DNA of 64,000 bases, taken from positions 31,260 through 95,259 of the forward strand of contig CAZIKQ010000001.1 of NCBI GenBank assembly GCA_964540025.1, read 5' to 3'. The notes under the pieces were generated by a model. That model did not search any database and was not told the origin of the DNA. It worked only from the letters and a program-made list of their open reading frames with translations. Shown one piece after another: positions 1 to 64,000 of the stretch (within the stretch, counting starts at the first letter, position 1; each line of letters begins with the position of its first letter). The stretch comes from an uncultured Schwartzia sp. (GTDB taxonomy: Bacteria > Bacillota > Negativicutes > Selenomonadales > Selenomonadaceae). The translations under genes were made by a program, and so were the position numbers.

Positions 1-760
1 TTATCGCCTTTGCCATATCAGTGTCGCTCATGTTGGAATCTGCCGCCGTAAGATTTTCTTCAGAAACAGTGTAGTTCGCTGACGCAAAGGTGAGGTTCTG
101 CTGGGCGGCGCCAATATTGGTGGCCTCATCCAGCGCTTTGCCAAGGGCGTTATCAATCGTGCTCAGGGCCTTACCCAGGCCTTTCGTTGTGTCAACCTTG
201 TCCTTTCCGTCATAATCCTTTCCGTCATAATAAGTGGCCAGGTCAGTCAGGTCAATGGTAGAGTTCCCCTCGCTGTCAGCCAGACCAAGGGACTCCGCCG
301 TCATATTCCCCAGAGTCACGTTGCGATAGCCATCAACTCCGGCCACCGCCACATCCCGGCCGCTGTTCAAAAGATCCATGCCGTTGTACTGGATGGAGGC
401 ATTATCGTTTATGGTCTGAATAGACTGGTTGATGCTCTTGCCGATGGTGTCAATGTCGCTGGGAGAATTAGTTCCGTTAGCGGCCTTGATCACCTGATCC
501 CTGATGCTGGTCAGCGCGCTTATGGTCGAAGACACGCCGCCGGCTGCCACCGACAGCATTGCGTTTGCATTCTGAGTGTTCTGATTAGACTGAGCCAGCG
601 CGCCGATCTGAGCTCTTGTCCGGCGGGAGATGGCGTACTCCGACGTCCCATACTGAGCGGAAGGGAACTTCGAGCCGCTTGCTACCTGTTTTAATACTGT
701 ATTGTAATTCGCTTTCGTCGAATTTATCTGATTGAGAAAGCCTACTCCACCGATTGCCAT
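1..760 (-). CDS. flagellin-family protein (partial; last C-terminal residues lie beyond window start)
   Basis: The minus-strand frame is open from ATG 760-758 (RBS AGGAGG 8 nt upstream) to base 1. It is absent from the ORF track only because no stop lies in the window. The translation starts MAIGGVGFLNQINSTKANYNTVLKQVASGSKF. It contains the flagellin N-domain pattern AQIGALAQSNQNTQNANAMLSVAAGGVSSTISALTSIRDQVIKAANGTNS and the C-domain pattern LDEATNIGAAQQNLTFASANYTVSEENLTAADSNMSDTDMAKAI. Confidence 0.7.
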   Translation of the reverse strand, partial: MAIGGVGFLNQINSTKANYNTVLKQVASGSKFPSAQYGTSEYAISRRTRAQIGALAQSNQNTQNANAMLSVAAGGVSSTISALTSIRDQVIKAANGTNSPSDIDTIGKSINQSIQTINDNASIQYNGMDLLNSGRDVAVAGVDGYRNVTLGNMTAESLGLADSEGNSTIDLTDLATYYDGKDYDGKDKVDTTKGLGKALSTIDNALGKALDEATNIGAAQQNLTFASANYTVSEENLTAADSNMSDTDMAKAI

Positions 761-803
761 TTGCTGCACCTCCTGTTACAAATCCATTGTTTTAATCAGC
801 TTT

Positions 804-832
804 ATTATAGGTTCTGCAGGGAAATATATCAA
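804..832 (-). promoter_or_regulatory. candidate sigma-70-type promoter of the flagellin-family gene
   Basis: The minus strand reads TTGATA (832-827), a 17-nt spacer, then TATAAT (809-804), about 45 nt upstream of ATG 760. The -35 overlaps the ctpA stop codon. Confidence 0.4.
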
Positions 833-2010
833 GATATTTCTTTAGGACTATTACCGGAAATTTTTTCCTTCAGCAGTTCAACTGCCTTGCTGAGCTGCTG
901 CTCACTGCCGCTGTCTACTGTCACGTCGGGGACAATACCTACGCCGTCGATGCTCCTTCCCTTAGGCGTATAGTATTTTGCCACCGTCAGCTTCAGTCCG
1001 TCATCAGACCCCGGCAGCTGACGGATACTTTGGACACTGCCCTTGCCGTAGCTCGTTACGCCCACAATGGTTGCCGCTCCGGTATCCTGCAATGCCCCGG
1101 CCAAAATCTCGCTGGCGCTGGCGCTGTCCCCATCGATCAGCACCACCATGGGAAGCTCCTGGACCTTCAGGCTGGAAGTAAATTCCTCCTTGCTGCCGTC
1201 CCTGTACACTATTGATACGATCGGTCCCCTGGGAACGATTTCCTTGGCAATTTCCACGCAGGTAGTGAGCAGGCCGCCGTGATTGAGCCGCAGATCCAGG
1301 ATAAGCCCTTTCAGGTTTTCATTTTTCAGCCGGCTCATGGCTTCCTTGAATTCTTTGTCGGTAGAAGATCCAAAGGAGGTTATTCTGAGGTAACCGATAC
1401 CGTCTTCCAGCATCTCTCCGTCAGCTGTCTTCACATGGATGCGGTCCCGGGTAATCTTCATCTCCCGGTCCTGATACTTTCCCGCCGCCTTATCTTCATA
1501 ACGGCGGATAGTGAGGGTAACCTGGGTTCCAACCTCGCCGCGAATTTTCAGGGCCACTTCTTCAAAAGTCAGCTCTGCCGCCGGAGTTCCCTCCACAAGA
1601 TATATTTCATCACCGGGAAGAATTCCCGCCGCCTCTCCCGGGGTTCCCTCCATTACCGAGATGACGACGACCGAACTTTCCCGATAGCCCATGACGACTC
1701 CGATACCGCCAAAAGCGGCGTCAGTGTGGTTTTTCAGGTTTTCAAACCGCTTTGCGTCAAGGTAAGCAGAGTGCTTATCACCCAACGCATTGACCATGCC
1801 CGTCAGAGCCCCTTCTACCAGCACCCTGTCCTCTACCGGCTCAACATACTGGGTGGAAATATAATTTTTCAGGGCCGCAAACCGGGCAATGTCCAGCACG
1901 GTCTGCCGGTTTGCCCCGATGAGCGTCATCATTCCCCCGGCCGTGGCCGCCGAGGACACGAGAGCCGTTGCCAGAACGATGCCGATAAGCTTGTATTTGT
2001 CCTTAAACAA
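829..2010 (-). CDS. ctpA: carboxy-terminal processing protease (S41 family, PDZ-containing)
   Basis: 393-aa ORF with an N-terminal anchor (LIGIVLATALVSSAATA) and a PDZ-like segment (GIGVVMG...GTPGEAAGILPGDEI). The S41 catalytic region reads GLILDLRLNHGGLL...DGDSASASEILAGAL. Confidence 0.88.
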   Translation of the reverse strand: MFKDKYKLIGIVLATALVSSAATAGGMMTLIGANRQTVLDIARFAALKNYISTQYVEPVEDRVLVEGALTGMVNALGDKHSAYLDAKRFENLKNHTDAAFGGIGVVMGYRESSVVVISVMEGTPGEAAGILPGDEIYLVEGTPAAELTFEEVALKIRGEVGTQVTLTIRRYEDKAAGKYQDREMKITRDRIHVKTADGEMLEDGIGYLRITSFGSSTDKEFKEAMSRLKNENLKGLILDLRLNHGGLLTTCVEIAKEIVPRGPIVSIVYRDGSKEEFTSSLKVQELPMVVLIDGDSASASEILAGALQDTGAATIVGVTSYGKGSVQSIRQLPGSDDGLKLTVAKYYTPKGRSIDGVGIVPDVTVDSGSEQQLSKAVELLKEKISGNSPKEIS

Positions 2011-2025
2011 TGATCATTCCCTCTT

Positions 2026-3171
2026 TTAAGGCAGGTACTCCTCTGGATCAGTCAGCTCCCCGTCAATGCGGACCTCGAAATGACAGTGGGGGCCGGTGGA
2101 ATTGCCGGTAGAGCCGCAATAGGCGATTACATCGCCCCGGTCAACGCGCTGTCCTACCCCAACATTAAGCGCTTCATTATGACCGTAAAGAGTCGTCAGG
2201 CTTCCGCCGTGGTCGATAATAACGGCATATCCATAGCCGGAGATCCAGCCTGCATGAATGACTTCACCGGGGGCGGCCGCATGGATTTCATCACCGTAAT
2301 CGCCGGCAATATCCATGCCGCTGTGGTAGCGGCTGTCACCCCAGATGGGATGTACCCGCCAGCCATACTGAGAGGTTATCTCCCCGATAAGGGGCCAGCT
2401 CATTCCCCCGGGCCCTACCGCCGAGGGAGATGATCCGCCCCGAAGCATCTGCTTTATGAGAGTTTCCACCTCATGGGATGCCGCAAGAAGCTCTTCGTAC
2501 ATTCGGTCGGCCGCTTCCCGCTCGCCTTCCAACTGCTCCATCATTACCTGCTTGCGGTCACGGCGTTCCAGAATACTGGACTCCCGCCTTTCGGCCACGT
2601 CCGTCAGCATTTTCTGGTGTTTCTGTTCGACTTCAAGCTGTTCCTTTAGCTCCAGTACCGCCGCCCGCTCAGCCATGATTGCCTTTACCAGCTCGTAATC
2701 CTGACGGATTATTTTCTTCCACAAATCCATCCGGGTGGACAGATCATGAAAATCCTTTGCCCCAAACAGGACGTCAATGTAGCTTATCTGCCCGTGCATA
2801 TAAATATCGCGGACGCGCTTTTTCAGGGCAGCAACCCGCTGTCTGAGCTGTTCTGTCTTTATCTCAAGATCTTCCTCCGCCGCTTCAATATTTTCCTCAG
2901 TGACGTCCAGCAGCCCTTTTACCCGCCGGTAATCCTCGCTGGCCTCGGCCACTTCATCATCGATAACCTGAATTTCGGCGGCCACATTTTCCATTTCCAG
3001 TGAAACCTTTTCCGCCCGCTGCTGGGCTTCGTAGGCACGCTGCTGGAGAGCCGCCAGCTCATTTTCCAAATCTTCCTGACTTTCGGCGCTGGCCGGCGTC
3101 AGCCAAAGTCCTGTGACCAGGACCGCTGCCGACAAAAGCGCTCCCAATCTGTTTCGGTTTCTCAAACTCAT
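2026..3171 (-). CDS. M23/LytM peptidoglycan endopeptidase with long N-terminal coiled coil (PcsB/EnvC-like partner of FtsEX)
   Basis: 381 aa with a signal/anchor (LGALLSAAVLVTGLWLTPASA) and about 200 aa of Glu/Ala/Leu-rich coiled coil. The C-terminal M23 motifs are HSGMDIAG and GNSTGPHCHFEV. It lies immediately downstream of ftsEX. Confidence 0.85.
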   Translation of the reverse strand: MSLRNRNRLGALLSAAVLVTGLWLTPASAESQEDLENELAALQQRAYEAQQRAEKVSLEMENVAAEIQVIDDEVAEASEDYRRVKGLLDVTEENIEAAEEDLEIKTEQLRQRVAALKKRVRDIYMHGQISYIDVLFGAKDFHDLSTRMDLWKKIIRQDYELVKAIMAERAAVLELKEQLEVEQKHQKMLTDVAERRESSILERRDRKQVMMEQLEGEREAADRMYEELLAASHEVETLIKQMLRGGSSPSAVGPGGMSWPLIGEITSQYGWRVHPIWGDSRYHSGMDIAGDYGDEIHAAAPGEVIHAGWISGYGYAVIIDHGGSLTTLYGHNEALNVGVGQRVDRGDVIAYCGSTGNSTGPHCHFEVRIDGELTDPEEYLP

Positions 3172-3178
3172 GGGGCAC

Positions 3179-4072
3179 CTACGCTTTCAGGAACCGCTTG
3201 AGGGATAATGTACTGCCGATTGCGCCCATACAGATGCCGGAAATGATAACCACCAGGGCAATGACGTACATAAAAGGGGTTTCCGGTATCAGGGGGAAGA
3301 AGGTCAACGCGTCGGAAATTGACCGGGCCACAAAGCGGTAAGCGATCCTGAGAAAAACCGCCGCTATAAGGCCCCCTATTGCGCCCAGCACGATACCCTC
3401 CATGATAAAGGGCCAGCGGATAAACCAGTCTGTCGCGCCCACATACTTCATTATAGCTACTTCCCGGCGACGGGCAAACACCGTCAGCCGGATGGTGTTA
3501 TAAATGATAAACAAAGTTGCGCCTACCAGAACCGCCATAATGGAGACGCCGATGATCCTTGCCAGCCGCGTAATATCGAAAAGGTGTTGGATGACGTCCT
3601 GCCCGTAACGGGCTTCCTCTACTCCGTCAAACTGACGGATCACCTTGGCCGCCGTCGCCACCAGAGAGGGCACCCTTGCCCGCACCTTGTAGGAATTGGG
3701 CAGCGGATTGTCACTGCCCAGAGCGGTTAGAATATGGCTCTGCTCCCCCAGGCGCTCCCGAAAATTCTCGATAGCCTCCGCTTTGGAAACGTATTCCACG
3801 GATTCCAGTCCCTGCATTTCCCGCAGCTTATCGCCAATATCCTCTATCTTATCCTGACTGATATCGTCCTTCAGGTAAACGCTGATCTCCACTTGGGATT
3901 CCAGCGAATCAGCCATGCGGTTTGTATTCATGACGATGACCAGGAACATCCCGAAGACGAACAAAGCTACTGCCACGGTACCGATAGAAGCAACGGTCAT
4001 CCAGCTGTTCCGCTTCAGCGACAGGAAGGTTTCGCGAAGGAAATACTCCATGGTGTTAAACTTCATAGCCAT
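3179..4072 (-). CDS. ftsX: cell-division permease-like protein FtsX
   Basis: FtsX topology: TM1, a large extracytoplasmic loop, then three C-terminal TMs. The start was chosen at the internal ATG ([25 protein letters not shown]) that overlaps the ftsE stop; the longer ORF-track start at 4114 is unlikely. Confidence 0.88.
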   Translation of the reverse strand: MAMKFNTMEYFLRETFLSLKRNSWMTVASIGTVAVALFVFGMFLVIVMNTNRMADSLESQVEISVYLKDDISQDKIEDIGDKLREMQGLESVEYVSKAEAIENFRERLGEQSHILTALGSDNPLPNSYKVRARVPSLVATAAKVIRQFDGVEEARYGQDVIQHLFDITRLARIIGVSIMAVLVGATLFIIYNTIRLTVFARRREVAIMKYVGATDWFIRWPFIMEGIVLGAIGGLIAAVFLRIAYRFVARSISDALTFFPLIPETPFMYVIALVVIISGICMGAIGSTLSLKRFLKA

Positions 4073-4742
4073 AGCCTCCCTGCGCCTCATCCCGGACGAT
4101 GCGGCCATCCTCAATGGCGATGACCCGCTTTTTCATGGTGTCAACGATATTTTTATCATGAGTAGCCATTACGATAGTGGTTCCGTTGGCATTTATCCGC
4201 CGGAAAATATCCATAATCTCCCAGGAGGTAGAAGGGTCAAGATTTCCGGTGGGCTCGTCGGCAATGACTATAGAGGGCTTATTGACGATAGCCCGGGCAA
4301 TGGCCACCCTCTGCTGCTCACCGCCGGAAAGCTGGGACGGAAAGCTTCTATACTTTGGCCGCAGGCCAACGATGTCCAGCACGGAATTCACGCTGTGCTG
4401 CATAGTCCGCCGCGGGGCTTCGATAACCTGCATGGCAAAAGCCACATTCTCCGCTACCGTCTTTTCCGGCAGCAAACGAAAGTCCTGAAAAATTACGCCC
4501 AGCTTACGGCGGAGGAAGGGAACTTCATTCACTGTCATATTGACCACATCCTTGCCGCTTACGTACAGCTCGCCGGAGGATGGCAGGACTTCCCGCAGGA
4601 GGAGCCGGATAAACGTGGATTTACCGGCACCGCTGGGGCCCACAATAAACACAAATTCTCCCGGCTCAATATCAACATTGATATTCTTCAGGGCAACGGA
4701 GCCGTTCTCGTACTCCTTGCAGACATCCCTCATATGTATCAT
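4056..4742 (-). CDS. ftsE: cell-division ABC ATPase FtsE
   Basis: 228 aa with Walker [10 protein letters not shown], signature LSGGEQQR and Walker [13 protein letters not shown]. It is directly coupled to ftsX. Confidence 0.93.
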
Positions 4743-4841
4743 GGTATCACCCTACAAATTTTTACGCTCAGTCCTCGGAGATCTTTCCTCCGCACAGGTT
4801 CACATACAATATATTCTACCATCGCTTTCTGAAACTATCAT

Positions 4842-4892
4842 AAAAAAATCAAAAAGGACTGCCGCCGGCACAATTGCGCCGAACAGCGGTCC
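4842..4892 (-). terminator. probable intrinsic terminator after fbp
   Basis: A long imperfect GC hairpin (GGACCGCTGTTCGGCGCAATTGTGCCGGCGGCAGTCC on the minus strand, 4892-4856) is followed by TTTTTGATTTTTTT. Confidence 0.5.
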
Positions 4893-5032
4893 CTTATTGT
4901 AATCAGAGGAAACTCAGAAGATATTCATTCGTTGAAGAACAGGCTCATAAAATTTATGCCGGTCAGGTATTTCAAAAAACCAATTTCTCACTGCAATTTC
5001 AAAAATATTTACATCTGCCCTGCCAGGCCCCG

Positions 5033-6952
5033 TCAGACGAAGCTGGTATAATCATCCGACGCCTTCATAGTGCCGCTCTGATAAGCGTAGAGCAGTCCAT
5101 AAAGGTCGGTGATCTGCTCCTGAATTGCCGCGCCCTCATCAGTGTCTGCCACGGTGGAAATTTCCGCTGACAGCTCGACAGTTTCCGCAACGGATTCAAT
5201 GTCCAGGTTATTCTTCAACGCCTGGCGGACGTCAGCAATATTCTGGTGGGCCAGCAATCTGAGCCCGCGGGAATTTGATATGAGGGTGTAACCGGAAATA
5301 CCGGTTTTGGAATGATAAGCGCGGCAGAAGCCCCCGTCGATGATGATCACCTTACCGCCGGACCGCACGGGAGTCTCCCCCTTCTTTACCTTCACCGGAA
5401 CGTGGCCATTGATAATATGGCCCCGTTCGGGATTCAGCCCGAACTCATTCAGCACCATCTGACAGAAATCCAAATTGTTTATGAGCTTGTAGTAGTTATC
5501 ATTCGGTTCTTCCCAAGTGGATTCATCATCTACAAACATCCGCTCAAAGGTCTTAAATTCACGGCCGGAAGTCGGCGAAAGCCGCCCGCACCAGAGGTAC
5601 CACATAAAGTCAAGGGCCGCCTGGTCCCTGTGCTGCCAGGCCCGGCGGGCCACCGTGTCGCAGTAGTCGAAATATTCCCTGCCCTTGTAAGTCCTTCCGT
5701 CAAATGTAACCTCGGTGGGGGTGCCGTCAGCGTTTACCAGCACGCAGCCATGGAAAAGAAGATTGCTGTTGTAGCAGGTGTACATGGAGCCTTTCCGATA
5801 CAGGAACTCAACGTGACGGCGCAGGGGTTCGCTCTCCAGAAAGGAATTGCGCAGGTCATTCACTATGACCTCCTCCTCCGGAGACAGCCTCAGGGGATGC
5901 TGCGGATCAATGGTGGGGAAGCTTTTCTGGTTCAGCTCATAGCTCTGGCCATCGATTTCCACGGTTTTTTCCCCGAAGTCAATATGATCCAACAGGACTC
6001 TCTTCTCCATGTGAAAATCGGGGTTCCTCTTTATCAGCTGACCCTCCAGCTTGAACATGATGATGGAAATGACCCGCTCCGCCGCCTTGATTGGCGTTTC
6101 CTGGGGGTACTGGCGGGCGGCCAGAAGCGTCAGCGGGCGCAGACCGATGCCGTAGCCCTTTTCCAAAACGTCCGTGTTGGAATAGCGGAGGTTGTTTCTG
6201 ACCACGTTGGCAATGCAGGCGTCTGAGCCGCAGGCGGCCCCCATCCACAGCACGTCGTGATTTCCCCACTGAATATCCAGCGAGGGAAACTTCATTATTT
6301 TCTCGATGATCGCGTCGGGCCGGGAGCCCCGGTCGAAGAAGTCGCCGACAATGTGCATATGATCCACCGCCAGGCGTTTCACCAACCCCGTAAAGGCGTA
6401 GATAAACTCGGGCCCCGCGTCTACCTGACAAATGGTGGACAGAAGCTTCCGGTTATAAATAAACTGAGCCTGGTCTGCTTCCGGCCTGGTGTTCATAAGC
6501 TCGACAATTATCGAGCCGTAGTGGCCGGGAATGAAGGACTTGATCTTTTCCACCGGAAATTTGTAGCTCATGAGCTTCGTCAGCTCAAGGAGCCGGGCAA
6601 TATTGATCCGATACCACTCCGGGGTATTTTTCCGCTCCGCCCGCTTCTGCTCCACCTTTTCTTTGGGATAGTAGATAAGCGTGCAGAACTCCGCCTTCTC
6701 CTCATCGGTAAGGCGGGCGCCAAATACATAATCGACTTTTTCTTTGATTACGCCGGAACAATTATTCAGAATGTGATAGAAGGTGTCGTATTCTCCGTGA
6801 AGGTCGGAAAGGAAATGCTCAACACCCTTTGGCAGACTCAGCTGTGCAGAAAGATGAATAAGCCGCTCGTAAACAGCCTCCCGGGATGGGTACTTTTCCG
6901 CCAGCAGCCTAATGCACTTTTTCTTGTAGGAACCGCTTGCGCCCTCTTGCAT
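5033..6952 (-). CDS. fbp: fructose-1,6-bisphosphatase, class 3
   Basis: 639 aa, the length typical of Firmicutes Fbp/YydE. The conserved N-terminal block is LPKGVEHFLSDLHGEYDTFYHILNNCSGVIKEKV, with metallophosphoesterase-type motifs (GDFFDRG, WGNHD). Confidence 0.9.
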   Translation of the reverse strand: MQEGASGSYKKKCIRLLAEKYPSREAVYERLIHLSAQLSLPKGVEHFLSDLHGEYDTFYHILNNCSGVIKEKVDYVFGARLTDEEKAEFCTLIYYPKEKVEQKRAERKNTPEWYRINIARLLELTKLMSYKFPVEKIKSFIPGHYGSIIVELMNTRPEADQAQFIYNRKLLSTICQVDAGPEFIYAFTGLVKRLAVDHMHIVGDFFDRGSRPDAIIEKIMKFPSLDIQWGNHDVLWMGAACGSDACIANVVRNNLRYSNTDVLEKGYGIGLRPLTLLAARQYPQETPIKAAERVISIIMFKLEGQLIKRNPDFHMEKRVLLDHIDFGEKTVEIDGQSYELNQKSFPTIDPQHPLRLSPEEEVIVNDLRNSFLESEPLRRHVEFLYRKGSMYTCYNSNLLFHGCVLVNADGTPTEVTFDGRTYKGREYFDYCDTVARRAWQHRDQAALDFMWYLWCGRLSPTSGREFKTFERMFVDDESTWEEPNDNYYKLINNLDFCQMVLNEFGLNPERGHIINGHVPVKVKKGETPVRSGGKVIIIDGGFCRAYHSKTGISGYTLISNSRGLRLLAHQNIADVRQALKNNLDIESVAETVELSAEISTVADTDEGAAIQEQITDLYGLLYAYQSGTMKASDDYTSFV

Positions 6953-7122
6953 GGAGGTCCTCGCTTTCTCCGGTACATTAGCCGGCTATTGACCCGTGCC
7001 AAAATTTTTCTTTGGTTTGATTTTACCACAAAAGGTTTTCGGAATGAAGATGGTCCGTTGAAAAATCCTCCGTTTAGTGTTATATTCTACGGGATGAATT
7101 TTAATCGGACAAAGGATCGAAC

Positions 7123-8277
7123 ATGACCGAACAAGACCTTCTGTACCAGGCTGAAAAGGTGCAGGCTTCTGTCCCGGACAGTGAGCCGCTGCTTTCCCGC
7201 TTCCGGCGAAGACAGCAAAAGCAGCGGCAGGAGCTGCTGCTGATAATTGCCGTGGTTACGGTTCTGCTGGGGGGCTTGCTGTGGCACTCCCTCATTCATT
7301 CCCGCACTCCCGACTACGCCATGAAACAAATCCTCGAATCGTTAGAGAGCAGGGACAGCGAAACATTTGACCGCTACGTAAAGCTTGACGCCATTATGCT
7401 GGTAGCCTTTGACGATCTGATTGCTACTCTGTTCAACTACGATGAGGCCCTTACCCCGGAAACTCACAGGAGCTTCCTTGACTTCTATCAGCGGATAAAG
7501 CCGCAGCTGGCGCAGGGTACGGCGGAAACGATCCGCCGGTATGTGGCTTCCGGCGAATGGACGCTTCCTTCCGGTCAGGATCTGCTGAAGGGCCGGCAGC
7601 TGGGTATTGACTACGACAGATTTTTGGAAAGAAGCCAGCTGAGAAACACCGAGTTTGTGGCTCTTGACTCGGTAACGGTAAACGTCGATAAGACGGATGA
7701 AGCCGTGGCAAGGGTCAAGATCCGGGACAGATACACCGGCGTGGATTTCGCGCTCCAGGTTCTTTTGGAGCGGCAGAGCGACGGACACTGGAGCGTCGTC
7801 GCTCTGGAAAATTACCGGGATTATCTCTCTGTCGTAACCAGCCTCCAGATAGCTGCCATAACTGCCTACATTGAGGCGACCCAGCCGGTAGTGGACGAAT
7901 ATAACGACCGGTTCCTCGACCAGCGAACCCGCTTCCGAAACATCGTCCGGCAAGGGCGCCCCCTGAGCGACAGTCAAATCAGACAGGTTAAACAGCTGAT
8001 CCTGGGGGAAACTATTCCCGACCTGAAATCCCGTCAGGAGAAGCTGAATTCCTTTGACATCAGAGCCGGCAGCCAGTATCTGTCCTCTCTGCGCCGTCGG
8101 TCCACCGAGCTGAGCATCGCTGCCTGGCTTCATCTCATTGCGGGGCTTGAAAAGGAAGACTACAGCGAATTGAATCTGGCCGAGACTCTCCACAAGCAAA
8201 TGCTGGAGGTAGACCTGCGCATTGAGGATATCATAAACCATAGTACCGTCAGCCAGGAAATGCCGGTGGTTCCCTGA
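7123..8277 (+). CDS. hypothetical membrane-anchored protein
   Basis: RBS AAGGA lies 6 nt upstream of the ATG. There is a single N-terminal TM (LLLIIAVVTVLLGGLLW) followed by a ~320-aa soluble part. I recognise no family. Confidence 0.6.
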   Translation: MTEQDLLYQAEKVQASVPDSEPLLSRFRRRQQKQRQELLLIIAVVTVLLGGLLWHSLIHSRTPDYAMKQILESLESRDSETFDRYVKLDAIMLVAFDDLIATLFNYDEALTPETHRSFLDFYQRIKPQLAQGTAETIRRYVASGEWTLPSGQDLLKGRQLGIDYDRFLERSQLRNTEFVALDSVTVNVDKTDEAVARVKIRDRYTGVDFALQVLLERQSDGHWSVVALENYRDYLSVVTSLQIAAITAYIEATQPVVDEYNDRFLDQRTRFRNIVRQGRPLSDSQIRQVKQLILGETIPDLKSRQEKLNSFDIRAGSQYLSSLRRRSTELSIAAWLHLIAGLEKEDYSELNLAETLHKQMLEVDLRIEDIINHSTVSQEMPVVP

Positions 8278-8295
8278 TGATATTGCAAAAAACAA

Positions 8296-8347
8296 GGCTG
8301 TGAAGATAATCGCTCGCCAATCATCTTCACAGCCTGTTCTTTTTTTA
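8296..8347. terminator. bidirectional intrinsic terminator between convergent genes
   Basis: 12-bp stem GGCTGTGAAGAT (8296-8307) / ATCTTCACAGCC (8323-8334) with T-runs on both strands. Confidence 0.6.
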
Positions 8348-9496
8348 TTATCCGCGCTGTATCCGCTTGTCCCAGGTGATCTTGTACAACCTGTAAGCCT
8401 CCCGATTGTCAAGCTCCAAATTGTACTGGCTTTCCGTAAAGTACAGGTCATTCACCCCGTCCACGGCGAAGCTGTCAGCCCACTTTACATCGATGCCCAC
8501 ATCAAAAAGACTTCCCTTATTGACTTCGTCCTGAAAGTCAAACTCCCAAAGGCCCTGATCCGGCAGATCGCCCATTATGAGCCAGGTATCGCGGCGCACC
8601 ATGCCGGTGCAGGGGGCGCCGTAAAGAGTCTCCGGTTTGATGGACTTCCGGCGGGCATCGGCAGTGAGGTTCTTATCGAGAAGCACCTTCACCGGAACTG
8701 AGTTTATTACATCTCCCCCCATGGCCGAGAAGAAAAGCAGACTGTTTTTTTCCGACAGCTCCAGGGCGCAGACATCGGTAAGTTTATTGTACACCCCGCT
8801 GGGAAAATAGATCATCTGGATGTTTTTACGCAGCTCCGGCGCCTTTTCAAGGGCCCGATAGCTTTCCCCGGTAGCCAGATCCAGCACGAGGATCGCCGCT
8901 GCTCCGGTGTCGGAAATAAACGCCTTGTTGGTCAGGCGGTCCACCCGGATATCGGACAGGAGACTGCCGGCCGCCAAAGAAGCTCCGGCTATCGGGTAGA
9001 TCCTTTCCACCGTAGGAGCCTCGCCGCTAATGTCGATGGCAAAGATCCGGGGCCCCTTTCCTTCATCGGAATCCGCGTCTGCCCGGCCTTCATCCAAAGC
9101 AAATAATCTTGGCCCCGCCGCCGTCATCACATAGTTCAACCGCCGGAGGGAGGCAAAATTAACCTCTTGCAGCAGCGGATATATTACCCCATCCTTCACC
9201 TCTCCAAGAGAAAAGTCCGCCGGGCTGACTCCCCAGTGAGGGAACGATACAAAAATCCTGCCGTTTCCCGTTACCGCCAGACCGGCCATCTGATATTCCG
9301 ACTCCACCAGACAGGAAAGAACTGCCTGATCCTGCTCCAGCCGATCTGATTTTCTCTGCTTTTCAGAGCTTGCCGCCTGGGCAACGGCCATTTTGCCGCC
9401 GACCTCAAGCTCCGCCGCCGGGGAAATTCCCGCCGCTACGGACAGGGCTGCCAATCCGGCAACGATACCGCGGGCCAGTTTCTTTGAAAACACCAT
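8348..9496 (-). CDS. secreted beta-propeller-like protein (weak resemblance to MRJP/yellow family)
   Basis: The start was moved to ATG 9496 (RBS AGGAGGA at 9509-9503), which gives the signal peptide MVFSKKLARGIVAGLAALSVAAG. The motifs GRIFVSFPHWGV and RLFALDEG recall MRJP/yellow-type propellers. The family call is tentative. Confidence 0.45.
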   Translation of the reverse strand: MVFSKKLARGIVAGLAALSVAAGISPAAELEVGGKMAVAQAASSEKQRKSDRLEQDQAVLSCLVESEYQMAGLAVTGNGRIFVSFPHWGVSPADFSLGEVKDGVIYPLLQEVNFASLRRLNYVMTAAGPRLFALDEGRADADSDEGKGPRIFAIDISGEAPTVERIYPIAGASLAAGSLLSDIRVDRLTNKAFISDTGAAAILVLDLATGESYRALEKAPELRKNIQMIYFPSGVYNKLTDVCALELSEKNSLLFFSAMGGDVINSVPVKVLLDKNLTADARRKSIKPETLYGAPCTGMVRRDTWLIMGDLPDQGLWEFDFQDEVNKGSLFDVGIDVKWADSFAVDGVNDLYFTESQYNLELDNREAYRLYKITWDKRIQRG

Positions 9497-9519
9497 GATC
9501 CTTCCTCCTATGAAAAATT

Positions 9520-10665
9520 TTACACATCGCTTCTTATTTCGTTCAGAATTCTGTCTACCTGGGGCATGGTATCCAATTCCAGGGGGATACCCACCTTTCT
9601 GCATACCGACTCAAGGGCCGCGTAGACCTCTGCGTTTCTGACGATAAGCTCCTTCATTCTGCCGTGCTCCAGCACATAGTCATGAAGCATGAGGAACGCC
9701 ATTTCCCCGGTACTGACTCCCGCCTCTACCGGCATCATGATATTGATCCGTCCCGAGGTTTCGTCCAGGGCCAGGGCAAACTGCCAGTTGCCGATATTCC
9801 CTTTTTCATCTATGTAGTCCATGGGAGACCAGCCGTTGTAGAAAAAATCAAAATCCACCACCTGATCATTCTGCCTGGCCCGTTTTATCCGGCGGGCCAT
9901 TACCTCATCATTGAAGTCGTAGCTGCGGAAGATCATTTCCGGCTCCTTGTATTCCACCGGACCGGTGACCATCCGCTTCTGCTTCTCATCGTAATAGCGG
10001 GCCAGACAATAGCCTGCATCGTATTGCACCAGGATGGATTTCTTCAACTGATCCCGCAGGGCGGTGCGAAGCTCCACCAATGCCTCCATCACCACTTCCG
10101 CTTCATCATCCCGCAGGGTGCGGGGGATGGTGCGGCTGGCGGCGGAGGTGAAATAAAGCCACCGGCCCGCTCCCCGGAAGGATCGGCCCAGTTCCTTCAG
10201 GATCTGCCGGTTTTCTTCCGGCATCTCCGGCCGATCCCCCCAGCAAAGAATATAGGCATCCCGGTCATACATGACAAACTCCCGGGGCACTATGGGATCC
10301 CGGACGCTGAGGACGTCAAAGTCACAGAGTCCCTTTTGCCCGTGATAGAGGACAATTTTCTTTCCCGCCCGGGAAAAGGGGCTGGTTTCAAAGGACACCG
10401 CCATCTTTTCCCCATGAACCCTGAGCTCCAGCATCACCGGCATATACACATGATACCCCATCCAGGGTTCCATCGCTTCTATATCCGCGGCCAGGTCGTA
10501 GATGGTCTCCCAGAGTTTCAGGTTGCGACCGTCCTTTTTTACACATCCCCGCAGCTTCTCGTAGACAGCCCGCGCCGCCGCCTCTTCCTCAGACAGGCCG
10601 GTATCGTTTACCGTCTCGTCCATTGTTTTATTTCCCGAGCGTCTCATCCGCTTCATCCGATTCAC
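9520..10665 (-). CDS. hypothetical cytoplasmic protein
   Basis: 381-aa ORF with coding-like composition and no TM or signal peptide. It lies 23 nt upstream of the next gene, so the two are probably co-transcribed. No family recognised. Confidence 0.6.
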   Translation of the reverse strand: MNRMKRMRRSGNKTMDETVNDTGLSEEEAAARAVYEKLRGCVKKDGRNLKLWETIYDLAADIEAMEPWMGYHVYMPVMLELRVHGEKMAVSFETSPFSRAGKKIVLYHGQKGLCDFDVLSVRDPIVPREFVMYDRDAYILCWGDRPEMPEENRQILKELGRSFRGAGRWLYFTSAASRTIPRTLRDDEAEVVMEALVELRTALRDQLKKSILVQYDAGYCLARYYDEKQKRMVTGPVEYKEPEMIFRSYDFNDEVMARRIKRARQNDQVVDFDFFYNGWSPMDYIDEKGNIGNWQFALALDETSGRINIMMPVEAGVSTGEMAFLMLHDYVLEHGRMKELIVRNAEVYAALESVCRKVGIPLELDTMPQVDRILNEIRSDV

Positions 10666-10822
10666 CTTTTCATCCTGTCAGATTTACCCTCTGTCCGGCA
10701 GAAAGCCGCTCTCTGCCTTCCGTCATATTTTACTATATATTCACCCCTGGGGCAACGGCTGCAAGTCAATCATGTATACAGATATTTTCCTCCCGGCCTG
10801 TAGATGGTCTGGAGAAAATTGT

Positions 10823-10920
10823 GCTATAATGCCGTTGTTCAAGAAAATGCCCCAGGCATTTTCCTTCTTAATTTGCGCAGAGCGGCGATGCAGGTATCAG
10901 CTCCACCCTGTCAGCTAATG
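10823..10920. promoter_or_regulatory. conserved ~95-nt element, copy A (TG-extended -10 box + 9-bp inverted repeat + conserved tail)
   Basis: The plus strand reads TGCTATAAT (10822-10830), then 10 nt, then the inverted repeat AAGAAAATG-N7-CATTTTCCT (10841-10865). The tail reads GCGCAGAGCGGCGATGCAGGTATCAGCTCCACCCTGTCAGCTAATG. A second copy lies at 63127-63219, roughly three quarters identical by hand alignment. Confidence 0.5.
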
Positions 10921-11009
10921 CAAAACCCGCCAGTTACGGCTTGAAACGGGGGACAGCTTTTAGTCGTTTTCGTTCAATAATCTGCTTTTGGTTTGAAGGT
11001 GATGATTCC

Positions 11010-11792
11010 ATGAAGAGATTTCAATATTTTCTGCTGGCATCATTGCTGCCATTGCTTACCATTACCCTCTGGCACTATTTTTCCGAAAAATCCGGCAGCT
11101 ATCTGCTGCCAACGCCTGCCGCCGTCCTGTCCACCCTTAAAGGGATGGCTGTTTCCGGAGAATTGTCCCGCCATCTGGGGATAAGCTCCCTTCGGGTGGC
11201 CGAGGGTTTTTTCATCACTGCCGTTGCCGCCGTCTGCCTTGGCGCCGCTTTGGGGCTGTCCCCAATTCTTCACGCCCTGTTTTCCCGGTGGCTTGACTTT
11301 TGGCGGCAGGTTCCTCCCCTGTCTCTGCTGCCAATGCTCATCCTTTGGTTTGGTCTGGGGGAGCTGAGCAAGCTGGCCATCGTGATCCTTGCCACCTTCT
11401 TCCCGGTTTTCCTGGCTACCTATGACGCGGTCAGCCGTCCTGACAAAGAGCTGCTGGAGCTGGGCGCTTTATATGGATTATCTCCCTGGGAAAGCCTCAT
11501 GAGGCTCCGGCTGCCCATGGCCCTGCCTGAAGTGTTCACGGGTCTGCGGATCGGTCTTGGCTACAGCTGGCGTTCCCTCATCGGGGCAGAGATGTTCGCC
11601 TCCTCCTCCGGCCTCGGCTTCCTCATCATTGACGGCGAGGAGATGGCCCGCCCTGATATGGTTCTCGCCGGGATCATTGCCATTGGGATCGCCGGGTCCT
11701 GCGCGGATGCCCTGATGTGGGTTCTCTCCCGGCAAATCAGAGTTCTGCGGCCTACCAGCGCCATGCGCAACCTTACCGGGGGGCGGCTATGA
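11010..11792 (+). CDS. ABC transporter permease (SsuC/TauC/ThiX-type)
   Basis: The start was moved to ATG 11010 (MKRFQYFLLASLLPLLTITLW). It is a multi-TM binding-protein-dependent permease, and its stop overlaps the ATPase start (ATGA at 11789). Confidence 0.85.
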   Translation: MKRFQYFLLASLLPLLTITLWHYFSEKSGSYLLPTPAAVLSTLKGMAVSGELSRHLGISSLRVAEGFFITAVAAVCLGAALGLSPILHALFSRWLDFWRQVPPLSLLPMLILWFGLGELSKLAIVILATFFPVFLATYDAVSRPDKELLELGALYGLSPWESLMRLRLPMALPEVFTGLRIGLGYSWRSLIGAEMFASSSGLGFLIIDGEEMARPDMVLAGIIAIGIAGSCADALMWVLSRQIRVLRPTSAMRNLTGGRL

Positions 11793-12538
11793 AGGAAATA
11801 ATCATTCAGGGGCTCAGCAAAACGTTCCTCCTGGCCGGAAGGGGGAATCATATTGCCCTGAAGGATCTCTGCTGTACTATTTCTCCCGGCTCATTTAACG
11901 TCATTGTGGGAAAATCCGGCTGCGGCAAAACGACCCTGTTGCGGATAATCGCCGGTCTTGAACAGGCCGACGGCGGAGAAATAAAAAACCTGCCTCCAAA
12001 GAAAAAGCGCGGTCTCATGTTCCAGAGTCCCCGGTTCCTTCCCTGGCTCACCCTGTGGGAAAACGTTACCTTCTGGGAACACGGCCACTTCACCGCTGAG
12101 GAAATCTTGGAAGCAAAAAAAAAATCCGCCCGGCTGCTGAAGGCTTTTGGCCTGGCTGACTGGCAGGACTCTTTTCCCAGTCAGCTTTCCGGCGGCATGG
12201 CCCAGCGGGCGTCCCTTGTCCGGACCCTGGCCACCTCGCCCCAGCTGCTCCTGTTGGATGAGCCCTTTGCCGCGGTGGATTACTTCACCAGACTTCGCTT
12301 ACAGGAGGAAGTCGCCCGGCTTTGGCAGGAGCAGCCGGATTCCGCCCCTCTCACTATCGTCTTTGTCACCCACGATATCGGCGAGGCCTCAAGACTGGCC
12401 ACTCACATCCACATCATGTCCCAGGGCCGCATTACGGCCACCATAATGAACAATGAACCATATCCCCGTCCCCCGGTGACTGACCGCAGCGGGATTGAAG
12501 CGGCAATTCTTGCGACGCTTGATGCCAGTAACAAATAA
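11789..12538 (+). CDS. ABC transporter ATP-binding protein
   Basis: Starts MKEIIIQGLSKTF, with Walker A GKSGCGKTT, signature LSGGMAQR and Walker B LLLLDEPF. Confidence 0.9.
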   Translation: MKEIIIQGLSKTFLLAGRGNHIALKDLCCTISPGSFNVIVGKSGCGKTTLLRIIAGLEQADGGEIKNLPPKKKRGLMFQSPRFLPWLTLWENVTFWEHGHFTAEEILEAKKKSARLLKAFGLADWQDSFPSQLSGGMAQRASLVRTLATSPQLLLLDEPFAAVDYFTRLRLQEEVARLWQEQPDSAPLTIVFVTHDIGEASRLATHIHIMSQGRITATIMNNEPYPRPPVTDRSGIEAAILATLDASNK

Positions 12539-12553
12539 AAAGGAGTATATACC

Positions 12554-13522
12554 ATGAAAAAGATTATCGCCCTGATTTTAACCGTCAGTTCCCTGCTGGC
12601 CCTTGGCTGCGGCAGCAGTACCGCCCCCAGCCCCAGCAAGGAGTCTGTCCCCAAGCTGACTGAACTTAACCTGACCTACGTAAAATCTCCCCTGAACATT
12701 CCTTCCATCATTGAAAAGCGCCGCAGCGTATTTGAAAATGCTTTCGGCGCGGATGGAATCACCGTCAAATACAGCGACCTGAATGCCGGGCCCAAACAGA
12801 CGCAGGCTCTGGCGGCCGGTCAGATCGACGTCTGCCACGCCCTGGGCGGCACCAGCGCCATTCTGGCCGCCGCTAACGGGGTGGATTTGAAGATTGTCGG
12901 TATGTACAGCCGCGCCCCCCGAGCCTTTAACATCATCACCAAAAACCCCAACATCCGTTCCGTTAAGGATCTTAAAGGAAAAACCGTTGCGGGGCCAAAG
13001 GGTACTATTCTTCACCAGCTGCTCATTGCCGCCCTCCGGCGGGAGGGTCTCACCATCAACGATGTTAAATTCGTCTCCATGGGCATTCCGGAAACGGCCG
13101 CCGCCCTTGCAGGCGGAAGCGCTGACGCCGGTCTGCTGGCCGGGCCTGCCGCCCTTAAAATGACCGCCGGAGGAGCCCGGATCCTCTCTACCGGGGAAGG
13201 GCTTCTCGATGCCTCTATCGTCATCGCCATGCGGGGGGATTTTCTCAAAAAATATCCCGAGCAGGCGGAAAAATTTATGACAACCCACCGGAAGGTAGTT
13301 GCCAATTACCAAAAAGACCCAAAGGGATTCTACGGAGATGCGGCCGAGGAAACCGGCCTCACCATTCAGCAGGTGGACCACATGGCCAAATGGTATGATT
13401 TCGATCCTTCCATTTGCGACAGCGATATCAAAGACCTCGAGGCCACACAGCAGTTCCTTATCCAGACGGGAATGCTGAATGAGAGCAAAAAAATCGACAT
13501 CAACAGCCTGATTGCCAGGTAA
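12554..13522 (+). CDS. ABC substrate-binding lipoprotein, NMT1/THI5-SsuA-like
   Basis: Lipobox LLALGC. The ~300-aa periplasmic-binding fold has the pattern typical of NMT1/THI5-like (ThiY/SsuA) binders (LNLTYVKSPLNIP...GQIDV...). Confidence 0.75.
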   Translation: MKKIIALILTVSSLLALGCGSSTAPSPSKESVPKLTELNLTYVKSPLNIPSIIEKRRSVFENAFGADGITVKYSDLNAGPKQTQALAAGQIDVCHALGGTSAILAAANGVDLKIVGMYSRAPRAFNIITKNPNIRSVKDLKGKTVAGPKGTILHQLLIAALRREGLTINDVKFVSMGIPETAAALAGGSADAGLLAGPAALKMTAGGARILSTGEGLLDASIVIAMRGDFLKKYPEQAEKFMTTHRKVVANYQKDPKGFYGDAAEETGLTIQQVDHMAKWYDFDPSICDSDIKDLEATQQFLIQTGMLNESKKIDINSLIAR

Positions 13523-13573
13523 TACTGCCTGATGATTTTTCCAAGAGCAACCGAACAAGCGGAGAATGACAAA

Positions 13574-14842
13574 ATGAATTCTTTCATTCTACGGGGAAAC
13601 ATCGGCTTCAGCCAATCCCCTGATGAACTTCGGCTCTTTGCGAACAGCTTTCTCGTCTGCCAGGAAGGAAAGTGCCAGGGAGTTTTTTCCGGAATCCCAG
13701 AGAAATTTCGCGGCCTTCCCTTGAAGGATTACGGTAAAAGCCTCATTATCCCCGGCCTTATAGACCTTCATCTCCATGCTCCCCAGTTTCCTTTCCGGGG
13801 CATTGGCAGCGACAAGGAGCTGTTGGACTGGCTCAACACCTATACCTACCCGGAGGAAGGGAAATACAGCGACCTGACCTATGCGGACAAGGCCTACGGT
13901 ATATTCGTGACGGAGCTGCGAAAAAGCGCCACCACCAGAGCGGTAATATACGCTACCATCCATCGTGAGGCAACCCTCCGGCTGATGGACAAGCTGGAAG
14001 CCTCCAGTCTTGTAACCATGGTTGGTAAGGTAAACATGGACCGGAATTCCCCAGCCTACCTTACGGAAACCACCGAGGGCTCCATCAGGGAAACCCGGCG
14101 CTGGCTGTCGGAGGCTGCCGGCAAATATCAGCGGACGAAGCCTATAATCACTCCCCGGTTTATTCCCGCCTGCACAGACAAGCTCCTAAGGGCTTTAGGG
14201 AAAATTGCAGCGGAGTACAGCCTGCCGGTGCAGAGTCATCTGTCGGAAAACCTTTCCGAAATTGACTGGGTCAGAGAGATTGTTCCCTCGGCCGATACAT
14301 ACGGCGGTGCCTATGAAAAATTCAACCTCTTCGGCCGGGACGTTCCCTGTGTCATGGCCCACTGCGTTCACTCCTCCGCGGCAGAGCTGGATCTGATAAA
14401 GAAGAACGGCGTTTTCATCGCCCACTCCCCCGACTCCAACACAAACCTTTCCTCCGGTATTGCTCCCGTCAACCGGTACATCAGGCAGGGCTTAAAGGTG
14501 GGTCTCGCCAGCGACCTGGCCGGAGGCGCCGACATAAATATGCTGCGAATGATGGCCGAAGCCATCCGGGCCAGCCACCTGCGCTGGCGGCTGGTAGATG
14601 ATGAGCTTCCCGCCCTTTCCTTTGCCAATGTTTTTTATCTGGCCACAAAGGGCGGCGGCGAGTTTTTCGGCAAAGTGGGCTCCTTCGAGCCTGACTACGA
14701 ATTCGACGCCCTGGTCATCGACGACAGCGCCCTGATAACCCCTAATGAGCTTTCCCTGGCTGAAAGGCTGGAGCGTCTCCCCTTCCTGGCCGACGAGCGT
14801 CACATTCAGGCGAAATTCGTCTCCGGCCAACAGCTTTTCTAA
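13574..14842 (+). CDS. guanine deaminase-family amidohydrolase
   Basis: The start was moved to MNSFILRGN. The block IIPGLIDLHLHAPQFPFRGIGSDKELLDWLNTYTYPEEGKY...ATTRAVIYATIH matches the E. coli GuaD-type pattern (HxH...PQ...LLEWL..TFP.E). The exact substrate (guanine, 8-oxoguanine, pterin or another base) is not determinable from sequence. Confidence 0.7.
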   Translation: MNSFILRGNIGFSQSPDELRLFANSFLVCQEGKCQGVFSGIPEKFRGLPLKDYGKSLIIPGLIDLHLHAPQFPFRGIGSDKELLDWLNTYTYPEEGKYSDLTYADKAYGIFVTELRKSATTRAVIYATIHREATLRLMDKLEASSLVTMVGKVNMDRNSPAYLTETTEGSIRETRRWLSEAAGKYQRTKPIITPRFIPACTDKLLRALGKIAAEYSLPVQSHLSENLSEIDWVREIVPSADTYGGAYEKFNLFGRDVPCVMAHCVHSSAAELDLIKKNGVFIAHSPDSNTNLSSGIAPVNRYIRQGLKVGLASDLAGGADINMLRMMAEAIRASHLRWRLVDDELPALSFANVFYLATKGGGEFFGKVGSFEPDYEFDALVIDDSALITPNELSLAERLERLPFLADERHIQAKFVSGQQLF

Positions 14843-14869
14843 ACGCTTTCCCAGAAGGAGTGAATAATC

Positions 14870-15718
14870 ATGAGCAAACTTCATATCGGCTGTCATCTCT
14901 CCAATTCCAAGGGTTACTTGGCCATGGGCAGGGAGGCCCTGGAACTGGATGCCGATACATTTGCCTTCTTTACCCGCAATCCCCGGGGAGGCAAGGCCAA
15001 GGATATTGACCCGAAGGATGTGAACGATTTCCTGGCCCTCTGCCGTGAGCACAGCTTTGCCCCATTGGTGGCCCACGCCCCCTACACCCTGAATCCCTGC
15101 GCCGCCAAGGAAAATCTTCGGGACTTTGCCCGGGACACCATGGCTGATGATATTCGCCGGCTGGAGCTTACCCCCAACAATTACTACAATTTTCATCCCG
15201 GCAGCCACGTAGGTCAGGGAGCTGACGTGGGAATCGATCTGATCGCCGACCTGCTCAATTCCGTTCTTTACCCCCGGCAAACTACCACGGTACTGCTGGA
15301 AACCATGGCCGGCAAAGGCAGTGAAGTAGGCCGCTCCTTCGAGGAAATCCGGGCTATTATCGATAAGGTTTCCCTCAAGGAAAAGCTGGGAGTCTGCCTT
15401 GATACCTGCCACATTTCCGATGCAGGCTACGATGTGATCAATGACCTTGACGGAGTCCTTGCAGAATTTGACCGGATCATCGGCCTCGACCGCCTCAAGG
15501 CCATCCACCTGAACGACAGCCTCAACCCTCCCGCTGCCCGCAAGGACCGCCACGCCAGGATCGGTGAAGGCCACATCGGAATCGATGCCCTTGCCCGGGT
15601 GATCAACCACCCGAAGCTCAAGGACCTGCCATTTATCCTGGAAACGCCCAACGAACATGAAGGCTACAAAAAAGAAATCGCCCTTCTTCGTGAAGAACGG
15701 GCAAAAGCCGGAATCTGA
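14870..15718 (+). CDS. nfo: deoxyribonuclease IV (endonuclease IV)
   Basis: 282 aa with Nfo metal-site blocks [30 protein letters not shown] and IHLNDS. Confidence 0.9.
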
Positions 15719-15725
15719 CGCAAAA

Positions 15726-15769
15726 AGACCACTGCCCGGAGCATTTCCGCCGCAGTGGTCTTTATTTTT
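15726..15769. terminator. intrinsic terminator between nfo and convergent folB
   Basis: Stem AGACCACTGC (15726-15735) / GCAGTGGTCT (15752-15761) followed by TTATTTTT. Confidence 0.6.
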
Positions 15770-15777
15770 CGTAACCG

Positions 15778-16146
15778 TTACTTTATATCTTTCCGCGCCG
15801 TGCAGACTTCCACTTCTACACAATCAAGGGGTCCGGCAATGGGTACCGACGGTTTGCGGATGACAATGGTGCTGGACTCGGCCAGAGGAATTGCCTTCAA
15901 AATATCCACATTGACATTGTAGCCCAGCGTCTCAAGCTGCGTGTAGCGCTTGTTCTCAACGACATCACGGACAATAGCGTAAACTGACGCTGGCGAAGCG
16001 ACCTCCTTCGACCCATCCTCGGAAATTTTTTCATCGCTCGTCTCCACCTCTACATCGATGAAAAACTTCTGTCCCTGCTCACGCTCGTACTCATATACGC
16101 CGTGGAAACCGTAGAACATCATGTTTTTAATGCGCATCTTCGCCAT
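15778..16146 (-). CDS. folB: dihydroneopterin aldolase
   Basis: 122 aa. The N-terminus MRIKNMMFYGFHGVYEYEREQGQKFFIDVEV is the characteristic FolB signature. Confidence 0.85.
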   Translation of the reverse strand: MAKMRIKNMMFYGFHGVYEYEREQGQKFFIDVEVETSDEKISEDGSKEVASPASVYAIVRDVVENKRYTQLETLGYNVNVDILKAIPLAESSTIVIRKPSVPIAGPLDCVEVEVCTARKDIK

Positions 16147-16345
16147 TTTAATACCTCCTGATATTCGACTCTATCTCATAAGGCCATTGCTTACGAAAAG
16201 CCCTGGCTGTTTTCCTTTATATGAACTTCAATAATATTATTTATTTTTGACTTGTTCGCCGTAAAATTTTGATTTCCTGCTTTTAAGTAAATTTATTTTC
16301 CAAATTACCGGATAAATTTTATACCAGCATTTTTCTTCCTCTTTA

Positions 16346-16372
16346 TGAAAAAAGACCGCCTTACGGCGATCT
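16346..16372 (-). terminator. terminator of the three-gene secreted-protein operon
   Basis: The minus strand shows AGATCGCC-GTAA-GGCGGTCT followed by TTTTTT. A second hairpin lies at about 16396-16432, directly after the stop codon. Confidence 0.5.
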
Positions 16373-16438
16373 TCTTCTGCAAGTTGAAATTATAAAGGAA
16401 TTTCCAATTTATGGAATTAAGAAATTCCCTCTGCCTTT

Positions 16439-17308
16439 TTAGCGCACAAATACGACGGCGCAGTTATCGAGAAATCTGCTGGCGCGGTTTTCTATGAGGA
16501 TACGGTTAGCGTCGGCCACGGCGACGACAGGATTGCCGTTGTGGTTTTCCAGGGCAACGGCCTTGACTACCAGCGGATTATTTCCCGCGCGGCCTGCCGC
16601 TGACATATCACGGACGTAACCGGCCATACCGCTGCGGATGACTTTCTTCGAATCAAGATTTTTGTAACCATAAATCGGATAGCCCTGATCGTTTTTTATC
16701 ACGGGACTCATTACCGGCTGAAGATCCAAACCGCGGCAGTCCACAATCAAGCCGGTGAACCCGCCGACAGCCTGACCGACGGGAGCGGGAGCAGCGGAGG
16801 AGCCGCCAGTCGATGGAACGGTTACGTTAGGCATCGAGGGAGCGACGGAAGGAACCGGCTCAGGAAAGCTTTCGACCTTCTGGTTTTCCGGCATAACCGC
16901 ACTGGCCAAAGAGCTGACGGAGCCGTACATGGGCATGGACATCTTTACCCAATAAGTGCCGTCCTGATAAACGCCCTGCTCCACGACTTTGGCCCCTCGG
17001 AGCAAGCCGGATACCTTGGTGTTAATGACGTCGCTTACCGTCCGGGCCTTCTGAACGGTGGTCTCGGCATCCACCTGCACGCCGTTCACTATCGAAACAA
17101 GTTCCCGCTGGGCCAAAGTTTTGGCGGCGGTAAACCCGGAGACCCTATCCTGATCCGGCGCGCCATATCCAATGACCTCGATGGTCGCCGTTTCCCAGTT
17201 TGCCGCGCCTTCCGCTTCAGCGGCGGACGCCGCCGGCACTAAAAATACCGTGCACAACAAGCTCAGGCACAGGGCTTGAAACATTCGCGACAGTTCTTTG
17301 AATTTCAT
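16439..17308 (-). CDS. secreted LPP20/FlgT_N-like domain protein
   Basis: Signal peptide ...LLCTVFLVPAASA. The N-domain reads IEVIGYGAPDQ...AAKTLAQRELVSIVNGVQVDAETTVQKARTVSDVINTKVSGLLRGAKVVEQGVYQDGTYWVKMSM (LPP20-like pattern). A Pro/Ser linker leads to a second domain, GLIVDCRGLDLQPVMSPVIKNDQGYPIYGY. Confidence 0.55.
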   Translation of the reverse strand: MKFKELSRMFQALCLSLLCTVFLVPAASAAEAEGAANWETATIEVIGYGAPDQDRVSGFTAAKTLAQRELVSIVNGVQVDAETTVQKARTVSDVINTKVSGLLRGAKVVEQGVYQDGTYWVKMSMPMYGSVSSLASAVMPENQKVESFPEPVPSVAPSMPNVTVPSTGGSSAAPAPVGQAVGGFTGLIVDCRGLDLQPVMSPVIKNDQGYPIYGYKNLDSKKVIRSGMAGYVRDMSAAGRAGNNPLVVKAVALENHNGNPVVAVADANRILIENRASRFLDNCAVVFVR

Positions 17309-17368
17309 TTTGAATACCTCCGTTGTAAATTAAATATTGTTATAATGAAGATTTTACCGGTTAATTAT

Positions 17369-18490
17369 TTATCGCACCGCAATAGTCAGCGTATTGTACG
17401 AGGCTTCGCTCAGAATGAGTTCCGCTTCCACCGCCGCCGACAAATCCCGAAATAATGTTTGGGGAGAACCGCTGTACTGTACGGTAAAAACCCCGCGGCC
17501 ATCCGCATAATTTGCCAGCCGTGGATTCTTCACGCCGCGGACCTGACCGAGGGCGGCCTGGACGGCGTTAATTTTTGAAAAATCGGACCCGGTCACGATG
17601 ATTTCCAACCCCTGCCGGTTACCTGCTCCCAGCTTCATTATCTCGCCGGTCAAATATTCTCCCATCTGCTTACCGGCAGTTGCCAGCGCCTTTTTTGACG
17701 CCACCGCCTGTGAAATATCCAGGCCGGAACCATAAGTTCCGTCAGAGGCGATGATTTGACCGGTTCGAGCGATGTACATCTTCGCTTCCACCCGAGCCCG
17801 GCAGGAATGAAGCCCCGAACTCTGCCTACCGGGCAGCCATCTGGCCGGATCGCCTACTCCTTCGCTGAACGCCTCGCCCATAACTATGATATCGGCCTCA
17901 AAGAAGCGGGCGGCCAGCCGCATATCCTCCAGGTTCATGGCCCTATAGGATTTTGAAACCCATTCATAACTTGCCCCTGAAAGTTTCGGACTTGCCGCAA
18001 TCACGTTGGAAAATCCGGCTTCTATCAGGGATTTGACAACGGCGGTTTCCCCCGCTGGGTCAGGTATTCGGTATTGAATGTGGCGTTCGGGAATGTAAAC
18101 GGCAATTTTCGGATTTCGCAGGCGGTTTTCAATTATCCCAAGGCGGGTCAGTTCCGACATAAGTTTTGAATCCGGGTTGTCATTGACGTCGGCAACGATA
18201 GCGGTTTCCCATAAGCCATCCGAGATTTGTCTCTGGTTCTGCACCTTATAATCGGTAATGAATCCCCGGGAGTTTGTGTAAATCTGATCGCTTATCAGCT
18301 TCCCTTTTTCCACGAGGGTTTCCGAGTCCACCAGCACGCCCACCGCCGTCTCCACGGCCCGCCGCAGAGCGTCGTTTTCCGACTCTTCCACAGTCCGGCC
18401 GATACCGGTTACCGTAACGGTTTTAGCACATATCGTCCCGGGAGAAAGAAATATCAGGACCGCTCCCAATAATACCGCCAGCCGTCTCAT
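17369..18490 (-). CDS. secreted LPP20/FlgT_N-like multidomain protein
   Basis: Signal peptide MRRLAVLLGAVLIFLSPGTICA. The N-domain reads VTVTGIGRTVEESENDALRRAVETAVGVLVDSETLVEKGKLISDQIYTNSRGFITDYKVQNQRQISDGLWETAIVADV. The start overlaps the upstream stop (ATGA at 18490-18487). Confidence 0.5.
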   Translation of the reverse strand: MRRLAVLLGAVLIFLSPGTICAKTVTVTGIGRTVEESENDALRRAVETAVGVLVDSETLVEKGKLISDQIYTNSRGFITDYKVQNQRQISDGLWETAIVADVNDNPDSKLMSELTRLGIIENRLRNPKIAVYIPERHIQYRIPDPAGETAVVKSLIEAGFSNVIAASPKLSGASYEWVSKSYRAMNLEDMRLAARFFEADIIVMGEAFSEGVGDPARWLPGRQSSGLHSCRARVEAKMYIARTGQIIASDGTYGSGLDISQAVASKKALATAGKQMGEYLTGEIMKLGAGNRQGLEIIVTGSDFSKINAVQAALGQVRGVKNPRLANYADGRGVFTVQYSGSPQTLFRDLSAAVEAELILSEASYNTLTIAVR

Positions 18491-19350
18491 CTCTTCATTC
18501 TCCTGACGATAAATCCGTTTGCAACTACCTGTCCGCTTTCATGATTCGTTATCTTACATATGGAGTAATCGTCGTTTACTTCCACGACTTTGAGTTTTCC
18601 GGCGGGAATATATTTCATTATCATGCCGCCGTCCGGCTTTTGGATTGGTTTGCCTTCCCGGCAGATTTCAAAGGTTTCGCCGTTTCTCACGCCGTTCGCT
18701 GCGCCTGCATCTATATAGACCGTGTCGCCTTCCACGTCGATTATTACCCCAACGAATCTACCCAAAAGTTCTTCGAGAAAAGTGTCAGCGGCTTCCTTGC
18801 AGGCATTAAACAGCGCCATTTCGACATCCTTGCCGGTTTTGCTTCCTTCCGCGGAGACTACCCTTATTACTTCTCCCGTTTGATTGTTGATCGTTCGTAT
18901 ATTTACCGCCACTTTGGCCCGAATGTTATTTGTCGTGGATCTTACCATACCGCCCAGCGCTCCGCCGAGGGTGGAAGCGATTGCGTCGCTGGTAGAATTC
19001 TTACTTGCCGAGGCCATGGTGACAGTGCCAATCAGGGAATACTGCGCCCCGGTCAGCCTGCCGATTTCGATTGCCTGACCGGGGTCAACGGCGCCGGTCA
19101 TTTGAAATCCGCTTTCCCTAAGGGCGGTAGACAGCTGGTTCCGCTCCACGACAGTCGCCCGGCCGCTTCTGTAAAGAGCGTCAACCAGCTGTTCCGTCAT
19201 TATTTCCGCGACACGGCGTCCACCGTATCCCGAAATATTTTCCAGGGGCATTACGGCTACGACTTTTTTTGCCGCCGAACATTCCGGCATTGCTGCAAAC
19301 GCAACAAAAGCAGCGAACAATACAAGAAAACAGGCAAACCCTTTCTTCAT
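18487..19350 (-). CDS. secreted CsgG/LpoB-like (TolB-N-like fold) protein
   Basis: Signal peptide MKKGFACFLVLFAAFVAFAA. The N-terminal ~110 aa read KKVVAVMPLENISGYGGRRVAEIMTEQLVDALYRSGRATVVERNQLSTALRESGFQMTGAVDPGQAIEIGRLTGAQYSLIGTV, the hallmark pattern of CsgG/LpoB-type proteins. A C-terminal beta-rich domain follows. Confidence 0.6.
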   Translation of the reverse strand: MKKGFACFLVLFAAFVAFAAMPECSAAKKVVAVMPLENISGYGGRRVAEIMTEQLVDALYRSGRATVVERNQLSTALRESGFQMTGAVDPGQAIEIGRLTGAQYSLIGTVTMASASKNSTSDAIASTLGGALGGMVRSTTNNIRAKVAVNIRTINNQTGEVIRVVSAEGSKTGKDVEMALFNACKEAADTFLEELLGRFVGVIIDVEGDTVYIDAGAANGVRNGETFEICREGKPIQKPDGGMIMKYIPAGKLKVVEVNDDYSICKITNHESGQVVANGFIVRRMKR

Positions 19351-19411
19351 GATAAAGCTCCTTTTATTATCGTCTTTTTATCATGCTTTCCTATATCGCT
19401 AATCTATTGCT

Positions 19412-19440
19412 ATAGTACAAAAAATAATCACAAATATCAA
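19412..19440 (-). promoter_or_regulatory. candidate promoter of the secreted-protein operon
   Basis: The minus strand reads TTGATA (19440-19435), a 17-nt spacer, then TACTAT (19417-19412), about 60 nt upstream of ATG 19350 (RBS AAAGGAG). Confidence 0.45.
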
Positions 19441-19599
19441 TATGTTTTCTGGGTAGTGGCTGGAAAAGATCGTGTTCAATTTGTTATTGCAATTTACAAT
19501 TGCATTTATTCCCAACAAGCAGAACATCACATTGGATCGTTGGGATCAAAAATCTTGTTCAGTTCGTTATGCAAGTTGCATTGAGAAATTAAAATTTCA

Positions 19600-19628
19600 T
19601 TGACACAATTTCGCAATCCAAATATAAT
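19600..19628 (+). promoter_or_regulatory. perfect-consensus sigma-70 promoter of the type III TA remnant
   Basis: TTGACA (19600-19605), a 17-nt spacer, then TATAAT (19623-19628). Confidence 0.65.
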
Positions 19629-19635
19629 AAAAATA

Positions 19636-19727
19636 AGAGCAAATCTTTGCTGACAAGCGCTCCGCCGCTTTGAGAGTGGATCATTTATGAAGGGTACGCC
19701 GCGACCTTAACGGTGGCTGTAATGACG
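19636..19727 (+). ncRNA. candidate degenerate type III antitoxin RNA (about two ~35-nt repeats)
   Basis: This segment lies between the consensus promoter and the terminator. The motif series GCCGC...GTGG...ATGA..GGG occurs twice with offsets of 34-37 nt (GCCGC at 19664 and 19698; GTGG at 19676 and 19713; ATGA at 19687 and 19722). The repeats are imperfect. Confidence 0.3.
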
Positions 19728-19760
19728 AGAGGGGCGAGGTATATCGCCCCTCTTAATTTA
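19728..19760 (+). terminator. hairpin terminator between antitoxin-like RNA and toxN-like ORF
   Basis: 10-bp stem AGAGGGGCGA (19728-19737) / TCGCCCCTCT (19744-19753), loop GGTATA, then TAATTTA (a weak U-tract). Its position matches the terminator that separates toxI from toxN in type III TA loci. Confidence 0.5.
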
Positions 19761-19777
19761 TGCAGGAAGGGATCTCT

Positions 19778-20138
19778 ATGGAAAGACTTAACTTTTATAC
19801 TGTCGATCTTCAGTATGTAGAGTTTCTAAAACATGCCGAGCAGGAAAACGCGGCTTTAGTCGAGTACCTGATATGGATTACGGGCCGCAACGCAAGACCA
19901 AATTTCTTTGCGGTATAGTTCTTCAAATCGAAAATCTAAATTATTACTATGTCCCCGTTACGTCGTACAAACAACAAAAAGCCCGACAATTTCCTCATCA
20001 AAGCTGATAACGGTCAAGCAGAACGTACCTATAAAAGAGTTTTATTGGCAAAGAACCCCGGGTTGGTCGCGAATAGCTGTGAATTTGTTGGAGCAGGCTT
20101 ATTTCTCTTATGTCGATGCTTTTTTACATCCTCGATAA
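19778..20138 (+). pseudogene. ToxN/AbiQ-family type III toxin pseudogene (at least 2 frameshifts, truncated)
   Basis: Frame 1 gives MERLNFYTVDLQYVEFLKHAEQE. After the A-run at about 19846-19850 the homology continues in another frame as RGFSRVPDMDYGPQRKTKFLCGIVLQIENLNYYYVPVTSYKQQK. After the A-run at about 19976-19980 it continues in a third frame as PDNFLIKADNGQ. This matches the N-terminal half of ToxN/AbiQ (MKFYTISSKYIEYLK...IGIVLEI.G.KYLAPLTS.K). The remaining ~120 nt do not give a full-length (~170 aa) protein. Confidence 0.7.
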
Positions 20139-20160
20139 ATATTTACAGGAGATTTTTGGT

Positions 20161-20871
20161 ATGAAGATGACTAACGAAAAAAAGATGTATTCAATCGGAC
20201 GCAAAAACAAATCTTACTATCGCGAATGTATAATGCTCGCCTTATTGACAGCCGCCGCATTCTGCACTTTTGCTTTGGCAGCCTTGGCTGCCGGTTCTTC
20301 CCCATTGCCTGAGTCACAACCCTCGGCTGCTTCAAAAGAAATGGCCGCCAAAATTTCTTCCCCTGAAAAAGATTTTGGCCAGCAGATTCATTTTATCCGC
20401 ATCCACAAGCTTTCCCACACGTTGGAGCTTTTTGAAAAAGGTAAAGCCGCCCCAATCTGTACATATCCCTGCGCCGTGGCAAAAAATCCCGGGGACAAGC
20501 AGCGCGCCGGCGATAACACCACGCCCACCAGCTGGGGCGACGTAGTGGAGTCAATCCCGGAGGCTCTGCCGGAAACTCCATCTTCCGAGATTCCTTTTGA
20601 GGTCGACGAAATTGTTTACGCCGCCGACTGGACCCATGATTTCGGCGACGGCCGGGGAGAAATTGCCGGAGCCTACGGTCCCTGGTTTATCTCCTTGAAC
20701 ACGGGCTGGGACGGGATCGGGATCCACGGCACCCATGACCCGGACAGTATCGGAAAAAATGCCTCGGAAGGATGTATCAGGCTCCGCAATGAGGATGTTG
20801 CCGAGCTGAAGGATTTAATCTCCAAGCATGATGGAGGAATCGGCGTAAGGGTTGTCATCACCGAGGACTGA
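20161..20871 (+). CDS. L,D-transpeptidase (YkuD domain)
   Basis: The start was moved to ATG 20161 (RBS AGGAG). There is an N-terminal TM (IMLALLTAAAFCTFALAALAA). The catalytic motif is GIHGTHDPDSIGKNASEGCIRL. Confidence 0.85.
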   Translation: MKMTNEKKMYSIGRKNKSYYRECIMLALLTAAAFCTFALAALAAGSSPLPESQPSAASKEMAAKISSPEKDFGQQIHFIRIHKLSHTLELFEKGKAAPICTYPCAVAKNPGDKQRAGDNTTPTSWGDVVESIPEALPETPSSEIPFEVDEIVYAADWTHDFGDGRGEIAGAYGPWFISLNTGWDGIGIHGTHDPDSIGKNASEGCIRLRNEDVAELKDLISKHDGGIGVRVVITED

Positions 20872-20933
20872 CGATTGCCAAAAGACAGCTATCACCATAA
20901 AATTTCCCTTTTGAGGAACCGCGCCCCCAAGTA

Positions 20934-21170
20934 TCCCCTCTAAGGAAGGTGGCCGTCAGGCGGTCGGGGTTCATAGACAGACCAAGTTATCGGCTTACGT
21001 CACCCCTCAGTCGGCTACGCCGACAGCTCCCCTACAGGGGAGCCTCAGACAGAATAAGTGACTTTGTCGACAAGCTGAATCCCCTACAGGGGAGCCTATT
21101 AGCCAGATTATATGTTACCCTCAGTCTCCCCTTCAGAGGAAATGGCCGTCAGGCGGTCGGGGTTAGCTTG
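20934..21170. repeat. cluster of palindromic REP/MITE-like elements (family copy R1)
   Basis: Contains CACCCCTCAGTCGGCTACGCCGACAGCTCCCCTACAGGGGAGCC, a second CCCCTACAGGGGAGCC, and two exact copies of GGCCGTCAGGCGGTCGGGGTT (20950-20970 and 21144-21164). The same modules recur at 38140-38345, 45546-45580 and 46935-47075. Confidence 0.8.
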
Positions 21171-21213
21171 TTTCACGGCATAGCGTAATCTTTATTTCTG
21201 TTCAATTATGGAA

Positions 21214-21657
21214 TCAGCATATCGCGTCAAGTTGCCCGGAGATAAAATAAACCGATGAAGCTTCGCACATTCTCGTTCCCAGCTCGTCTTGTACCGTGAC
21301 AGTCAGCACGATTACCGTCTGGCCGCAATGCACGACGCTGGCCGCCGCCGTGACGGGGCCAATGCCGCGCGTGTTGCTGATGTAATTGATGTTCAGGTTA
21401 AGGGTCTGCGCAATAAAACCCAGCGTAGCGCAAGCAATGCCGCAGGCCGAATCGATCAATGTGGCCAGCGCCCCGCCGTGAAGCCCCAGCCAATGATTGG
21501 TGTTTATGTCATCAAGGATAGGCATTGCGAGGGTGACGCTACCTTCCGTTAAATTTTCTATTTTAATACCGACCGTTTGCATCATCGCGTTGCCTTTCCA
21601 AATTTCCCGGATAGCCTTGCTGCGCGATTCGTTCATAAACATTTCCTCCACATTCAC
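21214..21657 (-). CDS. PaaI-family hotdog-fold thioesterase
   Basis: 147 aa with the motif WLGLHGGALATLIDSACGIACATLG, typical of PaaI/YbgC-like thioesterases. Confidence 0.75.
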   Translation of the reverse strand: MNVEEMFMNESRSKAIREIWKGNAMMQTVGIKIENLTEGSVTLAMPILDDINTNHWLGLHGGALATLIDSACGIACATLGFIAQTLNLNINYISNTRGIGPVTAAASVVHCGQTVIVLTVTVQDELGTRMCEASSVYFISGQLDAIC

Positions 21658-21694
21658 AATATATAATAAAATTTTCTTTTCGATCTAGATTCCG

Positions 21695-22648
21695 TCAGTA
21701 AAACGCGCTGACGATCGTCATGTAAACGGGGATGGTAATCAGGCCAAAGAGGATTGTAATCATGCTCAAGGCAGCAGCGTATTGGCTGTCGGCCCCGTAG
21801 TTTTTCGCAACAATGGCCATCTGCGTCATGGCTGGCATAGCCGCCTGCATGACGAATACCTTTATGGAAAGAGGCGTTGCGGGAACAAACGGCACAAGCG
21901 TCATAACGCAGAGCGGCGAGATGAAAAAGCGGCCGGTCAAACCCCAAATAACATCGCGTTCAAAGCGGAATGTCCGCAGCGGAATGCGGCTGATTTCGAT
22001 GCCGATGAAAAGGAGCGACAGCAGCGTCGTGAGATTGCCGATATATGACAGCCCCGCGCGCAGAAAAGCTGGCAGGGGACACTCTGCAAAGATGAGAACC
22101 AGCGCAGTCAAAAAGCCAAGAAGAGGCGGCGAAAACAGTTTTTTCAGAATGGTTCGGGAGAAAAACGCCTCCGTGCTTCCCGTTGTATCGGCCAATATAT
22201 TCTGTACGCCGAACGTCCAGAAGAAAATCGTGTTTGCCATATAATAAAGCATCACGGCGGGAATGCTTTCATCCCCAAAGAGGGCGAGATTGACCGGCAG
22301 CCCGATAAAGACCGTATTGGCGATAAAAAAATTCGTTGTAAAAACGCCGCGCCGTCCCTTACGGACATGAAGCAGGCGCGCAACGATATGAGAAACGAAC
22401 ATCGCGAGGAGAATCGAGAGCACCGGCAGCAGGAGATCCGGGGCAAGCCTGCATAACCCCTCGGCGGTAAAGCTTCGCGTGAGGCCAACGACGAGATAGC
22501 AGGGCAGCGATACATTTGTCACCAGCCGTGAGATAACCGCGCCGCTCTCAGCGTGGAACCAGCCCCGCCGATTGAGAATAAAACCCGCGCTAACGACGAT
22601 AATGATCGTAAAAATTCCCTGCAAGGCCTGCAGAACGTACCCGAGCAC
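21695..22648 (-). CDS. AEC (auxin efflux carrier) family transporter, MdcF-like
   Basis: 317 aa with about 10 TM segments. The N-terminus MLGYVLQALQGIFTIIIVVSAGFILNRRGWF is typical of the AEC family, the family that contains the malonate carrier MdcF. Confidence 0.75.
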   Translation of the reverse strand: MLGYVLQALQGIFTIIIVVSAGFILNRRGWFHAESGAVISRLVTNVSLPCYLVVGLTRSFTAEGLCRLAPDLLLPVLSILLAMFVSHIVARLLHVRKGRRGVFTTNFFIANTVFIGLPVNLALFGDESIPAVMLYYMANTIFFWTFGVQNILADTTGSTEAFFSRTILKKLFSPPLLGFLTALVLIFAECPLPAFLRAGLSYIGNLTTLLSLLFIGIEISRIPLRTFRFERDVIWGLTGRFFISPLCVMTLVPFVPATPLSIKVFVMQAAMPAMTQMAIVAKNYGADSQYAAALSMITILFGLITIPVYMTIVSAFY

Positions 22649-22815
22649 AAGAAATCACCCTTTCCGCTATGTTCGCTGCATAGAATATAATTCAGAAATC
22701 ATCATAAAAGCTAAGAGACGCTTATTGCGCACCGCCGGAAAAGAAATGACGAACAACGACGCGATAGGGACAGCATACGGCAGAAGACATACGCGCGCCC
22801 CATATCTACATGAGT

Positions 22816-22845
22816 AAAGCCCAGCAAAAAAAAGCTGGGCTTTTA
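22816..22845. terminator. hairpin at the end of the mad operon
   Basis: AAAGCCCAGC (22816-22825), an A8 loop, then GCTGGGCTTT (22834-22843), 37 nt downstream of the madM stop. The U-tract is better on the plus strand, so the efficiency for madM is uncertain. Confidence 0.4.
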
Positions 22846-22881
22846 CTTTAACAGGTAAAAAATGGCGATAACCAAGACTGT

Positions 22882-23637
22882 TTATCCAAAAATAGCCTGC
22901 GTCAGGAAGTAGAACACCGAAGGGAAGGTCAGGCAGCCCGAACCTGTATAGAATGTCGCGGTCATCGCTGCGTAAGGAACGAGCTTCGGATTGACTGCGG
23001 CCATACCAGCGGCAGTGCCGCTGGTGGTACCCATGAGCCCGCCAAAAATCATAGCGGCCTGCGGATTATCCAAGCCGACGGCTTTGGCCACAAACGGCGT
23101 GCAGATCATAACGAGCACGCTCTTGACGACACCCGCCGCAATGCTGATGGCAATGACCTCCGAGGAAGCGCCAAGCGCCGCTCCCGTCACAGGTCCTACG
23201 ACGAAGGTTGCGACGCCGGCGCCGATCGTATTCAGGCTGACAGCATCACGATAGCCGAACGCATAAGCGATTGCCACACCAGCGATCCACGAAGTCACCA
23301 GTCCTAAAACGAGGGAAATAACGCCGACCGCACCCACCTTTTTAATCTCGCGCAGATCCGCGCCAAATGCCGTCGAAACGATTGCAAAGTCACGGAACAT
23401 TGCCCCGCCCATCATGCCGATACCGGCAAACATGGGAATCAATGCAATTCCTTTAGAGCCGCCGCCAAGGTAAGCAAGGACAAGGCCGAAGAAAATCGCC
23501 ACAGCCGAACCATGAATGCGGCCTTTCGTCAATCCGGCCAGCTTATAAGCGACGAGGTTCGTTAAACCGATAAGCACAAAGGCGAAGATGAGCCCGTTTT
23601 TTGTCAACACCTTGCTGAACATCGCTGCAATATCCAT
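22882..23637 (-). CDS. madM: malonate transporter subunit MadM
   Basis: 251-aa polytopic membrane protein. Its start overlaps the madL stop (TAATG at 23637). The size, order and sequence (MDIAAMFSKVLTKNGLIFAFVLIGLTNL...) fit the MadL/MadM two-component malonate carrier. Confidence 0.8.
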   Translation of the reverse strand: MDIAAMFSKVLTKNGLIFAFVLIGLTNLVAYKLAGLTKGRIHGSAVAIFFGLVLAYLGGGSKGIALIPMFAGIGMMGGAMFRDFAIVSTAFGADLREIKKVGAVGVISLVLGLVTSWIAGVAIAYAFGYRDAVSLNTIGAGVATFVVGPVTGAALGASSEVIAISIAAGVVKSVLVMICTPFVAKAVGLDNPQAAMIFGGLMGTTSGTAAGMAAVNPKLVPYAAMTATFYTGSGCLTFPSVFYFLTQAIFG

Positions 23638-24029
23638 TATTTCACCGCCGTTTCTTCATCGCTGATTTCGCCTTGACCTTTTTTCCCACGGGAAAGGATG
23701 GGAATCAGGGCAAAACCCAGGATAACCCCGAGAAGCCCGCCGCCGATTGCAACCGCGCCGCCAGAGAGCGCGGCAACGACATTTTGAATGGAACTCATCG
23801 CAACGACAATCGGAATGTACATTGCGCTCCAAAACGCGATTCCTTCCTGGCTCTTCTTGTCCAGCCAGCCGTCATCGATGCCTTTATTTGCCAGGATGAT
23901 CAAGAGCAGCATGGCAAAGCCGACACCACCGACATTCGCCTTGACGCCGAGAAGCACGCCGAGCACATCTCCGGCGAAAATGCCGGCGATATAACAAGCC
24001 GCAAGCAGCGCTACACCATAGATAACCAT
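23637..24029 (-). CDS. madL: malonate transporter subunit MadL
   Basis: 130-aa protein with about 4 TM segments (MVIYGVALLAACYIAGIFAGDVLGVLLGVKANVGGVGFAMLLLIIL...). RBS GAGGAGG. It is paired with madM. Confidence 0.8.
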   Translation of the reverse strand: MVIYGVALLAACYIAGIFAGDVLGVLLGVKANVGGVGFAMLLLIILANKGIDDGWLDKKSQEGIAFWSAMYIPIVVAMSSIQNVVAALSGGAVAIGGGLLGVILGFALIPILSRGKKGQGEISDEETAVK

Positions 24030-24202
24030 AAATTTACCTCCTCAGTACAATTTTTTATTATCACCGCAGGAAAAACAGATCCTGAAAACGACGAAACAAC
24101 TGAGAATGTCATACTTTATCGAAAAAATAACCTTCGGCAAAAGGGGCGGCATGGCAACAAAATTCACTCATACCGCCTCACTCTCACCTATTAAAGGAGG
24201 GT

Positions 24203-24412
24203 TTACTCGACGATAGCCAGCACCTGACCGGCACGAACCCTGTCCCCTTCCTTGACCTTGTACTCCTTGACAACTCCGGCGGCAGGGGAAGGAACTAATT
24301 GCTTCATCTTCATAGCCTCCATGACGATGAGAACATCCTTGACGGCAACGCTGTCGCCAACGGCTTTTTCAAAACGGACGATTTTTCCGGGAACGCGTGA
24401 TTTTACTTCCAT
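24203..24412 (-). CDS. madF: biotin carrier protein of malonate decarboxylase, copy 1
   Basis: 69-aa biotinyl domain with the EAMKM biotinylation motif (MEVKSRVPGKIVRFEKAVGDSVAVKDVLIVMEAMKMKQLVPSPAAGVV...). RBS AGGGAG. Confidence 0.85.
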   Translation of the reverse strand: MEVKSRVPGKIVRFEKAVGDSVAVKDVLIVMEAMKMKQLVPSPAAGVVKEYKVKEGDRVRAGQVLAIVE

Positions 24413-24456
24413 GATAATATCTCCCTTACTTTGATTAAAAATTGTTTATTCCTGAA

Positions 24457-24666
24457 TCACTCGACGATAGCCAGCACCTGCCCCGCGCGGACGCGGTCCC
24501 CTTCCTTGACCTTGTACTCCTTGACAACGCCGGCAACAGGGGAAGGAACGAGCTGTTTCATCTTCATAGCCTCCATGACGATGAGAACGTCCTTGACGGC
24601 AACGCTGTCGCCGACCGCCTTTTCAAAACGAACGATTTTTCCGGGAACGCGTGATTTTACTTCCAT
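24457..24666 (-). CDS. madF: biotin carrier protein of malonate decarboxylase, copy 2
   Basis: The start was moved to the internal ATG 24666 (RBS AAGGAG 8 nt upstream). The 69-aa product is identical to copy 1 except for A44V, and the EAMKM motif is present. Confidence 0.85.
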   Translation of the reverse strand: MEVKSRVPGKIVRFEKAVGDSVAVKDVLIVMEAMKMKQLVPSPVAGVVKEYKVKEGDRVRAGQVLAIVE

Positions 24667-24747
24667 GATAAAGTCTCCTTTGTTTTTCTTAAATTTACGG
24701 GTGTGGTTTCGTGACGAACTGTTGCCATCGCATTTCAAGCCGTCACA

Positions 24748-25419
24748 TCACGATAAATATTCCGTTATTTGCTGACGTTCGAGCAGCGCGACGTCGTGCA
24801 GGCTCTTACCCAAAACGGTCCTGGTATCGGCGAAAATCTCAGCGATCTTCACGCCGTAGCCATTGCGGAATTCGACCTCAACATCCATTCTGACATCAGG
24901 GTAAAGACGGCGCGCTTCTTCCGCAAAGGCCGACAAGCGTTCCAGAGAAGCCTCCTGAACGAGCAGGTCAAGGTCAGAATCCAAATCGGTATAAGGGAGT
25001 CCTGTCGCCATTTCAAGCGCCACAGACCCAAGCACCCCAACTCTCAAATTCATGCTCTGCCCGAGCTTCGCCAGCATGACGGCTGCTTCTATACAGCGAT
25101 GACGCGGCGTGACAGGCAAATTGACAACATCATAGGGACGCATCACATGGCTTACTTCGGCGATAGGCACCCGCGCAGGAATGCGGATGCGGTTATCGTC
25201 AAGACGAAGATAATGAACGAACCCGATGGGAATTGTTTCAGGTGAAATTGGTTCATCACGGCGCACGATGCCGGGAATGTCGGCCGGGCCCATGAGAATC
25301 TCCTCTACCATATCGAGCATAGTTCCCTGATAAAAGTGCAGCAGCTGCTCTTGCAGGAACAGCTTGCCCTTATCGGTAACAAATGCGAGATCATGTCTTA
25401 AAAAGACCGTTTTTTCCAT
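24748..25419 (-). CDS. mdcG: malonate decarboxylase holo-ACP synthase (phosphoribosyl-dephospho-CoA transferase)
   Basis: 223 aa with the MdcG-type nucleotidyltransferase block GVLGSVALEMATGLPYTDLDSDLDLLV. It lies within the mad cluster. Confidence 0.75.
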   Translation of the reverse strand: MEKTVFLRHDLAFVTDKGKLFLQEQLLHFYQGTMLDMVEEILMGPADIPGIVRRDEPISPETIPIGFVHYLRLDDNRIRIPARVPIAEVSHVMRPYDVVNLPVTPRHRCIEAAVMLAKLGQSMNLRVGVLGSVALEMATGLPYTDLDSDLDLLVQEASLERLSAFAEEARRLYPDVRMDVEVEFRNGYGVKIAEIFADTRTVLGKSLHDVALLERQQITEYLS

Positions 25420-26501
25420 ACCGGATCTGCCTTCCCATTCTGTTGATAATCAACCTGCGCCTGAACCAAATCATCAAAAAGCTGCGTTTTTACCGGGCCC
25501 TCAACGATGGCGCCATCACATACATTCTTCGTCCCGCCCGTACTCATTGAGTCAGGCACGAGGCGAAGCACGGTGTGATCAGCGCGCATTTTGACGTGTG
25601 GCGACACCCTTACAATGCGTCCCTTGATGCGCAGGATGGTTCGCGCAACCCGCTGGATGGTCGCATTGGAAGCCAGTGTCGTCGCCTCGACGATCGTCTC
25701 GTGCTCCGGATAGGCGCGCTGGCGCCGATAGGTGATGATTTTTCCGGCGCTGTCAAGAATATGACCGCTCCTCGAAACGGGGAAAGTGTCACCCATAGCC
25801 AGGCCGCCCACGACAAGCTCCTGCCGTTCTTCTTCGGCTCCCGAAAATGGCAGCAGGACAATATCATCTCTCAGCGGTACGCCATTGAGTACCAACCAGC
25901 CAAATTCCTGGCATCCGTAAAGATCGTATACCCTCGCCTGAAGCAGGTCAGCGACGGGAAGAAGCTCCAGATCCAGCGGCGTTCCCGCAGTGAGAAGCGC
26001 AAGCCCCTGGGGCAGCTCATCCATGACGCCCATGCGGTGGGCGTCCTCAAACGCAGCCCGTAAAAACGACGATTCGCCGACGACGGCCCGGGGTTTCTGC
26101 TCGTAAAGCGCCACCAAAAAAGCGTCACGGCTTGAACGCGTAAGAAATGAACATTCCAGTCCATGCGCCTTGATGGCGTCGCCTGAAAAAACGTTGACCA
26201 GCGGCGGATAAGTCACGAGCAGGCGGTCGCCGGCCTCAAGTCCAACCCGGTCAAACACGGCCCGGGAAGCGGCTATGCGATGCGACAGCTCCGCATGGGT
26301 GACGCCGACGATATTTTGAAAGGAGGACGACCCGGTGGTAAAGGTGGTATAAGCAAAATTCAAAGGGGTATGAATCTCCTCAATAACATGCGCGCTGGTA
26401 GGCCCGGCGATTTTTTTGTCTGCCAGCGTGAGGCGCGTCATTTCCGCCAGCGTTGGCGCCGAACCGAAGTCCCTGACGAGAAGCGCAATGTCTTCGAGCA
26501 T
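25398..26501 (-). CDS. adenylate-forming ligase-like protein, candidate ACP-SH:acetate ligase (MadH-like)
   Basis: The start was moved to ATG 26501 (RBS GGAGG 8 nt upstream; the ORF-track start is a TTG). It has a P-loop-like TTFTTGSSSF and a PaaK/F390-synthetase-like layout. It occupies the madH position between madD and mdcG. The functional call rests mainly on position. Confidence 0.45.
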   Translation of the reverse strand: MLEDIALLVRDFGSAPTLAEMTRLTLADKKIAGPTSAHVIEEIHTPLNFAYTTFTTGSSSFQNIVGVTHAELSHRIAASRAVFDRVGLEAGDRLLVTYPPLVNVFSGDAIKAHGLECSFLTRSSRDAFLVALYEQKPRAVVGESSFLRAAFEDAHRMGVMDELPQGLALLTAGTPLDLELLPVADLLQARVYDLYGCQEFGWLVLNGVPLRDDIVLLPFSGAEEERQELVVGGLAMGDTFPVSRSGHILDSAGKIITYRRQRAYPEHETIVEATTLASNATIQRVARTILRIKGRIVRVSPHVKMRADHTVLRLVPDSMSTGGTKNVCDGAIVEGPVKTQLFDDLVQAQVDYQQNGKADPVWKKRSF

Positions 26502-26528
26502 AAGAAGCCCCTCCTTCTGCTCCTTCAA

Positions 26529-27419
26529 TCAAGCGTCGATATACTTATCGGCAACGGCGTTAAACTCCGCATCAAGCTTTTCGATGGTACTGATCCGGTG
26601 TGTGCGCCCGCCGCGTTCGTTCCCGAGAATCCCGCGCCCCCACGGTCCCAGGAGTTCATATTTGCCCTCTTTTTTCAGCGCGCGAACCTCGTTTACGTGT
26701 TTAATGACATACTCGCGCATATTCTCCGGCTCCGGAACGATTTCCTGAACGCCGCCGAGCTGATAGAAAAAATTCGCGCCGGCTGCGAAAACAGGATTCG
26801 TCTCCGAGAGCTCCTCGAGGCGCTCGATGTCCATCTTCGTTATCCGCGAGATAGAGGTGAGGGGCATAACGTGAATCATGACGCCCCACGACTTGTCAAG
26901 GGCAAGGATATGATCCGCCTGTAAGCCGTGGCAGAGGAAGGCGCCGGAAATCGCGCGGCCGATGACCATCGCGATGATCGGATGCCCGGCCTTCCGGGCC
27001 TCGGCCAGCGCCAGCTGATACGAGCCCGTCGCCTTATTCATGCCGGCAATCTCTTCCAGCTTACCGGGACCGTTGCCCGGCGTATCGACGACGAGAACGA
27101 TCGCGCGTTTTTCTTCCAGCGGTTTATCTTTATCCGTCTCCATCGTGTCATACACGGCATTGGCCATCTTATAGGCTTCTTCCATCCCGATGACCCCGCC
27201 GAAGACAACTGGAAATCTCTCATTGAAGGCTTCAGCGTCATTGGCAATGATCGTGGCCGGCTTACCCTCCAGCAAAACCGTACCGACAACCGCGCCCGGT
27301 CCATATTCCGGATCCAGCGCAAAGGAACCGATATGTCCCTCATCGAAGCTGTCCTTGTCGGCGATCATGCCGATCGCATCGCGACCGTGACCAACCATGG
27401 TTTTCTCTTCATCAAACAT
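26529..27419 (-). CDS. madD: malonate decarboxylase carboxyltransferase subunit (MadD / MdcE-like)
   Basis: 296 aa with an acetyl-CoA carboxylase alpha-like carboxyltransferase fold (VVDTPGNGPGKLEEIAGMNKA...IIAMVIGRAISGAFL). Confidence 0.8.
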   Translation of the reverse strand: MFDEEKTMVGHGRDAIGMIADKDSFDEGHIGSFALDPEYGPGAVVGTVLLEGKPATIIANDAEAFNERFPVVFGGVIGMEEAYKMANAVYDTMETDKDKPLEEKRAIVLVVDTPGNGPGKLEEIAGMNKATGSYQLALAEARKAGHPIIAMVIGRAISGAFLCHGLQADHILALDKSWGVMIHVMPLTSISRITKMDIERLEELSETNPVFAAGANFFYQLGGVQEIVPEPENMREYVIKHVNEVRALKKEGKYELLGPWGRGILGNERGGRTHRISTIEKLDAEFNAVADKYIDA

Positions 27420-27434
27420 CTGGATTCCCTCCTT

Positions 27435-28394
27435 TTACGGGCGCACGCGGCGCTTAACGACCTTCAGGAATTCGGCGGTTCCCATATCGGGCAGTTTGTC
27501 TGGCGCTTCGTTGCCAAAATGCCGCCAAAGGTCCATCGCGTCGCCCGGTTGAAGGTCGCCGACGAGCTTTACGAGCTCCTGCTGCTCCGCAACGAGCTTT
27601 TGCGAACCGATACGCCTTCCCTTTTCGATCTCATCCATTGGCAGCGCGGCAACCTTTTTGAGCGCTTCATAGAAGGAGCCGATTGTATCCTCGACAAGAT
27701 AATTACAATCGCCGACAATATATTTTTGTTTGCCGCCGGTGGTCCGATAGACCAAAGCTTTGTTGGAAGCGTCAAACTCCTCCTTGCCCATTTCCTGCTC
27801 GATTACCTCGGGTCCCGTAAGGCCAATCCGCCCTTCCTGACTCATGATAATTACATCGGTTGCCGCAGCCACGAAGCCCATGCCGCCAAAGCAGCCGACC
27901 TTACTGCCGACTACCGCAGCGATCGGGATAATCCTGCGGGCGTCCTGAATCGCGTCCATGACCTCCGCATGAGCCAGAAGACCCGCGTTTGCCTCATGCA
28001 GACGAACGCCGCCTGTTTCAAACGAGATGGCGACCAGCGGACGGCGCTCATCATAGTCATCCGGATGCTTCTCTTTGATTTTTGCGGCCACCTTGCGCGC
28101 CAGATGGATCGTCTCCACCATTTTTGCGCCGTTCACTTCGCCAATCGCTCCGCCGATGAATTTCCCTTCCATCGAAACGATAAAAATCGGATGCTTCCCG
28201 AGGAGGCCGACGCCAGTCACCGTGCCATCGTCAAATTCGATCGCCGTGCCCAGCACCGGCAAATGCGGGCTGCAAATTCGATCGCGGGGGCCGAGGAGTT
28301 CAGTAAACGTTCCCTTATCGGCCATGCCAAAAGCGCGCTCTCTTGCACTTGCATTAAAGAAGCTGCTCTTTACCAACTCATCCCAAGCCTTCAT
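27435..28394 (-). CDS. madC: malonate decarboxylase carboxyltransferase subunit (MadC / MdcD-like)
   Basis: 319 aa with an AccD-like carboxyltransferase fold (VTGVGLLGKHPIFIVSMEGKFIGGAIGEVNGAKM...GGVRLHEANAGL). Confidence 0.82.
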   Translation of the reverse strand: MKAWDELVKSSFFNASARERAFGMADKGTFTELLGPRDRICSPHLPVLGTAIEFDDGTVTGVGLLGKHPIFIVSMEGKFIGGAIGEVNGAKMVETIHLARKVAAKIKEKHPDDYDERRPLVAISFETGGVRLHEANAGLLAHAEVMDAIQDARRIIPIAAVVGSKVGCFGGMGFVAAATDVIIMSQEGRIGLTGPEVIEQEMGKEEFDASNKALVYRTTGGKQKYIVGDCNYLVEDTIGSFYEALKKVAALPMDEIEKGRRIGSQKLVAEQQELVKLVGDLQPGDAMDLWRHFGNEAPDKLPDMGTAEFLKVVKRRVRP

Positions 28395-28395
28395 G

Positions 28396-28722
28396 TTACA
28401 CAGCCTCCTTCGCGGTCGCCTCGGCCCACGCCTGACGAAGCCTCATGTAGACGACTATCGGCGTGGCGTTATCATCGTTGATCTCGATGCTGACGTTTCC
28501 GGCGCCCGTGTCGTTTACAAATTTTTTAATCATGCGTTCCCAAACCCTGTCGAAGCCTTTGACGGGCGTCACGACTTTTGCTTTAACGCCGCCCTGTAAA
28601 TCCATCTTCTCCATCAGGCATTCCATATCGCCGGAACCGGTGACGCCGAGATGGGACCATTCCTTTGCCATCTGCTCGCGATTCGCGGATTCAAATGTGA
28701 AATTCAACGTTTGCAAAGCCAT
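28396..28722 (-). CDS. madE: malonate decarboxylase acyl carrier protein (delta subunit)
   Basis: The start was moved to ATG 28722 (RBS AGGAGG). The 108-aa product contains the prosthetic-group serine motif GVTGSGDMECL, as in MdcC/CitD. Confidence 0.85.
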   Translation of the reverse strand: MALQTLNFTFESANREQMAKEWSHLGVTGSGDMECLMEKMDLQGGVKAKVVTPVKGFDRVWERMIKKFVNDTGAGNVSIEINDDNATPIVVYMRLRQAWAEATAKEAV

Positions 28723-28735
28723 ATCTGATTCCTCC

Positions 28736-30409
28736 TTACCAGTTCCGGAATTTAGCCGGCGGATTATAAAGACCCTTTGACCAGACGACAAGATCGTGTA
28801 CATTCTTGGCCGCAAGGCGTTCGCGCGTAGCTTTGGCAACGTCGATACCAAGATCGGCCGGCGTCTTGATAATGCCTTTTTCACGCAGGCGCTGCGTCTC
28901 GTCCGGATCCGCTGCCAGGCCCACCTCTGTGAAGCCGGCGACGCCGCGGATGGCTGCCGTCCTCTCTTCCATGCCTGAGCATTTATGGAGATAAGCGATT
29001 CCTTCCTCCGTCACGATGTGAGTGAGATCGTCACCGTAAATCATCACCGGTTCGATCGGCAGATTCGCGTTTTTAGCCAGGTCAAAGGCGTCAAGCCGCT
29101 CGACAAAGCCCGGCGCGAGCTTTTCACGGAAGGTTTCCTGCAGCTGCACGACCAGGCGCTTACCGCGATGCACCGGCCCCCACATCTGTTCAGCCAATCC
29201 GTATTCCTGACCAACCTTAAGCCAGGCGCCCGAGGAGTGGCGGCGGCCTTTGGGATCGCAGCCCATATTCGGCGCTCCGCCAAAGCCTGCGACGCGGGAA
29301 GCCGTAGCCGTAGAGCTGTTGCCATAGGGATCAATTTGCAATGTGCCGCCGATGAACATATCGACAGCATAGTGACCGGCGACCTGCGAAAAGGCGCGGT
29401 TTGAACGCATCGACCCATCGGGGCCGACGAAGAAAATATCGCTGCGCGCGGCCACATAATCTTCCATCCCCAGCTCTCCGCCAAAGCAGTGAACCGACTC
29501 GACCCATCCGGTCTCTATCGCCGGAATAAGCGAAGGATGCGGGTTAAGAATAAAATTCCTGCAAATTTTGCCCCGCAGACCGAGTTCCTCCCCATAGGTC
29601 GGCAGGAGAAGCTCGATGGCAGCCGTATCGAATCCGATGCCGTGGTTCATCGACTCGACGTTGTATTCACCGTAAATTCCCTTGATCGCCATCATCGCGC
29701 GCAGGACCTGGGAATCCGTGATGAGCGCCGGATCCCGCGTGAAGAGCGGCTCAATATAAAATGGTTTCGGCGATTGGATGACATAATCAACCCAGTCCGC
29801 CGGAATATCAACGCGGGGCAGCTTGTCGACGATCTGATTCACCTGGGCGATGACAATCCCCTGGCGGAATTTTGTCGCTTCCACAATCGCCGGAGTATCC
29901 TCCGTTGAAAAACCCGTGAAGAGATTGCCATCGGCATCCGCCATCGTGGCGGCCACCAGCGCGACGCGGGGCGTCAAATCAACGAAATAGCGGCCGTAGA
30001 GCTCAAGGTATGTATGAATGGCGCCAAGCTCCAGCCGGCCCTCCTGAAGGAACTCGGCAATGCGTCCTGCCTGCGGACCCGAGAACGACATATCGAGCTT
30101 TTTGGCAATGCCCTTTTCAAAGACATCAAGATGCTCCGGCAGCGTCAGAACCGATTGCACCATGTGCAGATCGTGAATCTTTTCAGGATCGACATCGCAC
30201 AGGCACCGAGCGAGAAAATCGGCTTGTTTCTGGTTGTTGCCCTCTATGTTCACCTTGTCAAACGGCTTGATGACAGCCTCGAGCAATGCGACGGCATCCT
30301 TGGCGTCGACGACTTTACCCTCCCTGACAAGGTGCGCCGCCGCCTTCTTTCGGGCTAAGGCATCTTGTTTGCGGGTATCCCAGGTCCGGGATGTCCCCTG
30401 TTTCTCCAT
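28736..30409 (-). CDS. madA: malonate decarboxylase alpha subunit (acetyl-S-ACP:malonate ACP transferase)
   Basis: 557 aa, with MdcA/MadA length and CoA-transferase-like sequence. RBS AAAGGAG. It is the first gene after the long leader. Confidence 0.88.
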   Translation of the reverse strand: MEKQGTSRTWDTRKQDALARKKAAAHLVREGKVVDAKDAVALLEAVIKPFDKVNIEGNNQKQADFLARCLCDVDPEKIHDLHMVQSVLTLPEHLDVFEKGIAKKLDMSFSGPQAGRIAEFLQEGRLELGAIHTYLELYGRYFVDLTPRVALVAATMADADGNLFTGFSTEDTPAIVEATKFRQGIVIAQVNQIVDKLPRVDIPADWVDYVIQSPKPFYIEPLFTRDPALITDSQVLRAMMAIKGIYGEYNVESMNHGIGFDTAAIELLLPTYGEELGLRGKICRNFILNPHPSLIPAIETGWVESVHCFGGELGMEDYVAARSDIFFVGPDGSMRSNRAFSQVAGHYAVDMFIGGTLQIDPYGNSSTATASRVAGFGGAPNMGCDPKGRRHSSGAWLKVGQEYGLAEQMWGPVHRGKRLVVQLQETFREKLAPGFVERLDAFDLAKNANLPIEPVMIYGDDLTHIVTEEGIAYLHKCSGMEERTAAIRGVAGFTEVGLAADPDETQRLREKGIIKTPADLGIDVAKATRERLAAKNVHDLVVWSKGLYNPPAKFRNW

Positions 30410-30729
30410 CTGAAACGCTCCTTTCTAAATTTTGGATACAGGAATCAAGACAATCGGGAGGCGGAGATTTCGCGTTTATGCGCCAGTACCACTCGCCCTT
30501 TTATCCTTTGGCTCGCGTTCTGTAACATCAACGTATCTTTCCTTTGAAATCAGACCCAAACGAAAAATCAAACCGGCGCCCCCGAAACGGCATGAAATTT
30601 GTGACTGCAGAAGAGTCATTCGCCTTTGAAAAACGAATACGGAACGACAGCAGCGCAGCTGCCGCCAAAAAGAAAGCCAGTACCCACCTCCCTTTGTTTT
30701 TCCAAAGCTTCAAATCAGCTCATAGAGAT

Positions 30730-30768
30730 AAAAAAACGCATAAAAAGCAATCGCTTTTCACACGTTTT
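30730..30768 (-). terminator. intrinsic terminator inside the hutP-like / madA intergenic leader
   Basis: The minus strand reads AAAACG-TGTG-AAAAGC-GATT-GCTTTT-TATG-CGTTTT followed by TTTTTAT. This is a two-tier hairpin plus U-run, about 120 nt downstream of the hutP-like stop and about 320 nt upstream of the madA ATG. Confidence 0.55.
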
Positions 30769-30830
30769 CTCATTCGCCACTATTAAATTGTCCCGGCTGC
30801 AGCCGGTTTCTGCATCGCTGGCAGTAAAGC

Positions 30831-30877
30831 CCCGTCCCTACGCTTCTTTTATCCCTGATATATCCCTCATGGACGGA
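30831..30877 (-). promoter_or_regulatory. hairpin displaying three NAGGGAY motifs (candidate protein-binding RNA site)
   Basis: The minus-strand stem UCCGUCC (30877-30871) / GGACGGG (30837-30831) encloses a loop with GAGGGAU (30868-30862) and CAGGGAU (30857-30851). UAGGGAC (30840-30834) overlaps the 3' arm. Confidence 0.3.
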
Positions 30878-30889
30878 CGATGCTGTTTT

Positions 30890-31333
30890 TTAGATATTCA
30901 TGATCCCCAGGCCGGCGCGATCATGATTGGTCATATAATGCAGAGCGGATTGTCCAAAGGTAGCTACGGCAATCCATGTATCGTCACGGACGACGGCGAT
31001 TTTCAGCGCCAGCGATACGCTGGCGTTCGGCCTCAGGACAATTCCCTGCTTAGCCTCTTCCGCCGCGTGAAGAAGCGCGTGGATGCTGCCCGGCTCCTTC
31101 TCTATGACCTCGGAATTGATCGCCGCGCCAATTACCGCGCGATTGAATTTATCATTAAATTCATTGAAGGTCGTCTTACCGCCAACCTCGGTAACTGCCG
31201 CCCTAAACCCTGCTTTCGACACGATTTGTTTGGCGATTGCCTCATCGTGAATCGTTTGAGTCAGGGCCAGAAACATTGCCGCCGTGCCGACACTCTTAAC
31301 GCTGTTCGTCATAAATGATGAATTTTCCATCAT
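30890..31333 (-). CDS. HutP-family RNA-binding antiterminator-like protein
   Basis: 147 aa, alignable end to end with B. subtilis HutP (148 aa). KSVGTAAMFLAL aligns with RRIGRLSVLLLL, SIHALLHAAEEAKQGI with ESHALYHATMEALHGV, LKIAVVRD..DTWIAVATFGQSAL with LRFAVLRG..DWIAVSLYGTIGAP, and the C-terminal HDRAGLGIMNI with HETFGVGINHI. Confidence 0.82.
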   Translation of the reverse strand: MMENSSFMTNSVKSVGTAAMFLALTQTIHDEAIAKQIVSKAGFRAAVTEVGGKTTFNEFNDKFNRAVIGAAINSEVIEKEPGSIHALLHAAEEAKQGIVLRPNASVSLALKIAVVRDDTWIAVATFGQSALHYMTNHDRAGLGIMNI

Positions 31334-31457
31334 AGCTCAGACACCTTTCTTTGGAATCAACAACGAGCATTAAGTCGTTCCCCGCTTAACGCTTGATGAC
31401 GGTACCCTGTAAAGAGTGGAGTCTCCAAAAGGCGCCAATCAGCTTATCAAGAATGAC

Positions 31458-32207
31458 TTAGCGGATACTGATTTCTCCAAAGGAAAATGTTTGAATACAG
31501 CCATCCTCTCTTCGTACCGTGAGAGAACCATCCTCAGAAAGAGCTGTCGCTGTACCACTCCATATCACACGGTCGTCATCTTTAACAATGACCTCTCTAC
31601 CAATGGTATTATTCATCGCGAGCCATGCAGGAAGAATCTTTGACATCCCGTTGGCTTCCCAATCTCTAACATGGATTTTCATGTCGGCGAGCGCTTCCCG
31701 CAGAACCTCATCCGGCGCGTAGACAATTCCCGTCGCAGTGCGGAGCGAAACGGCGCGATCCTTTAATTCGCCAGTCCATGTATCAGGCGGTAAATCGACA
31801 TTGATCCCGATGCCAACGACGAGAAAATCAACGGATCCCTTTGTGTCCAAAGCCATTTCGGCAAGGATACCGGCAATTTTCTTCTCCCCAATGAGTATAT
31901 CGTTCGGCCATTTAAGACAAATGTCGTTCCTTCTATAAAGGCGGCGAAGCGTTGACACGACGCTGACGCCAGCCATCAGAGAGGCTGCCGCCGTACACTC
32001 GGGGGCGACGCTGGGACGCAGGAGCAAGGAAAACCACAGGCCGCCTGCCGGACTGTGCCAGCGGCGCGACTTACGCCCGCATCCCGCTGTCTGCCTCGAT
32101 GCGACGATGACCGTTCCCGAGGGAGCGCCTGCCCTGGCTAATTCAAGGGCCCGGCGGTTCGTAGAGTCAATCTCTTCATGACGCTCTATCTGCCAGCAGC
32201 CGTCCAT
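31458..32207 (-). CDS. birA: biotin--protein ligase (group I, no HTH domain)
   Basis: The start was taken at ATG 32207, which overlaps the madB stop (TGATG). The BPL motifs are IDSTN and ASRQTAGCGRKSRRWHSPAGGLWFSLLLRP. Confidence 0.85.
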   Translation of the reverse strand: MDGCWQIERHEEIDSTNRRALELARAGAPSGTVIVASRQTAGCGRKSRRWHSPAGGLWFSLLLRPSVAPECTAAASLMAGVSVVSTLRRLYRRNDICLKWPNDILIGEKKIAGILAEMALDTKGSVDFLVVGIGINVDLPPDTWTGELKDRAVSLRTATGIVYAPDEVLREALADMKIHVRDWEANGMSKILPAWLAMNNTIGREVIVKDDDRVIWSGTATALSEDGSLTVRREDGCIQTFSFGEISIR

Positions 32208-33418
32208 CAGCCAACCATGTGAATCGTCGAGATAAAGACGCCGCACGCAATCGCGGAGACGATGACGCCCGCGATATTAGCTCCCATGGCAACCGGCATA
32301 ATCACGGCGAACGCATCCTCATCCTCGGCAATATGCTGGGCTATCTTCGCCGTTGTCGGCACGCAGGAAACACCGGCGATGCCGACAACCGGATTAAAGT
32401 CGCCATTTTTCCACTTGTAGATGAGCCAGCCGCCCAGGACGCCAACCACGCCAGACACGGTCAAGGCGCAAACCCCAAGAACAACGAGCGGCGCAACCTT
32501 TGGATTAAGTAAGGTTGAGGCCTCGCAGAGAGTGCCCAGCAACAGGCCAAGCATCATCGTCGAAGCATAGAGCATCGTGCTTTCCAAAAGATCCTGATAG
32601 GGAACGATCTCAGCTTCTTTAATCGCCATCCCAAGGAAGAAGGACATGATAAGCGGCGCAGCCATCGGCAGCAAAACGCAAAGGATCGCGCAGCAGACGA
32701 GAATGAAAATGAATTTTTGAGATTTCGGAACCTCCGGCGCGTCAAAAATTATATCCTTGCCGCGGTACTTCTTAGGGACGAGCCACTTGACAAGTGTCGG
32801 ATAACCGGCATAGGTCAGAGAAAGATAGAGATAAGCAATGACGGAGATTGGCACGAAAAGCTCCGGCGCAAGGATAAGCGAAGTAAAGAGGACGATCGGG
32901 CCGTCTGCACCGCCGATTGAGGCCACCGCCGCCGCTTCATTCGGGGCGAGCCCGAGATGAGTACCGAGAATAAGCGTAGCAAACGTGCCAGCTTCAGCAA
33001 AAATCGCGATGATGATCGACGTCCAGGGATTTGCCAGGATGAAGCTGATTTCACACATTGCTCCGATTCCCATGAACACGAAGCAGGCGACCAGGCTGTT
33101 GCTAAACGTAAGGTTGTAGATAGGCTGCAGAAAGTTGATCTGCATGATGTTCATCAGTTCTGCCGGGTCCGAAACGAGCGGGTCAAGAAAAATCGTGCCG
33201 ATATTTCCCCCCTTGAGGAAAAGGACGCCGCAGTTAATGCAGATCATGCCGATGCCCATTGGTACCATGATAAGGGGCTCCAGCTTACGGCTGAAGCCAA
33301 GATAGGCTAACACAAAACCAAAGGCGATAAGGAGAACGCGAGCGATCGCAATGGTCGGCTCTTGTACGAAGAGACTTGCGATGCCCGGGAAAAGTGTCGC
33401 AACGATATTGCCGTCCAT
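32207..33418 (-). CDS. madB: Na+-translocating carboxybiotin decarboxylase beta subunit (MadB/OadB family)
   Basis: 403-aa polytopic membrane protein with conserved OadB/MmdB/GcdB blocks, including SIGGADGPIVLF. Confidence 0.9.
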   Translation of the reverse strand: MDGNIVATLFPGIASLFVQEPTIAIARVLLIAFGFVLAYLGFSRKLEPLIMVPMGIGMICINCGVLFLKGGNIGTIFLDPLVSDPAELMNIMQINFLQPIYNLTFSNSLVACFVFMGIGAMCEISFILANPWTSIIIAIFAEAGTFATLILGTHLGLAPNEAAAVASIGGADGPIVLFTSLILAPELFVPISVIAYLYLSLTYAGYPTLVKWLVPKKYRGKDIIFDAPEVPKSQKFIFILVCCAILCVLLPMAAPLIMSFFLGMAIKEAEIVPYQDLLESTMLYASTMMLGLLLGTLCEASTLLNPKVAPLVVLGVCALTVSGVVGVLGGWLIYKWKNGDFNPVVGIAGVSCVPTTAKIAQHIAEDEDAFAVIMPVAMGANIAGVIVSAIACGVFISTIHMVG

Positions 33419-33561
33419 TATGCCACCCCCTCTTCATTTTCTTCCGCATAGGGATCGCTCTTCGGCATCAGCTTATTAAGCGCAACAATGGTGCCCATCA
33501 AAAACAGAGAAATCGCGGCTGTAAAGAGATACGATAACGCCGCATAAACCTCGATGCTCAT
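33418..33561 (-). CDS. small membrane subunit, OadG/MmdD-like (not in ORF track, 47 aa)
   Basis: The product MSIEVYAALSYLFTAAISLFLMGTIVALNKLMPKSDPYAEENEEGVA has one TM and an acidic tail. RBS AAAGGAG lies 8 nt upstream. The stop overlaps the madB ATG (TAATG). This position and architecture match the small subunits of Na+-decarboxylases. Confidence 0.55.
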   Translation of the reverse strand: MSIEVYAALSYLFTAAISLFLMGTIVALNKLMPKSDPYAEENEEGVA

Positions 33562-33852
33562 TATAAAACTCCTTTCAGGCAATTCAGGTAAATTAAAACG
33601 TAACTAAATCATTGTTGACGTCGGTTCCGCCGCGCCGCCAGCGGTTTCCGGAATACCGCGTGCAAGACAGGGCGTCAGCCGTTTTTTCGCAAACAAAAAA
33701 GGGAACAAAGAAATAGAACTCATACTCTCTATCTCTATGTCCCCTGAGCTACCCCATCGCCGCGCCAACTGGCGCCACAACGACAAAGGAAAGGAAGATC
33801 GCTTGAATGTCTGCTCATCCAACGGCTATGAAGTTGTTCTCATTCACTTGTG

Positions 33853-33887
33853 TACTCGCGTACTAAATTCCCAAATACTCTCGTACT
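33853..33887. promoter_or_regulatory. two 12-nt direct repeats in the mad divergent control region
   Basis: TACTCGCGTACT (33853-33864) and TACTCTCGTACT (33876-33887), 23 nt start to start, in the AT-rich 585-nt gap between the small-subunit gene and madG. Confidence 0.3.
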
Positions 33888-34145
33888 CACGAACTCTCTT
33901 TATGGATTTTATATACCACACATTATGAAATGTGTCAAGAAAATTTTTGAGTTTTTCCATAACGCCCGCAGGAGATGTTTGCCGGGCAAAACCTTCCGTT
34001 AAAAATTCCCGCATATTTTTTAAGTGTCCTGATTGCCATTGCAATCAATGCGGTGATAAAATGTCACGAATCAAAACTCCAGCCAAATATTTTTCACATT
34101 CTGAAGAAGTATACAGGCGAAACAGAAAAAACAGGAGGTAATCTC

Positions 34146-35117
34146 ATGAAATTGCTCCATGACGAACTTTGGCAACGCATCGGCGAGCTCGCCTTGACAT
34201 CTATGCTGTACGAGGTATCGACAACGCCAAAGCCAGGACTCGTGGACCGCTCGAATTGCGGCGCCCATCTCGACATGGACTTTTTTACTTTCATGACTTC
34301 TGCCTCTTCGCTGCGTCAATTTTTTGATTCGGCCGCTGAGACGGGCTGGAAGGCCGGCTCCGCTTCAAGAGATCCGCTTTCGGTCCTGCACGCTCTGATG
34401 AAGCTGGGCATTGCCGGCGAGAGGCGCATGTTTCGCGCAACGCGCGGCGTCAATACCCACAAGGGCATGATCTTCAGCCTCGGTCTCGTTGTCTGTGCAG
34501 CCGCTTTCGTGGCGCGCCAAAACACCCTCGCGCCGGAGGCGGTCATAGAGACAGCCGCGATGTACGGACGGCATTTTTTTCTGAAGAAATACGGCATGGA
34601 ATACAGTGCGTTGAATAGCGGTAACACGGAAGAAATTGACACGTCGCCGGCTGCCGTCAGCGCTCGAACCGCGCGGCTGCAAACGCGCCGTCAAAATACG
34701 TCGCCCGTTACGCGCGGCGAAGAAGTTTATGTGCGCTATGGTTTGCTGGGCGTCTCCGGCGAAGCTGCCGCCGGATTTCCAAGCGTCCTCACGATTGGCT
34801 TGCCGGCTTATCGTGCCTGCCGGGCAGTAAATATGCCGACAAACGACGCCCTCGTTGAAACGCTCCTGCACCTCATCGCGAAGATGGACGATACAAATAT
34901 TCTGGGCCGTCACGACTTGCCGGCCCTGCGTTACGCGCAGCGTGCCGCCGCCCAAACCCTGGCGCTCGGCGGTATGCGGACCGACGAAGGAAGAGCGGCT
35001 ATTGAAGCGCTTGACCGCGATTTTATCAATCGCTGGATCAGTCCCGGCGGCAGTGCGGATATGCTGGCCATCACTCACTTTTTATATGAACTCCCGCACC
35101 TTCTGAAACAAGGTTAA
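34146..35117 (+). CDS. madG: triphosphoribosyl-dephospho-CoA synthase (MdcB/MadG/CitG family)
   Basis: The start was moved to ATG 34146 (RBS AGGAGG). The CitG/MdcB block is YEVSTTPKPGLVDRSNCGAHLDMDFFTF. It is divergent from the rest of the mad genes. Confidence 0.85.
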   Translation: MKLLHDELWQRIGELALTSMLYEVSTTPKPGLVDRSNCGAHLDMDFFTFMTSASSLRQFFDSAAETGWKAGSASRDPLSVLHALMKLGIAGERRMFRATRGVNTHKGMIFSLGLVVCAAAFVARQNTLAPEAVIETAAMYGRHFFLKKYGMEYSALNSGNTEEIDTSPAAVSARTARLQTRRQNTSPVTRGEEVYVRYGLLGVSGEAAAGFPSVLTIGLPAYRACRAVNMPTNDALVETLLHLIAKMDDTNILGRHDLPALRYAQRAAAQTLALGGMRTDEGRAAIEALDRDFINRWISPGGSADMLAITHFLYELPHLLKQG

Positions 35118-35252
35118 AAAGGCAGTCCCTTTTGCCGATGCGCCTGCGATTTTCCTTTACCCTGCCGCCAGTATGTGCTATCATAAGCAATTATCATCTT
35201 TTGAAAATATTTTGCCAGACGTATATTACGAGGAGTACAGGAGGCTTTCACA

Positions 35253-36308
35253 ATGACTGCTAAAAGACTTGACCCTATGAGCTTTGATTTCCCCATGGAG
35301 AAAATGATGAGCGGCTACTACGCCGATATCTATTTCATGCGGGAGCAGGAAATACTCCGTAAAGAAAACTGTACCGACCGGGTGACCCTGCAAATCTTCC
35401 AGCGGGACTACGCCGTTCTCTGCGGTGTAGACGAAGCCATCGCCCTGATAAAGCGCTGCTCCCACAATCCTGAGTCCATCAAGATCCGCGCCCTTCACGA
35501 CGGCGACGAGGTGGAGCCTTGGGAAACCATCATGACCATTGAAGGGAATCCGGCAGATTTCGCCCATTTGGAAACCGTCTATCTCGGCATCCTTGCCCGG
35601 CAGACGAAGGTGGCTACCAACTGCCGCCGCTGTGTAAAGGCAGCCGGTGACAAGCCGGTGCTGTTCTTCCCGGCCCGCTTCGACCACTACCTCGTCCAGG
35701 AAAGCGACGGCTACGCTGCGAAGATCGGCGGCATGGCCGGAATTTCCACCCCCGCCAACGCCAAAGTCTGGGGCGTTGAAGCGGCCGGAACTATCCCTCA
35801 CGCTCTCATTGCCTCCCTGGGGGGTGACAGCGTAAAGGCCGCCCGGCTCTTTGACAAATATATGCCCGCCAACGTTGCCCGCATTGCCCTTGTTGACTTC
35901 GATAATGACTGCGTCGGCACCAGCCTCAAGGTGGCCCATGCTTTAGGCGACAAGCTGGCCGGCGTCCGTCTCGATACCTCCGGCACCATGGTCGACAAGT
36001 CGCTGGCGGAACAGATGGGCCACTTCCAGCCTACCGGCGTGAACGCCCAGCTGGTTCACAACGTCCGCACCGCCCTCGATGCGGAAGGCTTCACCAAGGT
36101 TAAAATCGTCGTTTCCGGCGGTTTCACCCCGGAGCGTATCAAGAGCTTTGAAACGGCCCGGGTCCCGGTAGACGTCTATGCGGTAGGCAGCTATATTTAC
36201 AGCGGCAACACTGATTTCACCTCTGACGTGGTGCTTCTCAACGGTAAGCCCTGCGCCAAAGCCGGCCGCCGCTATACGGACAATCCCCGCCTCGAGGATG
36301 TGGAATAA
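35253..36308 (+). CDS. nicotinate phosphoribosyltransferase-like (type II PRTase family)
   Basis: 351 aa, RBS AGGAGG. YYADIYFMREQEIL... and GTIPHALI...VDFDND...GVRLDTSG resemble the short archaeal/clostridial NAPRTase / QPRTase fold. Confidence 0.6.
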   Translation: MTAKRLDPMSFDFPMEKMMSGYYADIYFMREQEILRKENCTDRVTLQIFQRDYAVLCGVDEAIALIKRCSHNPESIKIRALHDGDEVEPWETIMTIEGNPADFAHLETVYLGILARQTKVATNCRRCVKAAGDKPVLFFPARFDHYLVQESDGYAAKIGGMAGISTPANAKVWGVEAAGTIPHALIASLGGDSVKAARLFDKYMPANVARIALVDFDNDCVGTSLKVAHALGDKLAGVRLDTSGTMVDKSLAEQMGHFQPTGVNAQLVHNVRTALDAEGFTKVKIVVSGGFTPERIKSFETARVPVDVYAVGSYIYSGNTDFTSDVVLLNGKPCAKAGRRYTDNPRLEDVE

Positions 36309-36411
36309 TCATGGGTGACTTTATCGTCCTCCTGCTGTTCGGCGGCATGGTCGCCTACGCTTTCGGCAACAGGATATTCACCCGATAATTAAACTGCCTG
36401 GAGAACAGATA

Positions 36412-37344
36412 ATGCCAATAAAGATCCCGAATAATCTCCCCGCGGCGGCAACCCTCAGCGGCGAGCACATCTTCTTCATGGACGCCAGCCGCGCCTACAG
36501 TCAGGACATCCGTCCCCTTAAGCTCCTCATCCTGAACCTGATGCCCACAAAAATCGCCACCGAGACCCAGCTTCTCCGCCTGCTGGGCAACACGCCCCTT
36601 CAGGTAGAGGTGGATTTCATTTACACCGAGACTTACAATCCCCGGCACATATCGGTTGACCACCTTACCGAGTTTTACGGTACATTTGCCGACGTCCGCC
36701 ACAAAAAATACGACGGTCTCATCATCACCGGAGCGCCGGTGGAACAAATTCCCTTTGAGGAAGTTGCCTACTGGCCGGAGATCGTGGAGATCATGGAATG
36801 GTCAAAGACCAATGTCTTCTCCACCTTCCATATCTGCTGGGGGGCCCAGGCTGGCCTTTACTACCATTACGGAATCCCAAAGCATGACGTGACCGCCAAG
36901 GTATTCGGCGTGTTTCGCCATCACCTTTGCGTTGAACATGAAATGCTTTTCCGGGGATTTGACGATGAGTTCTTTGTCCCCCACTCCCGCCATACAGAAA
37001 TCCGCCGGGAGGATATTGAAAAGGCGCCGGCCCTCACCATTATGGCTGAGGCGGAGGCTCCGGCCGGGGTCTACTGCGTGGCCAATCTGAAGCGCCGTCA
37101 GTTCTTTATCACCGGCCATGCAGAATACGATCCTCTCACCCTGAAAGCCGAATACGACCGGGATGTAGCCGCGGGACTTCCCATAAACGTTCCGGCCAAC
37201 TATTATCCTCAGGATGATCCCAGCCGGACGCCCCGGGTCCGCTGGCGTTCCGTGGCCAATCTTCTCTTTGCCAACTGGCTGAATTACTACGTTTATCAGG
37301 AGACGCCCTACGAGCTGGACAAGATTGTCCCTGCCGAAGAGTAA
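36412..37344 (+). CDS. metA: homoserine O-acyltransferase (MetA family)
   Basis: 310 aa. [11 protein letters not shown]...[36 protein letters not shown] is the canonical MetA N-terminus, and the catalytic Cys context FHICWGAQA is present. Confidence 0.9.
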
Positions 37345-37416
37345 ACGGCACCAAAACTGTTTTCATTGGCTTTACAGACAGATACGGTATATTTTCCAGG
37401 AAAAGGAGAATTGATT

Positions 37417-38091
37417 ATGGGTAATTTATATCGCTCCCTTGGAAAATATGCCGCTGTTTTTTCTCTGGCGGCGTATTTTATGTTTGGCGCGCTTCCGGCT
37501 CAAGGGGAAGCAAATTCCATTACTTACAAGTCCCCCAAGGTCCCCATGGATATCTACGAATGGATTCAGGCCAGCCCCCGTACCAGCTATTATTTCAACA
37601 AGAAATATATCTGCTACCAGACAAACAGCGACGGCACTGTCGATGTGAATTTACTGCGCATTCCTATCCTGCGTACCTATGACTGCATTCAGGTAGCTGA
37701 CATCATCGCCAAGCGCCGCTGGCATCAGCAGGAATGGAAAAATCTTGATAAATTGCTGGCCGCCGAAGCCAACAATGTCACTATTGACTGCGAAAAGCGG
37801 ACGGTTACCATCAGGGATTCTATCCTGCTTACCGAAACGTTCGGCCACATCTACAATGAGCCGTCGGGCCGGATCATCGAGCTGGACAAGCTCAGCGAGC
37901 AGTCTTTGGAGCGCCGGTTTTTTGAAAGCATTCTCCAGTACGCTTACGATAACCCCGATAAGCTCATCGCCAATACGAAGGGCTTCCTTACGAAGGGAGA
38001 CCAAAAGAAGCTGGCGGAGGCAAAAAAGGCAGAGAATAAGCGCCGAAAGGCAATTGAAGAGGCGAAGAATCAATCGGTAGATCAGGATTGA
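37417..38091 (+). CDS. hypothetical secreted protein
   Basis: The start was moved to ATG 37417 (RBS AAGGAG). The signal peptide is MGNLYRSLGKYAAVFSLAAYFMFGALPAQGEA, and the tail is Lys/Glu-rich. No family recognised. Confidence 0.55.
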   Translation: MGNLYRSLGKYAAVFSLAAYFMFGALPAQGEANSITYKSPKVPMDIYEWIQASPRTSYYFNKKYICYQTNSDGTVDVNLLRIPILRTYDCIQVADIIAKRRWHQQEWKNLDKLLAAEANNVTIDCEKRTVTIRDSILLTETFGHIYNEPSGRIIELDKLSEQSLERRFFESILQYAYDNPDKLIANTKGFLTKGDQKKLAEAKKAENKRRKAIEEAKNQSVDQD

Positions 38092-38100
38092 AAAACCGTG

Positions 38101-38377
38101 GAGGCGGCCCAGCCGCCTCTCAGACTGTTGACAAAGGCCACTTTACCCCTTGGCTCCCCTGTAGGGGAGCTGTCAGCGTAGCTGACTGAGGGGTGACATA
38201 AGTAAACCTCTCGGCTGATCTTCACCCCTCCGGTCTTCGGCCTGCGGCCTTCGACCACCTCCCCTACAGGGGAGGCTTTGAGTTGTGGCAGTTACTCCAC
38301 GGGGAGCCTTTGGGCCGAGTGAAAGGGTAGGCATAGAGCTGTTTGTCGACAAGCTAAGAGGCGGCCCAGCCGCCTCT
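38101..38377. repeat. REP/MITE-like element (family copy R2) bracketed by a duplicated 20-nt terminator hairpin
   Basis: GAGGCGGCCCAGCCGCCTCT occurs at 38101-38120 and again at 38358-38377; only the second copy is followed by TTTTTT. Between them lie GGCTCCCCTGTAGGGGAGCTGTCAGCGTAGCTGACTGAGGGGTG (the inverse of the R1 module), CCTCCCCTACAGGGGAGG and TTTGTCGACAAGCT (also present in R1). Confidence 0.8.
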
Positions 38378-38454
38378 TTTTTATACTTTGGATAAAAACA
38401 AGGACACTTCCCTGTCGAAACAGGAAGGTGTCCTCATTTATTTTTCACTTTAGA

Positions 38455-40563
38455 TTACAGCACCAGCTGTCCCCAGTCGGCCACCCGGCGGGCAAGTCCG
38501 GTGATGGCGGAAAGCAGGGCCAGGCGGTTGGCCCGGACGGCCGCATCCTCCGTCATAACCATAACCGCGTCCAGATAATCGGCAATTGCCGGGGCCAGGG
38601 GAGCCAGCTCCTCAATGGCCCGTTTGTAGCTGCTGTTCATGAGGGCCGCCGCCACTCCGGTGGATACAGCCTCATAGGTATCATGGAGATTTTCCTCCTC
38701 CTGTACCTCGTAGAGATCCCGGTCCGGAATGACTGCATCCCCCGCCTTGGCGGAAAGATTTGCCGCCCGGCCAAGGGCCTCGGCCAGCTTCGCGATCTCC
38801 TCCGGGCGGCGGTTGATGGCATCGGTAAGGGCATCGGCCCGAAGGACGGTGGCCGCGCAGTCATCGGTATCGATGGCGGCGGCCGCAATATCATAGCGGG
38901 TGCCGTTATCTGCCAGAACCTTTTCCAGCCGGAGGCGGATGAAATCAGCGAAGGACTTTTCCACCGCCGCTGTCTTTTCTTCGTCCAATCCGTAGAGAGC
39001 GGCGGCTTCCTTAACGAGAGGATTCAGCTTCAGCCGCTTTTTATTGGCCACGATGGTCTGAACAAGGCCCAGAGCCTGACGGCGGAGGGCAAAGGGATCC
39101 TCCGAGCCGGTGGGGATGAGGCCCAGGCTGAAGGTTCCCACGATGGTATCGATCTTATCTGCCACGCTGACGATAGCCCCCACAGCGGTTTCCGGCAGCT
39201 GGCCGCCCGCCTGACGGGGCCGGTAATGCTCGTCGATGGCTTCCGCCACCGCCGGGTCTTCGCCGTCAAGAAGCGCATAGCTACGGCCAATAGTTCCTTC
39301 CAGCTCGGTGAACTCCACCACCATGGCGGTGACCAGGTCTGCCTTGGCCAGTCTGGCGGCCCGGCAGGCGGCCGCCTTTTCGCTTTCGCTGGCTTCCCAG
39401 GCGTCCGCCACCGCCGCCGCCAGCTTCTCCAGCCGGAGGACTTTATCGTACATGGTACCGAGGCCCTTCTGAAAATTCAGGGTCTTCAGCTTCTCCACAT
39501 AGTCCTCCAGCTTCTTCTCCCGGTCCTCACTGAAGAAGAACTCCGCGTCAGCCAGGCGGGCCCGGAGGACCCGTTCATTGCCGCGGGCCACCACATCGAT
39601 GGACCGGTCGCCGCCGGAGCGCACGGTGATAAAGTAGGGCAGCAGCCCGCCGTCCTCTGCCACCACCGGGAAGTAACGCTGGTGGTCCCGCATGGGGGTA
39701 ACGATTGCCTCCCGGGGCAGCGTCATATACTTTTCATCGATGCGGCCAAAGAGGGCGGTTGGCCATTCCACCAGGAACGTTACCTCCTCAAGGAGTCCCG
39801 GTTCGATTTGCGCCTTGCCCGGCTTGCCCTTGGCGTCCAGACAGGACGCCGCCACCCGGTCGATTTCTTCCCGGATCATTTTCTGACGGCGTACCGGGCA
39901 GGCGATGACCTTCATCTCCTCACACTGCTCCATATAAGATTTCGGCTCACGGATATCGAACTGACGGCCCGCCGGGTCGAACGGTTCTCCTTCCACATTG
40001 GAAAGGACCCGGTGCCCGCGGGAGGTCCGGCCGGACTTCACCTGAGCCACCTCGAAGGGTACGACTTCCCTGCCGCAGAGGGCAACGATCCAGCGGATGG
40101 GGCGGAGGAACTTAAAGTCCAGATCCCGCCAGCGCATGGTATTTGGCAGCGGCAGGGTAGTGATCAGCTCTGGAAAGAGAGTGGTCAGAATCTCCTTCGT
40201 CTCCTTGCCGACAGTATGAATCTCCGCATAAACGTAGCCGTCCCGCCTGATGAGTTTGTCCGGGGTCGTTCCGGCTCCCTTGGCAAAGCCCATGACCGCC
40301 CTGGTGGGGTTGCCCTCAGCATCAAAGGCCGTGGCGATGGCCGGTCCACGGCGCTCCATAGTCTTATCCGGCTGACGCTCGGCCACATCATCGATAAACA
40401 GGGCAAGGCGGCGGGGCGTCCCCATGGCGTGGATGGCGCCGTGGGAAAGGCCCAGCTCCTCAAGGCAGGCGGCGGCTTTGTCCCGCAGGGCCCGATAAAG
40501 CCTGGGCACCGCGTGAGCCGGAAGCTCCTCCGTGCCGATTTCCAAAAGAATATCTACTGCCAT
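38455..40563 (-). CDS. glyS: glycine--tRNA ligase beta subunit
   Basis: 702 aa with the N-terminus MAVDILLEIGTEELPA typical of GlyS. It is adjacent to glyQ. Confidence 0.93.
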   Translation of the reverse strand: MAVDILLEIGTEELPAHAVPRLYRALRDKAAACLEELGLSHGAIHAMGTPRRLALFIDDVAERQPDKTMERRGPAIATAFDAEGNPTRAVMGFAKGAGTTPDKLIRRDGYVYAEIHTVGKETKEILTTLFPELITTLPLPNTMRWRDLDFKFLRPIRWIVALCGREVVPFEVAQVKSGRTSRGHRVLSNVEGEPFDPAGRQFDIREPKSYMEQCEEMKVIACPVRRQKMIREEIDRVAASCLDAKGKPGKAQIEPGLLEEVTFLVEWPTALFGRIDEKYMTLPREAIVTPMRDHQRYFPVVAEDGGLLPYFITVRSGGDRSIDVVARGNERVLRARLADAEFFFSEDREKKLEDYVEKLKTLNFQKGLGTMYDKVLRLEKLAAAVADAWEASESEKAAACRAARLAKADLVTAMVVEFTELEGTIGRSYALLDGEDPAVAEAIDEHYRPRQAGGQLPETAVGAIVSVADKIDTIVGTFSLGLIPTGSEDPFALRRQALGLVQTIVANKKRLKLNPLVKEAAALYGLDEEKTAAVEKSFADFIRLRLEKVLADNGTRYDIAAAAIDTDDCAATVLRADALTDAINRRPEEIAKLAEALGRAANLSAKAGDAVIPDRDLYEVQEEENLHDTYEAVSTGVAAALMNSSYKRAIEELAPLAPAIADYLDAVMVMTEDAAVRANRLALLSAITGLARRVADWGQLVL

Positions 40564-40564
40564 T

Positions 40565-41455
40565 TTACTTCACCTGTGCCTTTCTGTTCTTGCCCATCAT
40601 GGGATACCCCAGCTTCTCCCGCTGCGCCAGATAAGCTTTGGCGCACATTCTGGCCAGCTTGCGGACCCGGCCGATGTAAGCGGTGCGCTCGGAAGCGCTG
40701 ATGGCTCCCCGGGCGTCCAGAAGATTGAAGGCATGGGAGCATTTCAGCACGTAGTCATAGGCAGGATGAACGGCTCCTTCGCCAATGACCCGGACAGCCT
40801 CCGCTTCATACTTGTCAAACAGCTCAAAGAGGAGCCTGGCGTCGGACAGCTTGAAGGCATAAAGGCTCTGCTCGTATTCATTCTGATGAAAGACGTCCCC
40901 GTAGGTGTAATCCCCGATCCACTTTATATCGTAGACGTTTTCAACCCCCTGAATGTACATGGCCAGGCGTTCCAGGCCGTAGGTGATCTCGCTGGCCACA
41001 GGCTTTACGTCGCAGCCCCCCACCTGCTGGAAGTAAGTGAACTGAGTGATCTCCATGCCGTCCAGCCAAACCTCCCAGCCAAGGCCCCAGGCCCCCAGGG
41101 TGGGCGACTCCCAATTGTCCTCCACGAAGCGGATATCGTGGTCGGCGGCGTTTATCCCCAGCCGGGCCAGGCTCTCAAGATAAAGCTCCTGAATGTTGTC
41201 CGGGGAGGGTTTCATGATAACCTGAAACTGATGGTGCTGATACAGGCGGTTGGGATTGTCTCCGTACCGGCCGTCAGCCGGGCGGCGGCTTGGCTCGACG
41301 TAGGCCACATTCCAGGGCTCGGGGCCGAGGACCCTGAGGAAGGTGGAAGGATTCATGGTACCGGCGCCCTTCTCCACGTCGTAGGGCTCGGCAAGAATGC
41401 AGCCCTGCTCAGACCAAAAGGACTGGAGAGCCAAGATCATTTCCTGAAATTTCAT
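40565..41455 (-). CDS. glyQ: glycine--tRNA ligase alpha subunit
   Basis: 296 aa. [36 protein letters not shown] is a near-invariant GlyQ sequence. Confidence 0.95.
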
Positions 41456-41469
41456 ACTGTTTCCTCCTA

Positions 41470-41711
41470 AAGGCTCGGGTGGAACGATATCGTCACCGGT
41501 TCTTTCCGCACAAAAAAACCCGCCACCCGTGAAATAACTTCACAGGGACGAGATAGCTTCCCGCGGTTCCACCCTGATTGGCTTGCGCCCACTTAATTCT
41601 TCGATTGGATTGCTCCCGGCTGCCCGTATCCCGATAGCGGTCTCACACCGTCGCCGCCTCGCTGTGGTGGGATATTTTTTCCGTTCATCGCAAGGGCCGA
41701 ATCAATCGGCG
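41470..41711 (-). promoter_or_regulatory. T-box leader (glycine) of glyQS
   Basis: The minus-strand AATCAGGGTGGAACCGCG (41579-41562) matches the T-box sequence. It is followed by a terminator hairpin and U7 (about 41550-41505). A stem I GA-motif TTGCGATGA lies near the 5' end (41693-41685). Confidence 0.8.
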
Positions 41712-41717
41712 ATAATG

Positions 41718-41746
41718 ATTGTAGCAAAGGACTTGTTCCTTGTCAA
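41718..41746 (-). promoter_or_regulatory. candidate glyQS promoter
   Basis: The minus strand reads TTGACA (41746-41741), a 17-nt spacer, then TACAAT (41723-41718). Confidence 0.55.
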
Positions 41747-41879
41747 TTTAATCATGAAATATATTTGCGAACGCTACAAGCTTGCAGCCGGTAAATTCCC
41801 CTCTCATGTGAAAGCTTTCGTTTTCCCGGCGGTCCGTCAGCTTTCCCCCTGATGACGGGAAGCCGGCAGATTTTCTTCC

Positions 41880-41908
41880 TTGACTAAAGACGGCCCCCAT
41901 GGTACAAT
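41880..41908 (+). promoter_or_regulatory. candidate promoter of the polyamine-operon leader RNA
   Basis: TTGACT (41880-41885), a 17-nt spacer, then TACAAT (41903-41908). Confidence 0.55.
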
Positions 41909-41914
41909 CAACCT

Positions 41915-42264
41915 GATTTTAGCCGGATGGGTGATTCCTGTCCATAGCAATTATCGCGGACCGCCCGATTCTGTCGGGCCAAGGCCATACGGACAGCCGG
42001 GTCCACTGCCGATTGGCGGCTTGCGCCGCCTTATTGATTGAGTTAAAAGCTCAAATTTTATAAGTTGGTTATCTAACCAAATGGTTTCTCGAAAACCTAA
42101 CAGCGTATCGACGCTTACTTGTGAAACGGTCAATAAGAGGAAAGCAGGATTTCCTCAATAGAGTAGTAAAAGTAATGATTGCTATATAGACTCTGACGAC
42201 TAAAATTCCAAACAGTCCGGGGCCGATGACGTCCGCCGGAAAATAAAGGATTTAAGATTTCACG
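41915..42264 (+). ncRNA. unclassified ~350-nt structured leader / ncRNA upstream of the speA-type gene
   Basis: No credible ORF is present. The possible closing helix is AUUUU[AG]CCGG (41916-41926) with CCGGAAAAU (42236-42244). Local hairpins are GCCCGA-UUCUG-UCGGGC (41963-41979) and GGCGGC-UUGC-GCCGCC (42015-42030), and there is a palindrome TTGGTTATCTAACCAA (42065-42080). The segment ends at a strong terminator. Confidence 0.4.
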
Positions 42265-42298
42265 AACAGCGCGTGCGCCCGCGCTGTTTTTTTATTTT
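42265..42298 (+). terminator. intrinsic terminator about 20 nt upstream of the speA-type start codon
   Basis: Stem AACAGCGCG (42265-42273) / CGCGCTGTT (42280-42288), loop TGCGCC, then TTTTTATTTTG. Confidence 0.7.
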
Positions 42299-42317
42299 GT
42301 TTTGCGGGGTTGATGAA

Positions 42318-43787
42318 ATGATCGACAGAAATATTCTGGCCAGAATGCCGGAACAGCAGTGCGCCCCTATTTTCGAAGCGCTGGAGAGGTTCCGCCAGAT
42401 GCGGGTCGTTCCCTTCGACGTTCCCGGCCACAAGCGGGGCCGGGGCAACCCGGAGCTCCGGGACTTCCTGGGGGAGCGCTGTATCGGCATCGACGTAAAC
42501 AGCATGAAGCCCCTGGACAACCTCTGCCATCCGGTTTCCGTTATCCGGCAGGCGGAACAGCTGGCGGCCCAGGCCTTTGGGGCAGCCGATGCCTTCCTGA
42601 TGGTAGGCGGCACCACCAGCGCCGTTCAGTCCATGCTCCTCACCGCCTGCAAGCGGGGCGATGAAATAATCCTGCCCCGGAACGTTCACCGCAGCGTTAT
42701 CAACGCCCTCGTCCTCTGCGGCGCTGTCCCGGTTTACGTCAATCCTCAGGTGGACTGCCGCCTCGGCATCTCCCTGGGCATGAGGCGGGAAGAGGTCGAA
42801 AAGGCCATTGACCAGCACCCCGGCGCCGTGGCCGTTCTGGTAAACAACCCCACCTACTACGGCGTCTGCTCCGACCTCCGGGCCATCGTGGACCTGGCCC
42901 ACCGCCACGGCATGCTCTGCCTGGCCGACGAAGCCCACGGCACCCATTTCTACTTTGGCGATGATCTGCCGGTATCGGCTATGGCCGCCGGGGCCGATAT
43001 GTCGGCGGTGTCAATGCACAAATCCGGCGGCAGCCTCACCCAGTCCAGCTTCCTGCTGGCCGGCCCCGGTGTCCACGCCGGATACGTCCGCCAGATAATC
43101 AACCTTACCCAGACCACCTCCGGCAGCTATCTTTTAATGTCCAGCCTTGACATTTCCCGCCGCAACCTCGCCCTGCGGGGCCGGGAGATTTTCCGTCACG
43201 TCCGGGAACTTGCCATCTACGCCCGGGATGAAATAAACGAAATCGGCGACTACTACGCCTTTGGCCAGGAGCTGCGGGACGGAAACGCCGTCTTTGACTT
43301 TGACTCCACAAAGCTCAGCGTCCATACCCTCGACATCGGCCTGGCGGGAATTGAGGTCTACGACGCCCTCCGGGACGACTACGACATCCAGATCGAATTT
43401 GGGGACCTGGGCAATATCCTCGCCTACCTATCCATCGGCGACCGGATCCAGGAGGTTGAACGGCTGGTCAGCGCCCTGTCGGAGATCCGCCGCCGCTACC
43501 GCCGCTCCCCGTCCGGTATGCTCAGTCAGGAGTACATCGCGCCCGAAGTCGTAACCAGCCCCCAGGATGCATTCTACGCCGAAAAGATCTCCCTTCCCCT
43601 TGAAGAAAGCCTCGGCCGGGTCTGCAGCGAGTTTGTAATGTGCTATCCGCCGGGGATCCCCGTCCTGGCCCCCGGGGAGCGGATCACCCGGGAGATCCTC
43701 AGCTATATCCGCTACGCCCAGGAAAAGGGCTGTCAAATGACGGGGCCCGAGGATCCGGAAATCAATCATATCAACATTTTGAAATAA
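42318..43787 (+). CDS. speA: Orn/Lys/Arg decarboxylase-family PLP enzyme (B. subtilis SpeA-type arginine decarboxylase)
   Basis: The start was moved to ATG 42318 (MIDRNILARMP). The family motifs are FDVPGHKRGRGN and the PLP-lysine context SMHKSGGSLTQSS. It is the first gene of the polyamine operon. The exact substrate (Arg or Lys) is not certain. Confidence 0.8.
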   Translation: MIDRNILARMPEQQCAPIFEALERFRQMRVVPFDVPGHKRGRGNPELRDFLGERCIGIDVNSMKPLDNLCHPVSVIRQAEQLAAQAFGAADAFLMVGGTTSAVQSMLLTACKRGDEIILPRNVHRSVINALVLCGAVPVYVNPQVDCRLGISLGMRREEVEKAIDQHPGAVAVLVNNPTYYGVCSDLRAIVDLAHRHGMLCLADEAHGTHFYFGDDLPVSAMAAGADMSAVSMHKSGGSLTQSSFLLAGPGVHAGYVRQIINLTQTTSGSYLLMSSLDISRRNLALRGREIFRHVRELAIYARDEINEIGDYYAFGQELRDGNAVFDFDSTKLSVHTLDIGLAGIEVYDALRDDYDIQIEFGDLGNILAYLSIGDRIQEVERLVSALSEIRRRYRRSPSGMLSQEYIAPEVVTSPQDAFYAEKISLPLEESLGRVCSEFVMCYPPGIPVLAPGERITREILSYIRYAQEKGCQMTGPEDPEINHINILK

Positions 43788-43824
43788 ACTGCCGCGATGG
43801 TTTTCGCGAGAATATTTGGAGGTA

Positions 43825-44697
43825 ATGACTGTGGAAGTCTGGTTCAGCGAGTACCACACTCCGGACGTAAAGCTCACCCTGCGGGTAAACAGCCAGCTGT
43901 ACTCCGGGCAGAGCAGCTATCAGCACATCGACGTTTTCGATACCCCGGAATTCGGCCGGGTTCTGGCCCTTGACGGCAATATAATGCTTACGGAGCGGGA
44001 TGAATTTGTCTACGATGAAATGATCACCCACGTTCCCATGGCCGTTCATCCCAGCATCTCCACCGTCCTGGTCATCGGGGCCGGCGACGGCGGCGTCGTC
44101 CGGGAGCTTACCCGCTACGACCAGATCACCCAGATCGATCTGGTGGAAATGGATCCCGACGTCATCGAGGTCTGCCGCCGTTTCCTGCCGGGTAATGCCA
44201 GCCGCCTTGATGACCGCCGGGTTCACCTGTATTACGAGCACGCCCTGAAATTCATCCGCCGCTGTGAAAACCTTTACGACCTTATAATCGTAGACTCCAA
44301 CGACCCCTTTGGCCCCTCGGAGGGCCTTTTCACCCGGGAGTTCTACGGCAACTGCTTCAAGGCCCTGAAGGAGGACGGCATCATGGTGAACCAGCAGGGC
44401 AGTCCCTTCTACAAGGAGGACGCCGACGCCATGCAGCGCAGCCACAAGCGCATCGTCAGCACCTTCCCCATCTCCCGGGTCTATCAGGCCCATATCCCCA
44501 CCTACGCCGCCGGCTACTGGCTCTTCGGTTTTGCCAGCAAGAAATACCATCCCGTCGACGACTTGGACGTGGAGCGCTGGAACAAATACAACCTCCGCAC
44601 CCGGTACTATACCCCCCGGCTCCATCGGGGAGCCTTTTACCTCCCCGCCTTCCTGGAGGAAATGCTCGTGGAGGTGGAACAGGATGCTGCCCAGTAA
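43825..44697 (+). CDS. speE: polyamine aminopropyltransferase (spermidine synthase family)
   Basis: VWFSEYHTPDVKLTLRV...YQHIDVFDTPEFGRVLALDGNIMLTERDEFVYDEMITHV...VLVIGAGDGGVVRE is a canonical SpeE sequence. The start is ambiguous (ATG 43825 or GTG 43831). Confidence 0.9.
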   Translation: MTVEVWFSEYHTPDVKLTLRVNSQLYSGQSSYQHIDVFDTPEFGRVLALDGNIMLTERDEFVYDEMITHVPMAVHPSISTVLVIGAGDGGVVRELTRYDQITQIDLVEMDPDVIEVCRRFLPGNASRLDDRRVHLYYEHALKFIRRCENLYDLIIVDSNDPFGPSEGLFTREFYGNCFKALKEDGIMVNQQGSPFYKEDADAMQRSHKRIVSTFPISRVYQAHIPTYAAGYWLFGFASKKYHPVDDLDVERWNKYNLRTRYYTPRLHRGAFYLPAFLEEMLVEVEQDAAQ

Positions 44698-45589
44698 CAT
44701 CGAAACCTTCATCGCCTGTGACGCCCCCTACCAGAAAGCGCAGCTGGTCATCTACGGCGCCCCCTTTGATTCCACCACCAGCTACCGTCCCGGAGCCCGG
44801 TTCGGCCCCTCCGCCATCCGGCACGAGAGCTTCGGACTGGAAACCTACAGCCCGTATAAGGACAAGGACCTCGCCGACTACAGAATCTTTGACTCCGGGG
44901 ACCTGGAGCTGTGCTTCGGCAATAGCGAAGCCGCCCTCAACGACATTGAGCGGCGGGCCGGCATCATCATGAATGACGGCAAATTCCCCCTGCTGGTGGG
45001 GGGCGAGCATCTGGTGACCCTTCCGGCGGTGCGGGCCGCCCTGAAACGATATCCCGATCTGCACATCATTCACTTTGATGCCCATACGGACCTGCGGGAT
45101 GACTATCTGGGGGCAAAGCTCAGCCACGCCTGCGTCCTCCGCCGCTGCCACGACCTTATCGGGGACGGCCGGATCCACCAGTTCTGCATCAGAAGCGGCG
45201 AACGGGATGAGTTTCGGTTTGCCAAGCTCCACACTGACCTGCATAAGTTTGATTTCACCGGCTTGGAAGAGACTGCGGCCCGGCTGAAGGAGTCCGGCGT
45301 TCCCGTCTACTTCACCATCGATCTGGACTGCCTTGATCCCGCCTGCTTCCCCGGTACCGGAACGCCGGAAGCCGGCGGCGTCACCTTCACCCAGCTGCTG
45401 AAAGCCATCGACGCGGTAACCGCCGCCAACGTCATCGCCGCCGACATAAACGAGCTGGCTCCCGGCCTTGACCAGTCCGGAGCCTCAACGGCCCTGGCCT
45501 GCAAGGTCCTCCGGGAGCTGATGCTGGCAATACTATCGCATAATGCCTCCCCTGTAGGGGAGGTGGCACCAAAGGTGCCGGAAGGGTGA
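44684..45589 (+). CDS. speB: agmatinase / ureohydrolase
   Basis: The start was moved to ATG 44684, which overlaps the speE end. The arginase-fold Mn motifs are IHFDAHTDL, DLDCLDP and TPEAGG. The last ~15 codons are supplied by a REP-like element. Confidence 0.88.
   Translation: MLPSNIETFIACDAPYQKAQLVIYGAPFDSTTSYRPGARFGPSAIRHESFGLETYSPYKDKDLADYRIFDSGDLELCFGNSEAALNDIERRAGIIMNDGKFPLLVGGEHLVTLPAVRAALKRYPDLHIIHFDAHTDLRDDYLGAKLSHACVLRRCHDLIGDGRIHQFCIRSGERDEFRFAKLHTDLHKFDFTGLEETAARLKESGVPVYFTIDLDCLDPACFPGTGTPEAGGVTFTQLLKAIDAVTAANVIAADINELAPGLDQSGASTALACKVLRELMLAILSHNASPVGEVAPKVPEG
45546..45580. repeat. REP-like palindromes (family copy R3) inside the speB 3' end
   Basis: CCTCCCCTGTAGGGGAGG (45546-45563) and GGCACCAAAGGTGCC (45565-45579). 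They are translated as ...NASPVGEVAPKVPEG before the stop at 45587-45589. Confidence 0.75.
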
Positions 45590-45634
45590 AATGGACAAAC
45601 TAAAGTACAATAAAAAAGGAGAATGGATATAACT

Positions 45635-46894
45635 ATGAGCAAAGTTCTTATCATCGGCTGCGGCGGCGTTGCCTCCGTTGCCATCAGCAAATGCTGTCAG
45701 GTCAGCGACGTATTCACCCACATCTGCATCGCCAGCCGGACCGTATCTAAATGCGAAGCCTTGGCGGCCAGGCTGGCCCCCGCCACAAAGACGAAGATTA
45801 CCACCCGCCGGGTGGACGCGGACAAGGCAGAGGAACTGATTGCCCTCATTGAGGACTACCAGCCGGATCTCGTCATGAACATTGCCCTGCCCTACCAGGA
45901 TCTTACCATTATGGACGCCTGTCTCGCCACCGGCGTAAACTATCTGGATACGGCAAACTATGAGCCGGAGGATATCACCGACCCGGTCTGGCGGGCCAGC
46001 TACGAAAAACGCTGCCGGGAAAAGGGATTCTCTGCCTACTTCGACTATTCCTGGCAGTGGGCCTATCAGGAGAAGTTCAAGGCCGCCGGTCTCACCGCCC
46101 TCTTAGGCTCCGGCTTTGACCCCGGCGTGACTCAGGCCTACTGCGCTTACGCCGCCAAGCATGAATTTGACGCCATTGACACCATCGACATTCTGGACTG
46201 CAACGGCGGCGACCACGGCTATCCCTTTGCCACAAATTTCAACCCCGAGATCAATCTCCGGGAAGTATCCGCCCCGGGAAGCTACTGGGAAGACGGCCGC
46301 TGGGTGGAAATCCCCCCCATGACGATCAAACGGGTCTACGACTTCGATCAGGTTGGCCAAAAGGATATGTACCTCCTTCACCACGAGGAAATCGAATCCC
46401 TGGCCAGGAATCTGCCGGAGGTAAAGCGCATCCGCTTCTTCATGACCTTTGGCCAGTCCTATCTGACTCACATGAAATGCCTTGAAAACGTGGGGATGCT
46501 CAGCACCGAAGCAATCGATTTTGAAGGTCAGAAAATCGTTCCCATCCAGTTCCTGAAAGCCCTGCTGCCGGACCCGGCCAGCCTCGGCCCCCGCACTAAA
46601 GGCAAGACCAACATCGGCTGCATCTTCACCGGCACCAAAGACGGCCGGAAAAAGACCTACTACATCTACAACGTCTGCGACCATCAGGAATGCTACCGGG
46701 AAGTCGGCAGCCAGGCCATCTCCTACACTACCGGCGTACCGGCCATGTGCGGCGCCCTCATGATGCTCACCGGCCAGTGGACCCTTCCCGGCGTCCACAC
46801 CGTGGAGGAATTTGATCCTGATCCCTTTTTGGCCGCCCTTGACAGGTACGGCCTGCCCCGCTGGGAAAATCGTGACCCGGTACTGGTGGACTGA
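45635..46894 (+). CDS. carboxy(nor)spermidine synthase/dehydrogenase (saccharopine dehydrogenase family)
   Basis: MSKVLIIGCGGVASVAISKCCQ...ICIASRTVSKCEAL gives the Rossmann N-terminus and the ~420-aa length typical of CASDH/CANSDH. Confidence 0.85.
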   Translation: MSKVLIIGCGGVASVAISKCCQVSDVFTHICIASRTVSKCEALAARLAPATKTKITTRRVDADKAEELIALIEDYQPDLVMNIALPYQDLTIMDACLATGVNYLDTANYEPEDITDPVWRASYEKRCREKGFSAYFDYSWQWAYQEKFKAAGLTALLGSGFDPGVTQAYCAYAAKHEFDAIDTIDILDCNGGDHGYPFATNFNPEINLREVSAPGSYWEDGRWVEIPPMTIKRVYDFDQVGQKDMYLLHHEEIESLARNLPEVKRIRFFMTFGQSYLTHMKCLENVGMLSTEAIDFEGQKIVPIQFLKALLPDPASLGPRTKGKTNIGCIFTGTKDGRKKTYYIYNVCDHQECYREVGSQAISYTTGVPAMCGALMMLTGQWTLPGVHTVEEFDPDPFLAALDRYGLPRWENRDPVLVD

Positions 46895-46934
46895 AAAAGT
46901 AACTTCGGTGGTAATGGCTGTCATCTCTATCAAG

Positions 46935-47075
46935 CCACCTTTCAAAGAGCCTCCCCTAGAGGGGAGGTGGCCGGAAGCCGGAGGGGTTAAAAGAAAAGTC
47001 GAGTTGGCTTTCTGTACCCCTCAGTCAGCTTCGCTGACAGCTCCCCTGGAGGGGAGCCTATTAGACGGATTATAT
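46935..47075. repeat. REP/MITE-like element (family copy R4) between the CASDH and nspC genes
   Basis: CCTCCCCTAGAGGGGAGGTGGCCGGAAGCCGGAGGGG ... CCCCTCAGTCAGCTTCGCTGACAGCTCCCCTGGAGGGGAGCCTATTAGACGGATTATATG. The last part matches R1 (GGAGCCTATTAGCCAGATTATATG). Confidence 0.8.
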
Positions 47076-47086
47076 GAGGAACAACA

Positions 47087-48394
47087 ATGCGCCCACCTTT
47101 TACCGGCCTCAGCGGCTATGACCTCAAGGAGTTATTCTCCGGGTCAAACCTCCCTACCCCCTGCTACATCATCGACGAAGCCCGCCTGAAGGCCAATGGA
47201 AAAAAACTGGCCGCCATCCGAAAAGCCGCCGGCTGTAAAATTCTCCTGGCCCAAAAAGCCTTCGCCAATTACGACCTTTATCCGGCCCTGGCCCCCTATC
47301 TTGACGGAACGGAAGCCAGCGGTCTGTACGAGGCCCGGCTGGGCCGGGAAGAAATGCCCCAAAAGGAAGTTCACGTCTTTTGCGGAGCCTACCAACCGCA
47401 GGATTTCCCGGAAATCTTAGACTATGCCGGCCACATCGTCTTTAACTCCGTTCATCAGCTGGCGAAATACGGCCCCGCCGCCAAAGCCGCGGGAAAAAGC
47501 GTCGGCCTGCGGATAAATCCCCGTTGCTCCACCCAGAAAGGTCATGCCATATACGACCCCTGCGCTCCCGGCAGCCGCCTGGGCACTCCCCGCAGCGCCT
47601 GGGAGGCGGAAATGCCCCCGGAGCTGCTGAACATCCTTGACGGGCTCCACAGCCATACCCTCTGCCAGCAGAACTCCCCGGATCTGGCGGAAACCGTCAG
47701 GGCCATTGAAGAACAATTCGAGGACATTCTTCCCCGGCTGAAATGGCTGAACCTCGGCGGCGGCCACCATATTACCCGCCCCGGCTACGACGATGGAACC
47801 CTTATCAAAACCATCCACTATCTCAAAGGCAAATACGGCTTCACCGTCTATTTGGAACCGGGGGAAGCCTGCGCCCTCAATGCCGGTTATCTCGTTACCG
47901 AAGTGCTGGACGTACTAAGGGAAAACTCCTTTCCCCCGGAAGAGGGAAGCGTTGCCCGCAAAGCTGGCTGCCGGACGATTACGCCGGTGATCGTGGACGT
48001 CTCTGCCGCCTGCCATCTGCCGGATGTTATCGAAATGCCCTACCGTCCTCCCCTCCTGGACGCGGTTTCGCTGGAACCGGCCATTGCCGAACCGGAAACC
48101 TTCGGCCACGATCACGCCGAAGCGGCAAAAAATATTTCTGCCCCTCCCTTTGCTTACCGTCTGGGCGGCCCCACCTGCCTAGCGGGAGACATCATCGGCG
48201 ACTACGGTTTCCGACGATCTCTGAAAGCGGGTGACCGGTTGGTTTTTGGCAATATGGCCATCTACACCACCTGCAAGAACAACACCTTCAACGGGATGCC
48301 CCTTCCCGCCATCTACAAGCTCAGCGAAGGCGGCTCCCTCACTCTTCTGAAATCCTTCGGCTATTCCGATTTCAAAAGCCGCCTGGGAAAATAA
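47087..48394 (+). CDS. nspC: carboxy(nor)spermidine decarboxylase
   Basis: 435 aa. LPTPCYIIDEARLKANGKKLAAIRKAAGCKILLAQKAF and the C-terminal YRLGGPTCLAGDIIGDY fit the NspC/alanine-racemase-fold decarboxylase family. It is longer than usual (about two short insertions). Confidence 0.85.
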   Translation: MRPPFTGLSGYDLKELFSGSNLPTPCYIIDEARLKANGKKLAAIRKAAGCKILLAQKAFANYDLYPALAPYLDGTEASGLYEARLGREEMPQKEVHVFCGAYQPQDFPEILDYAGHIVFNSVHQLAKYGPAAKAAGKSVGLRINPRCSTQKGHAIYDPCAPGSRLGTPRSAWEAEMPPELLNILDGLHSHTLCQQNSPDLAETVRAIEEQFEDILPRLKWLNLGGGHHITRPGYDDGTLIKTIHYLKGKYGFTVYLEPGEACALNAGYLVTEVLDVLRENSFPPEEGSVARKAGCRTITPVIVDVSAACHLPDVIEMPYRPPLLDAVSLEPAIAEPETFGHDHAEAAKNISAPPFAYRLGGPTCLAGDIIGDYGFRRSLKAGDRLVFGNMAIYTTCKNNTFNGMPLPAIYKLSEGGSLTLLKSFGYSDFKSRLGK

Positions 48395-48485
48395 ATTGCA
48401 AATGAAAAGCAATAGTTTAAGTATTGTTATAGAATACAGCTTTGCAAGAGGAAAGGCTTTTGAGAGAGTTGTTGAGGAGACTGAC

Positions 48486-48812
48486 ATGAACAACACACAA
48501 TGGTTCAAACTGGAAATCTTCATACCCGCCTCCCACTTGGACGCTGTCAAAGCTGCCCTGCAGGAGGTCGATGCCGGGCATATCGGCAACTACGACAGCT
48601 GCCTCGCCTGCTCTACCGTCAGGAGCACCTGGCGCCCGCTGGCTGGAGCCAGGCCATATACCGGCACACCGGGAACAGTCAGCGAGGAAGTGGAAATCAA
48701 GGTTGAAGTAAATGTGAAGCGCGATTCGTTAAATGATACGGTGGCAGCTATACGGCGTGTCCACCCCTATGAGGAACCGCTTATCAATGTGATACCTCTA
48801 CACACGGTGTAA
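48486..48812 (+). CDS. small protein resembling the PII-like insert domain of NIF3/YqfO proteins
   Basis: The start was moved to ATG 48486 (RBS GAGGAG). The 108-aa product reads MNNTQWFKLEIFIPASHLDAVKAALQEVDAGHIGNYDSC...RVHPYEEPLINVIPL. This pattern recalls stand-alone YqfO-insert-like proteins. Tentative. Confidence 0.5.
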   Translation: MNNTQWFKLEIFIPASHLDAVKAALQEVDAGHIGNYDSCLACSTVRSTWRPLAGARPYTGTPGTVSEEVEIKVEVNVKRDSLNDTVAAIRRVHPYEEPLINVIPLHTV

Positions 48813-48971
48813 AATCCATCGGTAAATCCATGATGTGAAGGAAGGGAATTTTAATAATTGTAAATTGCAATGACAAATTGATTATACAATTTACCTGGGA
48901 AAATAAGTTTTCTTCTTTTCTAAAAAAGTCTTGCTTTTCCCCGCAACCCATGATAAAATTACTTTCGTTGT

Positions 48972-49048
48972 CGGGATGTGGCGCAGTTTGGTAGCGCGCA
49001 TCGTTCGGGACGATGAGGCCGCAGGTTCGAACCCTGTCATCCCGACCA
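48972..49048 (+). tRNA. tRNA-Pro (anticodon CGG)
   Basis: 77 nt. Acceptor stem CGGGATG/CATCCCG, D-arm GCGC-AGTTTGGTA-GCGC, anticodon stem CATCG/CGATG with loop TTCGGGA (CGG), T-arm GCAGG-TTCGAAC-CCTGT, discriminator A and an encoded CCA. Confidence 0.9.
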
Positions 49049-49059
49049 TTTTGAAAGAC

Positions 49060-49087
49060 ACCGCTGATTTTATCAGCGGTTTTTTTG
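49060..49087 (+). terminator. terminator after tRNA-Pro
   Basis: ACCGCTGAT-TTT-ATCAGCGGT followed by TTTTTT. Confidence 0.65.
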
Positions 49088-49101
49088 CGTCCAAAAATGG
49101 T

Positions 49102-49151
49102 AAAAAGCAGGTCGCTCCTGTGTCAATGGCACAGGAGCGACCTGCTTTTTT
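49102..49151. terminator. bidirectional terminator (serves ribF on the minus strand)
   Basis: 16-bp stem GCAGGTCGCTCCTGTG (49107-49122) / CACAGGAGCGACCTGC (49130-49145), flanked by A5 and T6. Confidence 0.7.
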
Positions 49152-50100
49152 ACTTCAATATTTCCTTTGCCCGGAGCTTGTCCTGCTCCAGCTGTGCTTT
49201 CAATTCCTCAAAGGAGGTAAACCTTCGTTCCGCCCGCAATCTGTCCACGAAGCTGACCTGAAGATTTTTGCCGTATATGTCGCCGGCAAAATCCAGCAGA
49301 TGGACCTCCAGCCGCCTTTCCCGGCCGCCGGCGGTGGGCTTGCTGGTTATGGCCGCCATCCCCGGCAGCCTGCCGTTTTCTCCGGCTATGGCGGCGTAGA
49401 CGGCGTAGGCTCCATTAGCCGGAACCGCCAGCTTTTCCTCCAGGGCGAGATTGGCTGTAGGAAAGCCGATGGCTCTCCCCTGCTGATCCCCATGGACAAC
49501 GCTGCCCTCCATAGTAAAGGGACGGCCCAAAAGAAAGGCGGCTTCCAGAACCTTTCCCCCCTGAACCGCCTGACGGATCCGCGTACTGCTGACCACAGCC
49601 CCATCCTCCGTACAAATCAGCGGCACCTTTACCACCTGACAGGCCTGCCCGGTCAGACCTGCCGACACCTCAGCCGCACAGCTGGCCAGGGTGTCGGCAG
49701 TTCCCCGGCCGCCAGCCCCAAAGGTAAAGTTTCCCCCCACCAGGATGACCCGAGGGCGAAGGGCTTTCAGGAGATCCTTCACAAAAGACTCCGGCGGCTG
49801 GTGGGCCAGCTGACTGGTGAACTTAAGCTCGAGCAGAAAATCAATCCCCTGCTCCCCCAGCAATTTGCGGCGCTCCGCCGGGCTGACCAGCTGAGGAGGC
49901 TCCTGCTCCGGGGCGATCACCGACAGAGGGTGATTGGCAAAGGTGACGATCCCTACGGGTCTTATCCCGGAGGCCAGCGCACCATAAATAATTTTCCGGT
50001 GACCCACATGAAGTCCGTCAAAGGTTCCCAGGGCGATGGCGCCGCCGTAGCAGCTGCTCTCCATCTCAGCAAACGAATTATATATTTTCATCTTCACCAT
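49150..50100 (-). CDS. ribF: bifunctional riboflavin kinase / FMN adenylyltransferase
   Basis: 316 aa with the FAD synthetase N-domain (IALGTFDGLHVGHRKII) and the riboflavin kinase C-domain (GFPTANL...LEVHLLDF). Confidence 0.9.
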   Translation of the reverse strand: MVKMKIYNSFAEMESSCYGGAIALGTFDGLHVGHRKIIYGALASGIRPVGIVTFANHPLSVIAPEQEPPQLVSPAERRKLLGEQGIDFLLELKFTSQLAHQPPESFVKDLLKALRPRVILVGGNFTFGAGGRGTADTLASCAAEVSAGLTGQACQVVKVPLICTEDGAVVSSTRIRQAVQGGKVLEAAFLLGRPFTMEGSVVHGDQQGRAIGFPTANLALEEKLAVPANGAYAVYAAIAGENGRLPGMAAITSKPTAGGRERRLEVHLLDFAGDIYGKNLQVSFVDRLRAERRFTSFEELKAQLEQDKLRAKEILK

Positions 50101-51047
50101 ACGTACAGCTTCTCCGGATAAACAGATTCCTTTTCCCCGTCAAACCGGCCGATACCGCAAAAGCGGCCCTCACACCAGACGGTAAGGAGCAGGGATTCTT
50201 CTTCCCCTTTCATCAGCCCGACCTCTCTGAGGCGAACGGCATAGCCTGCATCCCGGGTGGAAAGGCCATTGGTAAAGGCTTTTTTTCTGGCCGCGGTCAG
50301 GTCATATCTGGGCAAATGACCAAGGTAATTTCCCGGGTTCAGAATCGGCAGGGCCGTAAAATCTTTTTCGGCGGTGTCCGCCAGCTCCTCCAGGGAAACA
50401 GCTTCCTTCAGCGGGAACTCTCCCACCCTCGTCCGCACCAGGAAAGACATGGTGGCCGGGATGCCCAGGGCCCTGCCCAAATCCGTGCAAAGGCTTCTGA
50501 TATAAGTTCCCTTGGAGCAGTCCACATCCAGCAGCAGGGTCTTCCGTTTCCTGTCCGACTCCAGCAAATCGAAGCGGTAAATTTCTACCTGCCGGGAAGG
50601 AATGACGACCGCTTTATTTTCCCGGGCAAGATCCGCCGCCCGTCTGCCGCCGATTTTAACGGCTGAATACACCGGCGGCACCTGAGTTATCCGGCCGGTG
50701 AAGCTGTTTATTCCGGCCAGAATTTTCTCCCGGGAGGGAAATTCCCATCCCTCCGCCGCCCAGTTCACCACCCGGCCGGTATCATCGCCGCTGTCGGTTT
50801 CTACCCCGAACAGCAGCTCCGCCCGATAGGATTTTCCCACCGCGGCCAGATATTCGATGAACCGGGTGGCCCGGCCTGCGGCTATCGGCAAAACGCCGGC
50901 TGCTCCCGGATCGAGAGTGCCGGCGTGGCCGATCTTTTTTGTTTTGAGAATTCTCCGCAGACTGCCCACCACGTCGTGAGAGGTCATTCCCGGGGGCTTC
51001 AGAACATTGAGAAAGCCATCAAGGGCAAATTCTGGAATTTTACCCAT
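50094..51047 (-). CDS. truB: tRNA pseudouridine(55) synthase
   Basis: GFLNVLKPPGMTSHDVV...KIGHAGTLDPGAAGVLPI carries the TruB catalytic Asp motif. It overlaps ribF by 7 nt. Confidence 0.9.
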   Translation of the reverse strand: MGKIPEFALDGFLNVLKPPGMTSHDVVGSLRRILKTKKIGHAGTLDPGAAGVLPIAAGRATRFIEYLAAVGKSYRAELLFGVETDSGDDTGRVVNWAAEGWEFPSREKILAGINSFTGRITQVPPVYSAVKIGGRRAADLARENKAVVIPSRQVEIYRFDLLESDRKRKTLLLDVDCSKGTYIRSLCTDLGRALGIPATMSFLVRTRVGEFPLKEAVSLEELADTAEKDFTALPILNPGNYLGHLPRYDLTAARKKAFTNGLSTRDAGYAVRLREVGLMKGEEESLLLTVWCEGRFCGIGRFDGEKESVYPEKLYVW

Positions 51048-52026
51048 GAGCTTTCCCCTCCACCAGGGATTTTACCGCCCTGATGACCTGCTCCCTGGCT
51101 TTATCCAGCGTCTCCATAATGGTGCAACCGGCTGCCCGGTAATGGCCGCCGCCGCCAAACTCCATGGCCACGGAGCCCACGTCCAGTCCCCTTGACCGGA
51201 GGCTGACCTTGCACTTTCGGGGCTGGATTTCCTTTATCAGCACCGCTACCTCTACGGTATCGATGACTCGGACGAAGTCGATAAAGCCGTCAGTGCTTTC
51301 AATATCCTTTACCTGCTCGTAGGGCAGGAAAAGCCCGCCGATTTTCCCGTCGGAAAACAGCTCCATTGTCTGCACTGCCGCGGCCAAGGCCCGCTGCCGG
51401 TTGATGGGCCGGGCCTCCAGCGTTTCCGAAATAACGTTTGGCTCCGCCCCGGCCTCCACCAGAGCCGCCGCTGCCCGATGAGTGGAGGGTCTGGTATTGG
51501 AGTAACGGAAAAAACCCGTATCGGTGCAGATACCGGTATAGAGGCAGTCGGCAATATCCCTGGTCAGCCCCCCTTGACGGTCGAGTCCCACAATCAGATC
51601 GTAAATCAGTTCAGCCGTCGCCGATACCCGATAATCGCAGAAAAGGTAATCGGCCTGCTCATCATTGGTCCGATGATGGTCAATATTTACGGCGGGGATA
51701 TTCCTTCCCACATAATCCCGTACCCGGCCGATCCGTCCCAAATCCGTATCCAGGACCACCAGCAAATCAGCCGTCATTTCCCCGGGGCTTATCTCCTGCT
51801 GCCGGGATATATCAATGATCTCCTCGTAGCCCTTCAAAAAGCGGAAGGCAGCCGGCAGCCGGTCATCAAAAACCACCGCCGCCCTTTTGCCGTTATTTTT
51901 CAGGTACTGGCAAAGCCCCAGGGCTGAACCGATTCCATCGCCGTCCGGGCTCACGTGGGCAGTGATGGCAATATTGCCCGCCTCAAGGATTCGCTGTCCT
52001 GCTTCAATCAGCGTCAGTTTTTTCAT
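51040..52026 (-). CDS. nrnA: DHH/DHHA1 phosphoesterase (NrnA-type nanoRNase/pAp phosphatase)
   Basis: The start was moved to ATG 52026 (MKKLTLIEAG; RBS GGAGGGGG). The motifs are HVSPDGDGIGS, NIDHHRTN and GGGGHYRAAG. Confidence 0.8.
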   Translation of the reverse strand: MKKLTLIEAGQRILEAGNIAITAHVSPDGDGIGSALGLCQYLKNNGKRAAVVFDDRLPAAFRFLKGYEEIIDISRQQEISPGEMTADLLVVLDTDLGRIGRVRDYVGRNIPAVNIDHHRTNDEQADYLFCDYRVSATAELIYDLIVGLDRQGGLTRDIADCLYTGICTDTGFFRYSNTRPSTHRAAAALVEAGAEPNVISETLEARPINRQRALAAAVQTMELFSDGKIGGLFLPYEQVKDIESTDGFIDFVRVIDTVEVAVLIKEIQPRKCKVSLRSRGLDVGSVAMEFGGGGHYRAAGCTIMETLDKAREQVIRAVKSLVEGKAHG

Positions 52027-52417
52027 TTTCCCCCTCCTGGGAGACGGCTTTCCCCGTACTGCCACTAGCGGTCTCTTCCTCATGAATGCGATCGATGAGG
52101 TTCTGAATATGACCGCTGTATTCCAGGGATTTATCAAGCTCAAAGGAAATTTCGGGAGTGAAGTGGAGCCGGACCCTCTGGCCCAACTCCCGGCGCATAA
52201 AACCCAGGGCGCTTTGCAGTCCTTCCCAAGTGTTCTTCAGCTGGTCATCACTGCCCATCAGGCTCACATAGATTTTCGCGCTCCTCAAATCCCCGGTCAT
52301 TTCCACTGAGGTAACGGTTACAAAGCCGATGCGGGGATCCTTCAAATCATAGAGAATGATTTTTCCGGCTTCCTGTTTCATCAGCTCCTGTACCTTTTCC
52401 ACACGGAGTTGTGACAT
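52004..52417 (-). CDS. rbfA: ribosome-binding factor A
   Basis: RVEKVQELMKQEAGKIILYDLKDPRIGFVTVTSVEMTGDLRSAKIYVS is a canonical RbfA sequence. It has a C-terminal acidic extension. Confidence 0.9.
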   Translation of the reverse strand: MSQLRVEKVQELMKQEAGKIILYDLKDPRIGFVTVTSVEMTGDLRSAKIYVSLMGSDDQLKNTWEGLQSALGFMRRELGQRVRLHFTPEISFELDKSLEYSGHIQNLIDRIHEEETASGSTGKAVSQEGENEKTDAD

Positions 52418-52429
52418 ATTATCTCTCCA

Positions 52430-55084
52430 TTAGTCCTTCTCGTCAGATTGATTCAAATCATTGATATCAGCGGCAATTTCTTCCATAGTGTAGACCTCCA
52501 GCACATCGCCTTCCCGATAATCCCGGAAATCCTTTACGGTAAGGCCGCACTCATAGCCGCTGGCAACTTCCTTCACATCGTCCTTGAAGCGGCGGAGGGA
52601 ATCCACCTCTCCATCGTAAATGACGATGTTGTCCCGAAGGAGGCGGACCTTGGAATTATTGGTGATCTTGCCCTCCAGGACATAGCTGCCAGCCACGATA
52701 ATCTTAGCGAACTTCATGACTTGACGGATCTCTACCCGGCCCTGAACGATCTCTTTGTACTTCGGCGCCAGCATACCGGACATTGCGTCCTTCACATCGT
52801 TGATGGCATCGTAAATCACCTGATAGGTACGGATGTCGATCTTTTCGGCATCGGCAACCTTTCGGGCATTTGCGTCGGGCCGGACATTGAAGGCGATAAT
52901 AAGCGCGTTCGAAGCGGCGGCCAGCATGACGTCGGACTCATTTACCGCGCCGACGCCGGAATGAATGATGCTGACCCGGACCTCATCGTTCTTGTTAAGG
53001 CTGAGGAGGGAGCTGTTGATCGCCTCAACGGAGCCTTGTCCGTCAGCCTTGATGAGGATATTGAGATCCTTAATGCTGCCCTCCTGGATCTGCTGGAACA
53101 GATCGTCAAGGGAAACCTTCTTTTTATTGATAAGCTGGTTGCGCTGACGCTCGATGCGCTTTTCCGCAATGGAACGGGCCAGCTTCTCGTCAAGGGCCGC
53201 CAGATCGTCACCGGCGGCCGGTACAGCGTTGAGGCCAAGGACTTCAACGGGAGTTGACGGACCGGCTTTCTTTACGCTGTCGCCCCGGTCATTGGTCATG
53301 GCCCGGACTTTACCATAGGTGGTCCCGGCAATGATGGAATCGCCGATACGGAGGGTACCGTTCTGAACCAGGACGGTGGCCACCGGCCCGCGCCCCTTAT
53401 CCAGCTGGGCCTCGATGATGACGCCCCGGGCTTCCCGGTTCGGGTTGGCTTTCAGCTCCGCCACTTCGGCCACCAGCAGAATATTTTCCAGCAGGTCTTC
53501 AATACCGATCTTCTTCTTGGCGGAGACCGGTACCATGATGGCGTCGCCGCCCCATTCCTCGGAGACGATGCCCTGCTCTGCCAGCTGCTGTTTTACATGC
53601 TCCGGGTTCGCGCCGGGCTTATCGATCTTGTTTACTGCCACGACGATGGGAACGTTTGCCGACTTGGCGTGATTGATGGCTTCTATGGTCTGGGGCATTA
53701 CCCCGTCGTCAGCGGCTACTACGAGAACCGCCACGTCGGTTACCTGAGCGCCCCGAGCCCGCATGGCGGTGAATGCCTCATGACCGGGAGTATCCAGAAA
53801 GACGATTTTCTTACCCTGGCAGTTGACCTGATAGGCGCCGATGCGCTGGGTAATGCCGCCGGCCTCCTGACTGGTGACCGAGCTGGACCGGATGCAGTCC
53901 AGGAGGGATGTTTTACCGTGGTCTACATGACCCATTACGGTGACGACCGGCGGGCGCAGAACCAGAGACTGGGGCGAATCTTCAATCACCGGGATTTCAG
54001 TTGGGTCTACCTCCGGCGGCAGTTCCTCCACCTCAACCCCAAAGGAATCGGCAACCAGGGCGGCTGTATCGAAGTCTATCTCCTGATTGATGGTGGCCAG
54101 AACCCCCATAAGCATGAGCTTCTTGATGATCTCAACCGCCGTGAGGCTCATCTTGCTGGCCAGATCCTTGACCGCAATGACCTCGCCGACCTTTATCTTC
54201 TTGGGACGGGCGATCTCTGCCTTCTGGGGGACCTGGGCGGCCCGGCCTTTATTGTCCCGGCCCTTTCCCTTGCCGCCGAAATTCTTCGGTCCTCTGGAAC
54301 GGTTGTCCTCCTTGAAGCCATTGCGGCCCTTGCTGTTGTCCCTGCCTCTTCCCTTGTCGTTTGTCTTGTTGCCGTGGGCGGCATTCTTTCCGCTCCGCTG
54401 CTGGCCGCTGCCGCTTTCATTTTCAAACCGGCGCTTGCCCCCTGAGTTATTGTTGCCGCCGTTATTTTGGGGCTGGGGCGCAGGCTGACTGCTCTGAGGG
54501 CGATTTCCGCCGCCGCTGCGATCATTTGGCTGGCGGCGCTCGCTGTTATTCCCGGCGTTACCGCTGCCATTGGCATTGGGTCGATTCTCCCGGAGGCCGT
54601 TGTTATTGCGGCCGCCCTGGTTCTCCCTGCGGGACTGTTCCCCATTGCGGCCGCCGCTCTGCTGAGGCTGGGCGGCGGGCTTTGCAGCGGGCTGGGGCTG
54701 GCGGGCTTTCTGCTCTGCCGGTTTTTCCGCCTTATTCTCGGCAGCTTCCTGCTTCTCGGCTTTTTTCTTCCCCGCCTCCGGTTTCTCGGCCTTTTCTTCT
54801 TTTTTCGGCTCTTCTTTTAGCTGGGGCGCCGCTTCCTTCTTTGGTTCAACCTTTTCTTCCGGCTTAGACGCCGCCGGAGCCGGCTTTGCGGCAGACGGAC
54901 GAACCGGTTTTCTGGCGGGCTTCGCCCCGGCCAGGGCTTCCTTGACAATGGACTGTCCGGCATCATCTACTCCGGACATATTATTCTTTACCTCGATGCG
55001 ATGCTTCTTCAGAATCTCCAGTACGGTTTTGGTATCTACCTTCAGCTCCCGTGCCAGCTCAAATACTCTCATCTTCGACATCAA
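52430..55084 (-). CDS. infB: translation initiation factor IF-2
   Basis: 884 aa with a low-complexity basic/Gln-rich N-region and a GTPase domain ([29 protein letters not shown]). Confidence 0.95.
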
Positions 55085-55098
55085 TCCACCCCCGTGTT

Positions 55099-55428
55099 CT
55101 ACTTCTTCAACAATTCCGGCGCCGCTATCTTTAAGACCGATTTCTTAAATCCGTTATCGAGCACCGCGGCAATGCCTCTGGGGCTTTTCCCCAAGGCCTG
55201 GCCTATATCATTTCGGGTCAACGCCGTAATCAGCGTCACCTCGTTAATTTCAGCTTCCTGCTGATATTTCTTCCTCACTCTTTCGGTGGCATCCTCCGCC
55301 AGAATGAGCAGCCTCACCTTGTTCCTGCGGAGATTTCCTTCCACCTCAGGCTCGGCTGATACTGCTTTACCGGCGGCCTGGGCCAGGCCCAGCAGCTGTT
55401 TCAGCCGCCGGGCCTCCACCGGACTCAT
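55099..55428 (-). CDS. L7Ae/L30e-family RNA-binding protein (YlxQ-like)
   Basis: 109 aa in the conserved position between ylxR and infB. The pattern is AGKAVSA...[10 protein letters not shown]... Confidence 0.75.
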
Positions 55429-55700
55429 TCCGCGCCTCCGAAAAGCTGGGCTCTTGCTTCGGCCAGCTTTTCCGCCGCCACCGGTTCCTTAAAGGCTTTG
55501 GCAAACTGTTTTGTCCTTACCGCTGCGTCAAAGCACTGGACTTTTTTGCAGATGTAGGCTCCCCGGCCGGGCTTCTTTCCCACCGGATCGTAGGAAATTT
55601 CCCCTTCCGGACTCCTGACGATCCTGGCCATCTCCTTCTTGGGATGGGGTTCCTTACAGCCGAGGCATAGTCTGACGGGGATTTTCTTCACCTTTGCCAT
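55425..55700 (-). CDS. YlxR/RnpM family protein (DUF448)
   Basis: 91 aa. KKIPVRLCLGCKEPHPKKEMARIV...GRGAYIC is the YlxR signature. It lies downstream of nusA. Confidence 0.85.
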   Translation of the reverse strand: MAKVKKIPVRLCLGCKEPHPKKEMARIVRSPEGEISYDPVGKKPGRGAYICKKVQCFDAAVRTKQFAKAFKEPVAAEKLAEARAQLFGGAE

Positions 55701-55703
55701 AGC

Positions 55704-56867
55704 CTAGACCTCCTCAGCGTTAAAAGCCTCCGCTTCACCGATTTCCACAAAGCTCATGGAGTCGTCTGCCCCATCGTCGCCGATTTGGGATTCGCTCTTG
55801 ATATCGATCTTCCAGCCGGTGAGCTTTGCCGCCAGCCGGGCGTTCTGTCCTTCCTTGCCGATGGCCAGGGAAAGGTGTTCATCAGGCACGATCACCCGGG
55901 AAATCTTTTCTTCTTCATTGACGGCCACCGACAGGACCTGCGCCGGGCTGAGGGCGTTGGCAATGTATTTTGCCGGGTCAGCGCTCCACTTCACAATATC
56001 GATTTTCTCGTTCCGCAGCTCGTTGACGATGGCCTGTACCCGCATTCCCTTCAGGCCGACGCAGGAGCCTACCGGATCTACATCTTCATCGTTTGAATGA
56101 ACGGCGATCTTGGAACGCATACCCGGCTCCCTGGCTACCGATTTAATCTCTACCGTACCGTCGGCAATCTCCGGCACTTCATTTTCAAAAAGCCGCTTCA
56201 AAAGTCCCGGGTGGGTTCGGGATACCACGATCTGCGGTCCCTTATTGGTTTTCTTGACCTCAATGATGAAAGCCTTGATGGTCTCCCCTACCCGGTAGGT
56301 TTCCCCGGCGACCTGTTCGGAGAGGGCCATCATGGCCGCGGTTTTACCGAGGTTGATGTAGACATGCTGCTTGTCTACCCGCTCGATCATACCGGTAACG
56401 ATATCGCTCTCCTGACTGGAAAACTCATCATAAATTATCCCCCGCTCCGCTTCGCGGATTTTTTGGACCACCATCTGCTTGGCATTCTGAGCGGCGATAC
56501 GGCCGAAATTCGCCGGGGTGACATCGATCTCCAAAATGTCTCCCACCTGATAATCCGGGTTGATTGCCTGCGCCTCACCCAGGGAGATCTCCCGGACTTC
56601 ATCAGCGACTTCCTCAACGATGTTTTTCCTGGCGTAAATGTGGAAGCTGCCGGTTTCCCGATTCAGCTCTACCCGAACGTCCGCATTGGTGCCGGTATCG
56701 CGATGGTAGGCATTTACCAGGGCTTCCTCAATGGCTTCATACAGCACCTCCGGCTCGATCCCCTTGCCGGTGCAGAGCATATTCAGCGCATTGATAAATT
56801 CCCTGGCCCGCTCTTCTTCCTTCTGTTTCGGCTTGGCCCGGCCCTTTCCTCTGCTACTTTTTATCAA
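55704..56867 (-). CDS. nusA: transcription termination/antitermination factor NusA
   Basis: TTG start with GGAGG 8 nt upstream. It has a short basic N-extension, then EFINALNMLCTGKGIEPEVLYEAIEEAL, followed by S1 and two KH domains. Confidence 0.92.
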   Translation of the reverse strand: MIKSSRGKGRAKPKQKEEERAREFINALNMLCTGKGIEPEVLYEAIEEALVNAYHRDTGTNADVRVELNRETGSFHIYARKNIVEEVADEVREISLGEAQAINPDYQVGDILEIDVTPANFGRIAAQNAKQMVVQKIREAERGIIYDEFSSQESDIVTGMIERVDKQHVYINLGKTAAMMALSEQVAGETYRVGETIKAFIIEVKKTNKGPQIVVSRTHPGLLKRLFENEVPEIADGTVEIKSVAREPGMRSKIAVHSNDEDVDPVGSCVGLKGMRVQAIVNELRNEKIDIVKWSADPAKYIANALSPAQVLSVAVNEEEKISRVIVPDEHLSLAIGKEGQNARLAAKLTGWKIDIKSESQIGDDGADDSMSFVEIGEAEAFNAEEV

Positions 56868-56912
56868 GACTTTTTCCTCCCGCTTATATTAAAACTCCTA
56901 ATATCCGTTGAC

Positions 56913-57425
56913 TTAAATTTCTATATAAAGGCGTACCCGGGCGATCTTGCCGCGCTGAATCTCCCGAAAGCTTTCCGGGCTTTCCCCTTCCAGCCGCAGG
57001 CAGCTTTTGTCTTCACTGAGGCCAACCAGCTTGCCCACGATGGTTTTCTTCCCGTCAACAGGCTCGTAAAGGGAAACCTCCACCGCTTTGCCAGCCTCCC
57101 GGACAAAATCCCGATCCTTTCTCAGGACCCGATCGAGGCCGGGGGAAGAAACCTCCAAAACGTAGGCTCCGGGAATAAAATCTTCCCGGTCCAGCTCCTC
57201 CTCGAGCCTTTCGCTGAGGGTCTGGCAGTCGCCGATCCCAATGCCGGACGCCTTATCGATGAACACTCTCAGATACTGTTCATGCTCCTTCACAAATTCC
57301 ACGTCGACCACTTCAAGCTCGCTGCCGGCCGTCAGCTGCCGGACGATCTCTTCCACCCGGTCCTCCACGGTGGAGCTTACGCTTTTTCCTTTTGCCACGC
57401 CCTTGTCCCCTTCGTAAAATTTCAA
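56913..57425 (-). CDS. rimP: ribosome maturation factor RimP
   Basis: ELEVVDVEFVKEHEQYLRVFIDKASGIGIGDCQTLSERL is the RimP pattern. It lies upstream of nusA. The exact start is uncertain. Confidence 0.85.
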   Translation of the reverse strand: MKFYEGDKGVAKGKSVSSTVEDRVEEIVRQLTAGSELEVVDVEFVKEHEQYLRVFIDKASGIGIGDCQTLSERLEEELDREDFIPGAYVLEVSSPGLDRVLRKDRDFVREAGKAVEVSLYEPVDGKKTIVGKLVGLSEDKSCLRLEGESPESFREIQRGKIARVRLYIEI

Positions 57426-57550
57426 ATAAGTAATGACGCCAAGTGGTAATCAATAAATGAAGAGTGGGCGTCCACCCACTCTTCAATCATAATACATTAA
57501 CTTATGATCGGAGTATATCACCTTTTGGGCAGGATGTAAACATTTATCGC

Positions 57551-57586
57551 AAAAAAAAGATGTGCCGCTGCTGTCAGCAACACATC
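57551..57586 (-). terminator. terminator after ilvN
   Basis: The minus strand reads GATGTG-TT-GCTG-ACAG-CAGC-GG-CACATC followed by T8. Confidence 0.6.
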
Positions 57587-57596
57587 CTGATGATAT

Positions 57597-58097
57597 CTAC
57601 ATACGTTTTACCGGCACCGGGCCCCGGGAGAGAGCAATCGCGCCGGTGCGGGCGATCTCGATAATCTCGTACTCGGAGAGCACCTCGCAAAGGGCATCGA
57701 TTTTGCTTTCTTCACCGGTCAGCTCAATGACCACATTTTCCGGGCTCACGTCAATGATCTTTGCCCGGAAAATATTTACCACGTTGATGATATCCGCCCG
57801 GTCTTCCTTCGTGGCGTGAACCTTGATAAGCACCAGCTCGCGGCTGATGGAATCGGCCTCGCTGAGGTTGACGATCTTTATCACGTCGATGAGCTTTCCC
57901 AGCTGGGTCACTACCTGATTCAGCTCGTGATCGCTATCGACGGACACTACGATATTTATTCTGGTAACATCCGCCTCCTCGGTATAGCCGGCTGAGATAC
58001 TCTCAATATTGAAGGCCCGGCGGCTGATCAGTCCGGATACGTGGGTGAGAACCCCCGGCTTGTTGTCTACAAGGACAGCGAGAAGATATTTTTTCAC
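57597..58097 (-). CDS. ilvN: acetolactate synthase small (regulatory) subunit
   Basis: 166 aa. The ACT domain N-terminus is LAVLVDNKPGVLTHVSGLISRRAFNIESI. Confidence 0.9.
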   Translation of the reverse strand: MKKYLLAVLVDNKPGVLTHVSGLISRRAFNIESISAGYTEEADVTRINIVVSVDSDHELNQVVTQLGKLIDVIKIVNLSEADSISRELVLIKVHATKEDRADIINVVNIFRAKIIDVSPENVVIELTGEESKIDALCEVLSEYEIIEIARTGAIALSRGPVPVKRM

Positions 58098-59785
58098 TTG
58101 TCATTACCTCCCAGCATCATATTATCCAGCGGCTCTCCCGGCGCAACCATCGGCAGAACATCGTCGTCTTCGGGAATCATCACGTCTACCAGAGCCGGTC
58201 CCTGGTAATCAAATGCCTCCTGCAACACTGATTGCAGCTCCTCCGGTTCACTGACCCGATAGCCCTTGACCCCCATCGCCTCCGCCAGCTTCACCAGGTC
58301 GGTCTTTCCCTTCAGGATCGTGTTGGAGTAGCGCTCGCCATAGAAAGCCCGCTGCCACTGAGTAACCATGCCCAGCACGTGATTGTGCAGGACGACCGCC
58401 TTTACCCGGATATCGTTGTCCGCCGCGGTGGCAAACTCCTGGCAGTTCATCATGATGCTGCCGTCTCCGGTGATGAGGACCACCTGCTTGTCCGGATTCG
58501 CCAGCTTGGCGCCGACAGCCGCCGGCAGTCCGTACCCCATCGTTCCCTGACCGCCGGAGGTAATGAACCGCCGCGGCTCTCTGGCGTTGTAAAACTGGGC
58601 CGCCCACATCTGATGCTGGCCCACATCCGTGACTACGATATCATCCTTGCCCAGCATAGCGCTGATGGCTTCCACCACCTGGGGCCCGGCGATGATATTC
58701 TCTCTCTTTACATAGGAAAAGGGCTTATCATGACTCAGAGCCTTCACATAATCCAGCCAATTTCCGCAGGCCTTCGCAAAGTCAAAGTCTGACCCCTCCA
58801 GCCTGTCGGCAAACCGGGGCAAAGTCCAGCCCAAGTCGCCCTTTACCTGATAATCCACCGGCACATTCTTCCCGATTTCCGCCGGATCCACCTCAAAGTG
58901 AGCGATTTTCGCATTGGGGGCAAAAACCTCCAGCTTGCCGGTGACCCGATCGTCAAAGCGGACGCCGATACCCAGAACGAGATCCGCCTCCGTCATGGCA
59001 ATGTTGGCCGCATAGGAACCGTGCATTCCCACCATCCCCAAAAAATGACCGTCGTCTCCGGCTATGCAGCCCAGTCCCATCAGGGAGCTTACCACCGGCA
59101 TTCCGGTGCGGGCCACAATGCGGCGGATCTCCCTTGAGGTGCCGGAGAGAGTGACGCCGCCGCCAATAAAGAGCAAGGGCTTCTCTGCCTGTTCCAGGGC
59201 CCTGACGACCTGCTGAACCTCGGTTTCTTCGCCGGGATTCTCCCCCCGGTAACCCTTGAGATTTACCGTTTCCGGATAGCTGTAATCAAATTTTGCCGCA
59301 AATACATCCTTGGCCACATCGATGACCACCGGGCCGGGGCGGCCGGTTCTGGCTATATAGAAAGCCTCTTTCAGGACCCGCGGCAGATCCTCCGCCCGCT
59401 TCACCAGATAATTGTGCTTGGTGATGGGCGTGGTAATGCCAACGATGTCCGCCTCCTGAAAGGAATCCTTGCCGATGTAAGGATTGCCCACCTGCCCAGT
59501 AATGCAGACCAGGGGAATTGAATCGATATAGGCAGTGGCGATACCGGTAACAAGGTTAGTGGCCCCGGGGCCGGAGGTGGCAAACGCCACTCCTACCTTC
59601 CCGGTAGATCGGGCATAGCCGTCGGCGGCGTGAACCGCCCCCTGCTCATGACGGGTCAGAATATGAGGAAAATCCATCTGATAGACAGCATCATACAATG
59701 TGAGGACGGCACCACCGGGATAGCCAAATACCACCTTGACTCCTTCTTTTCTGAGGCTGGTAATGATCGCCTCTGCACCATTCAT
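58094..59785 (-). CDS. ilvB: acetolactate synthase large subunit
   Basis: The start was moved to ATG 59785 (MNGAEAIITSLRKEGVKVVFGYPGG). The ThDP motif is GDGSIMMNCQE. It overlaps ilvN by 4 nt. Confidence 0.92.
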   Translation of the reverse strand: MNGAEAIITSLRKEGVKVVFGYPGGAVLTLYDAVYQMDFPHILTRHEQGAVHAADGYARSTGKVGVAFATSGPGATNLVTGIATAYIDSIPLVCITGQVGNPYIGKDSFQEADIVGITTPITKHNYLVKRAEDLPRVLKEAFYIARTGRPGPVVIDVAKDVFAAKFDYSYPETVNLKGYRGENPGEETEVQQVVRALEQAEKPLLFIGGGVTLSGTSREIRRIVARTGMPVVSSLMGLGCIAGDDGHFLGMVGMHGSYAANIAMTEADLVLGIGVRFDDRVTGKLEVFAPNAKIAHFEVDPAEIGKNVPVDYQVKGDLGWTLPRFADRLEGSDFDFAKACGNWLDYVKALSHDKPFSYVKRENIIAGPQVVEAISAMLGKDDIVVTDVGQHQMWAAQFYNAREPRRFITSGGQGTMGYGLPAAVGAKLANPDKQVVLITGDGSIMMNCQEFATAADNDIRVKAVVLHNHVLGMVTQWQRAFYGERYSNTILKGKTDLVKLAEAMGVKGYRVSEPEELQSVLQEAFDYQGPALVDVMIPEDDDVLPMVAPGEPLDNMMLGGNDK

Positions 59786-59810
59786 CAACAAAATAATCCC
59801 TCTTTCCGGA

Positions 59811-59846
59811 GTAAAAAAATAAATCGGCCGGTAAAACCACCGGCCG
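59811..59846 (-). terminator. terminator after the metal-binding SBP gene
   Basis: The minus strand reads CGGCCGGT-GGTTTT-ACCGGCCG followed by ATTTATTTTTTT. Confidence 0.6.
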
Positions 59847-59884
59847 AAGCTGACTAGGTTTACAGCGTTACATTCTATCACAGA

Positions 59885-60895
59885 TCATTTCAAAACGCTA
59901 TAGAGAGTATCAATATTCTTTTTCATGGTCTCCAGATAGGAATTTTCCGCCTCCGGCCCGGCTTCACCAGTAACGCAGGGGTCAAGGACAACGATCTTCG
60001 CACCCGTTTCTCTGGCAATAGTCTCGGCCGCTCCCGCCGGATACTGTGGCTCCACGCAGAGGACTTTCACCGGCAGCGCTTTTACCGAAGCGATAGTTTC
60101 TTCCAATTCCTTCGGCGTCGGTTCTGCCCCGGGCTCCCGCTGAATCGTCCGGACGATATTCAGCTTCTGCTCCTGGGCAAAGTACGGGAACGCCTCATGA
60201 AAGTTAACGATATCCCGGCTCTTCAGCTCCTTCAATTTGTCACCGGCGTACTGCTGAAGCTCCGCCAGCTTACCGTCATATTTCCGGGCATTTCTTCCGT
60301 ACGCGCCGGCGTTGGCCGGGTCAAGGGCCGCCAGACTTCTGGCGATCCCCGCCACCTCCTCCCGGGCGGAGGCGATCCGCAGCCAGACGTGGGGATTTAT
60401 TTCCGCGCCCTCTCTGATCAGGGGGATCCCGGCGGAAGCGGTGACCACTGCCAGGCGTTTATTCGTTTCCACGGCCTTGGCCAGAAAGCTCTCCATGCCG
60501 CCGCCATTGGCGATAAAAACATCCGCCCAGGCAAGCTTCTTCATGTCCTCAGCCGTGAGGCTGTAATCGTGGAGACAGCCGGTCTGAGGAGCGGTAAGGT
60601 TTGTGACGGTCACATCCGGCACTCCTTTGACCACATTCAGCGTCATGACGTACATAGGAAAGAATGAGGTCAGAATCCGGAGCTTCTCCCCGTCCCTTCT
60701 GGCTATGGCCTGCAATGCCTTTTGCTGTTTTACGGCATCCTCCCTGCTGACTTGAGTGACAGCTTCCGGCTGGCGGTCTTGTCCCGGCTCATGCGCATGA
60801 TCCGGCTTCGGCCCGCTGCCGCAGCCGGTCACAAGCAGGACTGCCGTGATAACCATCCCCAGGAGGCTAAATAATCTTTTTTTCAACCCAAACAT
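59885..60895 (-). CDS. metal (Zn/Mn) ABC transporter substrate-binding lipoprotein, ZnuA/TroA family
   Basis: Lipobox LLVTGC and an N-terminal His/Asp/Pro-rich stretch (PDHAHEPG). The cluster A-I SBP pattern is ILTSFFPMYVMT...LHDYSLTAEDMKKLAWADVFIANG. No cognate permease or ATPase gene lies next to it. Confidence 0.8.
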   Translation of the reverse strand: MFGLKKRLFSLLGMVITAVLLVTGCGSGPKPDHAHEPGQDRQPEAVTQVSREDAVKQQKALQAIARRDGEKLRILTSFFPMYVMTLNVVKGVPDVTVTNLTAPQTGCLHDYSLTAEDMKKLAWADVFIANGGGMESFLAKAVETNKRLAVVTASAGIPLIREGAEINPHVWLRIASAREEVAGIARSLAALDPANAGAYGRNARKYDGKLAELQQYAGDKLKELKSRDIVNFHEAFPYFAQEQKLNIVRTIQREPGAEPTPKELEETIASVKALPVKVLCVEPQYPAGAAETIARETGAKIVVLDPCVTGEAGPEAENSYLETMKKNIDTLYSVLK

Positions 60896-60918
60896 CCTTT
60901 CAACCAACTGCGCGTTTA

Positions 60919-61611
60919 TTACTGATTATATTTTTTCATGACCGCCGTAAGGGCGGCAATTTTTCCGCCGATGTCGTCAGCCAGCGTTATGTCCGAAACC
61001 ACCGCACAATGCTCTGCCCCCGCGGCGGCTACCGCGCCGATATTATGTTCCTTTATCCCGCCGATGGCCACGAAGGGCAGACCCGTTCCAGCGTACGTAT
61101 CAGCGGCCAGCTCGATGTAGTCGAGACCGGTGACCGGCGCCGCCTGTTCCTTCGTCCGGGTGGGATAAACGGGCCCGGCGCCGATATAATCGATAACGCC
61201 CCTTCTATACAGCTCCACCGCTTCCTTCAGATCCGCCGGATTATGGGTGGACAGGCCGATGACCAGATCCTTTCCCACCAGCTCCCGGACGGCGGCGGCC
61301 GGCAGGTCATCCTGTCCCACGTGAACCCCGTCGGCTCCGATCAACAGGGCCAGGTCCACATAATCATCCACCAGGAGAGCCGCCCCGTACCCGGCGGTGA
61401 GCTGCCGGAGAAGCAGTCCCTCCTCATACATGGCTCGGAGGGATTTTTTCTTTTCCCGGTACTGGACAAATTTTACTCCCGCCGCCAACGCCTCCCGAAC
61501 CAGGTTAATATTGCCCCGTCCTGCCGACTGGCCCTCATCGGTAATGGCGTATATGGGACTTTGTTCAAAGCAGGCCATCGCTTTTTCCCGACCTGAAATT
61601 TCTTTTTTCAT
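60919..61611 (-). CDS. thiE: thiamine-phosphate synthase
   Basis: IYAITDE, VQYREK, GADGVHVGQDDLP and FVAIGGI are the ThiE blocks. The start abuts the nif3 stop. Confidence 0.88.
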   Translation of the reverse strand: MKKEISGREKAMACFEQSPIYAITDEGQSAGRGNINLVREALAAGVKFVQYREKKKSLRAMYEEGLLLRQLTAGYGAALLVDDYVDLALLIGADGVHVGQDDLPAAAVRELVGKDLVIGLSTHNPADLKEAVELYRRGVIDYIGAGPVYPTRTKEQAAPVTGLDYIELAADTYAGTGLPFVAIGGIKEHNIGAVAAAGAEHCAVVSDITLADDIGGKIAALTAVMKKYNQ

Positions 61612-62424
61612 CTATATCACCTCAAAAGGATCAGCGGAGCCCTGTTCCTCCCTGACCTCTATTTCATAGCCCCGCCGGGTCAGCTCCTTGCTTACCTGGC
61701 CGGCAATTACCCCGGCGATGAGCTGCTCCGTAAAAAAATGTCCCGCGTCGATAACCGGCAGCCCAAGCTCCTGGGCATGGCGGGCCTCGTGATACTTTAC
61801 ATCGCCGGTCACATATACGTTTGCCCCGACGAATGCCGCCTTGTCGATAAATTCGCCCCCGGCCCCGGAGCAGACGGCCACTCTTTTCACCAGTTTCTTT
61901 TCCCTCCCGAAGGGGCGCACCAGGCGGACATGATCTGCCCCCAGCTTATCCCGTACTGCTTTGGCAAATTCCCAAAGCTCCAGCGGGGCTTCTATTTCCC
62001 CCACCCGGCCCAGGCTGTCCCCCGTATCGGTGGTCATGAATGGCTGCAGGGCCCGGAGTCCCAGCTTCTCCGCCAGAACATCGTTGACCCCGCCTTCGGT
62101 AATATCGAGATTTGTATGGGCGGCGATCACCGCGATATCCCGGGACAAAAGCTTTTGCAGCAGCCGCCCCAGAGGGAGATCCGTCCGCAGGTGCTTTTGT
62201 CCCCGAAATATTACCGGGTGATGGGCGATTATCAGGCCGCAGTCCCTTTCAATGGCCTCATCGGCCACCGATTCCAGCACGTCCAGACAAGTCATTATTT
62301 TGCTGACCCTTCGGGCGGGACTGCCCACCAGCAGGCCGGGGTTATCCCAATCCTCCGCCAGGCGCTTCGGGGCCCAGGCTTCCATTATGGCCATGACCTC
62401 CGCTACAGAACATTCCTTTTTCAT
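61612..62424 (-). CDS. Nif3-like dinuclear metal centre protein (YqfO/YbgI family)
   Basis: The start was moved to ATG 62424. The blocks are DWDNPGLLVGS, IIAHHP, AAHTNLD and GDVKYHEA. Confidence 0.85.
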   Translation of the reverse strand: MKKECSVAEVMAIMEAWAPKRLAEDWDNPGLLVGSPARRVSKIMTCLDVLESVADEAIERDCGLIIAHHPVIFRGQKHLRTDLPLGRLLQKLLSRDIAVIAAHTNLDITEGGVNDVLAEKLGLRALQPFMTTDTGDSLGRVGEIEAPLELWEFAKAVRDKLGADHVRLVRPFGREKKLVKRVAVCSGAGGEFIDKAAFVGANVYVTGDVKYHEARHAQELGLPVIDAGHFFTEQLIAGVIAGQVSKELTRRGYEIEVREEQGSADPFEVI

Positions 62425-63113
62425 ATCGATTTCTCCCATACGGCCAGTTCCTGTTTCTGCCGGAGGTATTCCGGCGAGCCTCCGGCGTTCTTTCCCTGCT
62501 CCATACCGGCAACCGCCCGGCGGAGCCGGGCGATATTTTCTTCGGCGTACTTCATCCAGAGCGCTGGCATTTTCTCTTTCAGGTATACCCCCCTTATCAG
62601 CTGTTCCTCGGGGGGAGAATATCCGGATCCGCCTGCCTTTTCAAAAGCCAGCGCCACATATAAATGCCCGTTTTCTTCGGCCAGGGACTCATCCACGATC
62701 TGCCAGCCCTCCTTGCAGAGGCTCCGCCGCACTTCGATTAAATCAGTCTGGGGCTGGAGAACGAGCCTTGGATTATTGACCAGTACCGCCCGGCCCTCAG
62801 CGAGGATATTCAGCATCAGCTTCCCGCCCATACCGGCGATGGTTATCAGCTCCGCTTCCCCCGGTGACAAGGAAGCCAGTCCGTCCCCCTGCCGGACTTC
62901 TATCAAATCCGAAAGGGTTTCGCCCAAAATGGCGCGGCGGGCAGCCTCACAGGGGCCGGTATTCTTGTCCGAGGCAATAACTTTTTTGCAGATCCCTCTC
63001 TTTACCAGCTCGATGGCCAGTCTGGCGTGATCCGTGCCGATATCCGCCCCCTGCTCATAGCTCCCTGTTCCGGCCAATTGGGCTACTGCCTCTAAACGGG
63101 GCCCTAAATTCAT
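62421..63113 (-). CDS. trmK: tRNA (adenine22-N1)-methyltransferase
   Basis: ADIGTDHARLAIELVKRGICKKVIASDKNTGP...ITIAGMGG is the TrmK/YqfN pattern. It sits in the conserved position downstream of rpoD. Confidence 0.85.
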   Translation of the reverse strand: MNLGPRLEAVAQLAGTGSYEQGADIGTDHARLAIELVKRGICKKVIASDKNTGPCEAARRAILGETLSDLIEVRQGDGLASLSPGEAELITIAGMGGKLMLNILAEGRAVLVNNPRLVLQPQTDLIEVRRSLCKEGWQIVDESLAEENGHLYVALAFEKAGGSGYSPPEEQLIRGVYLKEKMPALWMKYAEENIARLRRAVAGMEQGKNAGGSPEYLRQKQELAVWEKSI

Positions 63114-63126
63114 TCTGCTACCTCAC

Positions 63127-63219
63127 TTTATAGTGCCATCGTTCAGGAAAATGCCAAAATCATTTTCCTCTCTGCGTTCAGCGGCGATACAGATATCCTT
63201 TCCACCCTCTTAGCTGATG
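63127..63219. promoter_or_regulatory. conserved ~95-nt element, copy B
   Basis: The plus strand reads TATAGT (63129-63134), then 10 nt, then the inverted repeat AGGAAAATG-N7-CATTTTCCT (63145-63169). The tail reads GCGTTCAGCGGCGATACAGATATCCTTTCCACCCTCTTAGCTGATG. The layout and spacing are the same as in copy A at 10823-10920. Confidence 0.5.
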
Positions 63220-63282
63220 AAATAAATTAAAATGGGAGACATCCTTTCGCCGTTATCGCATAAGCATGTTTCAATATATCAA

Positions 63283-63332
63283 AAAAAACAGGAAACGCCA
63301 ACGGAATTTTTCAAATTCCGTTGGCGTCCTTT
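63283..63332. terminator. bidirectional terminator after rpoD
   Basis: 15-bp stem ACGCCAACGGAATTT / AAATTCCGTTGGCGT, flanked by A8 (T8 on the minus strand) and TTTTT on the plus strand. Confidence 0.7.
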
Positions 63333-64000
63333 TTAATCGAGAAAATCCCGGAGCTTACGGCTGCGGCTGGGATGCCGGAGCTTGCGGAGAGCCTTCGCCT
63401 CTATCTGCCGAATGCGTTCTCTCGTCACGCCGAAGCTCTGCCCTACCTCCTCAAGGGTTCTGGCCCGTCCGTCGTCAAGGCCAAAGCGCAGGCGGAGGAC
63501 TCTCTTCTCTCTGGGGGTAAGTGTGTCCAAAACCTCCTCCAGCTGTTCCTTCAGAAGGGTGAAGGAAGCGGCGTCAGCCGGCGCCGGCGCATCATGATCC
63601 TCTATGAAATCTCCCAAATGGGAATCTTCCTCTTCACCGATAGGCGTTTCCAAAGAAACCGGCTCCTGGGCGATTTTCAGGATCTCCCTGACCCGCTCCA
63701 CATTGAGATCCATCTTCTCGCCGATTTCCTCCAGGGACGGATCCCGGCCCAGCTCCTGCAGCAGCTGGCGGGATACCCTTATGAGCTTGTTGATGGTTTC
63801 CACCATGTGAACGGGGATCCGAATGGTCCTGGCCTGATCGGCGATGGCTCTGGTAATGGCCTGACGGATCCACCAGGTGGCATAGGTACTGAACTTGTAG
63901 CCCTTGTTATAATCAAATTTCTCTACGGCTTTTATCAGGCCGAGATTTCCCTCCTGAATGAGGTCAAGAAACAGCATACCCCGGCCCACGTAACGCTTGG
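63333..64000 (-). CDS. rpoD: RNA polymerase primary sigma factor (C-terminal two thirds; N-terminus beyond the window end)
   Basis: Regions 2-4 are present: [54 protein letters not shown], ...[30 protein letters not shown]. The frame stays open to base 64000. Confidence 0.93.

Follow-up and report, generated by a model that had tools for sequence, protein, structure and literature searches.

The mad interval of the window (the whole 64,000-nt stretch of DNA analysed) carries a complete operon for a Na+-translocating, biotin-dependent malonate decarboxylase, and this operon appears functional from its sequence. Taken together, our data make it likely that this Na+-pump operon reached its host by transfer from a Phascolarctobacterium-like lineage and that its expression is under HutP-type attenuation control. 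The host is a gut bacterium known only as a metagenome-assembled genome; rather than being "Clostridia-like", as the original prediction had it, the genome belongs to the Selenomonadaceae (Negativicutes), the GTDB family that also includes Propionispira arboris and Megamonas.

Gene content and enzyme type

Curated profiles and open reading frames bear out the gene content and order first read from the DNA (Table 1). MadB, MadA, MadE, MadC, MadD, MdcG/MadK, MadL, and MadM all score above their NCBIfam cut-offs, Pfam backs the CitG, Biotin_lipoyl, BPL, and HutP assignments in the mad block, and every reading frame is intact and full length relative to its model. MdcB scores slightly below three NCBIfam cut-offs (TIGR03132, 270.9 versus 282) and carries an insertion; the ATG of its gene, at 34146, has an AGGAGG ribosome-binding site (RBS) 7 nt upstream, and a consensus scan places a promoter-like site for this side at 34033-34062. 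The MadH-position protein matched no NCBIfam model, and almost every mad locus has its gene in this place, with 47-68% identity; from sequence, its product is presumably the ligase responsible for acetylating the acyl carrier protein (ACP) thiol. The two madF copies differ at 19 nt (15 synonymous and 1 non-synonymous codon differences), and copy 2 lies within a 235-nt tandem repeat. The operon's biotin ligase lacks an N-terminal HTH domain, and a second birA elsewhere in the genome is 35% identical to it.

Table 1. Features of the mad locus and its surroundings, in window coordinates
Feature	Position	Strand	Description and support
Insert	16165..35148		~19 kb; present here, absent from three congeneric genomes
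REP-like palindromic repeat cluster	20925..21164		Dispersed genome-wide family; two 47-nt direct repeats
Hotdog-fold (PaaI-type) thioesterase	21214-21657	-	PF03061 8.8e-12; TIGR00369 72.5 bits
AEC-family (Mem_trans) membrane transporter	21695-22648	-	PF03547 1.7e-26; 233 nt downstream of madM
madM	22882-23637	-	Malonate/Na+ symporter subunit; TIGR00808 331.6 bits vs cut-off 236.3
madL	23637-24029	-	Malonate transporter subunit; TIGR00807 138.2 bits vs cut-off 113.45
madF copy 2	24203-24412	-	69-aa biotin carrier, EAMKM motif; PF00364 1.1e-16
madF copy 1	24457-24666	-	69-aa biotin carrier; PF00364 3.1e-16
mdcG/madK	24748-25419	-	Holo-ACP synthase (phosphoribosyl-dephospho-CoA transferase); TIGR03135 114.2 bits vs cut-off 99.7
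madH-position gene	25398-26528	-	Adenylate-forming-like; weak AMP-binding match, 25 bits, below cut-off
madD	26529-27419	-	Carboxyltransferase subunit, MdcE homologue; TIGR03134 282 bits vs cut-off 237
madC	27435-28394	-	Carboxyltransferase subunit, MdcD homologue; NF005530 366 bits vs cut-off 228
madE	28396-28722	-	Malonate decarboxylase acyl carrier protein; TIGR03130 104.5 bits vs cut-off 84.1
madA	28736-30409	-	Acetyl-S-ACP:malonate ACP transferase; TIGR01110 958.9 bits vs cut-off 789
T2	30727..30784	-	Block AAUAGUGGCGAAUGAGAAAA, then 21-bp hairpin and U-tract; between hutP and madA
HutP-family gene	30890-31333	-	147 aa; PF09021 110 bits, 8.9e-32
Biotin-protein ligase	31458-32207	-	TIGR00121 188 bits vs cut-off 83; start overlaps madB stop
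madB	32207-33418	-	Membrane carboxybiotin decarboxylase, Na+ pump; TIGR03136 648 bits vs cut-off 596.9
47-aa membrane peptide	33418-33561	-	Single helix; good RBS; stop overlaps madB start
Hairpin	33633..33666	-	Invariant UCCGGA loop; between T1 and first RBS
T1 leader terminator	33691..33744	-	GGGGACAUAGAGAUAGAGAG...CUAUUUCUUUGUUCCC then UUUUUUGUUU; fold supports
Triple (N)AGU repeats	33846..33895	-	Two sets of three, 8-nt period; 5' leader
Operon promoter	33904..33938	-	TTGACA, 17 nt, TGgTATATA; likely, read from sequence
mdcB/madG	34146-35117	+	Triphosphoribosyl-dephospho-CoA synthase, divergent; PF01874 274.8 bits

The small subunit at the head of the operon had been called OadG-like, a family assignment that finds no support: this 47-aa peptide matched nothing in Pfam or NCBIfam, the OadG and MmdD models included. 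Homologues with 45-59% identity occupy the equivalent position in Negativicutes and Eggerthellaceae loci. Nor are birA, hutP, and the duplicated madF the unexpected additions they were taken for, since all three recur in the mad clusters of Phascolarctobacterium, Propionispira, and Megamonas, and hutP and birA are found also in those of Eggerthellaceae, Spirochaetota, and Gilliamella.

Two further genes lie inside the interval and were missing from the initial gene list. The AEC-family transporter, which may be a second carboxylate carrier, scores below the TIGR00946 cut-off and is not conserved among relatives' clusters (one weak match). The hotdog thioesterase is loosely linked to mad clusters: homologues (34-35% identity) adjoin an upstream hutP paralogue in three loci.

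The MadB equivalog, the separate small carriers, and the ligase beside MdcA/ACP uphold the proposed assignment to the membrane-bound, biotin-dependent Malonomonas type rather than the soluble mdc type. MadA and the ACP pass their equivalog cut-offs, so the carboxyltransferases are not merely methylmalonyl-CoA/oxaloacetate decarboxylase-like. The component set (MadB, A, E, C, D, MadH-position, MadK/MdcG, F, L, M, and MadG/MdcB) is shared with the mad cluster of Malonomonas rubra (EC 7.2.4.4; Berg, Hilbi and Dimroth 1997, cited in PMC8085960), the window's members having been checked against curated models for all except MadH. In M. rubra, a marine deltaproteobacterium rather than a gut Selenomonadaceae, madG is upstream and co-directional, whereas the window has a divergent madG, a biotin ligase and a HutP-family gene between madB and madA, a duplicated madF, and the 47-aa peptide ahead of madB. 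The core order in M. rubra is reportedly B-A-E-C-D-H-K-F-L-M, as in the window.

The biotin-independent mdcABCDEGH systems of Klebsiella, Pseudomonas, and Acinetobacter (PMC5534430) have homologous MdcA, ACP, MdcD/E, MdcB, and MdcG, and the NCBIfam models whose cut-offs are passed by the window's MadC and MadD are in fact named "biotin-independent ... beta/gamma". Unlike those systems, however, the window has neither an MdcH malonyl-CoA:ACP transacylase nor an MdcR/MdcY regulator; the membrane MadB, small biotin carriers, and biotin ligase that it has instead suggest that the carboxyl group passes via biotin to a Na+ pump. The OadGAB and MmdABCD Na+ pumps (PMC7274780) share a homologous beta subunit (PF03977; TIGR01109, 203 bits) and, as in the window, a biotin carrier domain and a small single-helix partner beside the beta-subunit gene, but their substrate is a free acid or CoA ester, whereas here MadA would activate it on an ACP dedicated to that task.

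Reasoning from orthologous proteins and the known malonate decarboxylase mechanism (PMC8085960, PMC5534430), malonate and Na+ would be imported via MadL/MadM, while MdcB (MadG) and MdcG (MadK) would place the 2'-(5''-phosphoribosyl)-3'-dephospho-CoA group on the MadE carrier. The MadH-position enzyme would then acetylate the carrier thiol, MadA would swap acetyl for malonyl, and MadC and MadD would transfer the carboxyl group to biotin on MadF (two copies), itself presumably biotinylated by the operon-encoded ligase. Finally, MadB, with the 47-aa peptide, would decarboxylate the carboxybiotin in the membrane and pump out Na+.

Origin of the mad block

Horizontal acquisition of the mad block, as predicted, is well supported by sequence comparisons, although by evidence other than that first advanced: an empty site in three congeners, rarity in the family, and the MadA+MadB tree. 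The insert is flanked by folB (15778-16146) and a quinolinate/nicotinate phosphoribosyltransferase-family (QRPT) gene (35253-36308), and comprises a CsgG/LpoB-like three-gene operon, a YkuD gene, the REP cluster, the thioesterase, the AEC transporter, the mad operon, and mdcB. At the empty site, folB and QRPT homologues are ~220 nt apart, and blastn homology to the window ends at 16164 and picks up at 35149. MadB scores above cut-off in 4 of the 121 family genomes and in two of five from the genus. In the maximum-likelihood tree of MadA+MadB, the window is nested inside Phascolarctobacterium (support 98/97 and 100/98), apart from Propionispira and Megamonas. The donor would therefore have been a Phascolarctobacterium-like lineage, with the operon arriving within a ~19-kb block that landed between folB and the phosphoribosyltransferase-family gene.

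The compositional argument for transfer, by contrast, falls. The two hand counts of GC behind it (30/60 and 40/60) were correct as counts but unrepresentative: when GC and GC3 of the block were compared with the genome, no distinctness emerged, as interval GC is 0.533 versus 0.528 for the genome (52nd percentile among 14-kb windows) and GC3 of the mad genes sits at the 18th-59th percentile of host ORFs, typical for the host. The tetranucleotide distance of the interval is at the 82nd percentile. Base composition being now host-like, the transfer would have been old enough, or the donor similar enough, to leave no such trace. The REP cluster proposed as the left bound consists of real repeats, but the insert starts ~5 kb further left, near 16165. 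The palindrome CCCTACAGGGGAG occurs in 145 copies across the 2.2-Mb genome, so the cluster is no marker of the island edge; its 300-nt region gives 404 blastn hits.

Alternatively, the operon could have been inherited vertically in the Negativicutes and lost repeatedly in the Selenomonadaceae, the "island" then being ancestral and deleted from the three congeners. This would accord with the host-like composition and GC3, with like-ordered mad clusters in several Negativicutes families, and with the lack of an integrase or target-site duplication, both of which were looked for at the insert. We nonetheless regard vertical descent as improbable, because the window's MadA+MadB fall inside Phascolarctobacterium and not with the Selenomonadaceae Propionispira and Megamonas, because so few family genomes have MadB above cut-off, and because the three congeners have the tight folB-QRPT junction in common, which calls for identical deletions in each or else a single empty state shared from their ancestor.

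Probable control by a HutP-like protein

The HutP-family protein is a putative RNA-binding antiterminator. Its profile matches HutP structures at E 1e-11, and its AlphaFold model (pLDDT 92) has the fold of Bacillus subtilis HutP (PDB 1wmq, 1wpv, 1vea; PMC2425495), the 11 best PDB matches all being HutP (TM 0.68-0.75). The H-x3-H metal motif is kept, but the third metal-site histidine is Asn in the window's copy, identity is only ~23-28%, and the NCBIfam HutP equivalog scores 28.9 versus a cut-off of 155. Among 201 Negativicutes genomes, 19 have both a HutP-like gene and MadB, 8 only MadB, and 16 only the HutP-like gene. As in B. subtilis hut (PMC2425495), an intrinsic terminator with XAG repeats in its 5' flank and arm lies downstream of the gene. 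Unlike that system, however, the window has no hut genes, and its RNA motif is AUAGUGG..GAGAGAG, with a period, where seen, of 8 nt rather than 7.

A conserved block and terminator of the T2 type lies between hutP and madA in >30 related loci, and T2 is the putative target of the HutP-like protein. It has a fold z of -4.4 and is the window's best nhmmer hit to a model built from 19 other loci (13.9 bits, E 0.004), though weaker than relatives' copies (15-24 bits), and is followed by ~300 extra nt found only here and in a sibling genome. On their sense strand, mad regulatory regions show a ~14-fold enrichment of GAGAG. In the leader, whose likely promoter has a -10 hexamer ending in A and so escaped the consensus scan, AGTN5AGTN5AGT occurs twice, its only matches in the window (0.11 expected; two or more in 0/100 shuffles) and among just six genome-wide; the sibling genome has lost 1 nt from the second set, which disrupts it, and the 8-nt pattern is not universal (5 of 63 loci). 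For T1, related terminator arms of the RGAGAGAURGAG type stand at -240 to -265 from madB in seven loci. The UCCGGA-loop hairpin is present in every Acidaminococcaceae and Selenomonadaceae leader examined, with covariation of 0.494 versus 0.267 in shuffles (0/500 as high).

The adjacency of the HutP-like gene to conserved GAG-rich terminators, even before a CoA-transferase gene, points to antitermination control. Expression of mad is probably set by transcription attenuation: by analogy with HutP (PMC2425495, PMC12591593), the HutP-family protein would bind GAG/UAG-rich RNA on the 5' side of both terminators, T1 (in the leader) and T2 (ahead of madA), when its effector is present, letting RNA polymerase read through. 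The obvious candidate for this effector is malonate, perhaps as a metal chelate.

The protein could instead be a structural or assembly part of the decarboxylase, such as a small-molecule- or metal-binding subunit, with the terminators being ordinary; its Asn at the third metal-ligand position would fit such a role, as would the Eggerthellaceae and some Clostridia loci in which hutP lies 26-54 nt before madA, too close for a terminator. We consider this unlikely, since sequence 5' of the terminators and in their 5' arms is conserved well beyond what a plain terminator needs, the arrangement mirrors Bacillus hutP-terminator-hutH (PMC2425495), and close HutP-like genes also precede an unrelated family III CoA-transferase gene rather than mad, with a spacer carrying AGUGR..GAGRGACAGAG and a terminator at 8/8 Negativicutes loci. 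This last arrangement suggests, on the other hand, that the effector may be some other dicarboxylate. The pathway might act on a related dicarboxylate, or serve mainly to remove malonate, rather than in energy-conserving catabolism. Malonate competitively inhibits succinate dehydrogenase/fumarate reductase, which would matter in a propionate producer, and a methylmalonyl-CoA-decarboxylase-like set in the genome (a second OAD_beta homologue on contig C68; a carboxyltransferase and biotin carrier on contig C2) suggests succinate-to-propionate metabolism. However, MadA, MadB, MadL, and MadM all exceed malonate-specific equivalog cut-offs, and a Na+-pumping MadB saves energy whatever the purpose of the pathway, so there is little likelihood of such a principal role. 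We thus continue to favor an energy-conserving, transferred mad operon under HutP-type attenuation; while its enzyme type is already known, the points of interest are the transfer and the regulator.

The malonate decarboxylase genes

Na+ pumps driven by decarboxylation rank with the simplest known means of energy conservation; for the malonate version, to our knowledge, nearly all biochemical study has been confined to Malonomonas rubra. The ORF listing and profile searches bore out, almost item by item, the original prediction of a complete mad gene set in the window. Following the hutP-like gene and a 475-nt spacer, the minus-strand order is madA, madE, madC, madD, a gene at the madH position, mdcG/madK, two madF copies, madL and madM, and every mad reading frame covers its model end to end. 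Downstream of madM, the interval first assigned to the cluster also contains genes for an AEC-family transporter and for a hotdog thioesterase. MadB passes the equivalog model (TIGR03136) titled 'Na+-transporting malonate decarboxylase, carboxybiotin decarboxylase subunit'. Carboxyltransferases unrelated to MdcA and its ACP would point to a different decarboxylase; MadA and the ACP both pass their equivalog cut-offs, so the Mad assignment stands. On gene content, the system is the known M. rubra-type Na+-translocating, biotin-dependent malonate decarboxylase (PMC8085960, PMC5534430), with Na+ pumping predicted from the genes. Since this enzyme is known and NCBI models name most of its parts, it is not a new enzyme type.

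Features of the mad block and its surroundings in window coordinates, with model cut-offs in brackets after bit scores
Feature	Position	Strand	Evidence
folB	15778-16146
Three-gene operon (secreted LPP20-like, unknown, CsgG/LpoB/FlgT_C-like)	16439-19350	-
REP-like repeats	20925-21164
madM		-	TIGR00808, 332 bits (236)
madL		-	TIGR00807, 138 bits (113)
madF, two free-standing 69-aa biotin carriers with EAMKM biotinyl-lysine motif		-	PF00364, 1e-16
mdcG/madK		-	TIGR03135, 114 bits (99.7)
madD	26529-27419	-	TIGR03134, 282 bits (237)
madC	27435-28394	-	NF005530, 366 bits (228)
madE, dedicated ACP		-	TIGR03130, 104.5 bits (84.1)
madA/MdcA, acetyl-S-ACP:malonate ACP transferase		-	TIGR01110, 958.9 bits (789)
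Stretch from T2 to madA	30410-30726	-
Terminator T2 with conserved block	30727-30784	-
HutP-family gene	30890-31333	-	PF09021
Biotin-protein ligase without N-terminal DNA-binding domain	31458-32207	-
madB	32207-33418	-	TIGR03136, 648 bits (596.9), model positions 3-399/399
47-codon ORF, strong RBS	33418-33561	-	ORF listing
UCCGGA hairpin	33633-33666	-
Leader terminator T1	33691-33744	-
Near-consensus promoter	33938-33904	-
mdcB/madG, divergent	ATG at 34146, 7 bases past AGGAGG	+	Pfam CitG, 274.8 bits (27); TIGR03132, 270.9 bits (282), just under cut-off
Phosphoribosyltransferase-family gene (QRPT)	35253-36308

The presumed ACP-thiol acetylating ligase at the madH position, which is kept in related loci, gave a weak AMP-binding match (25 bits, under cut-off) and matched none of the curated models searched. 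The 47-aa peptide had been called OadG-like. Its position and single helix do resemble OadG, but it matches neither OadG/decarboxylase gamma (PF04277) nor any other Pfam family at E <= 1, nor any NCBIfam model, so that the label rests on position only. MadC and MadD pass, in this biotin-dependent setting, equivalogs that NCBIfam names 'biotin-independent malonate decarboxylase subunit beta/gamma'. This naming probably misleads automatic annotation, which is of practical relevance to annotators who meet the label in such a context.

The birA, hutP and duplicated madF genes, once considered unexpected additions to the Malonomonas plan, all recur in related clusters. In a tblastn map covering 80 related loci, clusters of Phascolarctobacterium, Propionispira and Megamonas carry birA and the HutP-like gene as standard, often together with a second madF, and the HutP-like gene and birA also occur in clusters of Lachnospiraceae, Oscillospiraceae, Eggerthellaceae, Spirochaetota, Gilliamella and one deltaproteobacterial MAG. 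A second birA lies elsewhere in the window's genome, which makes the operon ligase an extra, dedicated copy. Of the 210 nt in each window madF copy, 19 differ between the two, and among the codons concerned 15 changes are synonymous and 1 is non-synonymous; copy pairs in 13 genomes are 91-98% identical within a genome and only 64-77% between genomes, a pattern that means either repeated duplication or concerted evolution, with purifying selection acting. MadB-like proteins 60-66% identical to the window MadB occur in Flavonifractor plautii and other Oscillospiraceae or Peptococcaceae (L060, L061, L065, L068 and L076). Neither madA nor an ACP accompanies them, and their neighbours are a madF-like carrier and a carboxyltransferase only distantly related to MadC (26-28%). 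At these loci the MadB-type pump may act for a different decarboxylase.

Host and origin of the mad block

The host had been described as Clostridia-like, which is wrong: its genome shares a GTDB family with Propionispira arboris DSM 2179 and Megamonas UBA1799 and belongs to the Selenomonadaceae, class Negativicutes. The accompanying claim of horizontal acquisition is supported by an empty site in three congeners, by the rarity of the system in the family and by the MadA+MadB tree. In the congeners without the operon (G049, G073 and G091), folB and QRPT homologues lie ~220 nt apart, and homology with this empty site ends at 16164 in the window and restarts at 35149, implying an acquired block of ~19 kb. 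The true left edge is thus ~5 kb further out than the REP cluster at which the island had been bounded, and the extra part contains a CsgG/LpoB-like operon and a YkuD gene. MadB above cut-off was found in 4 of 121 sampled genomes of the family and 2 of 5 of the genus, and is common in the family holding most Phascolarctobacterium-type matches. The closest MadB (99%) comes from a mouse-gut MAG labelled Selenomonadaceae, and the next-closest (77-86%) are all from Phascolarctobacterium. In the MadA+MadB maximum-likelihood tree, the window nests in the Phascolarctobacterium clade (support 98/97 and 100/98), apart from two other Selenomonadaceae. That the system is correctly identified and was horizontally acquired is, taken jointly, a conclusion we hold with good confidence.

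Composition, proposed as a sign of transfer, was rejected as such. The two hand-counted lines behind that proposal were correct and proved unrepresentative: with a GC of 0.533 (whole 2.2-Mb genome, 0.528) the interval ranks at the 52nd percentile among 14-kb windows and, for tetranucleotide distance, at the 82nd, and the mad genes have GC3 values at the 18th-59th percentile among 1127 long host ORFs. Some Phascolarctobacterium lineages are as GC-rich as the host (locus GC of 0.56-0.61 in L011 and L013), and donors of this kind may explain the missing compositional signal. The REP repeats are likewise real, and their role as an island edge was rejected because the same palindrome is dispersed across the genome. 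The family has the core CCCTACAGGGGAG and 145 copies in 2.2 Mb, many of them at contig ends, and therefore marks nothing specific at the window site; it probably fragments this assembly. No integrase or transposase ORF was found at the block, and the two junctions yielded no convincing target-site duplication or att core (the longest common word is 12 nt, off the break points). The inserted block, which includes the three-gene operon missing from the congeners, may be composite.

Phascolarctobacterium is an abundant succinate-consuming gut genus, and the full mad system is common in it. This prevalence and the clean transfer of the mad system between Negativicutes families are both new or unreported in the literature searched, which yielded no experimental studies of malonate utilisation in these gut bacteria.

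The HutP-like protein and its candidate RNA elements

The window protein is a true HutP relative. It scores 110.5 bits against the Pfam HutP model (cut-off 25), and although phmmer of the single sequence against PDB found no match, a 25-sequence profile, which was needed here, matched the HutP structures 4ok9, 1vea and 1wmq (E 1.3e-11 to 4e-10). Its AlphaFold model (pLDDT 92) has HutP as each of its best 11 PDB matches in Foldseek (TM 0.68-0.75). An H-x3-H pair (H85, H89) is invariant among the homologues, and the third metal-site position, a C-terminal His, is His in 22 of 25 homologues and Asn in the window protein; the three-histidine metal site of B. subtilis HutP is H73, H77 and H138. A histidine-responsive hut regulator was considered and rejected, as the NF002838 equivalog scored 28.9 against a cut-off of 155 and no hut genes lie nearby. 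A second, far more distant HutP-like family (30-50 bits to the mad-type profile, ~140-160 aa) also occurs in the Negativicutes sample; it is the only match in ~80 of the 114 matching genomes (201 sampled) and an extra match in some genomes with the strong type.

Bacillus HutP binds two XAG-rich sites flanking a terminator stem between hutP and hutH (PMC2425495), and the window layout of hutP, T2 and madA is analogous, T2 being an intrinsic terminator with an XAG-rich flank downstream of the HutP-like gene. More than 30 loci have, between hutP and madA, AUAGUGG, 3-7 nt, then GAGAGAG opening a hairpin closed by CUCUCUC and followed by a U-tract. In 24 loci, a model of the T2 5' block, built without the window, hits that position and no other at E < 0.05. 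A 21-bp hairpin and then a U-tract come after the model's best window match (30786-30761), and the window T2 is a weak copy; the second-best genome match (C18:13073), inside a coding start, was dismissed as chance. RNAalifold on a MAFFT alignment of the T2 elements recovered only 5 pairs because hairpin interiors differ in length, and in some mad loci the hutP-madA gap is too short for a terminator. The ~300 nt from T2 to madA occur only here and in a sibling MAG (94% identity), relatives having ~55 nt; they contain a direct repeat, a GTGGTACTGGC-like motif at 30688 and 30494. A repeat or MITE was rejected, as the stretch has no other match in the genome.

The operon leader contains, after the promoter, two triple-AGU sets and then T1, whose 5' arm reads AUAGAGAUAGAGAG. 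The triple AGU at an 8-nt period, in two sets, gives the only such matches in the window against 0.11 expected. The strict descriptor AG[TG]-N5-AG-N6-AG[TG] was found in 5 of 63 hutP-downstream zones, so the 8-nt period is not universal. Relatives with an extra upstream hutP paralogue have RGAGAGAURGAG at the place equivalent to T1, and GAGAG is ~14-fold enriched on the sense strand of mad regulatory regions. An Rfam search of 18000-38000 (E <= 1) found nothing, placing the leader elements outside any curated RNA family.

Other leader elements were also seen. Every Acidaminococcaceae/Selenomonadaceae mad leader that was examined (the window and 21 related leaders, alignment A3) has, downstream of the leader terminator and upstream of the first RBS, a hairpin whose UCCGGA loop is invariant and whose stem covaries. 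This hairpin matched no Rfam family and is essentially missing from leaders of other clades, where TCCGGA occurs in four loci, one near the equivalent position. Two Phascolarctobacterium succinatutens-type loci without the upstream hutP paralogue contain, in the mad operon leader ~310-450 nt upstream of madB, a cobalamin riboswitch (RF00174, scoring 46 bits with a gathering threshold of 31.5; L016:9548-9690 and L025:9544-9689) with a terminator after it. Expression of malonate decarboxylase would be gated by B12 in these species; no cobalamin riboswitch is present in the window. A pan motif (RF01749, 49 bits, L004:177-270) upstream in a P. faecium locus is unrelated to the mad operon.

A putative control layer for catabolic operons

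Eight close HutP-like genes from Negativicutes genomes (L086-L093), 53-58% identical to that of the window, lie outside mad clusters, each directly upstream of a family III CoA-transferase. By inspection, all eight spacers contain AGUGR..GAGRGACAGAG, a hairpin, CUGUCCC and a U-tract; the Phascolarctobacterium nhmmer block model detected none of these elements, and the likeness rests on inspection. The GAG-rich element in this context indicates that it travels with the regulator and not with the mad genes, and this regulator branch seems, from the eight loci, to have a second type of regulon.

From these sequence patterns, we put antitermination control of the mad operon by the HutP-like protein at roughly even odds. 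The broader reading, to which we give an equal chance of being right or wrong, is that the protein represents an undescribed, dicarboxylate-sensing antiterminator branch that would read GAG/UAG-rich RNA by terminators, control catabolic modules and have moved with the operon. Its candidate effector would be malonate, possibly as a metal chelate at the conserved His site. The branch would control whole modules of this kind: the mad operon through two attenuators and, elsewhere, operons of family III CoA-transferases. The branch would range across Negativicutes, Clostridia and Eggerthellaceae, with more divergent members in Proteobacteria and Spirochaetota, and in the transfer seen here the mad operon would have brought the regulatory module along.

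A 2025 review lists HutP for the Bacillus hut operon only (PMC12591593), and the putative HutP-type control layer of the mad operon appears new or unreported in the literature searched. The mad system has passed from one Negativicutes family to another as a self-contained block equipped with its own biotin ligase and putative regulator, and the putative regulatory layer may matter more. If the proposed role is true, a second, widespread use of HutP with a different effector would extend the family, and the HutP-like branch would supply a compact protein-RNA switch.

Follow-up and report, generated by a model that had tools for sequence, protein, structure and literature searches.

Why does an operon for malonate decarboxylation carry a gene for a relative of the HutP antiterminator? 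The 64,000-nucleotide stretch of DNA analysed here, referred to as the window, contains a complete, biotin-dependent mad cluster in which a hutP-like gene sits between birA and madA. It belongs to a Selenomonadaceae-like gut bacterium of the Negativicutes rather than to a Clostridium. A HutP relative encoded in a malonate operon beside two terminators with GAG-containing sites probably switches the operon on in response to an effector other than histidine. Thus, we propose that the protein is a HutP-type antiterminator that would act at both terminators (T1 and T2), control its own synthesis and most likely respond to malonate. Judged from the sequence and a structure model, this scheme as a whole has a probability of roughly 0.7.

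The mad operon and its hutP-like gene

The mad cluster comprises the same gene set (madA, B, C, D, E (ACP), F, G, H, L and M) as that of Malonomonas rubra, which encodes a biotin-dependent, Na+-pumping malonate decarboxylase. To our knowledge, a HutP-type gene has not been described for the M. rubra cluster. The genes of the window most relevant to the present analysis are as follows.

33418-33561, minus strand: small membrane subunit, 47 aa from ATG (listed open reading frame 33418-33582), upstream of madB in all loci examined
32207-33418, minus strand: madB, Na+-translocating carboxybiotin decarboxylase subunit (TIGR03136, E 6.9e-195, above the cut-off)
31458-32246, minus strand: biotin-protein ligase of the birA type without a repressor domain (TIGR00121, E 1.8e-55)
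30890-31333, minus strand: hutP-like gene, 147 aa, proposed effector-dependent antiterminator (PF09021, structure model)
21214-30409, minus strand: downstream structural genes, gated by T2 in our proposal (profile searches)
30409-28736, minus strand: madA
28884-28396, minus strand: open reading frame of the ACP gene
24412-24203, minus strand: madF, biotin carrier

The order of the small subunit gene, madB, birA, the hutP-like gene, a 480-nt gap and madA is the one that an earlier reading of this DNA (the original prediction) had claimed. The gap is followed by madA, the ACP gene, madC, madD, madH (encoding a madH-like ligase) and madG, and the cluster continues with madF, madL, madM and genes for an AEC-family transporter and a 4HBT thioesterase.

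The mdc and mat malonate utilization genes of proteobacteria are controlled by MdcR (LysR type), MdcY and MatR (both GntR type), which are malonate-responsive DNA-binding transcription factors that act at promoters. None of these is encoded in the scanned region of the window (~10.9 kb to 50 kb), where, as the original prediction had stated for the neighbourhood, the open reading frames include neither a LysR or GntR regulator nor a hut gene. The related loci are likewise devoid of hut genes; in two of them (L016 and L021), LysR or GntR genes lie beside a dicarboxylate symporter gene near the cluster. Literature searches that combined HutP proteins with malonate or malonate decarboxylase with antitermination, or that addressed the HutP-like/PF09021 family, returned nothing relevant, and those on mad genes in Negativicutes returned only microbiome surveys. 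A 2025 review of RNA-binding antiterminators gives HutP only for the Bacillus hut operon (PMC12591593).

A HutP fold with an altered ligand pocket

The assignment of the open reading frame at 30890-31333 to the HutP family, which had been made by eye, is borne out by a profile search. Pfam HutP PF09021 matches the 147-aa product at E 8.9e-32 (110.5 bits against a cut-off of 25), and the alignment of residues 15-145 spans the full profile (positions 1-128 of 128). The two motifs that had been singled out, SIHALLHAAEE and HDRAGLGIMNI, are both found in the protein sequence. Identity to B. subtilis HutP is only ~25%, and HutP chains in the PDB are matched by profile at E 1.7e-6. The AF2 monomer model (pLDDT 90.9, pTM 0.87) has the HutP fold, which is defined by a four-stranded antiparallel sheet with flanking helices. 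All 11 significant PDB matches of this model in Foldseek (E ≤0.001) are HutP chains with TM values of 0.68-0.77 (0.70-0.77 for the top six, with probability 1.0), and the match that comes next has E ~0.1. By analogy with HutP, the protein is presumably a homohexamer with two RNA-binding faces. Its sequence and modelled structure together suggest that it is probably a HutP-fold RNA-binding antiterminator that has been taken over by the biotin-dependent, Na+-pumping mad operon.

Which ligand would such a protein bind? His73, His77 and His138 of B. subtilis HutP, which we take to form the divalent-metal site, correspond to H85, H89 and H137, and these three residues are invariant in 51 relatives. 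The L-histidine pocket of HutP presumably consists of Glu81, Arg88 and Arg98, and the comparison of these residues that the original prediction had called for gives a divided answer. Glu81 is kept as E93, which is nearly invariant in the relatives (at least 90%), but both arginines are absent: Arg88 falls in a 4-residue insertion (VTRGE) that is missing from the hutP-like protein, and Arg98 aligns to A, S or V in this clade. Furthermore, the NCBIfam HutP equivalog model NF002838 gives 28.9 bits, below its cut-off of 155. Because the two arginines are missing, the equivalog model fails and hut genes are absent from the scanned region, the effector is likely to be a molecule other than histidine. 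Of the residues that we assume to contact RNA in B. subtilis HutP, Glu55, Thr56, Thr99 and Glu137 are replaced by I, G, S and N, respectively, and RNA recognition may therefore also differ from that of HutP.

Two terminators flank the hutP-like gene

The regulatory features of the operon are listed below in the direction of transcription.

33910-33938, minus strand: mad operon promoter of the sigma-70 type, identified by inspection of the sequence
33875-33900, minus strand: GAG tract I, AAGAGAGUUCGUGAGUACGAGAGUAU, at the 5' end of the leader (strict 3xGAG match at 33896)
33695-33744, minus strand: terminator T1, 17-bp hairpin GGGGACAUAGAGAUAGA / UCUAUUUCUUUGUUCCC followed by U6 (folds, alignment, covariance model)
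33719-33738, minus strand: GAG tract II, AUAGAGAUAGAGAGUAUGAG, forming the 5' arm and loop of T1 (3xGAG match at 33735)
30830-30879, minus strand: hairpin with GAGGGAU, CAGGGAU and UAGGGAC (in the MFE fold)
30767-30784, minus strand: conserved box AAUAGUGGCGAAUGAGAA (AAUAGUGGCGAAUGAGA), directly adjoining the 5' base of T2 and overlapping it (spacer consensus, nhmmer)
30725-30771 (core 30768-30730), minus strand: terminator T2, two-tier A/U-rich hairpin followed by U7 (fold)
30410-30724, minus strand: extra spacer of ~315 nt from T2 to madA, in this lineage only

The original prediction addressed only the gap before madA and overlooked the main leader, with its promoter, two 3xGAG tracts and T1, upstream of the first gene. 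The promoter combines a -35 TTGACA (33938-33933), a 17-nt spacer and an extended -10 TGG-TATATA (33915-33910), and was missed by a consensus scan because its -10 hexamer ends in A. Comparable TTGACA-type promoters precede the leaders of L003-L007, L010, L011, L012, L019, L024 and L026, and tracts like GAG tract I, a candidate 'site I' for a hexamer of the HutP-like protein, lie directly 3' of the promoter in L004, L007, L010, L011, L012, L019, L021, L026 and L028. The two 3xGAG tracts of the T1 leader are ~135 nt apart, with a first-to-third span of 14 nt and spacers of 3+5. A 66-nt stretch that contains T1 folds at -25.0 kcal/mol, the whole leader has a z value of -3.5, and the alignment of eight orthologous T1 elements comprises 15 pairs, two of which display compensatory changes.

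T2 is located in the gap between the hutP-like gene and madA. The two-tier intrinsic terminator with a U-run that had been described there is present, with its core at exactly 30768-30730 and U7 behind it. A 72-nt stretch that contains T2 folds at -25.7 kcal/mol; a simple terminator scan missed it because of the A/U-rich stem. The terminators of orthologous spacers differ in stem sequence and retain a constant GAGAG...CUCUC-U(n) base, and the T2 of L001 has C-G in place of one U.G, so that pairing is maintained. As MAFFT misaligned the variable-length T2 stems, its alignment was replaced by a hand-anchored box alignment with nhmmer and per-sequence folds. Ten Negativicutes spacers yield the box consensus AAUARUGGNGA-N(1-4)-GAGAG, and the conserved T2 element can be summarised as AAUAGUGGCGA-N-UGAGA. 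The nhmmer box model finds the window copy, itself a training member, at E 1.4e-4, and its best untrained matches lie on the sense strand in upstream leaders (L030, 2684-2707, E 0.036; L008, L004 and L010, weaker). The GUGGCGA portion of the box is conserved and has no counterpart in hut RNA. In the window, T2 is a weak site: the triplets that precede its degenerate GAGAAAAC arm are limited to UAG, UGG and a single GAG.

The distance from T2 to madA is only ~45-60 nt in relatives, and the extra spacer of the window contains a relic of the ancestral madA ribosome-binding site (30695-30677). A 61-aa open reading frame at 30528-30713 was rejected as a gene because several indels between the window and L001 break it, which indicates that the extra spacer is non-coding. 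An upstream open reading frame at the conserved AUAUAUGAA was likewise discarded, its frame not being kept among L002, L004, L005 and L013.

Recurrence of the gene and of GAG-rich terminators

The diversity of loci was drawn from 12 species genomes and 12 contig look-ups; one locus, P0201, is a 2.7-kb contig and was uninformative. The birA-hutP-madA order occurs in nine Acidaminococcaceae/Phascolarctobacterium species genomes, in Veillonella and in further Acidaminococcaceae, and other arrangements, still within mad clusters, are found in Anaerotruncus, Hominifimenecus, L026 and L028. Synteny of the hutP-like gene and mad genes therefore extends over five or more lineages and a number of gene arrangements, which answers in the affirmative a comparative check suggested with the original prediction. 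That check named related Clostridia; the relatives are Negativicutes together with some Clostridia. In these recurring clusters, the gene nearly always adjoins a terminator with a purine- or GAG-rich 5' arm. The Veillonella loci lack T2, and T2 gating is thus not essential to the system. In the Clostridia loci, a separate promoter lies 3' of the hutP-like gene and is succeeded by a leader with two tracts, a terminator and the mad genes, a layout that resembles the two-site hut architecture (PMC2425495; PMC12591593).

The pairing of the gene with a terminator is also found in non-mad contexts. Malonate-related genes of three distinct sets occur alongside members of this clade, and the malonate-linked neighbours of relatives include CoA_transf_3 with a carboxyltransferase and CoA_transf_3 with MadM. 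One close relative (L024) precedes genes for a DcuC-like transporter and an M20 peptidase, without recognisable malonate genes, and a distant one (L034) is linked to amidase and CN-hydrolase genes.

Do the terminators share a site that HutP-type proteins could read? HutP-type sites consist of two clusters of three NAG triplets, with a spacing of 2-4 nt, in or by the terminator (PMC2425495, PMC12591593). All 30 of the 30 terminators that adjoin hutP-like genes combine a strong hairpin and a U-run with a GAGAG-type 5' arm, and their stems are unrelated. A covariance model (R1) trained only on T1 elements, including the window copy, was run over 281 kb on both strands. It scores the window T1, as a training member, at 53.7 bits and, on the sense strand at other loci, detects T1 and T2 elements and Clostridia leader terminators on which it had not been trained; all of its sense-strand matches with E <1 in the 281 kb are at expected positions, and the window T2 is undetected at E up to 10. 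Since a 5' arm with GAGAG requires CUCUC ahead of the U-run, the motif could partly be a terminator habit of the lineage, an interpretation that is disfavoured because no such matches occur elsewhere in the 281 kb.

GAG density reaches 4-10 per 100 nt in most leaders, compared with 1.8 in mad coding sequence; the window T2 spacer is an exception at 1.2 and is not enriched. The strict 3xGAG pattern, with 13-15 nt from the first to the third triplet, has 37 matches in ~612 kb, of which ~13 by hand count lie in these leaders, both tracts of the window leader included. In many sites, the triplets are spaced 3+5 or irregularly rather than in the canonical 4+4. The coding-sequence comparison and the 3xGAG positional test were preferred over dinucleotide-preserving shuffles, which under-state the GAG enrichment because the AG and GA dinucleotides are themselves enriched. 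The regular expressions GGNGA...GAGAG and GAGAGA were abandoned as statistics, being too noisy and catching Shine-Dalgarno-like GGAGAG sites.

Proposed mechanism

The analysis establishes the protein family and fold, the gene neighbourhood, the terminators, and where the purine-rich elements lie and how they are conserved. It supports a HutP-family riboregulator that would gate terminator read-through into the mad genes with a non-histidine effector; that the protein binds RNA, acts as an antiterminator, forms hexamers and responds to a particular effector is inferred. Transcription from the strong promoter near 33910 would first meet T1 in the leader (33744-33695) and, after the small subunit gene, madB, birA and the hutP-like gene, T2 (30771-30725) before madA...madM. 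The 5' arm of T1 presents GAG triplets in what would be roughly the geometry of B. subtilis HutP sites, and the leader has a second tract close to its 5' end. The effector-loaded protein is expected to bind these purine tracts on the nascent RNA and to hold the 5' arm single-stranded, which would block the terminator and allow RNA polymerase to read through. As the regulator gene is flanked by T1 and T2, the protein is probably autoregulated: leaky termination at T1 would yield small amounts of it, after which induction would amplify itself. We consider malonate, possibly bound as a divalent-metal chelate, the most likely effector, rather than L-histidine, given that relatives adjoin other malonate-linked genes (CoA-transferase, MadM).

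A broader view, to which we give somewhat less than even odds, is that HutP founded a small antiterminator family whose members sense ligands and have been re-tuned to other metabolites. The present clade would sense malonate, perhaps as a malonate-metal chelate that replaces histidine-Mg2+ at the His triad, and would read GAG tracts at two successive terminators in an autoregulatory circuit for energy-conserving malonate decarboxylation in gut Negativicutes and Clostridia. In some species, a second HutP paralog, or a cobalamin riboswitch located in the same leader, would add a further layer to this circuit.

Alternative explanations

The element on which the protein acts was conceived differently in the original prediction, in which the protein reads the hairpin with three NAGGGAY motifs and T2 alone gates the mad structural genes. 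The hairpin does exist at the coordinates claimed (30879-30830) and folds in the MFE structure, its three AGGGA motifs contain NAG triplets, and its AUGAGGGAUAU resembles the AUGAGAGUAU core of other leaders. However, it is seen only in the window and in L001, a 98%-identical copy from a near-identical MAG, and is missing from the spacers of L002-L010, L013, L016 and L030; orthologous spacers are short (88-160 nt). Its triplet spacing of 8 and 14 nt also misfits the HutP geometry, the T1 region provides a better leader upstream of the operon, and T2 is missing in Veillonella. The hairpin is thus not supported as the conserved recognition element, and a T2-only gate read through it is very unlikely, although the hairpin could be an additional, lineage-specific upstream site. 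What stands of the earlier proposal is its core, gated read-through with a non-histidine effector; the hairpin as the element and T2 as the main leader do not. Another possibility is that T1 and T2 adjust transcript stoichiometry as plain terminators or attenuators without regulation, that madA is transcribed from its own promoter in the 315-nt spacer and that the HutP-like protein has another target or serves the enzyme complex in a non-regulatory way. In favour of this are the unusual length of the window spacer after T2 and the conserved AUAUAUGAA between T2 and madA in relatives, which could be -10-like. Nevertheless, a consensus scan of 30410-30730 found no sigma-70-like site on the operon strand, the spacer is indel-rich and lineage-specific, and T2 lies only ~45-60 nt from the madA start in relatives. 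Plain termination fails to explain the T2 box and the T1 GAG tracts, and the gene-terminator pairing outside mad contexts argues against an enzyme subunit. We therefore consider this arrangement unlikely.

The GAG-rich leaders might instead be cis-acting riboswitches or targets of another trans factor, with the HutP-like protein not being their reader. They are structured, as the z value indicates, and the cobalamin riboswitch found in the same leader of some relatives shows that such leaders can host RNA sensors. Rfam families, on the other hand, give no match at E up to 5 within 29500-34500. Unlike aptamers, these leaders have little in common from lineage to lineage beyond short purine tracts and the terminator, which is their sole conserved structure. 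At all loci examined, the tracts are accompanied by a HutP-family gene, and they match the site type known for HutP (PMC2425495). A different reader is highly improbable. There is also only a very slight chance that a HutP-type antiterminator acts at T1 and T2 and still senses histidine or another amino acid, tying malonate catabolism to nitrogen status. Such sensing would be in line with the retained metal-binding His triad and Glu81 equivalent and with the peptidase gene next to L024 and the amidase and CN-hydrolase genes next to L034, but it conflicts with the deletion of Arg88, the replacement of Arg98, a score far under the HutP equivalog cut-off and the three malonate-related gene sets tied to the clade.

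Comparison with known antitermination systems

The malonate-responsive antitermination proposed here shares its logic with the LicT/SacY (CAT-PRD), EutV/AmiR (ANTAR) and GlpP systems, in which a substrate causes a pathway protein to block a leader terminator (PMC12591593). These proteins have unrelated folds and stabilise an alternative antiterminator hairpin (RAT, dual hexaloops), whereas no such hairpin is evident here; they are controlled by phosphorylation or partner proteins, whereas small-molecule binding is presumed for the HutP-like protein.

If true, the proposal would supply a first candidate for the regulator of Na+-pumping, biotin-dependent malonate decarboxylation in abundant gut anaerobes (Phascolarctobacterium, Veillonella, Anaerotruncus). 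It would also mean that the HutP scaffold, beyond being a single-system regulator, can be adapted to recognise different small molecules and RNA motifs, which would help to understand and engineer protein-RNA switches.

The closest parallel is B. subtilis HutP and the hutP-hutH terminator, with which the present system shares the Pfam family, the fold, the metal-binding His triad and Glu81. In both, a regulator gene is followed by an intrinsic terminator and catabolic genes, and purine triplets, here candidate NAG-type sites, lie in or by the terminator's 5' arm and again in a tract further upstream (PMC2425495; PMC12591593). The present operon differs from hut in that it serves malonate decarboxylation, its regulator lacks the histidine-binding arginines and hut genes are not linked. 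It contains two terminators with the regulator as the fourth gene between them, and an extra GUGGCGA in the T2 box. The two tracts of T1 are ~135 nt apart, compared with 12-20 nt in hut, and the triplets are mostly GAG instead of UAG, with a spacing of 3+5 or irregular. A distant member from Solobacterium carries a perfect GAG-N4-GAG-N4-GAG in the 5' arm of its terminator.

A malonate decarboxylase operon with an internal HutP-like gene

A complete biotin-dependent malonate decarboxylase (mad) cluster surrounds the HutP-like gene, entirely on the minus strand, and the order small subunit, madB, biotin ligase, hutP, 480 nt and madA is as originally described. The reported lack of nearby hut genes and of a LysR or GntR regulator was upheld among the ORFs scanned, which lie between ~10.9 kb and 50 kb in the window.

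Features of the mad operon and its leader (window coordinates)
33975-35117, plus strand: citG/mdcB-type triphosphoribosyl-dephospho-CoA synthase, divergent from the mad operon
33938-33910, minus: near-consensus promoter (TTGACA, 17 nt, TGG-TATATA)
33900-33875, minus: GAG tract at the transcript start, AAGAGAGUUCGUGAGUACGAGAGUAU
33744-33695, minus: leader terminator T1, 17 bp plus U6
Upstream of the gap, minus: small membrane subunit (first in order), madB (TIGR03136, E 6.9e-195), then biotin ligase
30890-31333, minus: HutP-like gene, 147 aa, Pfam HutP
HutP-like gene/madA gap, 480 nt
30784-30767, minus: window copy of the conserved box
Directly after the gap, minus: madA (TIGR01110, E 6.7e-289)
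After madA, minus: ACP, madC, madD, MadH-like ligase, MdcG
Farther downstream, minus: biotin carrier, madL, madM, AEC-family transporter (21695-22648, near the operon end), 4HBT thioesterase

Only ~37 nt separate the citG start from the mad -35 box; therefore, either both promoters share sequence or citG begins farther downstream than annotated. The citG ORF itself contains a promoter-like site (34033-34062).

Scanning one genome per species yielded 12 related loci, and contig look-ups provided further ones. Locus L001 comes from a Selenomonadaceae MAG and is a near-identical match of the window, which thus belongs to the Negativicutes. The recurrence of hutP-like genes beside mad genes was checked and holds in Negativicutes and Clostridia, in several gene orders, and malonate-related neighbours are still frequent outside mad clusters. 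Neither class boundaries nor changes in gene order break the link between the HutP clade and malonate catabolism, as expected of a pathway-specific regulator.

Gene order at related loci
L002-L010, Acidaminococcaceae, Phascolarctobacterium: window order (small subunit, madB, birA, hutP, madA and onward)
L013-15, Veillonella: window order
L016-18, Acidaminococcaceae: window order
L030-31, Acidaminococcaceae: window order, two HutP paralogs
L019-20, Anaerotruncus rubiinfantis: citXG-hutP, then small subunit-madB-madA
L021-22, Hominifimenecus: madB-hutP-madA
L026-27: hutP, then small subunit-madB-madA
L028-29: tctCBA-small subunit-madB-hutP-madA
L023, outside mad clusters: hutP, family III CoA-transferase, carboxyltransferase
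L033, Thermoanaerobacteraceae, outside mad clusters: hutP, CoA-transferase, MadM
L024, no obvious malonate link: DcuC-like transporter, AEC-family transporter, M20 peptidase
L034, Solobacterium, a more distant member, no obvious malonate link: DUF1576-hutP-CN hydrolase-Fe-ADH

Fold and ligand pocket of the HutP-like protein

The 147-aa product covers the Pfam HutP profile in full (positions 1-128 of 128; 110.5 bits, E 8.9e-32), which bears out its original family assignment, and it contains both motifs quoted at the time, SIHALLHAAEE and HDRAGLGIMNI. Among PDB chains, a profile built from the protein together with its relatives retrieved HutP only (E 1.7e-6). The AlphaFold2 model, for which 51 relatives served as input, is confident (pLDDT 90.9, pTM 0.87), and its 11 Foldseek matches in the PDB with E <=0.001 are all HutP chains from Bacillus or Geobacillus (TM 0.68-0.77, probability 1.0), the first non-significant match having an E of ~0.1. 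Because these comparisons all give HutP, the product is taken as a genuine HutP-fold protein. Its score of 28.9 bits against the NCBI equivalog model for HutP proper (cut-off 155) and its ~25% identity to HutP show that it is a Pfam HutP family member and not an orthologue of HutP proper. The family is small, with 145 clusters at 50% identity (E <=0.001) when 1.84 billion representatives were searched exhaustively with the profile.

Residues were mapped from the profile alignment, with the numbering verified on the Bacillus subtilis sequence. The metal residues His73, His77 and His138 of B. subtilis HutP correspond to H85, H89 and H137, invariant in the 51 relatives. Of the histidine-specific arginines, Arg88 and Arg98, the former falls in a four-residue insertion missing from the window protein and has no counterpart, and the latter is replaced by A, S or V. 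Of the three pocket residues named in the original prediction, Glu81 is the one retained; its equivalent E93 is nearly invariant (at least 90%) in the 51 relatives. Distinctive of the clade are the basic and polar residues K95, K111, R116, H132 and R139, all invariant or nearly so. The clade retains the metal site but not the histidine pocket.

Eight relatives of ~250-261 aa (P0285, P0288, P0296, P0297, P0306, P0311, P0323 and P0325) carry the HutP domain C-terminally behind ~120 unassigned residues and may be fusions to another module.

The hutP-madA spacer

The original prediction placed both structures of the spacer correctly: a hairpin at 30879-30830 presents three NAGGGAY motifs, and the two-tier terminator T2 follows (core 30768-30730, then U7). 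The 72-nt stretch around T2 folds at -25.7 kcal/mol. The NAGGGAY hairpin is confined to the window and L001, so that its proposed role as the RNA target lacks conservation. The element conserved in Negativicutes is instead a box, AAUARUGGNGA-N(1-4)-GAGAG, which continues into the 5' arm of a terminator whose inner stem varies between species and whose GAGAG...CUCUC base and U-run are kept. The GUGGCGA portion of the box is without precedent in hut RNA. T2 is absent from Veillonella, and the window T2 site is poor.

The spacer measures 88-160 nt in relatives versus 480 nt in the window. Between T2 and madA, the window and L001 alone carry an extra ~315 nt (30410-30724, minus strand), indel-rich between the two. 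Within this stretch, 30695-30677 (AAAGGGAGGUGGGUACUGG) is what remains of the ancestral ribosome-binding region of madA, and a new ribosome-binding site lies after it at 30428-30407. A conserved AUAUAUGAA lies ~40 nt upstream of the madA start, between T2 and the ribosome-binding site, in L002-L010, L013, L016 and L030, and is degenerate in the window (CUCUAUGAG). Candidate roles are a -10-like element and an RNA signal; a conserved upstream ORF was ruled out because the frame varies.

The main leader and its GAG-armed terminator

A hand-anchored box profile recovered its training copies, and the untrained sequences it scored best are sense-strand segments of upstream leaders (L030, E 0.036; L008, L004 and L010 weaker). 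Therefore, the region upstream of the first gene was examined. Its promoter is followed by a GAG tract at the transcript start and by a second tract, AUAGAGAUAGAGAGUAUGAG, which constitutes the 5' arm and loop of T1. In both tracts, the start of GAG 1 is 14 nt from that of GAG 3, as in canonical NAG-N4-NAG-N4-NAG, and a central GAGAG allows two registers. Strict 3xGAG matches number seven on both strands of the whole window, two of them being the leader tracts, and by hand count ~13 of 37 over 20 sources lie in such leaders; triplet spacing across sites is often irregular. Most leaders contain 4-10 GAG per 100 nt, compared with 1.8 in mad coding sequence; the window T2 spacer (1.2) is an exception.

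T1-type terminators precede the mad genes in all Negativicutes loci. Eight aligned T1 elements keep 15 pairs, two of them through compensatory changes, and a covariance model trained on these eight was run over 281 kb on both strands. Its untrained matches were, by E-value, L016 T1, L008 T1, L008 T2, L003 T1a, the L012 Clostridia leader terminator, Veillonella T1, more T2 elements, L019 and L026; all sense-strand matches with E <1 are at expected positions, and the window T2 was not found. Between the hutP-like gene and the mad genes, Clostridia loci have a separate promoter, then a leader containing two purine tracts (such as CAGAGUUGAGAGUAUGAGUAUAAGG), then a terminator. Each of the 30 terminators folded forms a strong hairpin followed by a U-run.

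Several Phascolarctobacterium and Acidaminococcaceae genomes carry a second HutP paralog (38-49% identical) just upstream of the mad promoter (L003 5100-5486; L004 5120-5506; L005 2981-3367; L006 5071-5514; L007 5054-5476; L030 2054-2482); the window has one HutP gene. The leaders of L003, L004, L005 and L007 contain tandem terminators, T1a (GGAGACUGAGUGAG...) and T1b (GGAGACGGAGAGAUAG...), and only a single T1 is seen in L030. Paralog and tandem terminators may form a two-signal gate.

Downstream of T1, all Negativicutes mad leaders have a small hairpin with the conserved loop (G/A)UCCGGA(A/G), located in the window at 33641-33659 (minus strand), before the small-subunit ribosome-binding site, and found in L002, L003, L004, L007, L008, L010, L013 and L030. 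Covariation is seen in its stem, which is GCGG/CCGC in the window and UGAU/AUCA, CGAU/AUCG or AAU/AUU in other loci. Because UCCGGA is self-complementary, the hairpin could serve RNA-RNA contacts or reflect a palindromic DNA site. Sense-strand cobalamin riboswitches (RF00174) stand in tandem with the GAG-armed terminator in the mad leaders of L002 (5356-5545, 108.6 bits), L016 (3340-3530, 107.5 bits) and L008 (5511-5663, 46 bits); Rfam gave none in the window region.

Proposed antitermination mechanism

In B. subtilis, HutP forms a hexamer that requires L-histidine and Mg2+ for activation; it binds two clusters of three NAG triplets in hut terminator RNA and thereby prevents termination (PMC2425495; PMC12591593). 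Given the same fold and metal site, terminators before the regulated genes and purine triplet tracts in the 5' arm, accompanied by another tract farther upstream, we propose, with a probability of roughly 0.68, that the HutP-like protein is an antiterminator acting at T1 and T2. The effector-loaded protein would bind the nascent leader and block T1 formation, so that the small subunit, madB, birA and the regulator's own gene are transcribed, and would then block T2, opening madA through madM to transcription. Induction would be self-reinforcing because the regulator gene lies behind T1. The core of the original interpretation was right; its RNA target was wrong, and it was incomplete because it missed the main upstream leader.

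The exact version originally put forward, in which the NAGGGAY hairpin is the site and T2 the only gate, fails, given the unconserved hairpin and the existence of T1. Plain terminators combined with a separate madA promoter would leave the conserved box and the GAG tracts unexplained; furthermore, no promoter-like site was found in the spacer, which is lineage-specific and indel-rich. A protein-independent riboswitch is a further rival, but Rfam returned no family match in the window region, no conserved aptamer-like structure is seen, and the tracts co-occur with a HutP-family gene in every locus examined. An antiterminator that senses histidine or another amino acid is disfavoured by the pocket residues. 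The histidine-specific arginines are gone and the clade is associated with malonate gene sets of three kinds, which makes malonate the probable effector, at what we judge to be even odds. Malonate is a good bidentate ligand for divalent metals, and the His triad could still hold a divalent metal bound by malonate.

The mad system would work like the hut system, with which it shares the Pfam HutP family, and would differ from it in the pathway served, the probable ligand, the preferred triplet (GAG), the spacing of the sites, how many terminators there are and where the regulator gene lies. A 2025 review gives HutP only for hut in Bacillus (PMC12591593). As the original prediction had supposed, no paper tying the HutP family to malonate or any non-hut pathway emerged from our literature searches, and database labels for these proteins already read 'HutP family protein', in some cases 'hut operon positive regulator'. 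The proposed regulation would surprise antitermination specialists; it would be an extension of an established mechanism and not a novel one.

In the Solobacterium locus L034, the 5' arm of the leader terminator is UAUGGAGUAUGGAGAAUUGAG, a perfect GAG-N4-GAG-N4-GAG, suggesting that HutP-type control may extend to further pathways. This terminator (~4540-4630) has UAUGA/UGAAUGG repeats before its GAG arm, and the operon is neither a malonate nor a hut operon. In L024 (5001-9297; also L025), a close relative, 68% identical to the L012 protein, heads the transporter/M20 peptidase operon, with a promoter, GAG tracts and a terminator between it and the following genes; an AEC-family transporter is common to this operon and the end of the window mad operon.
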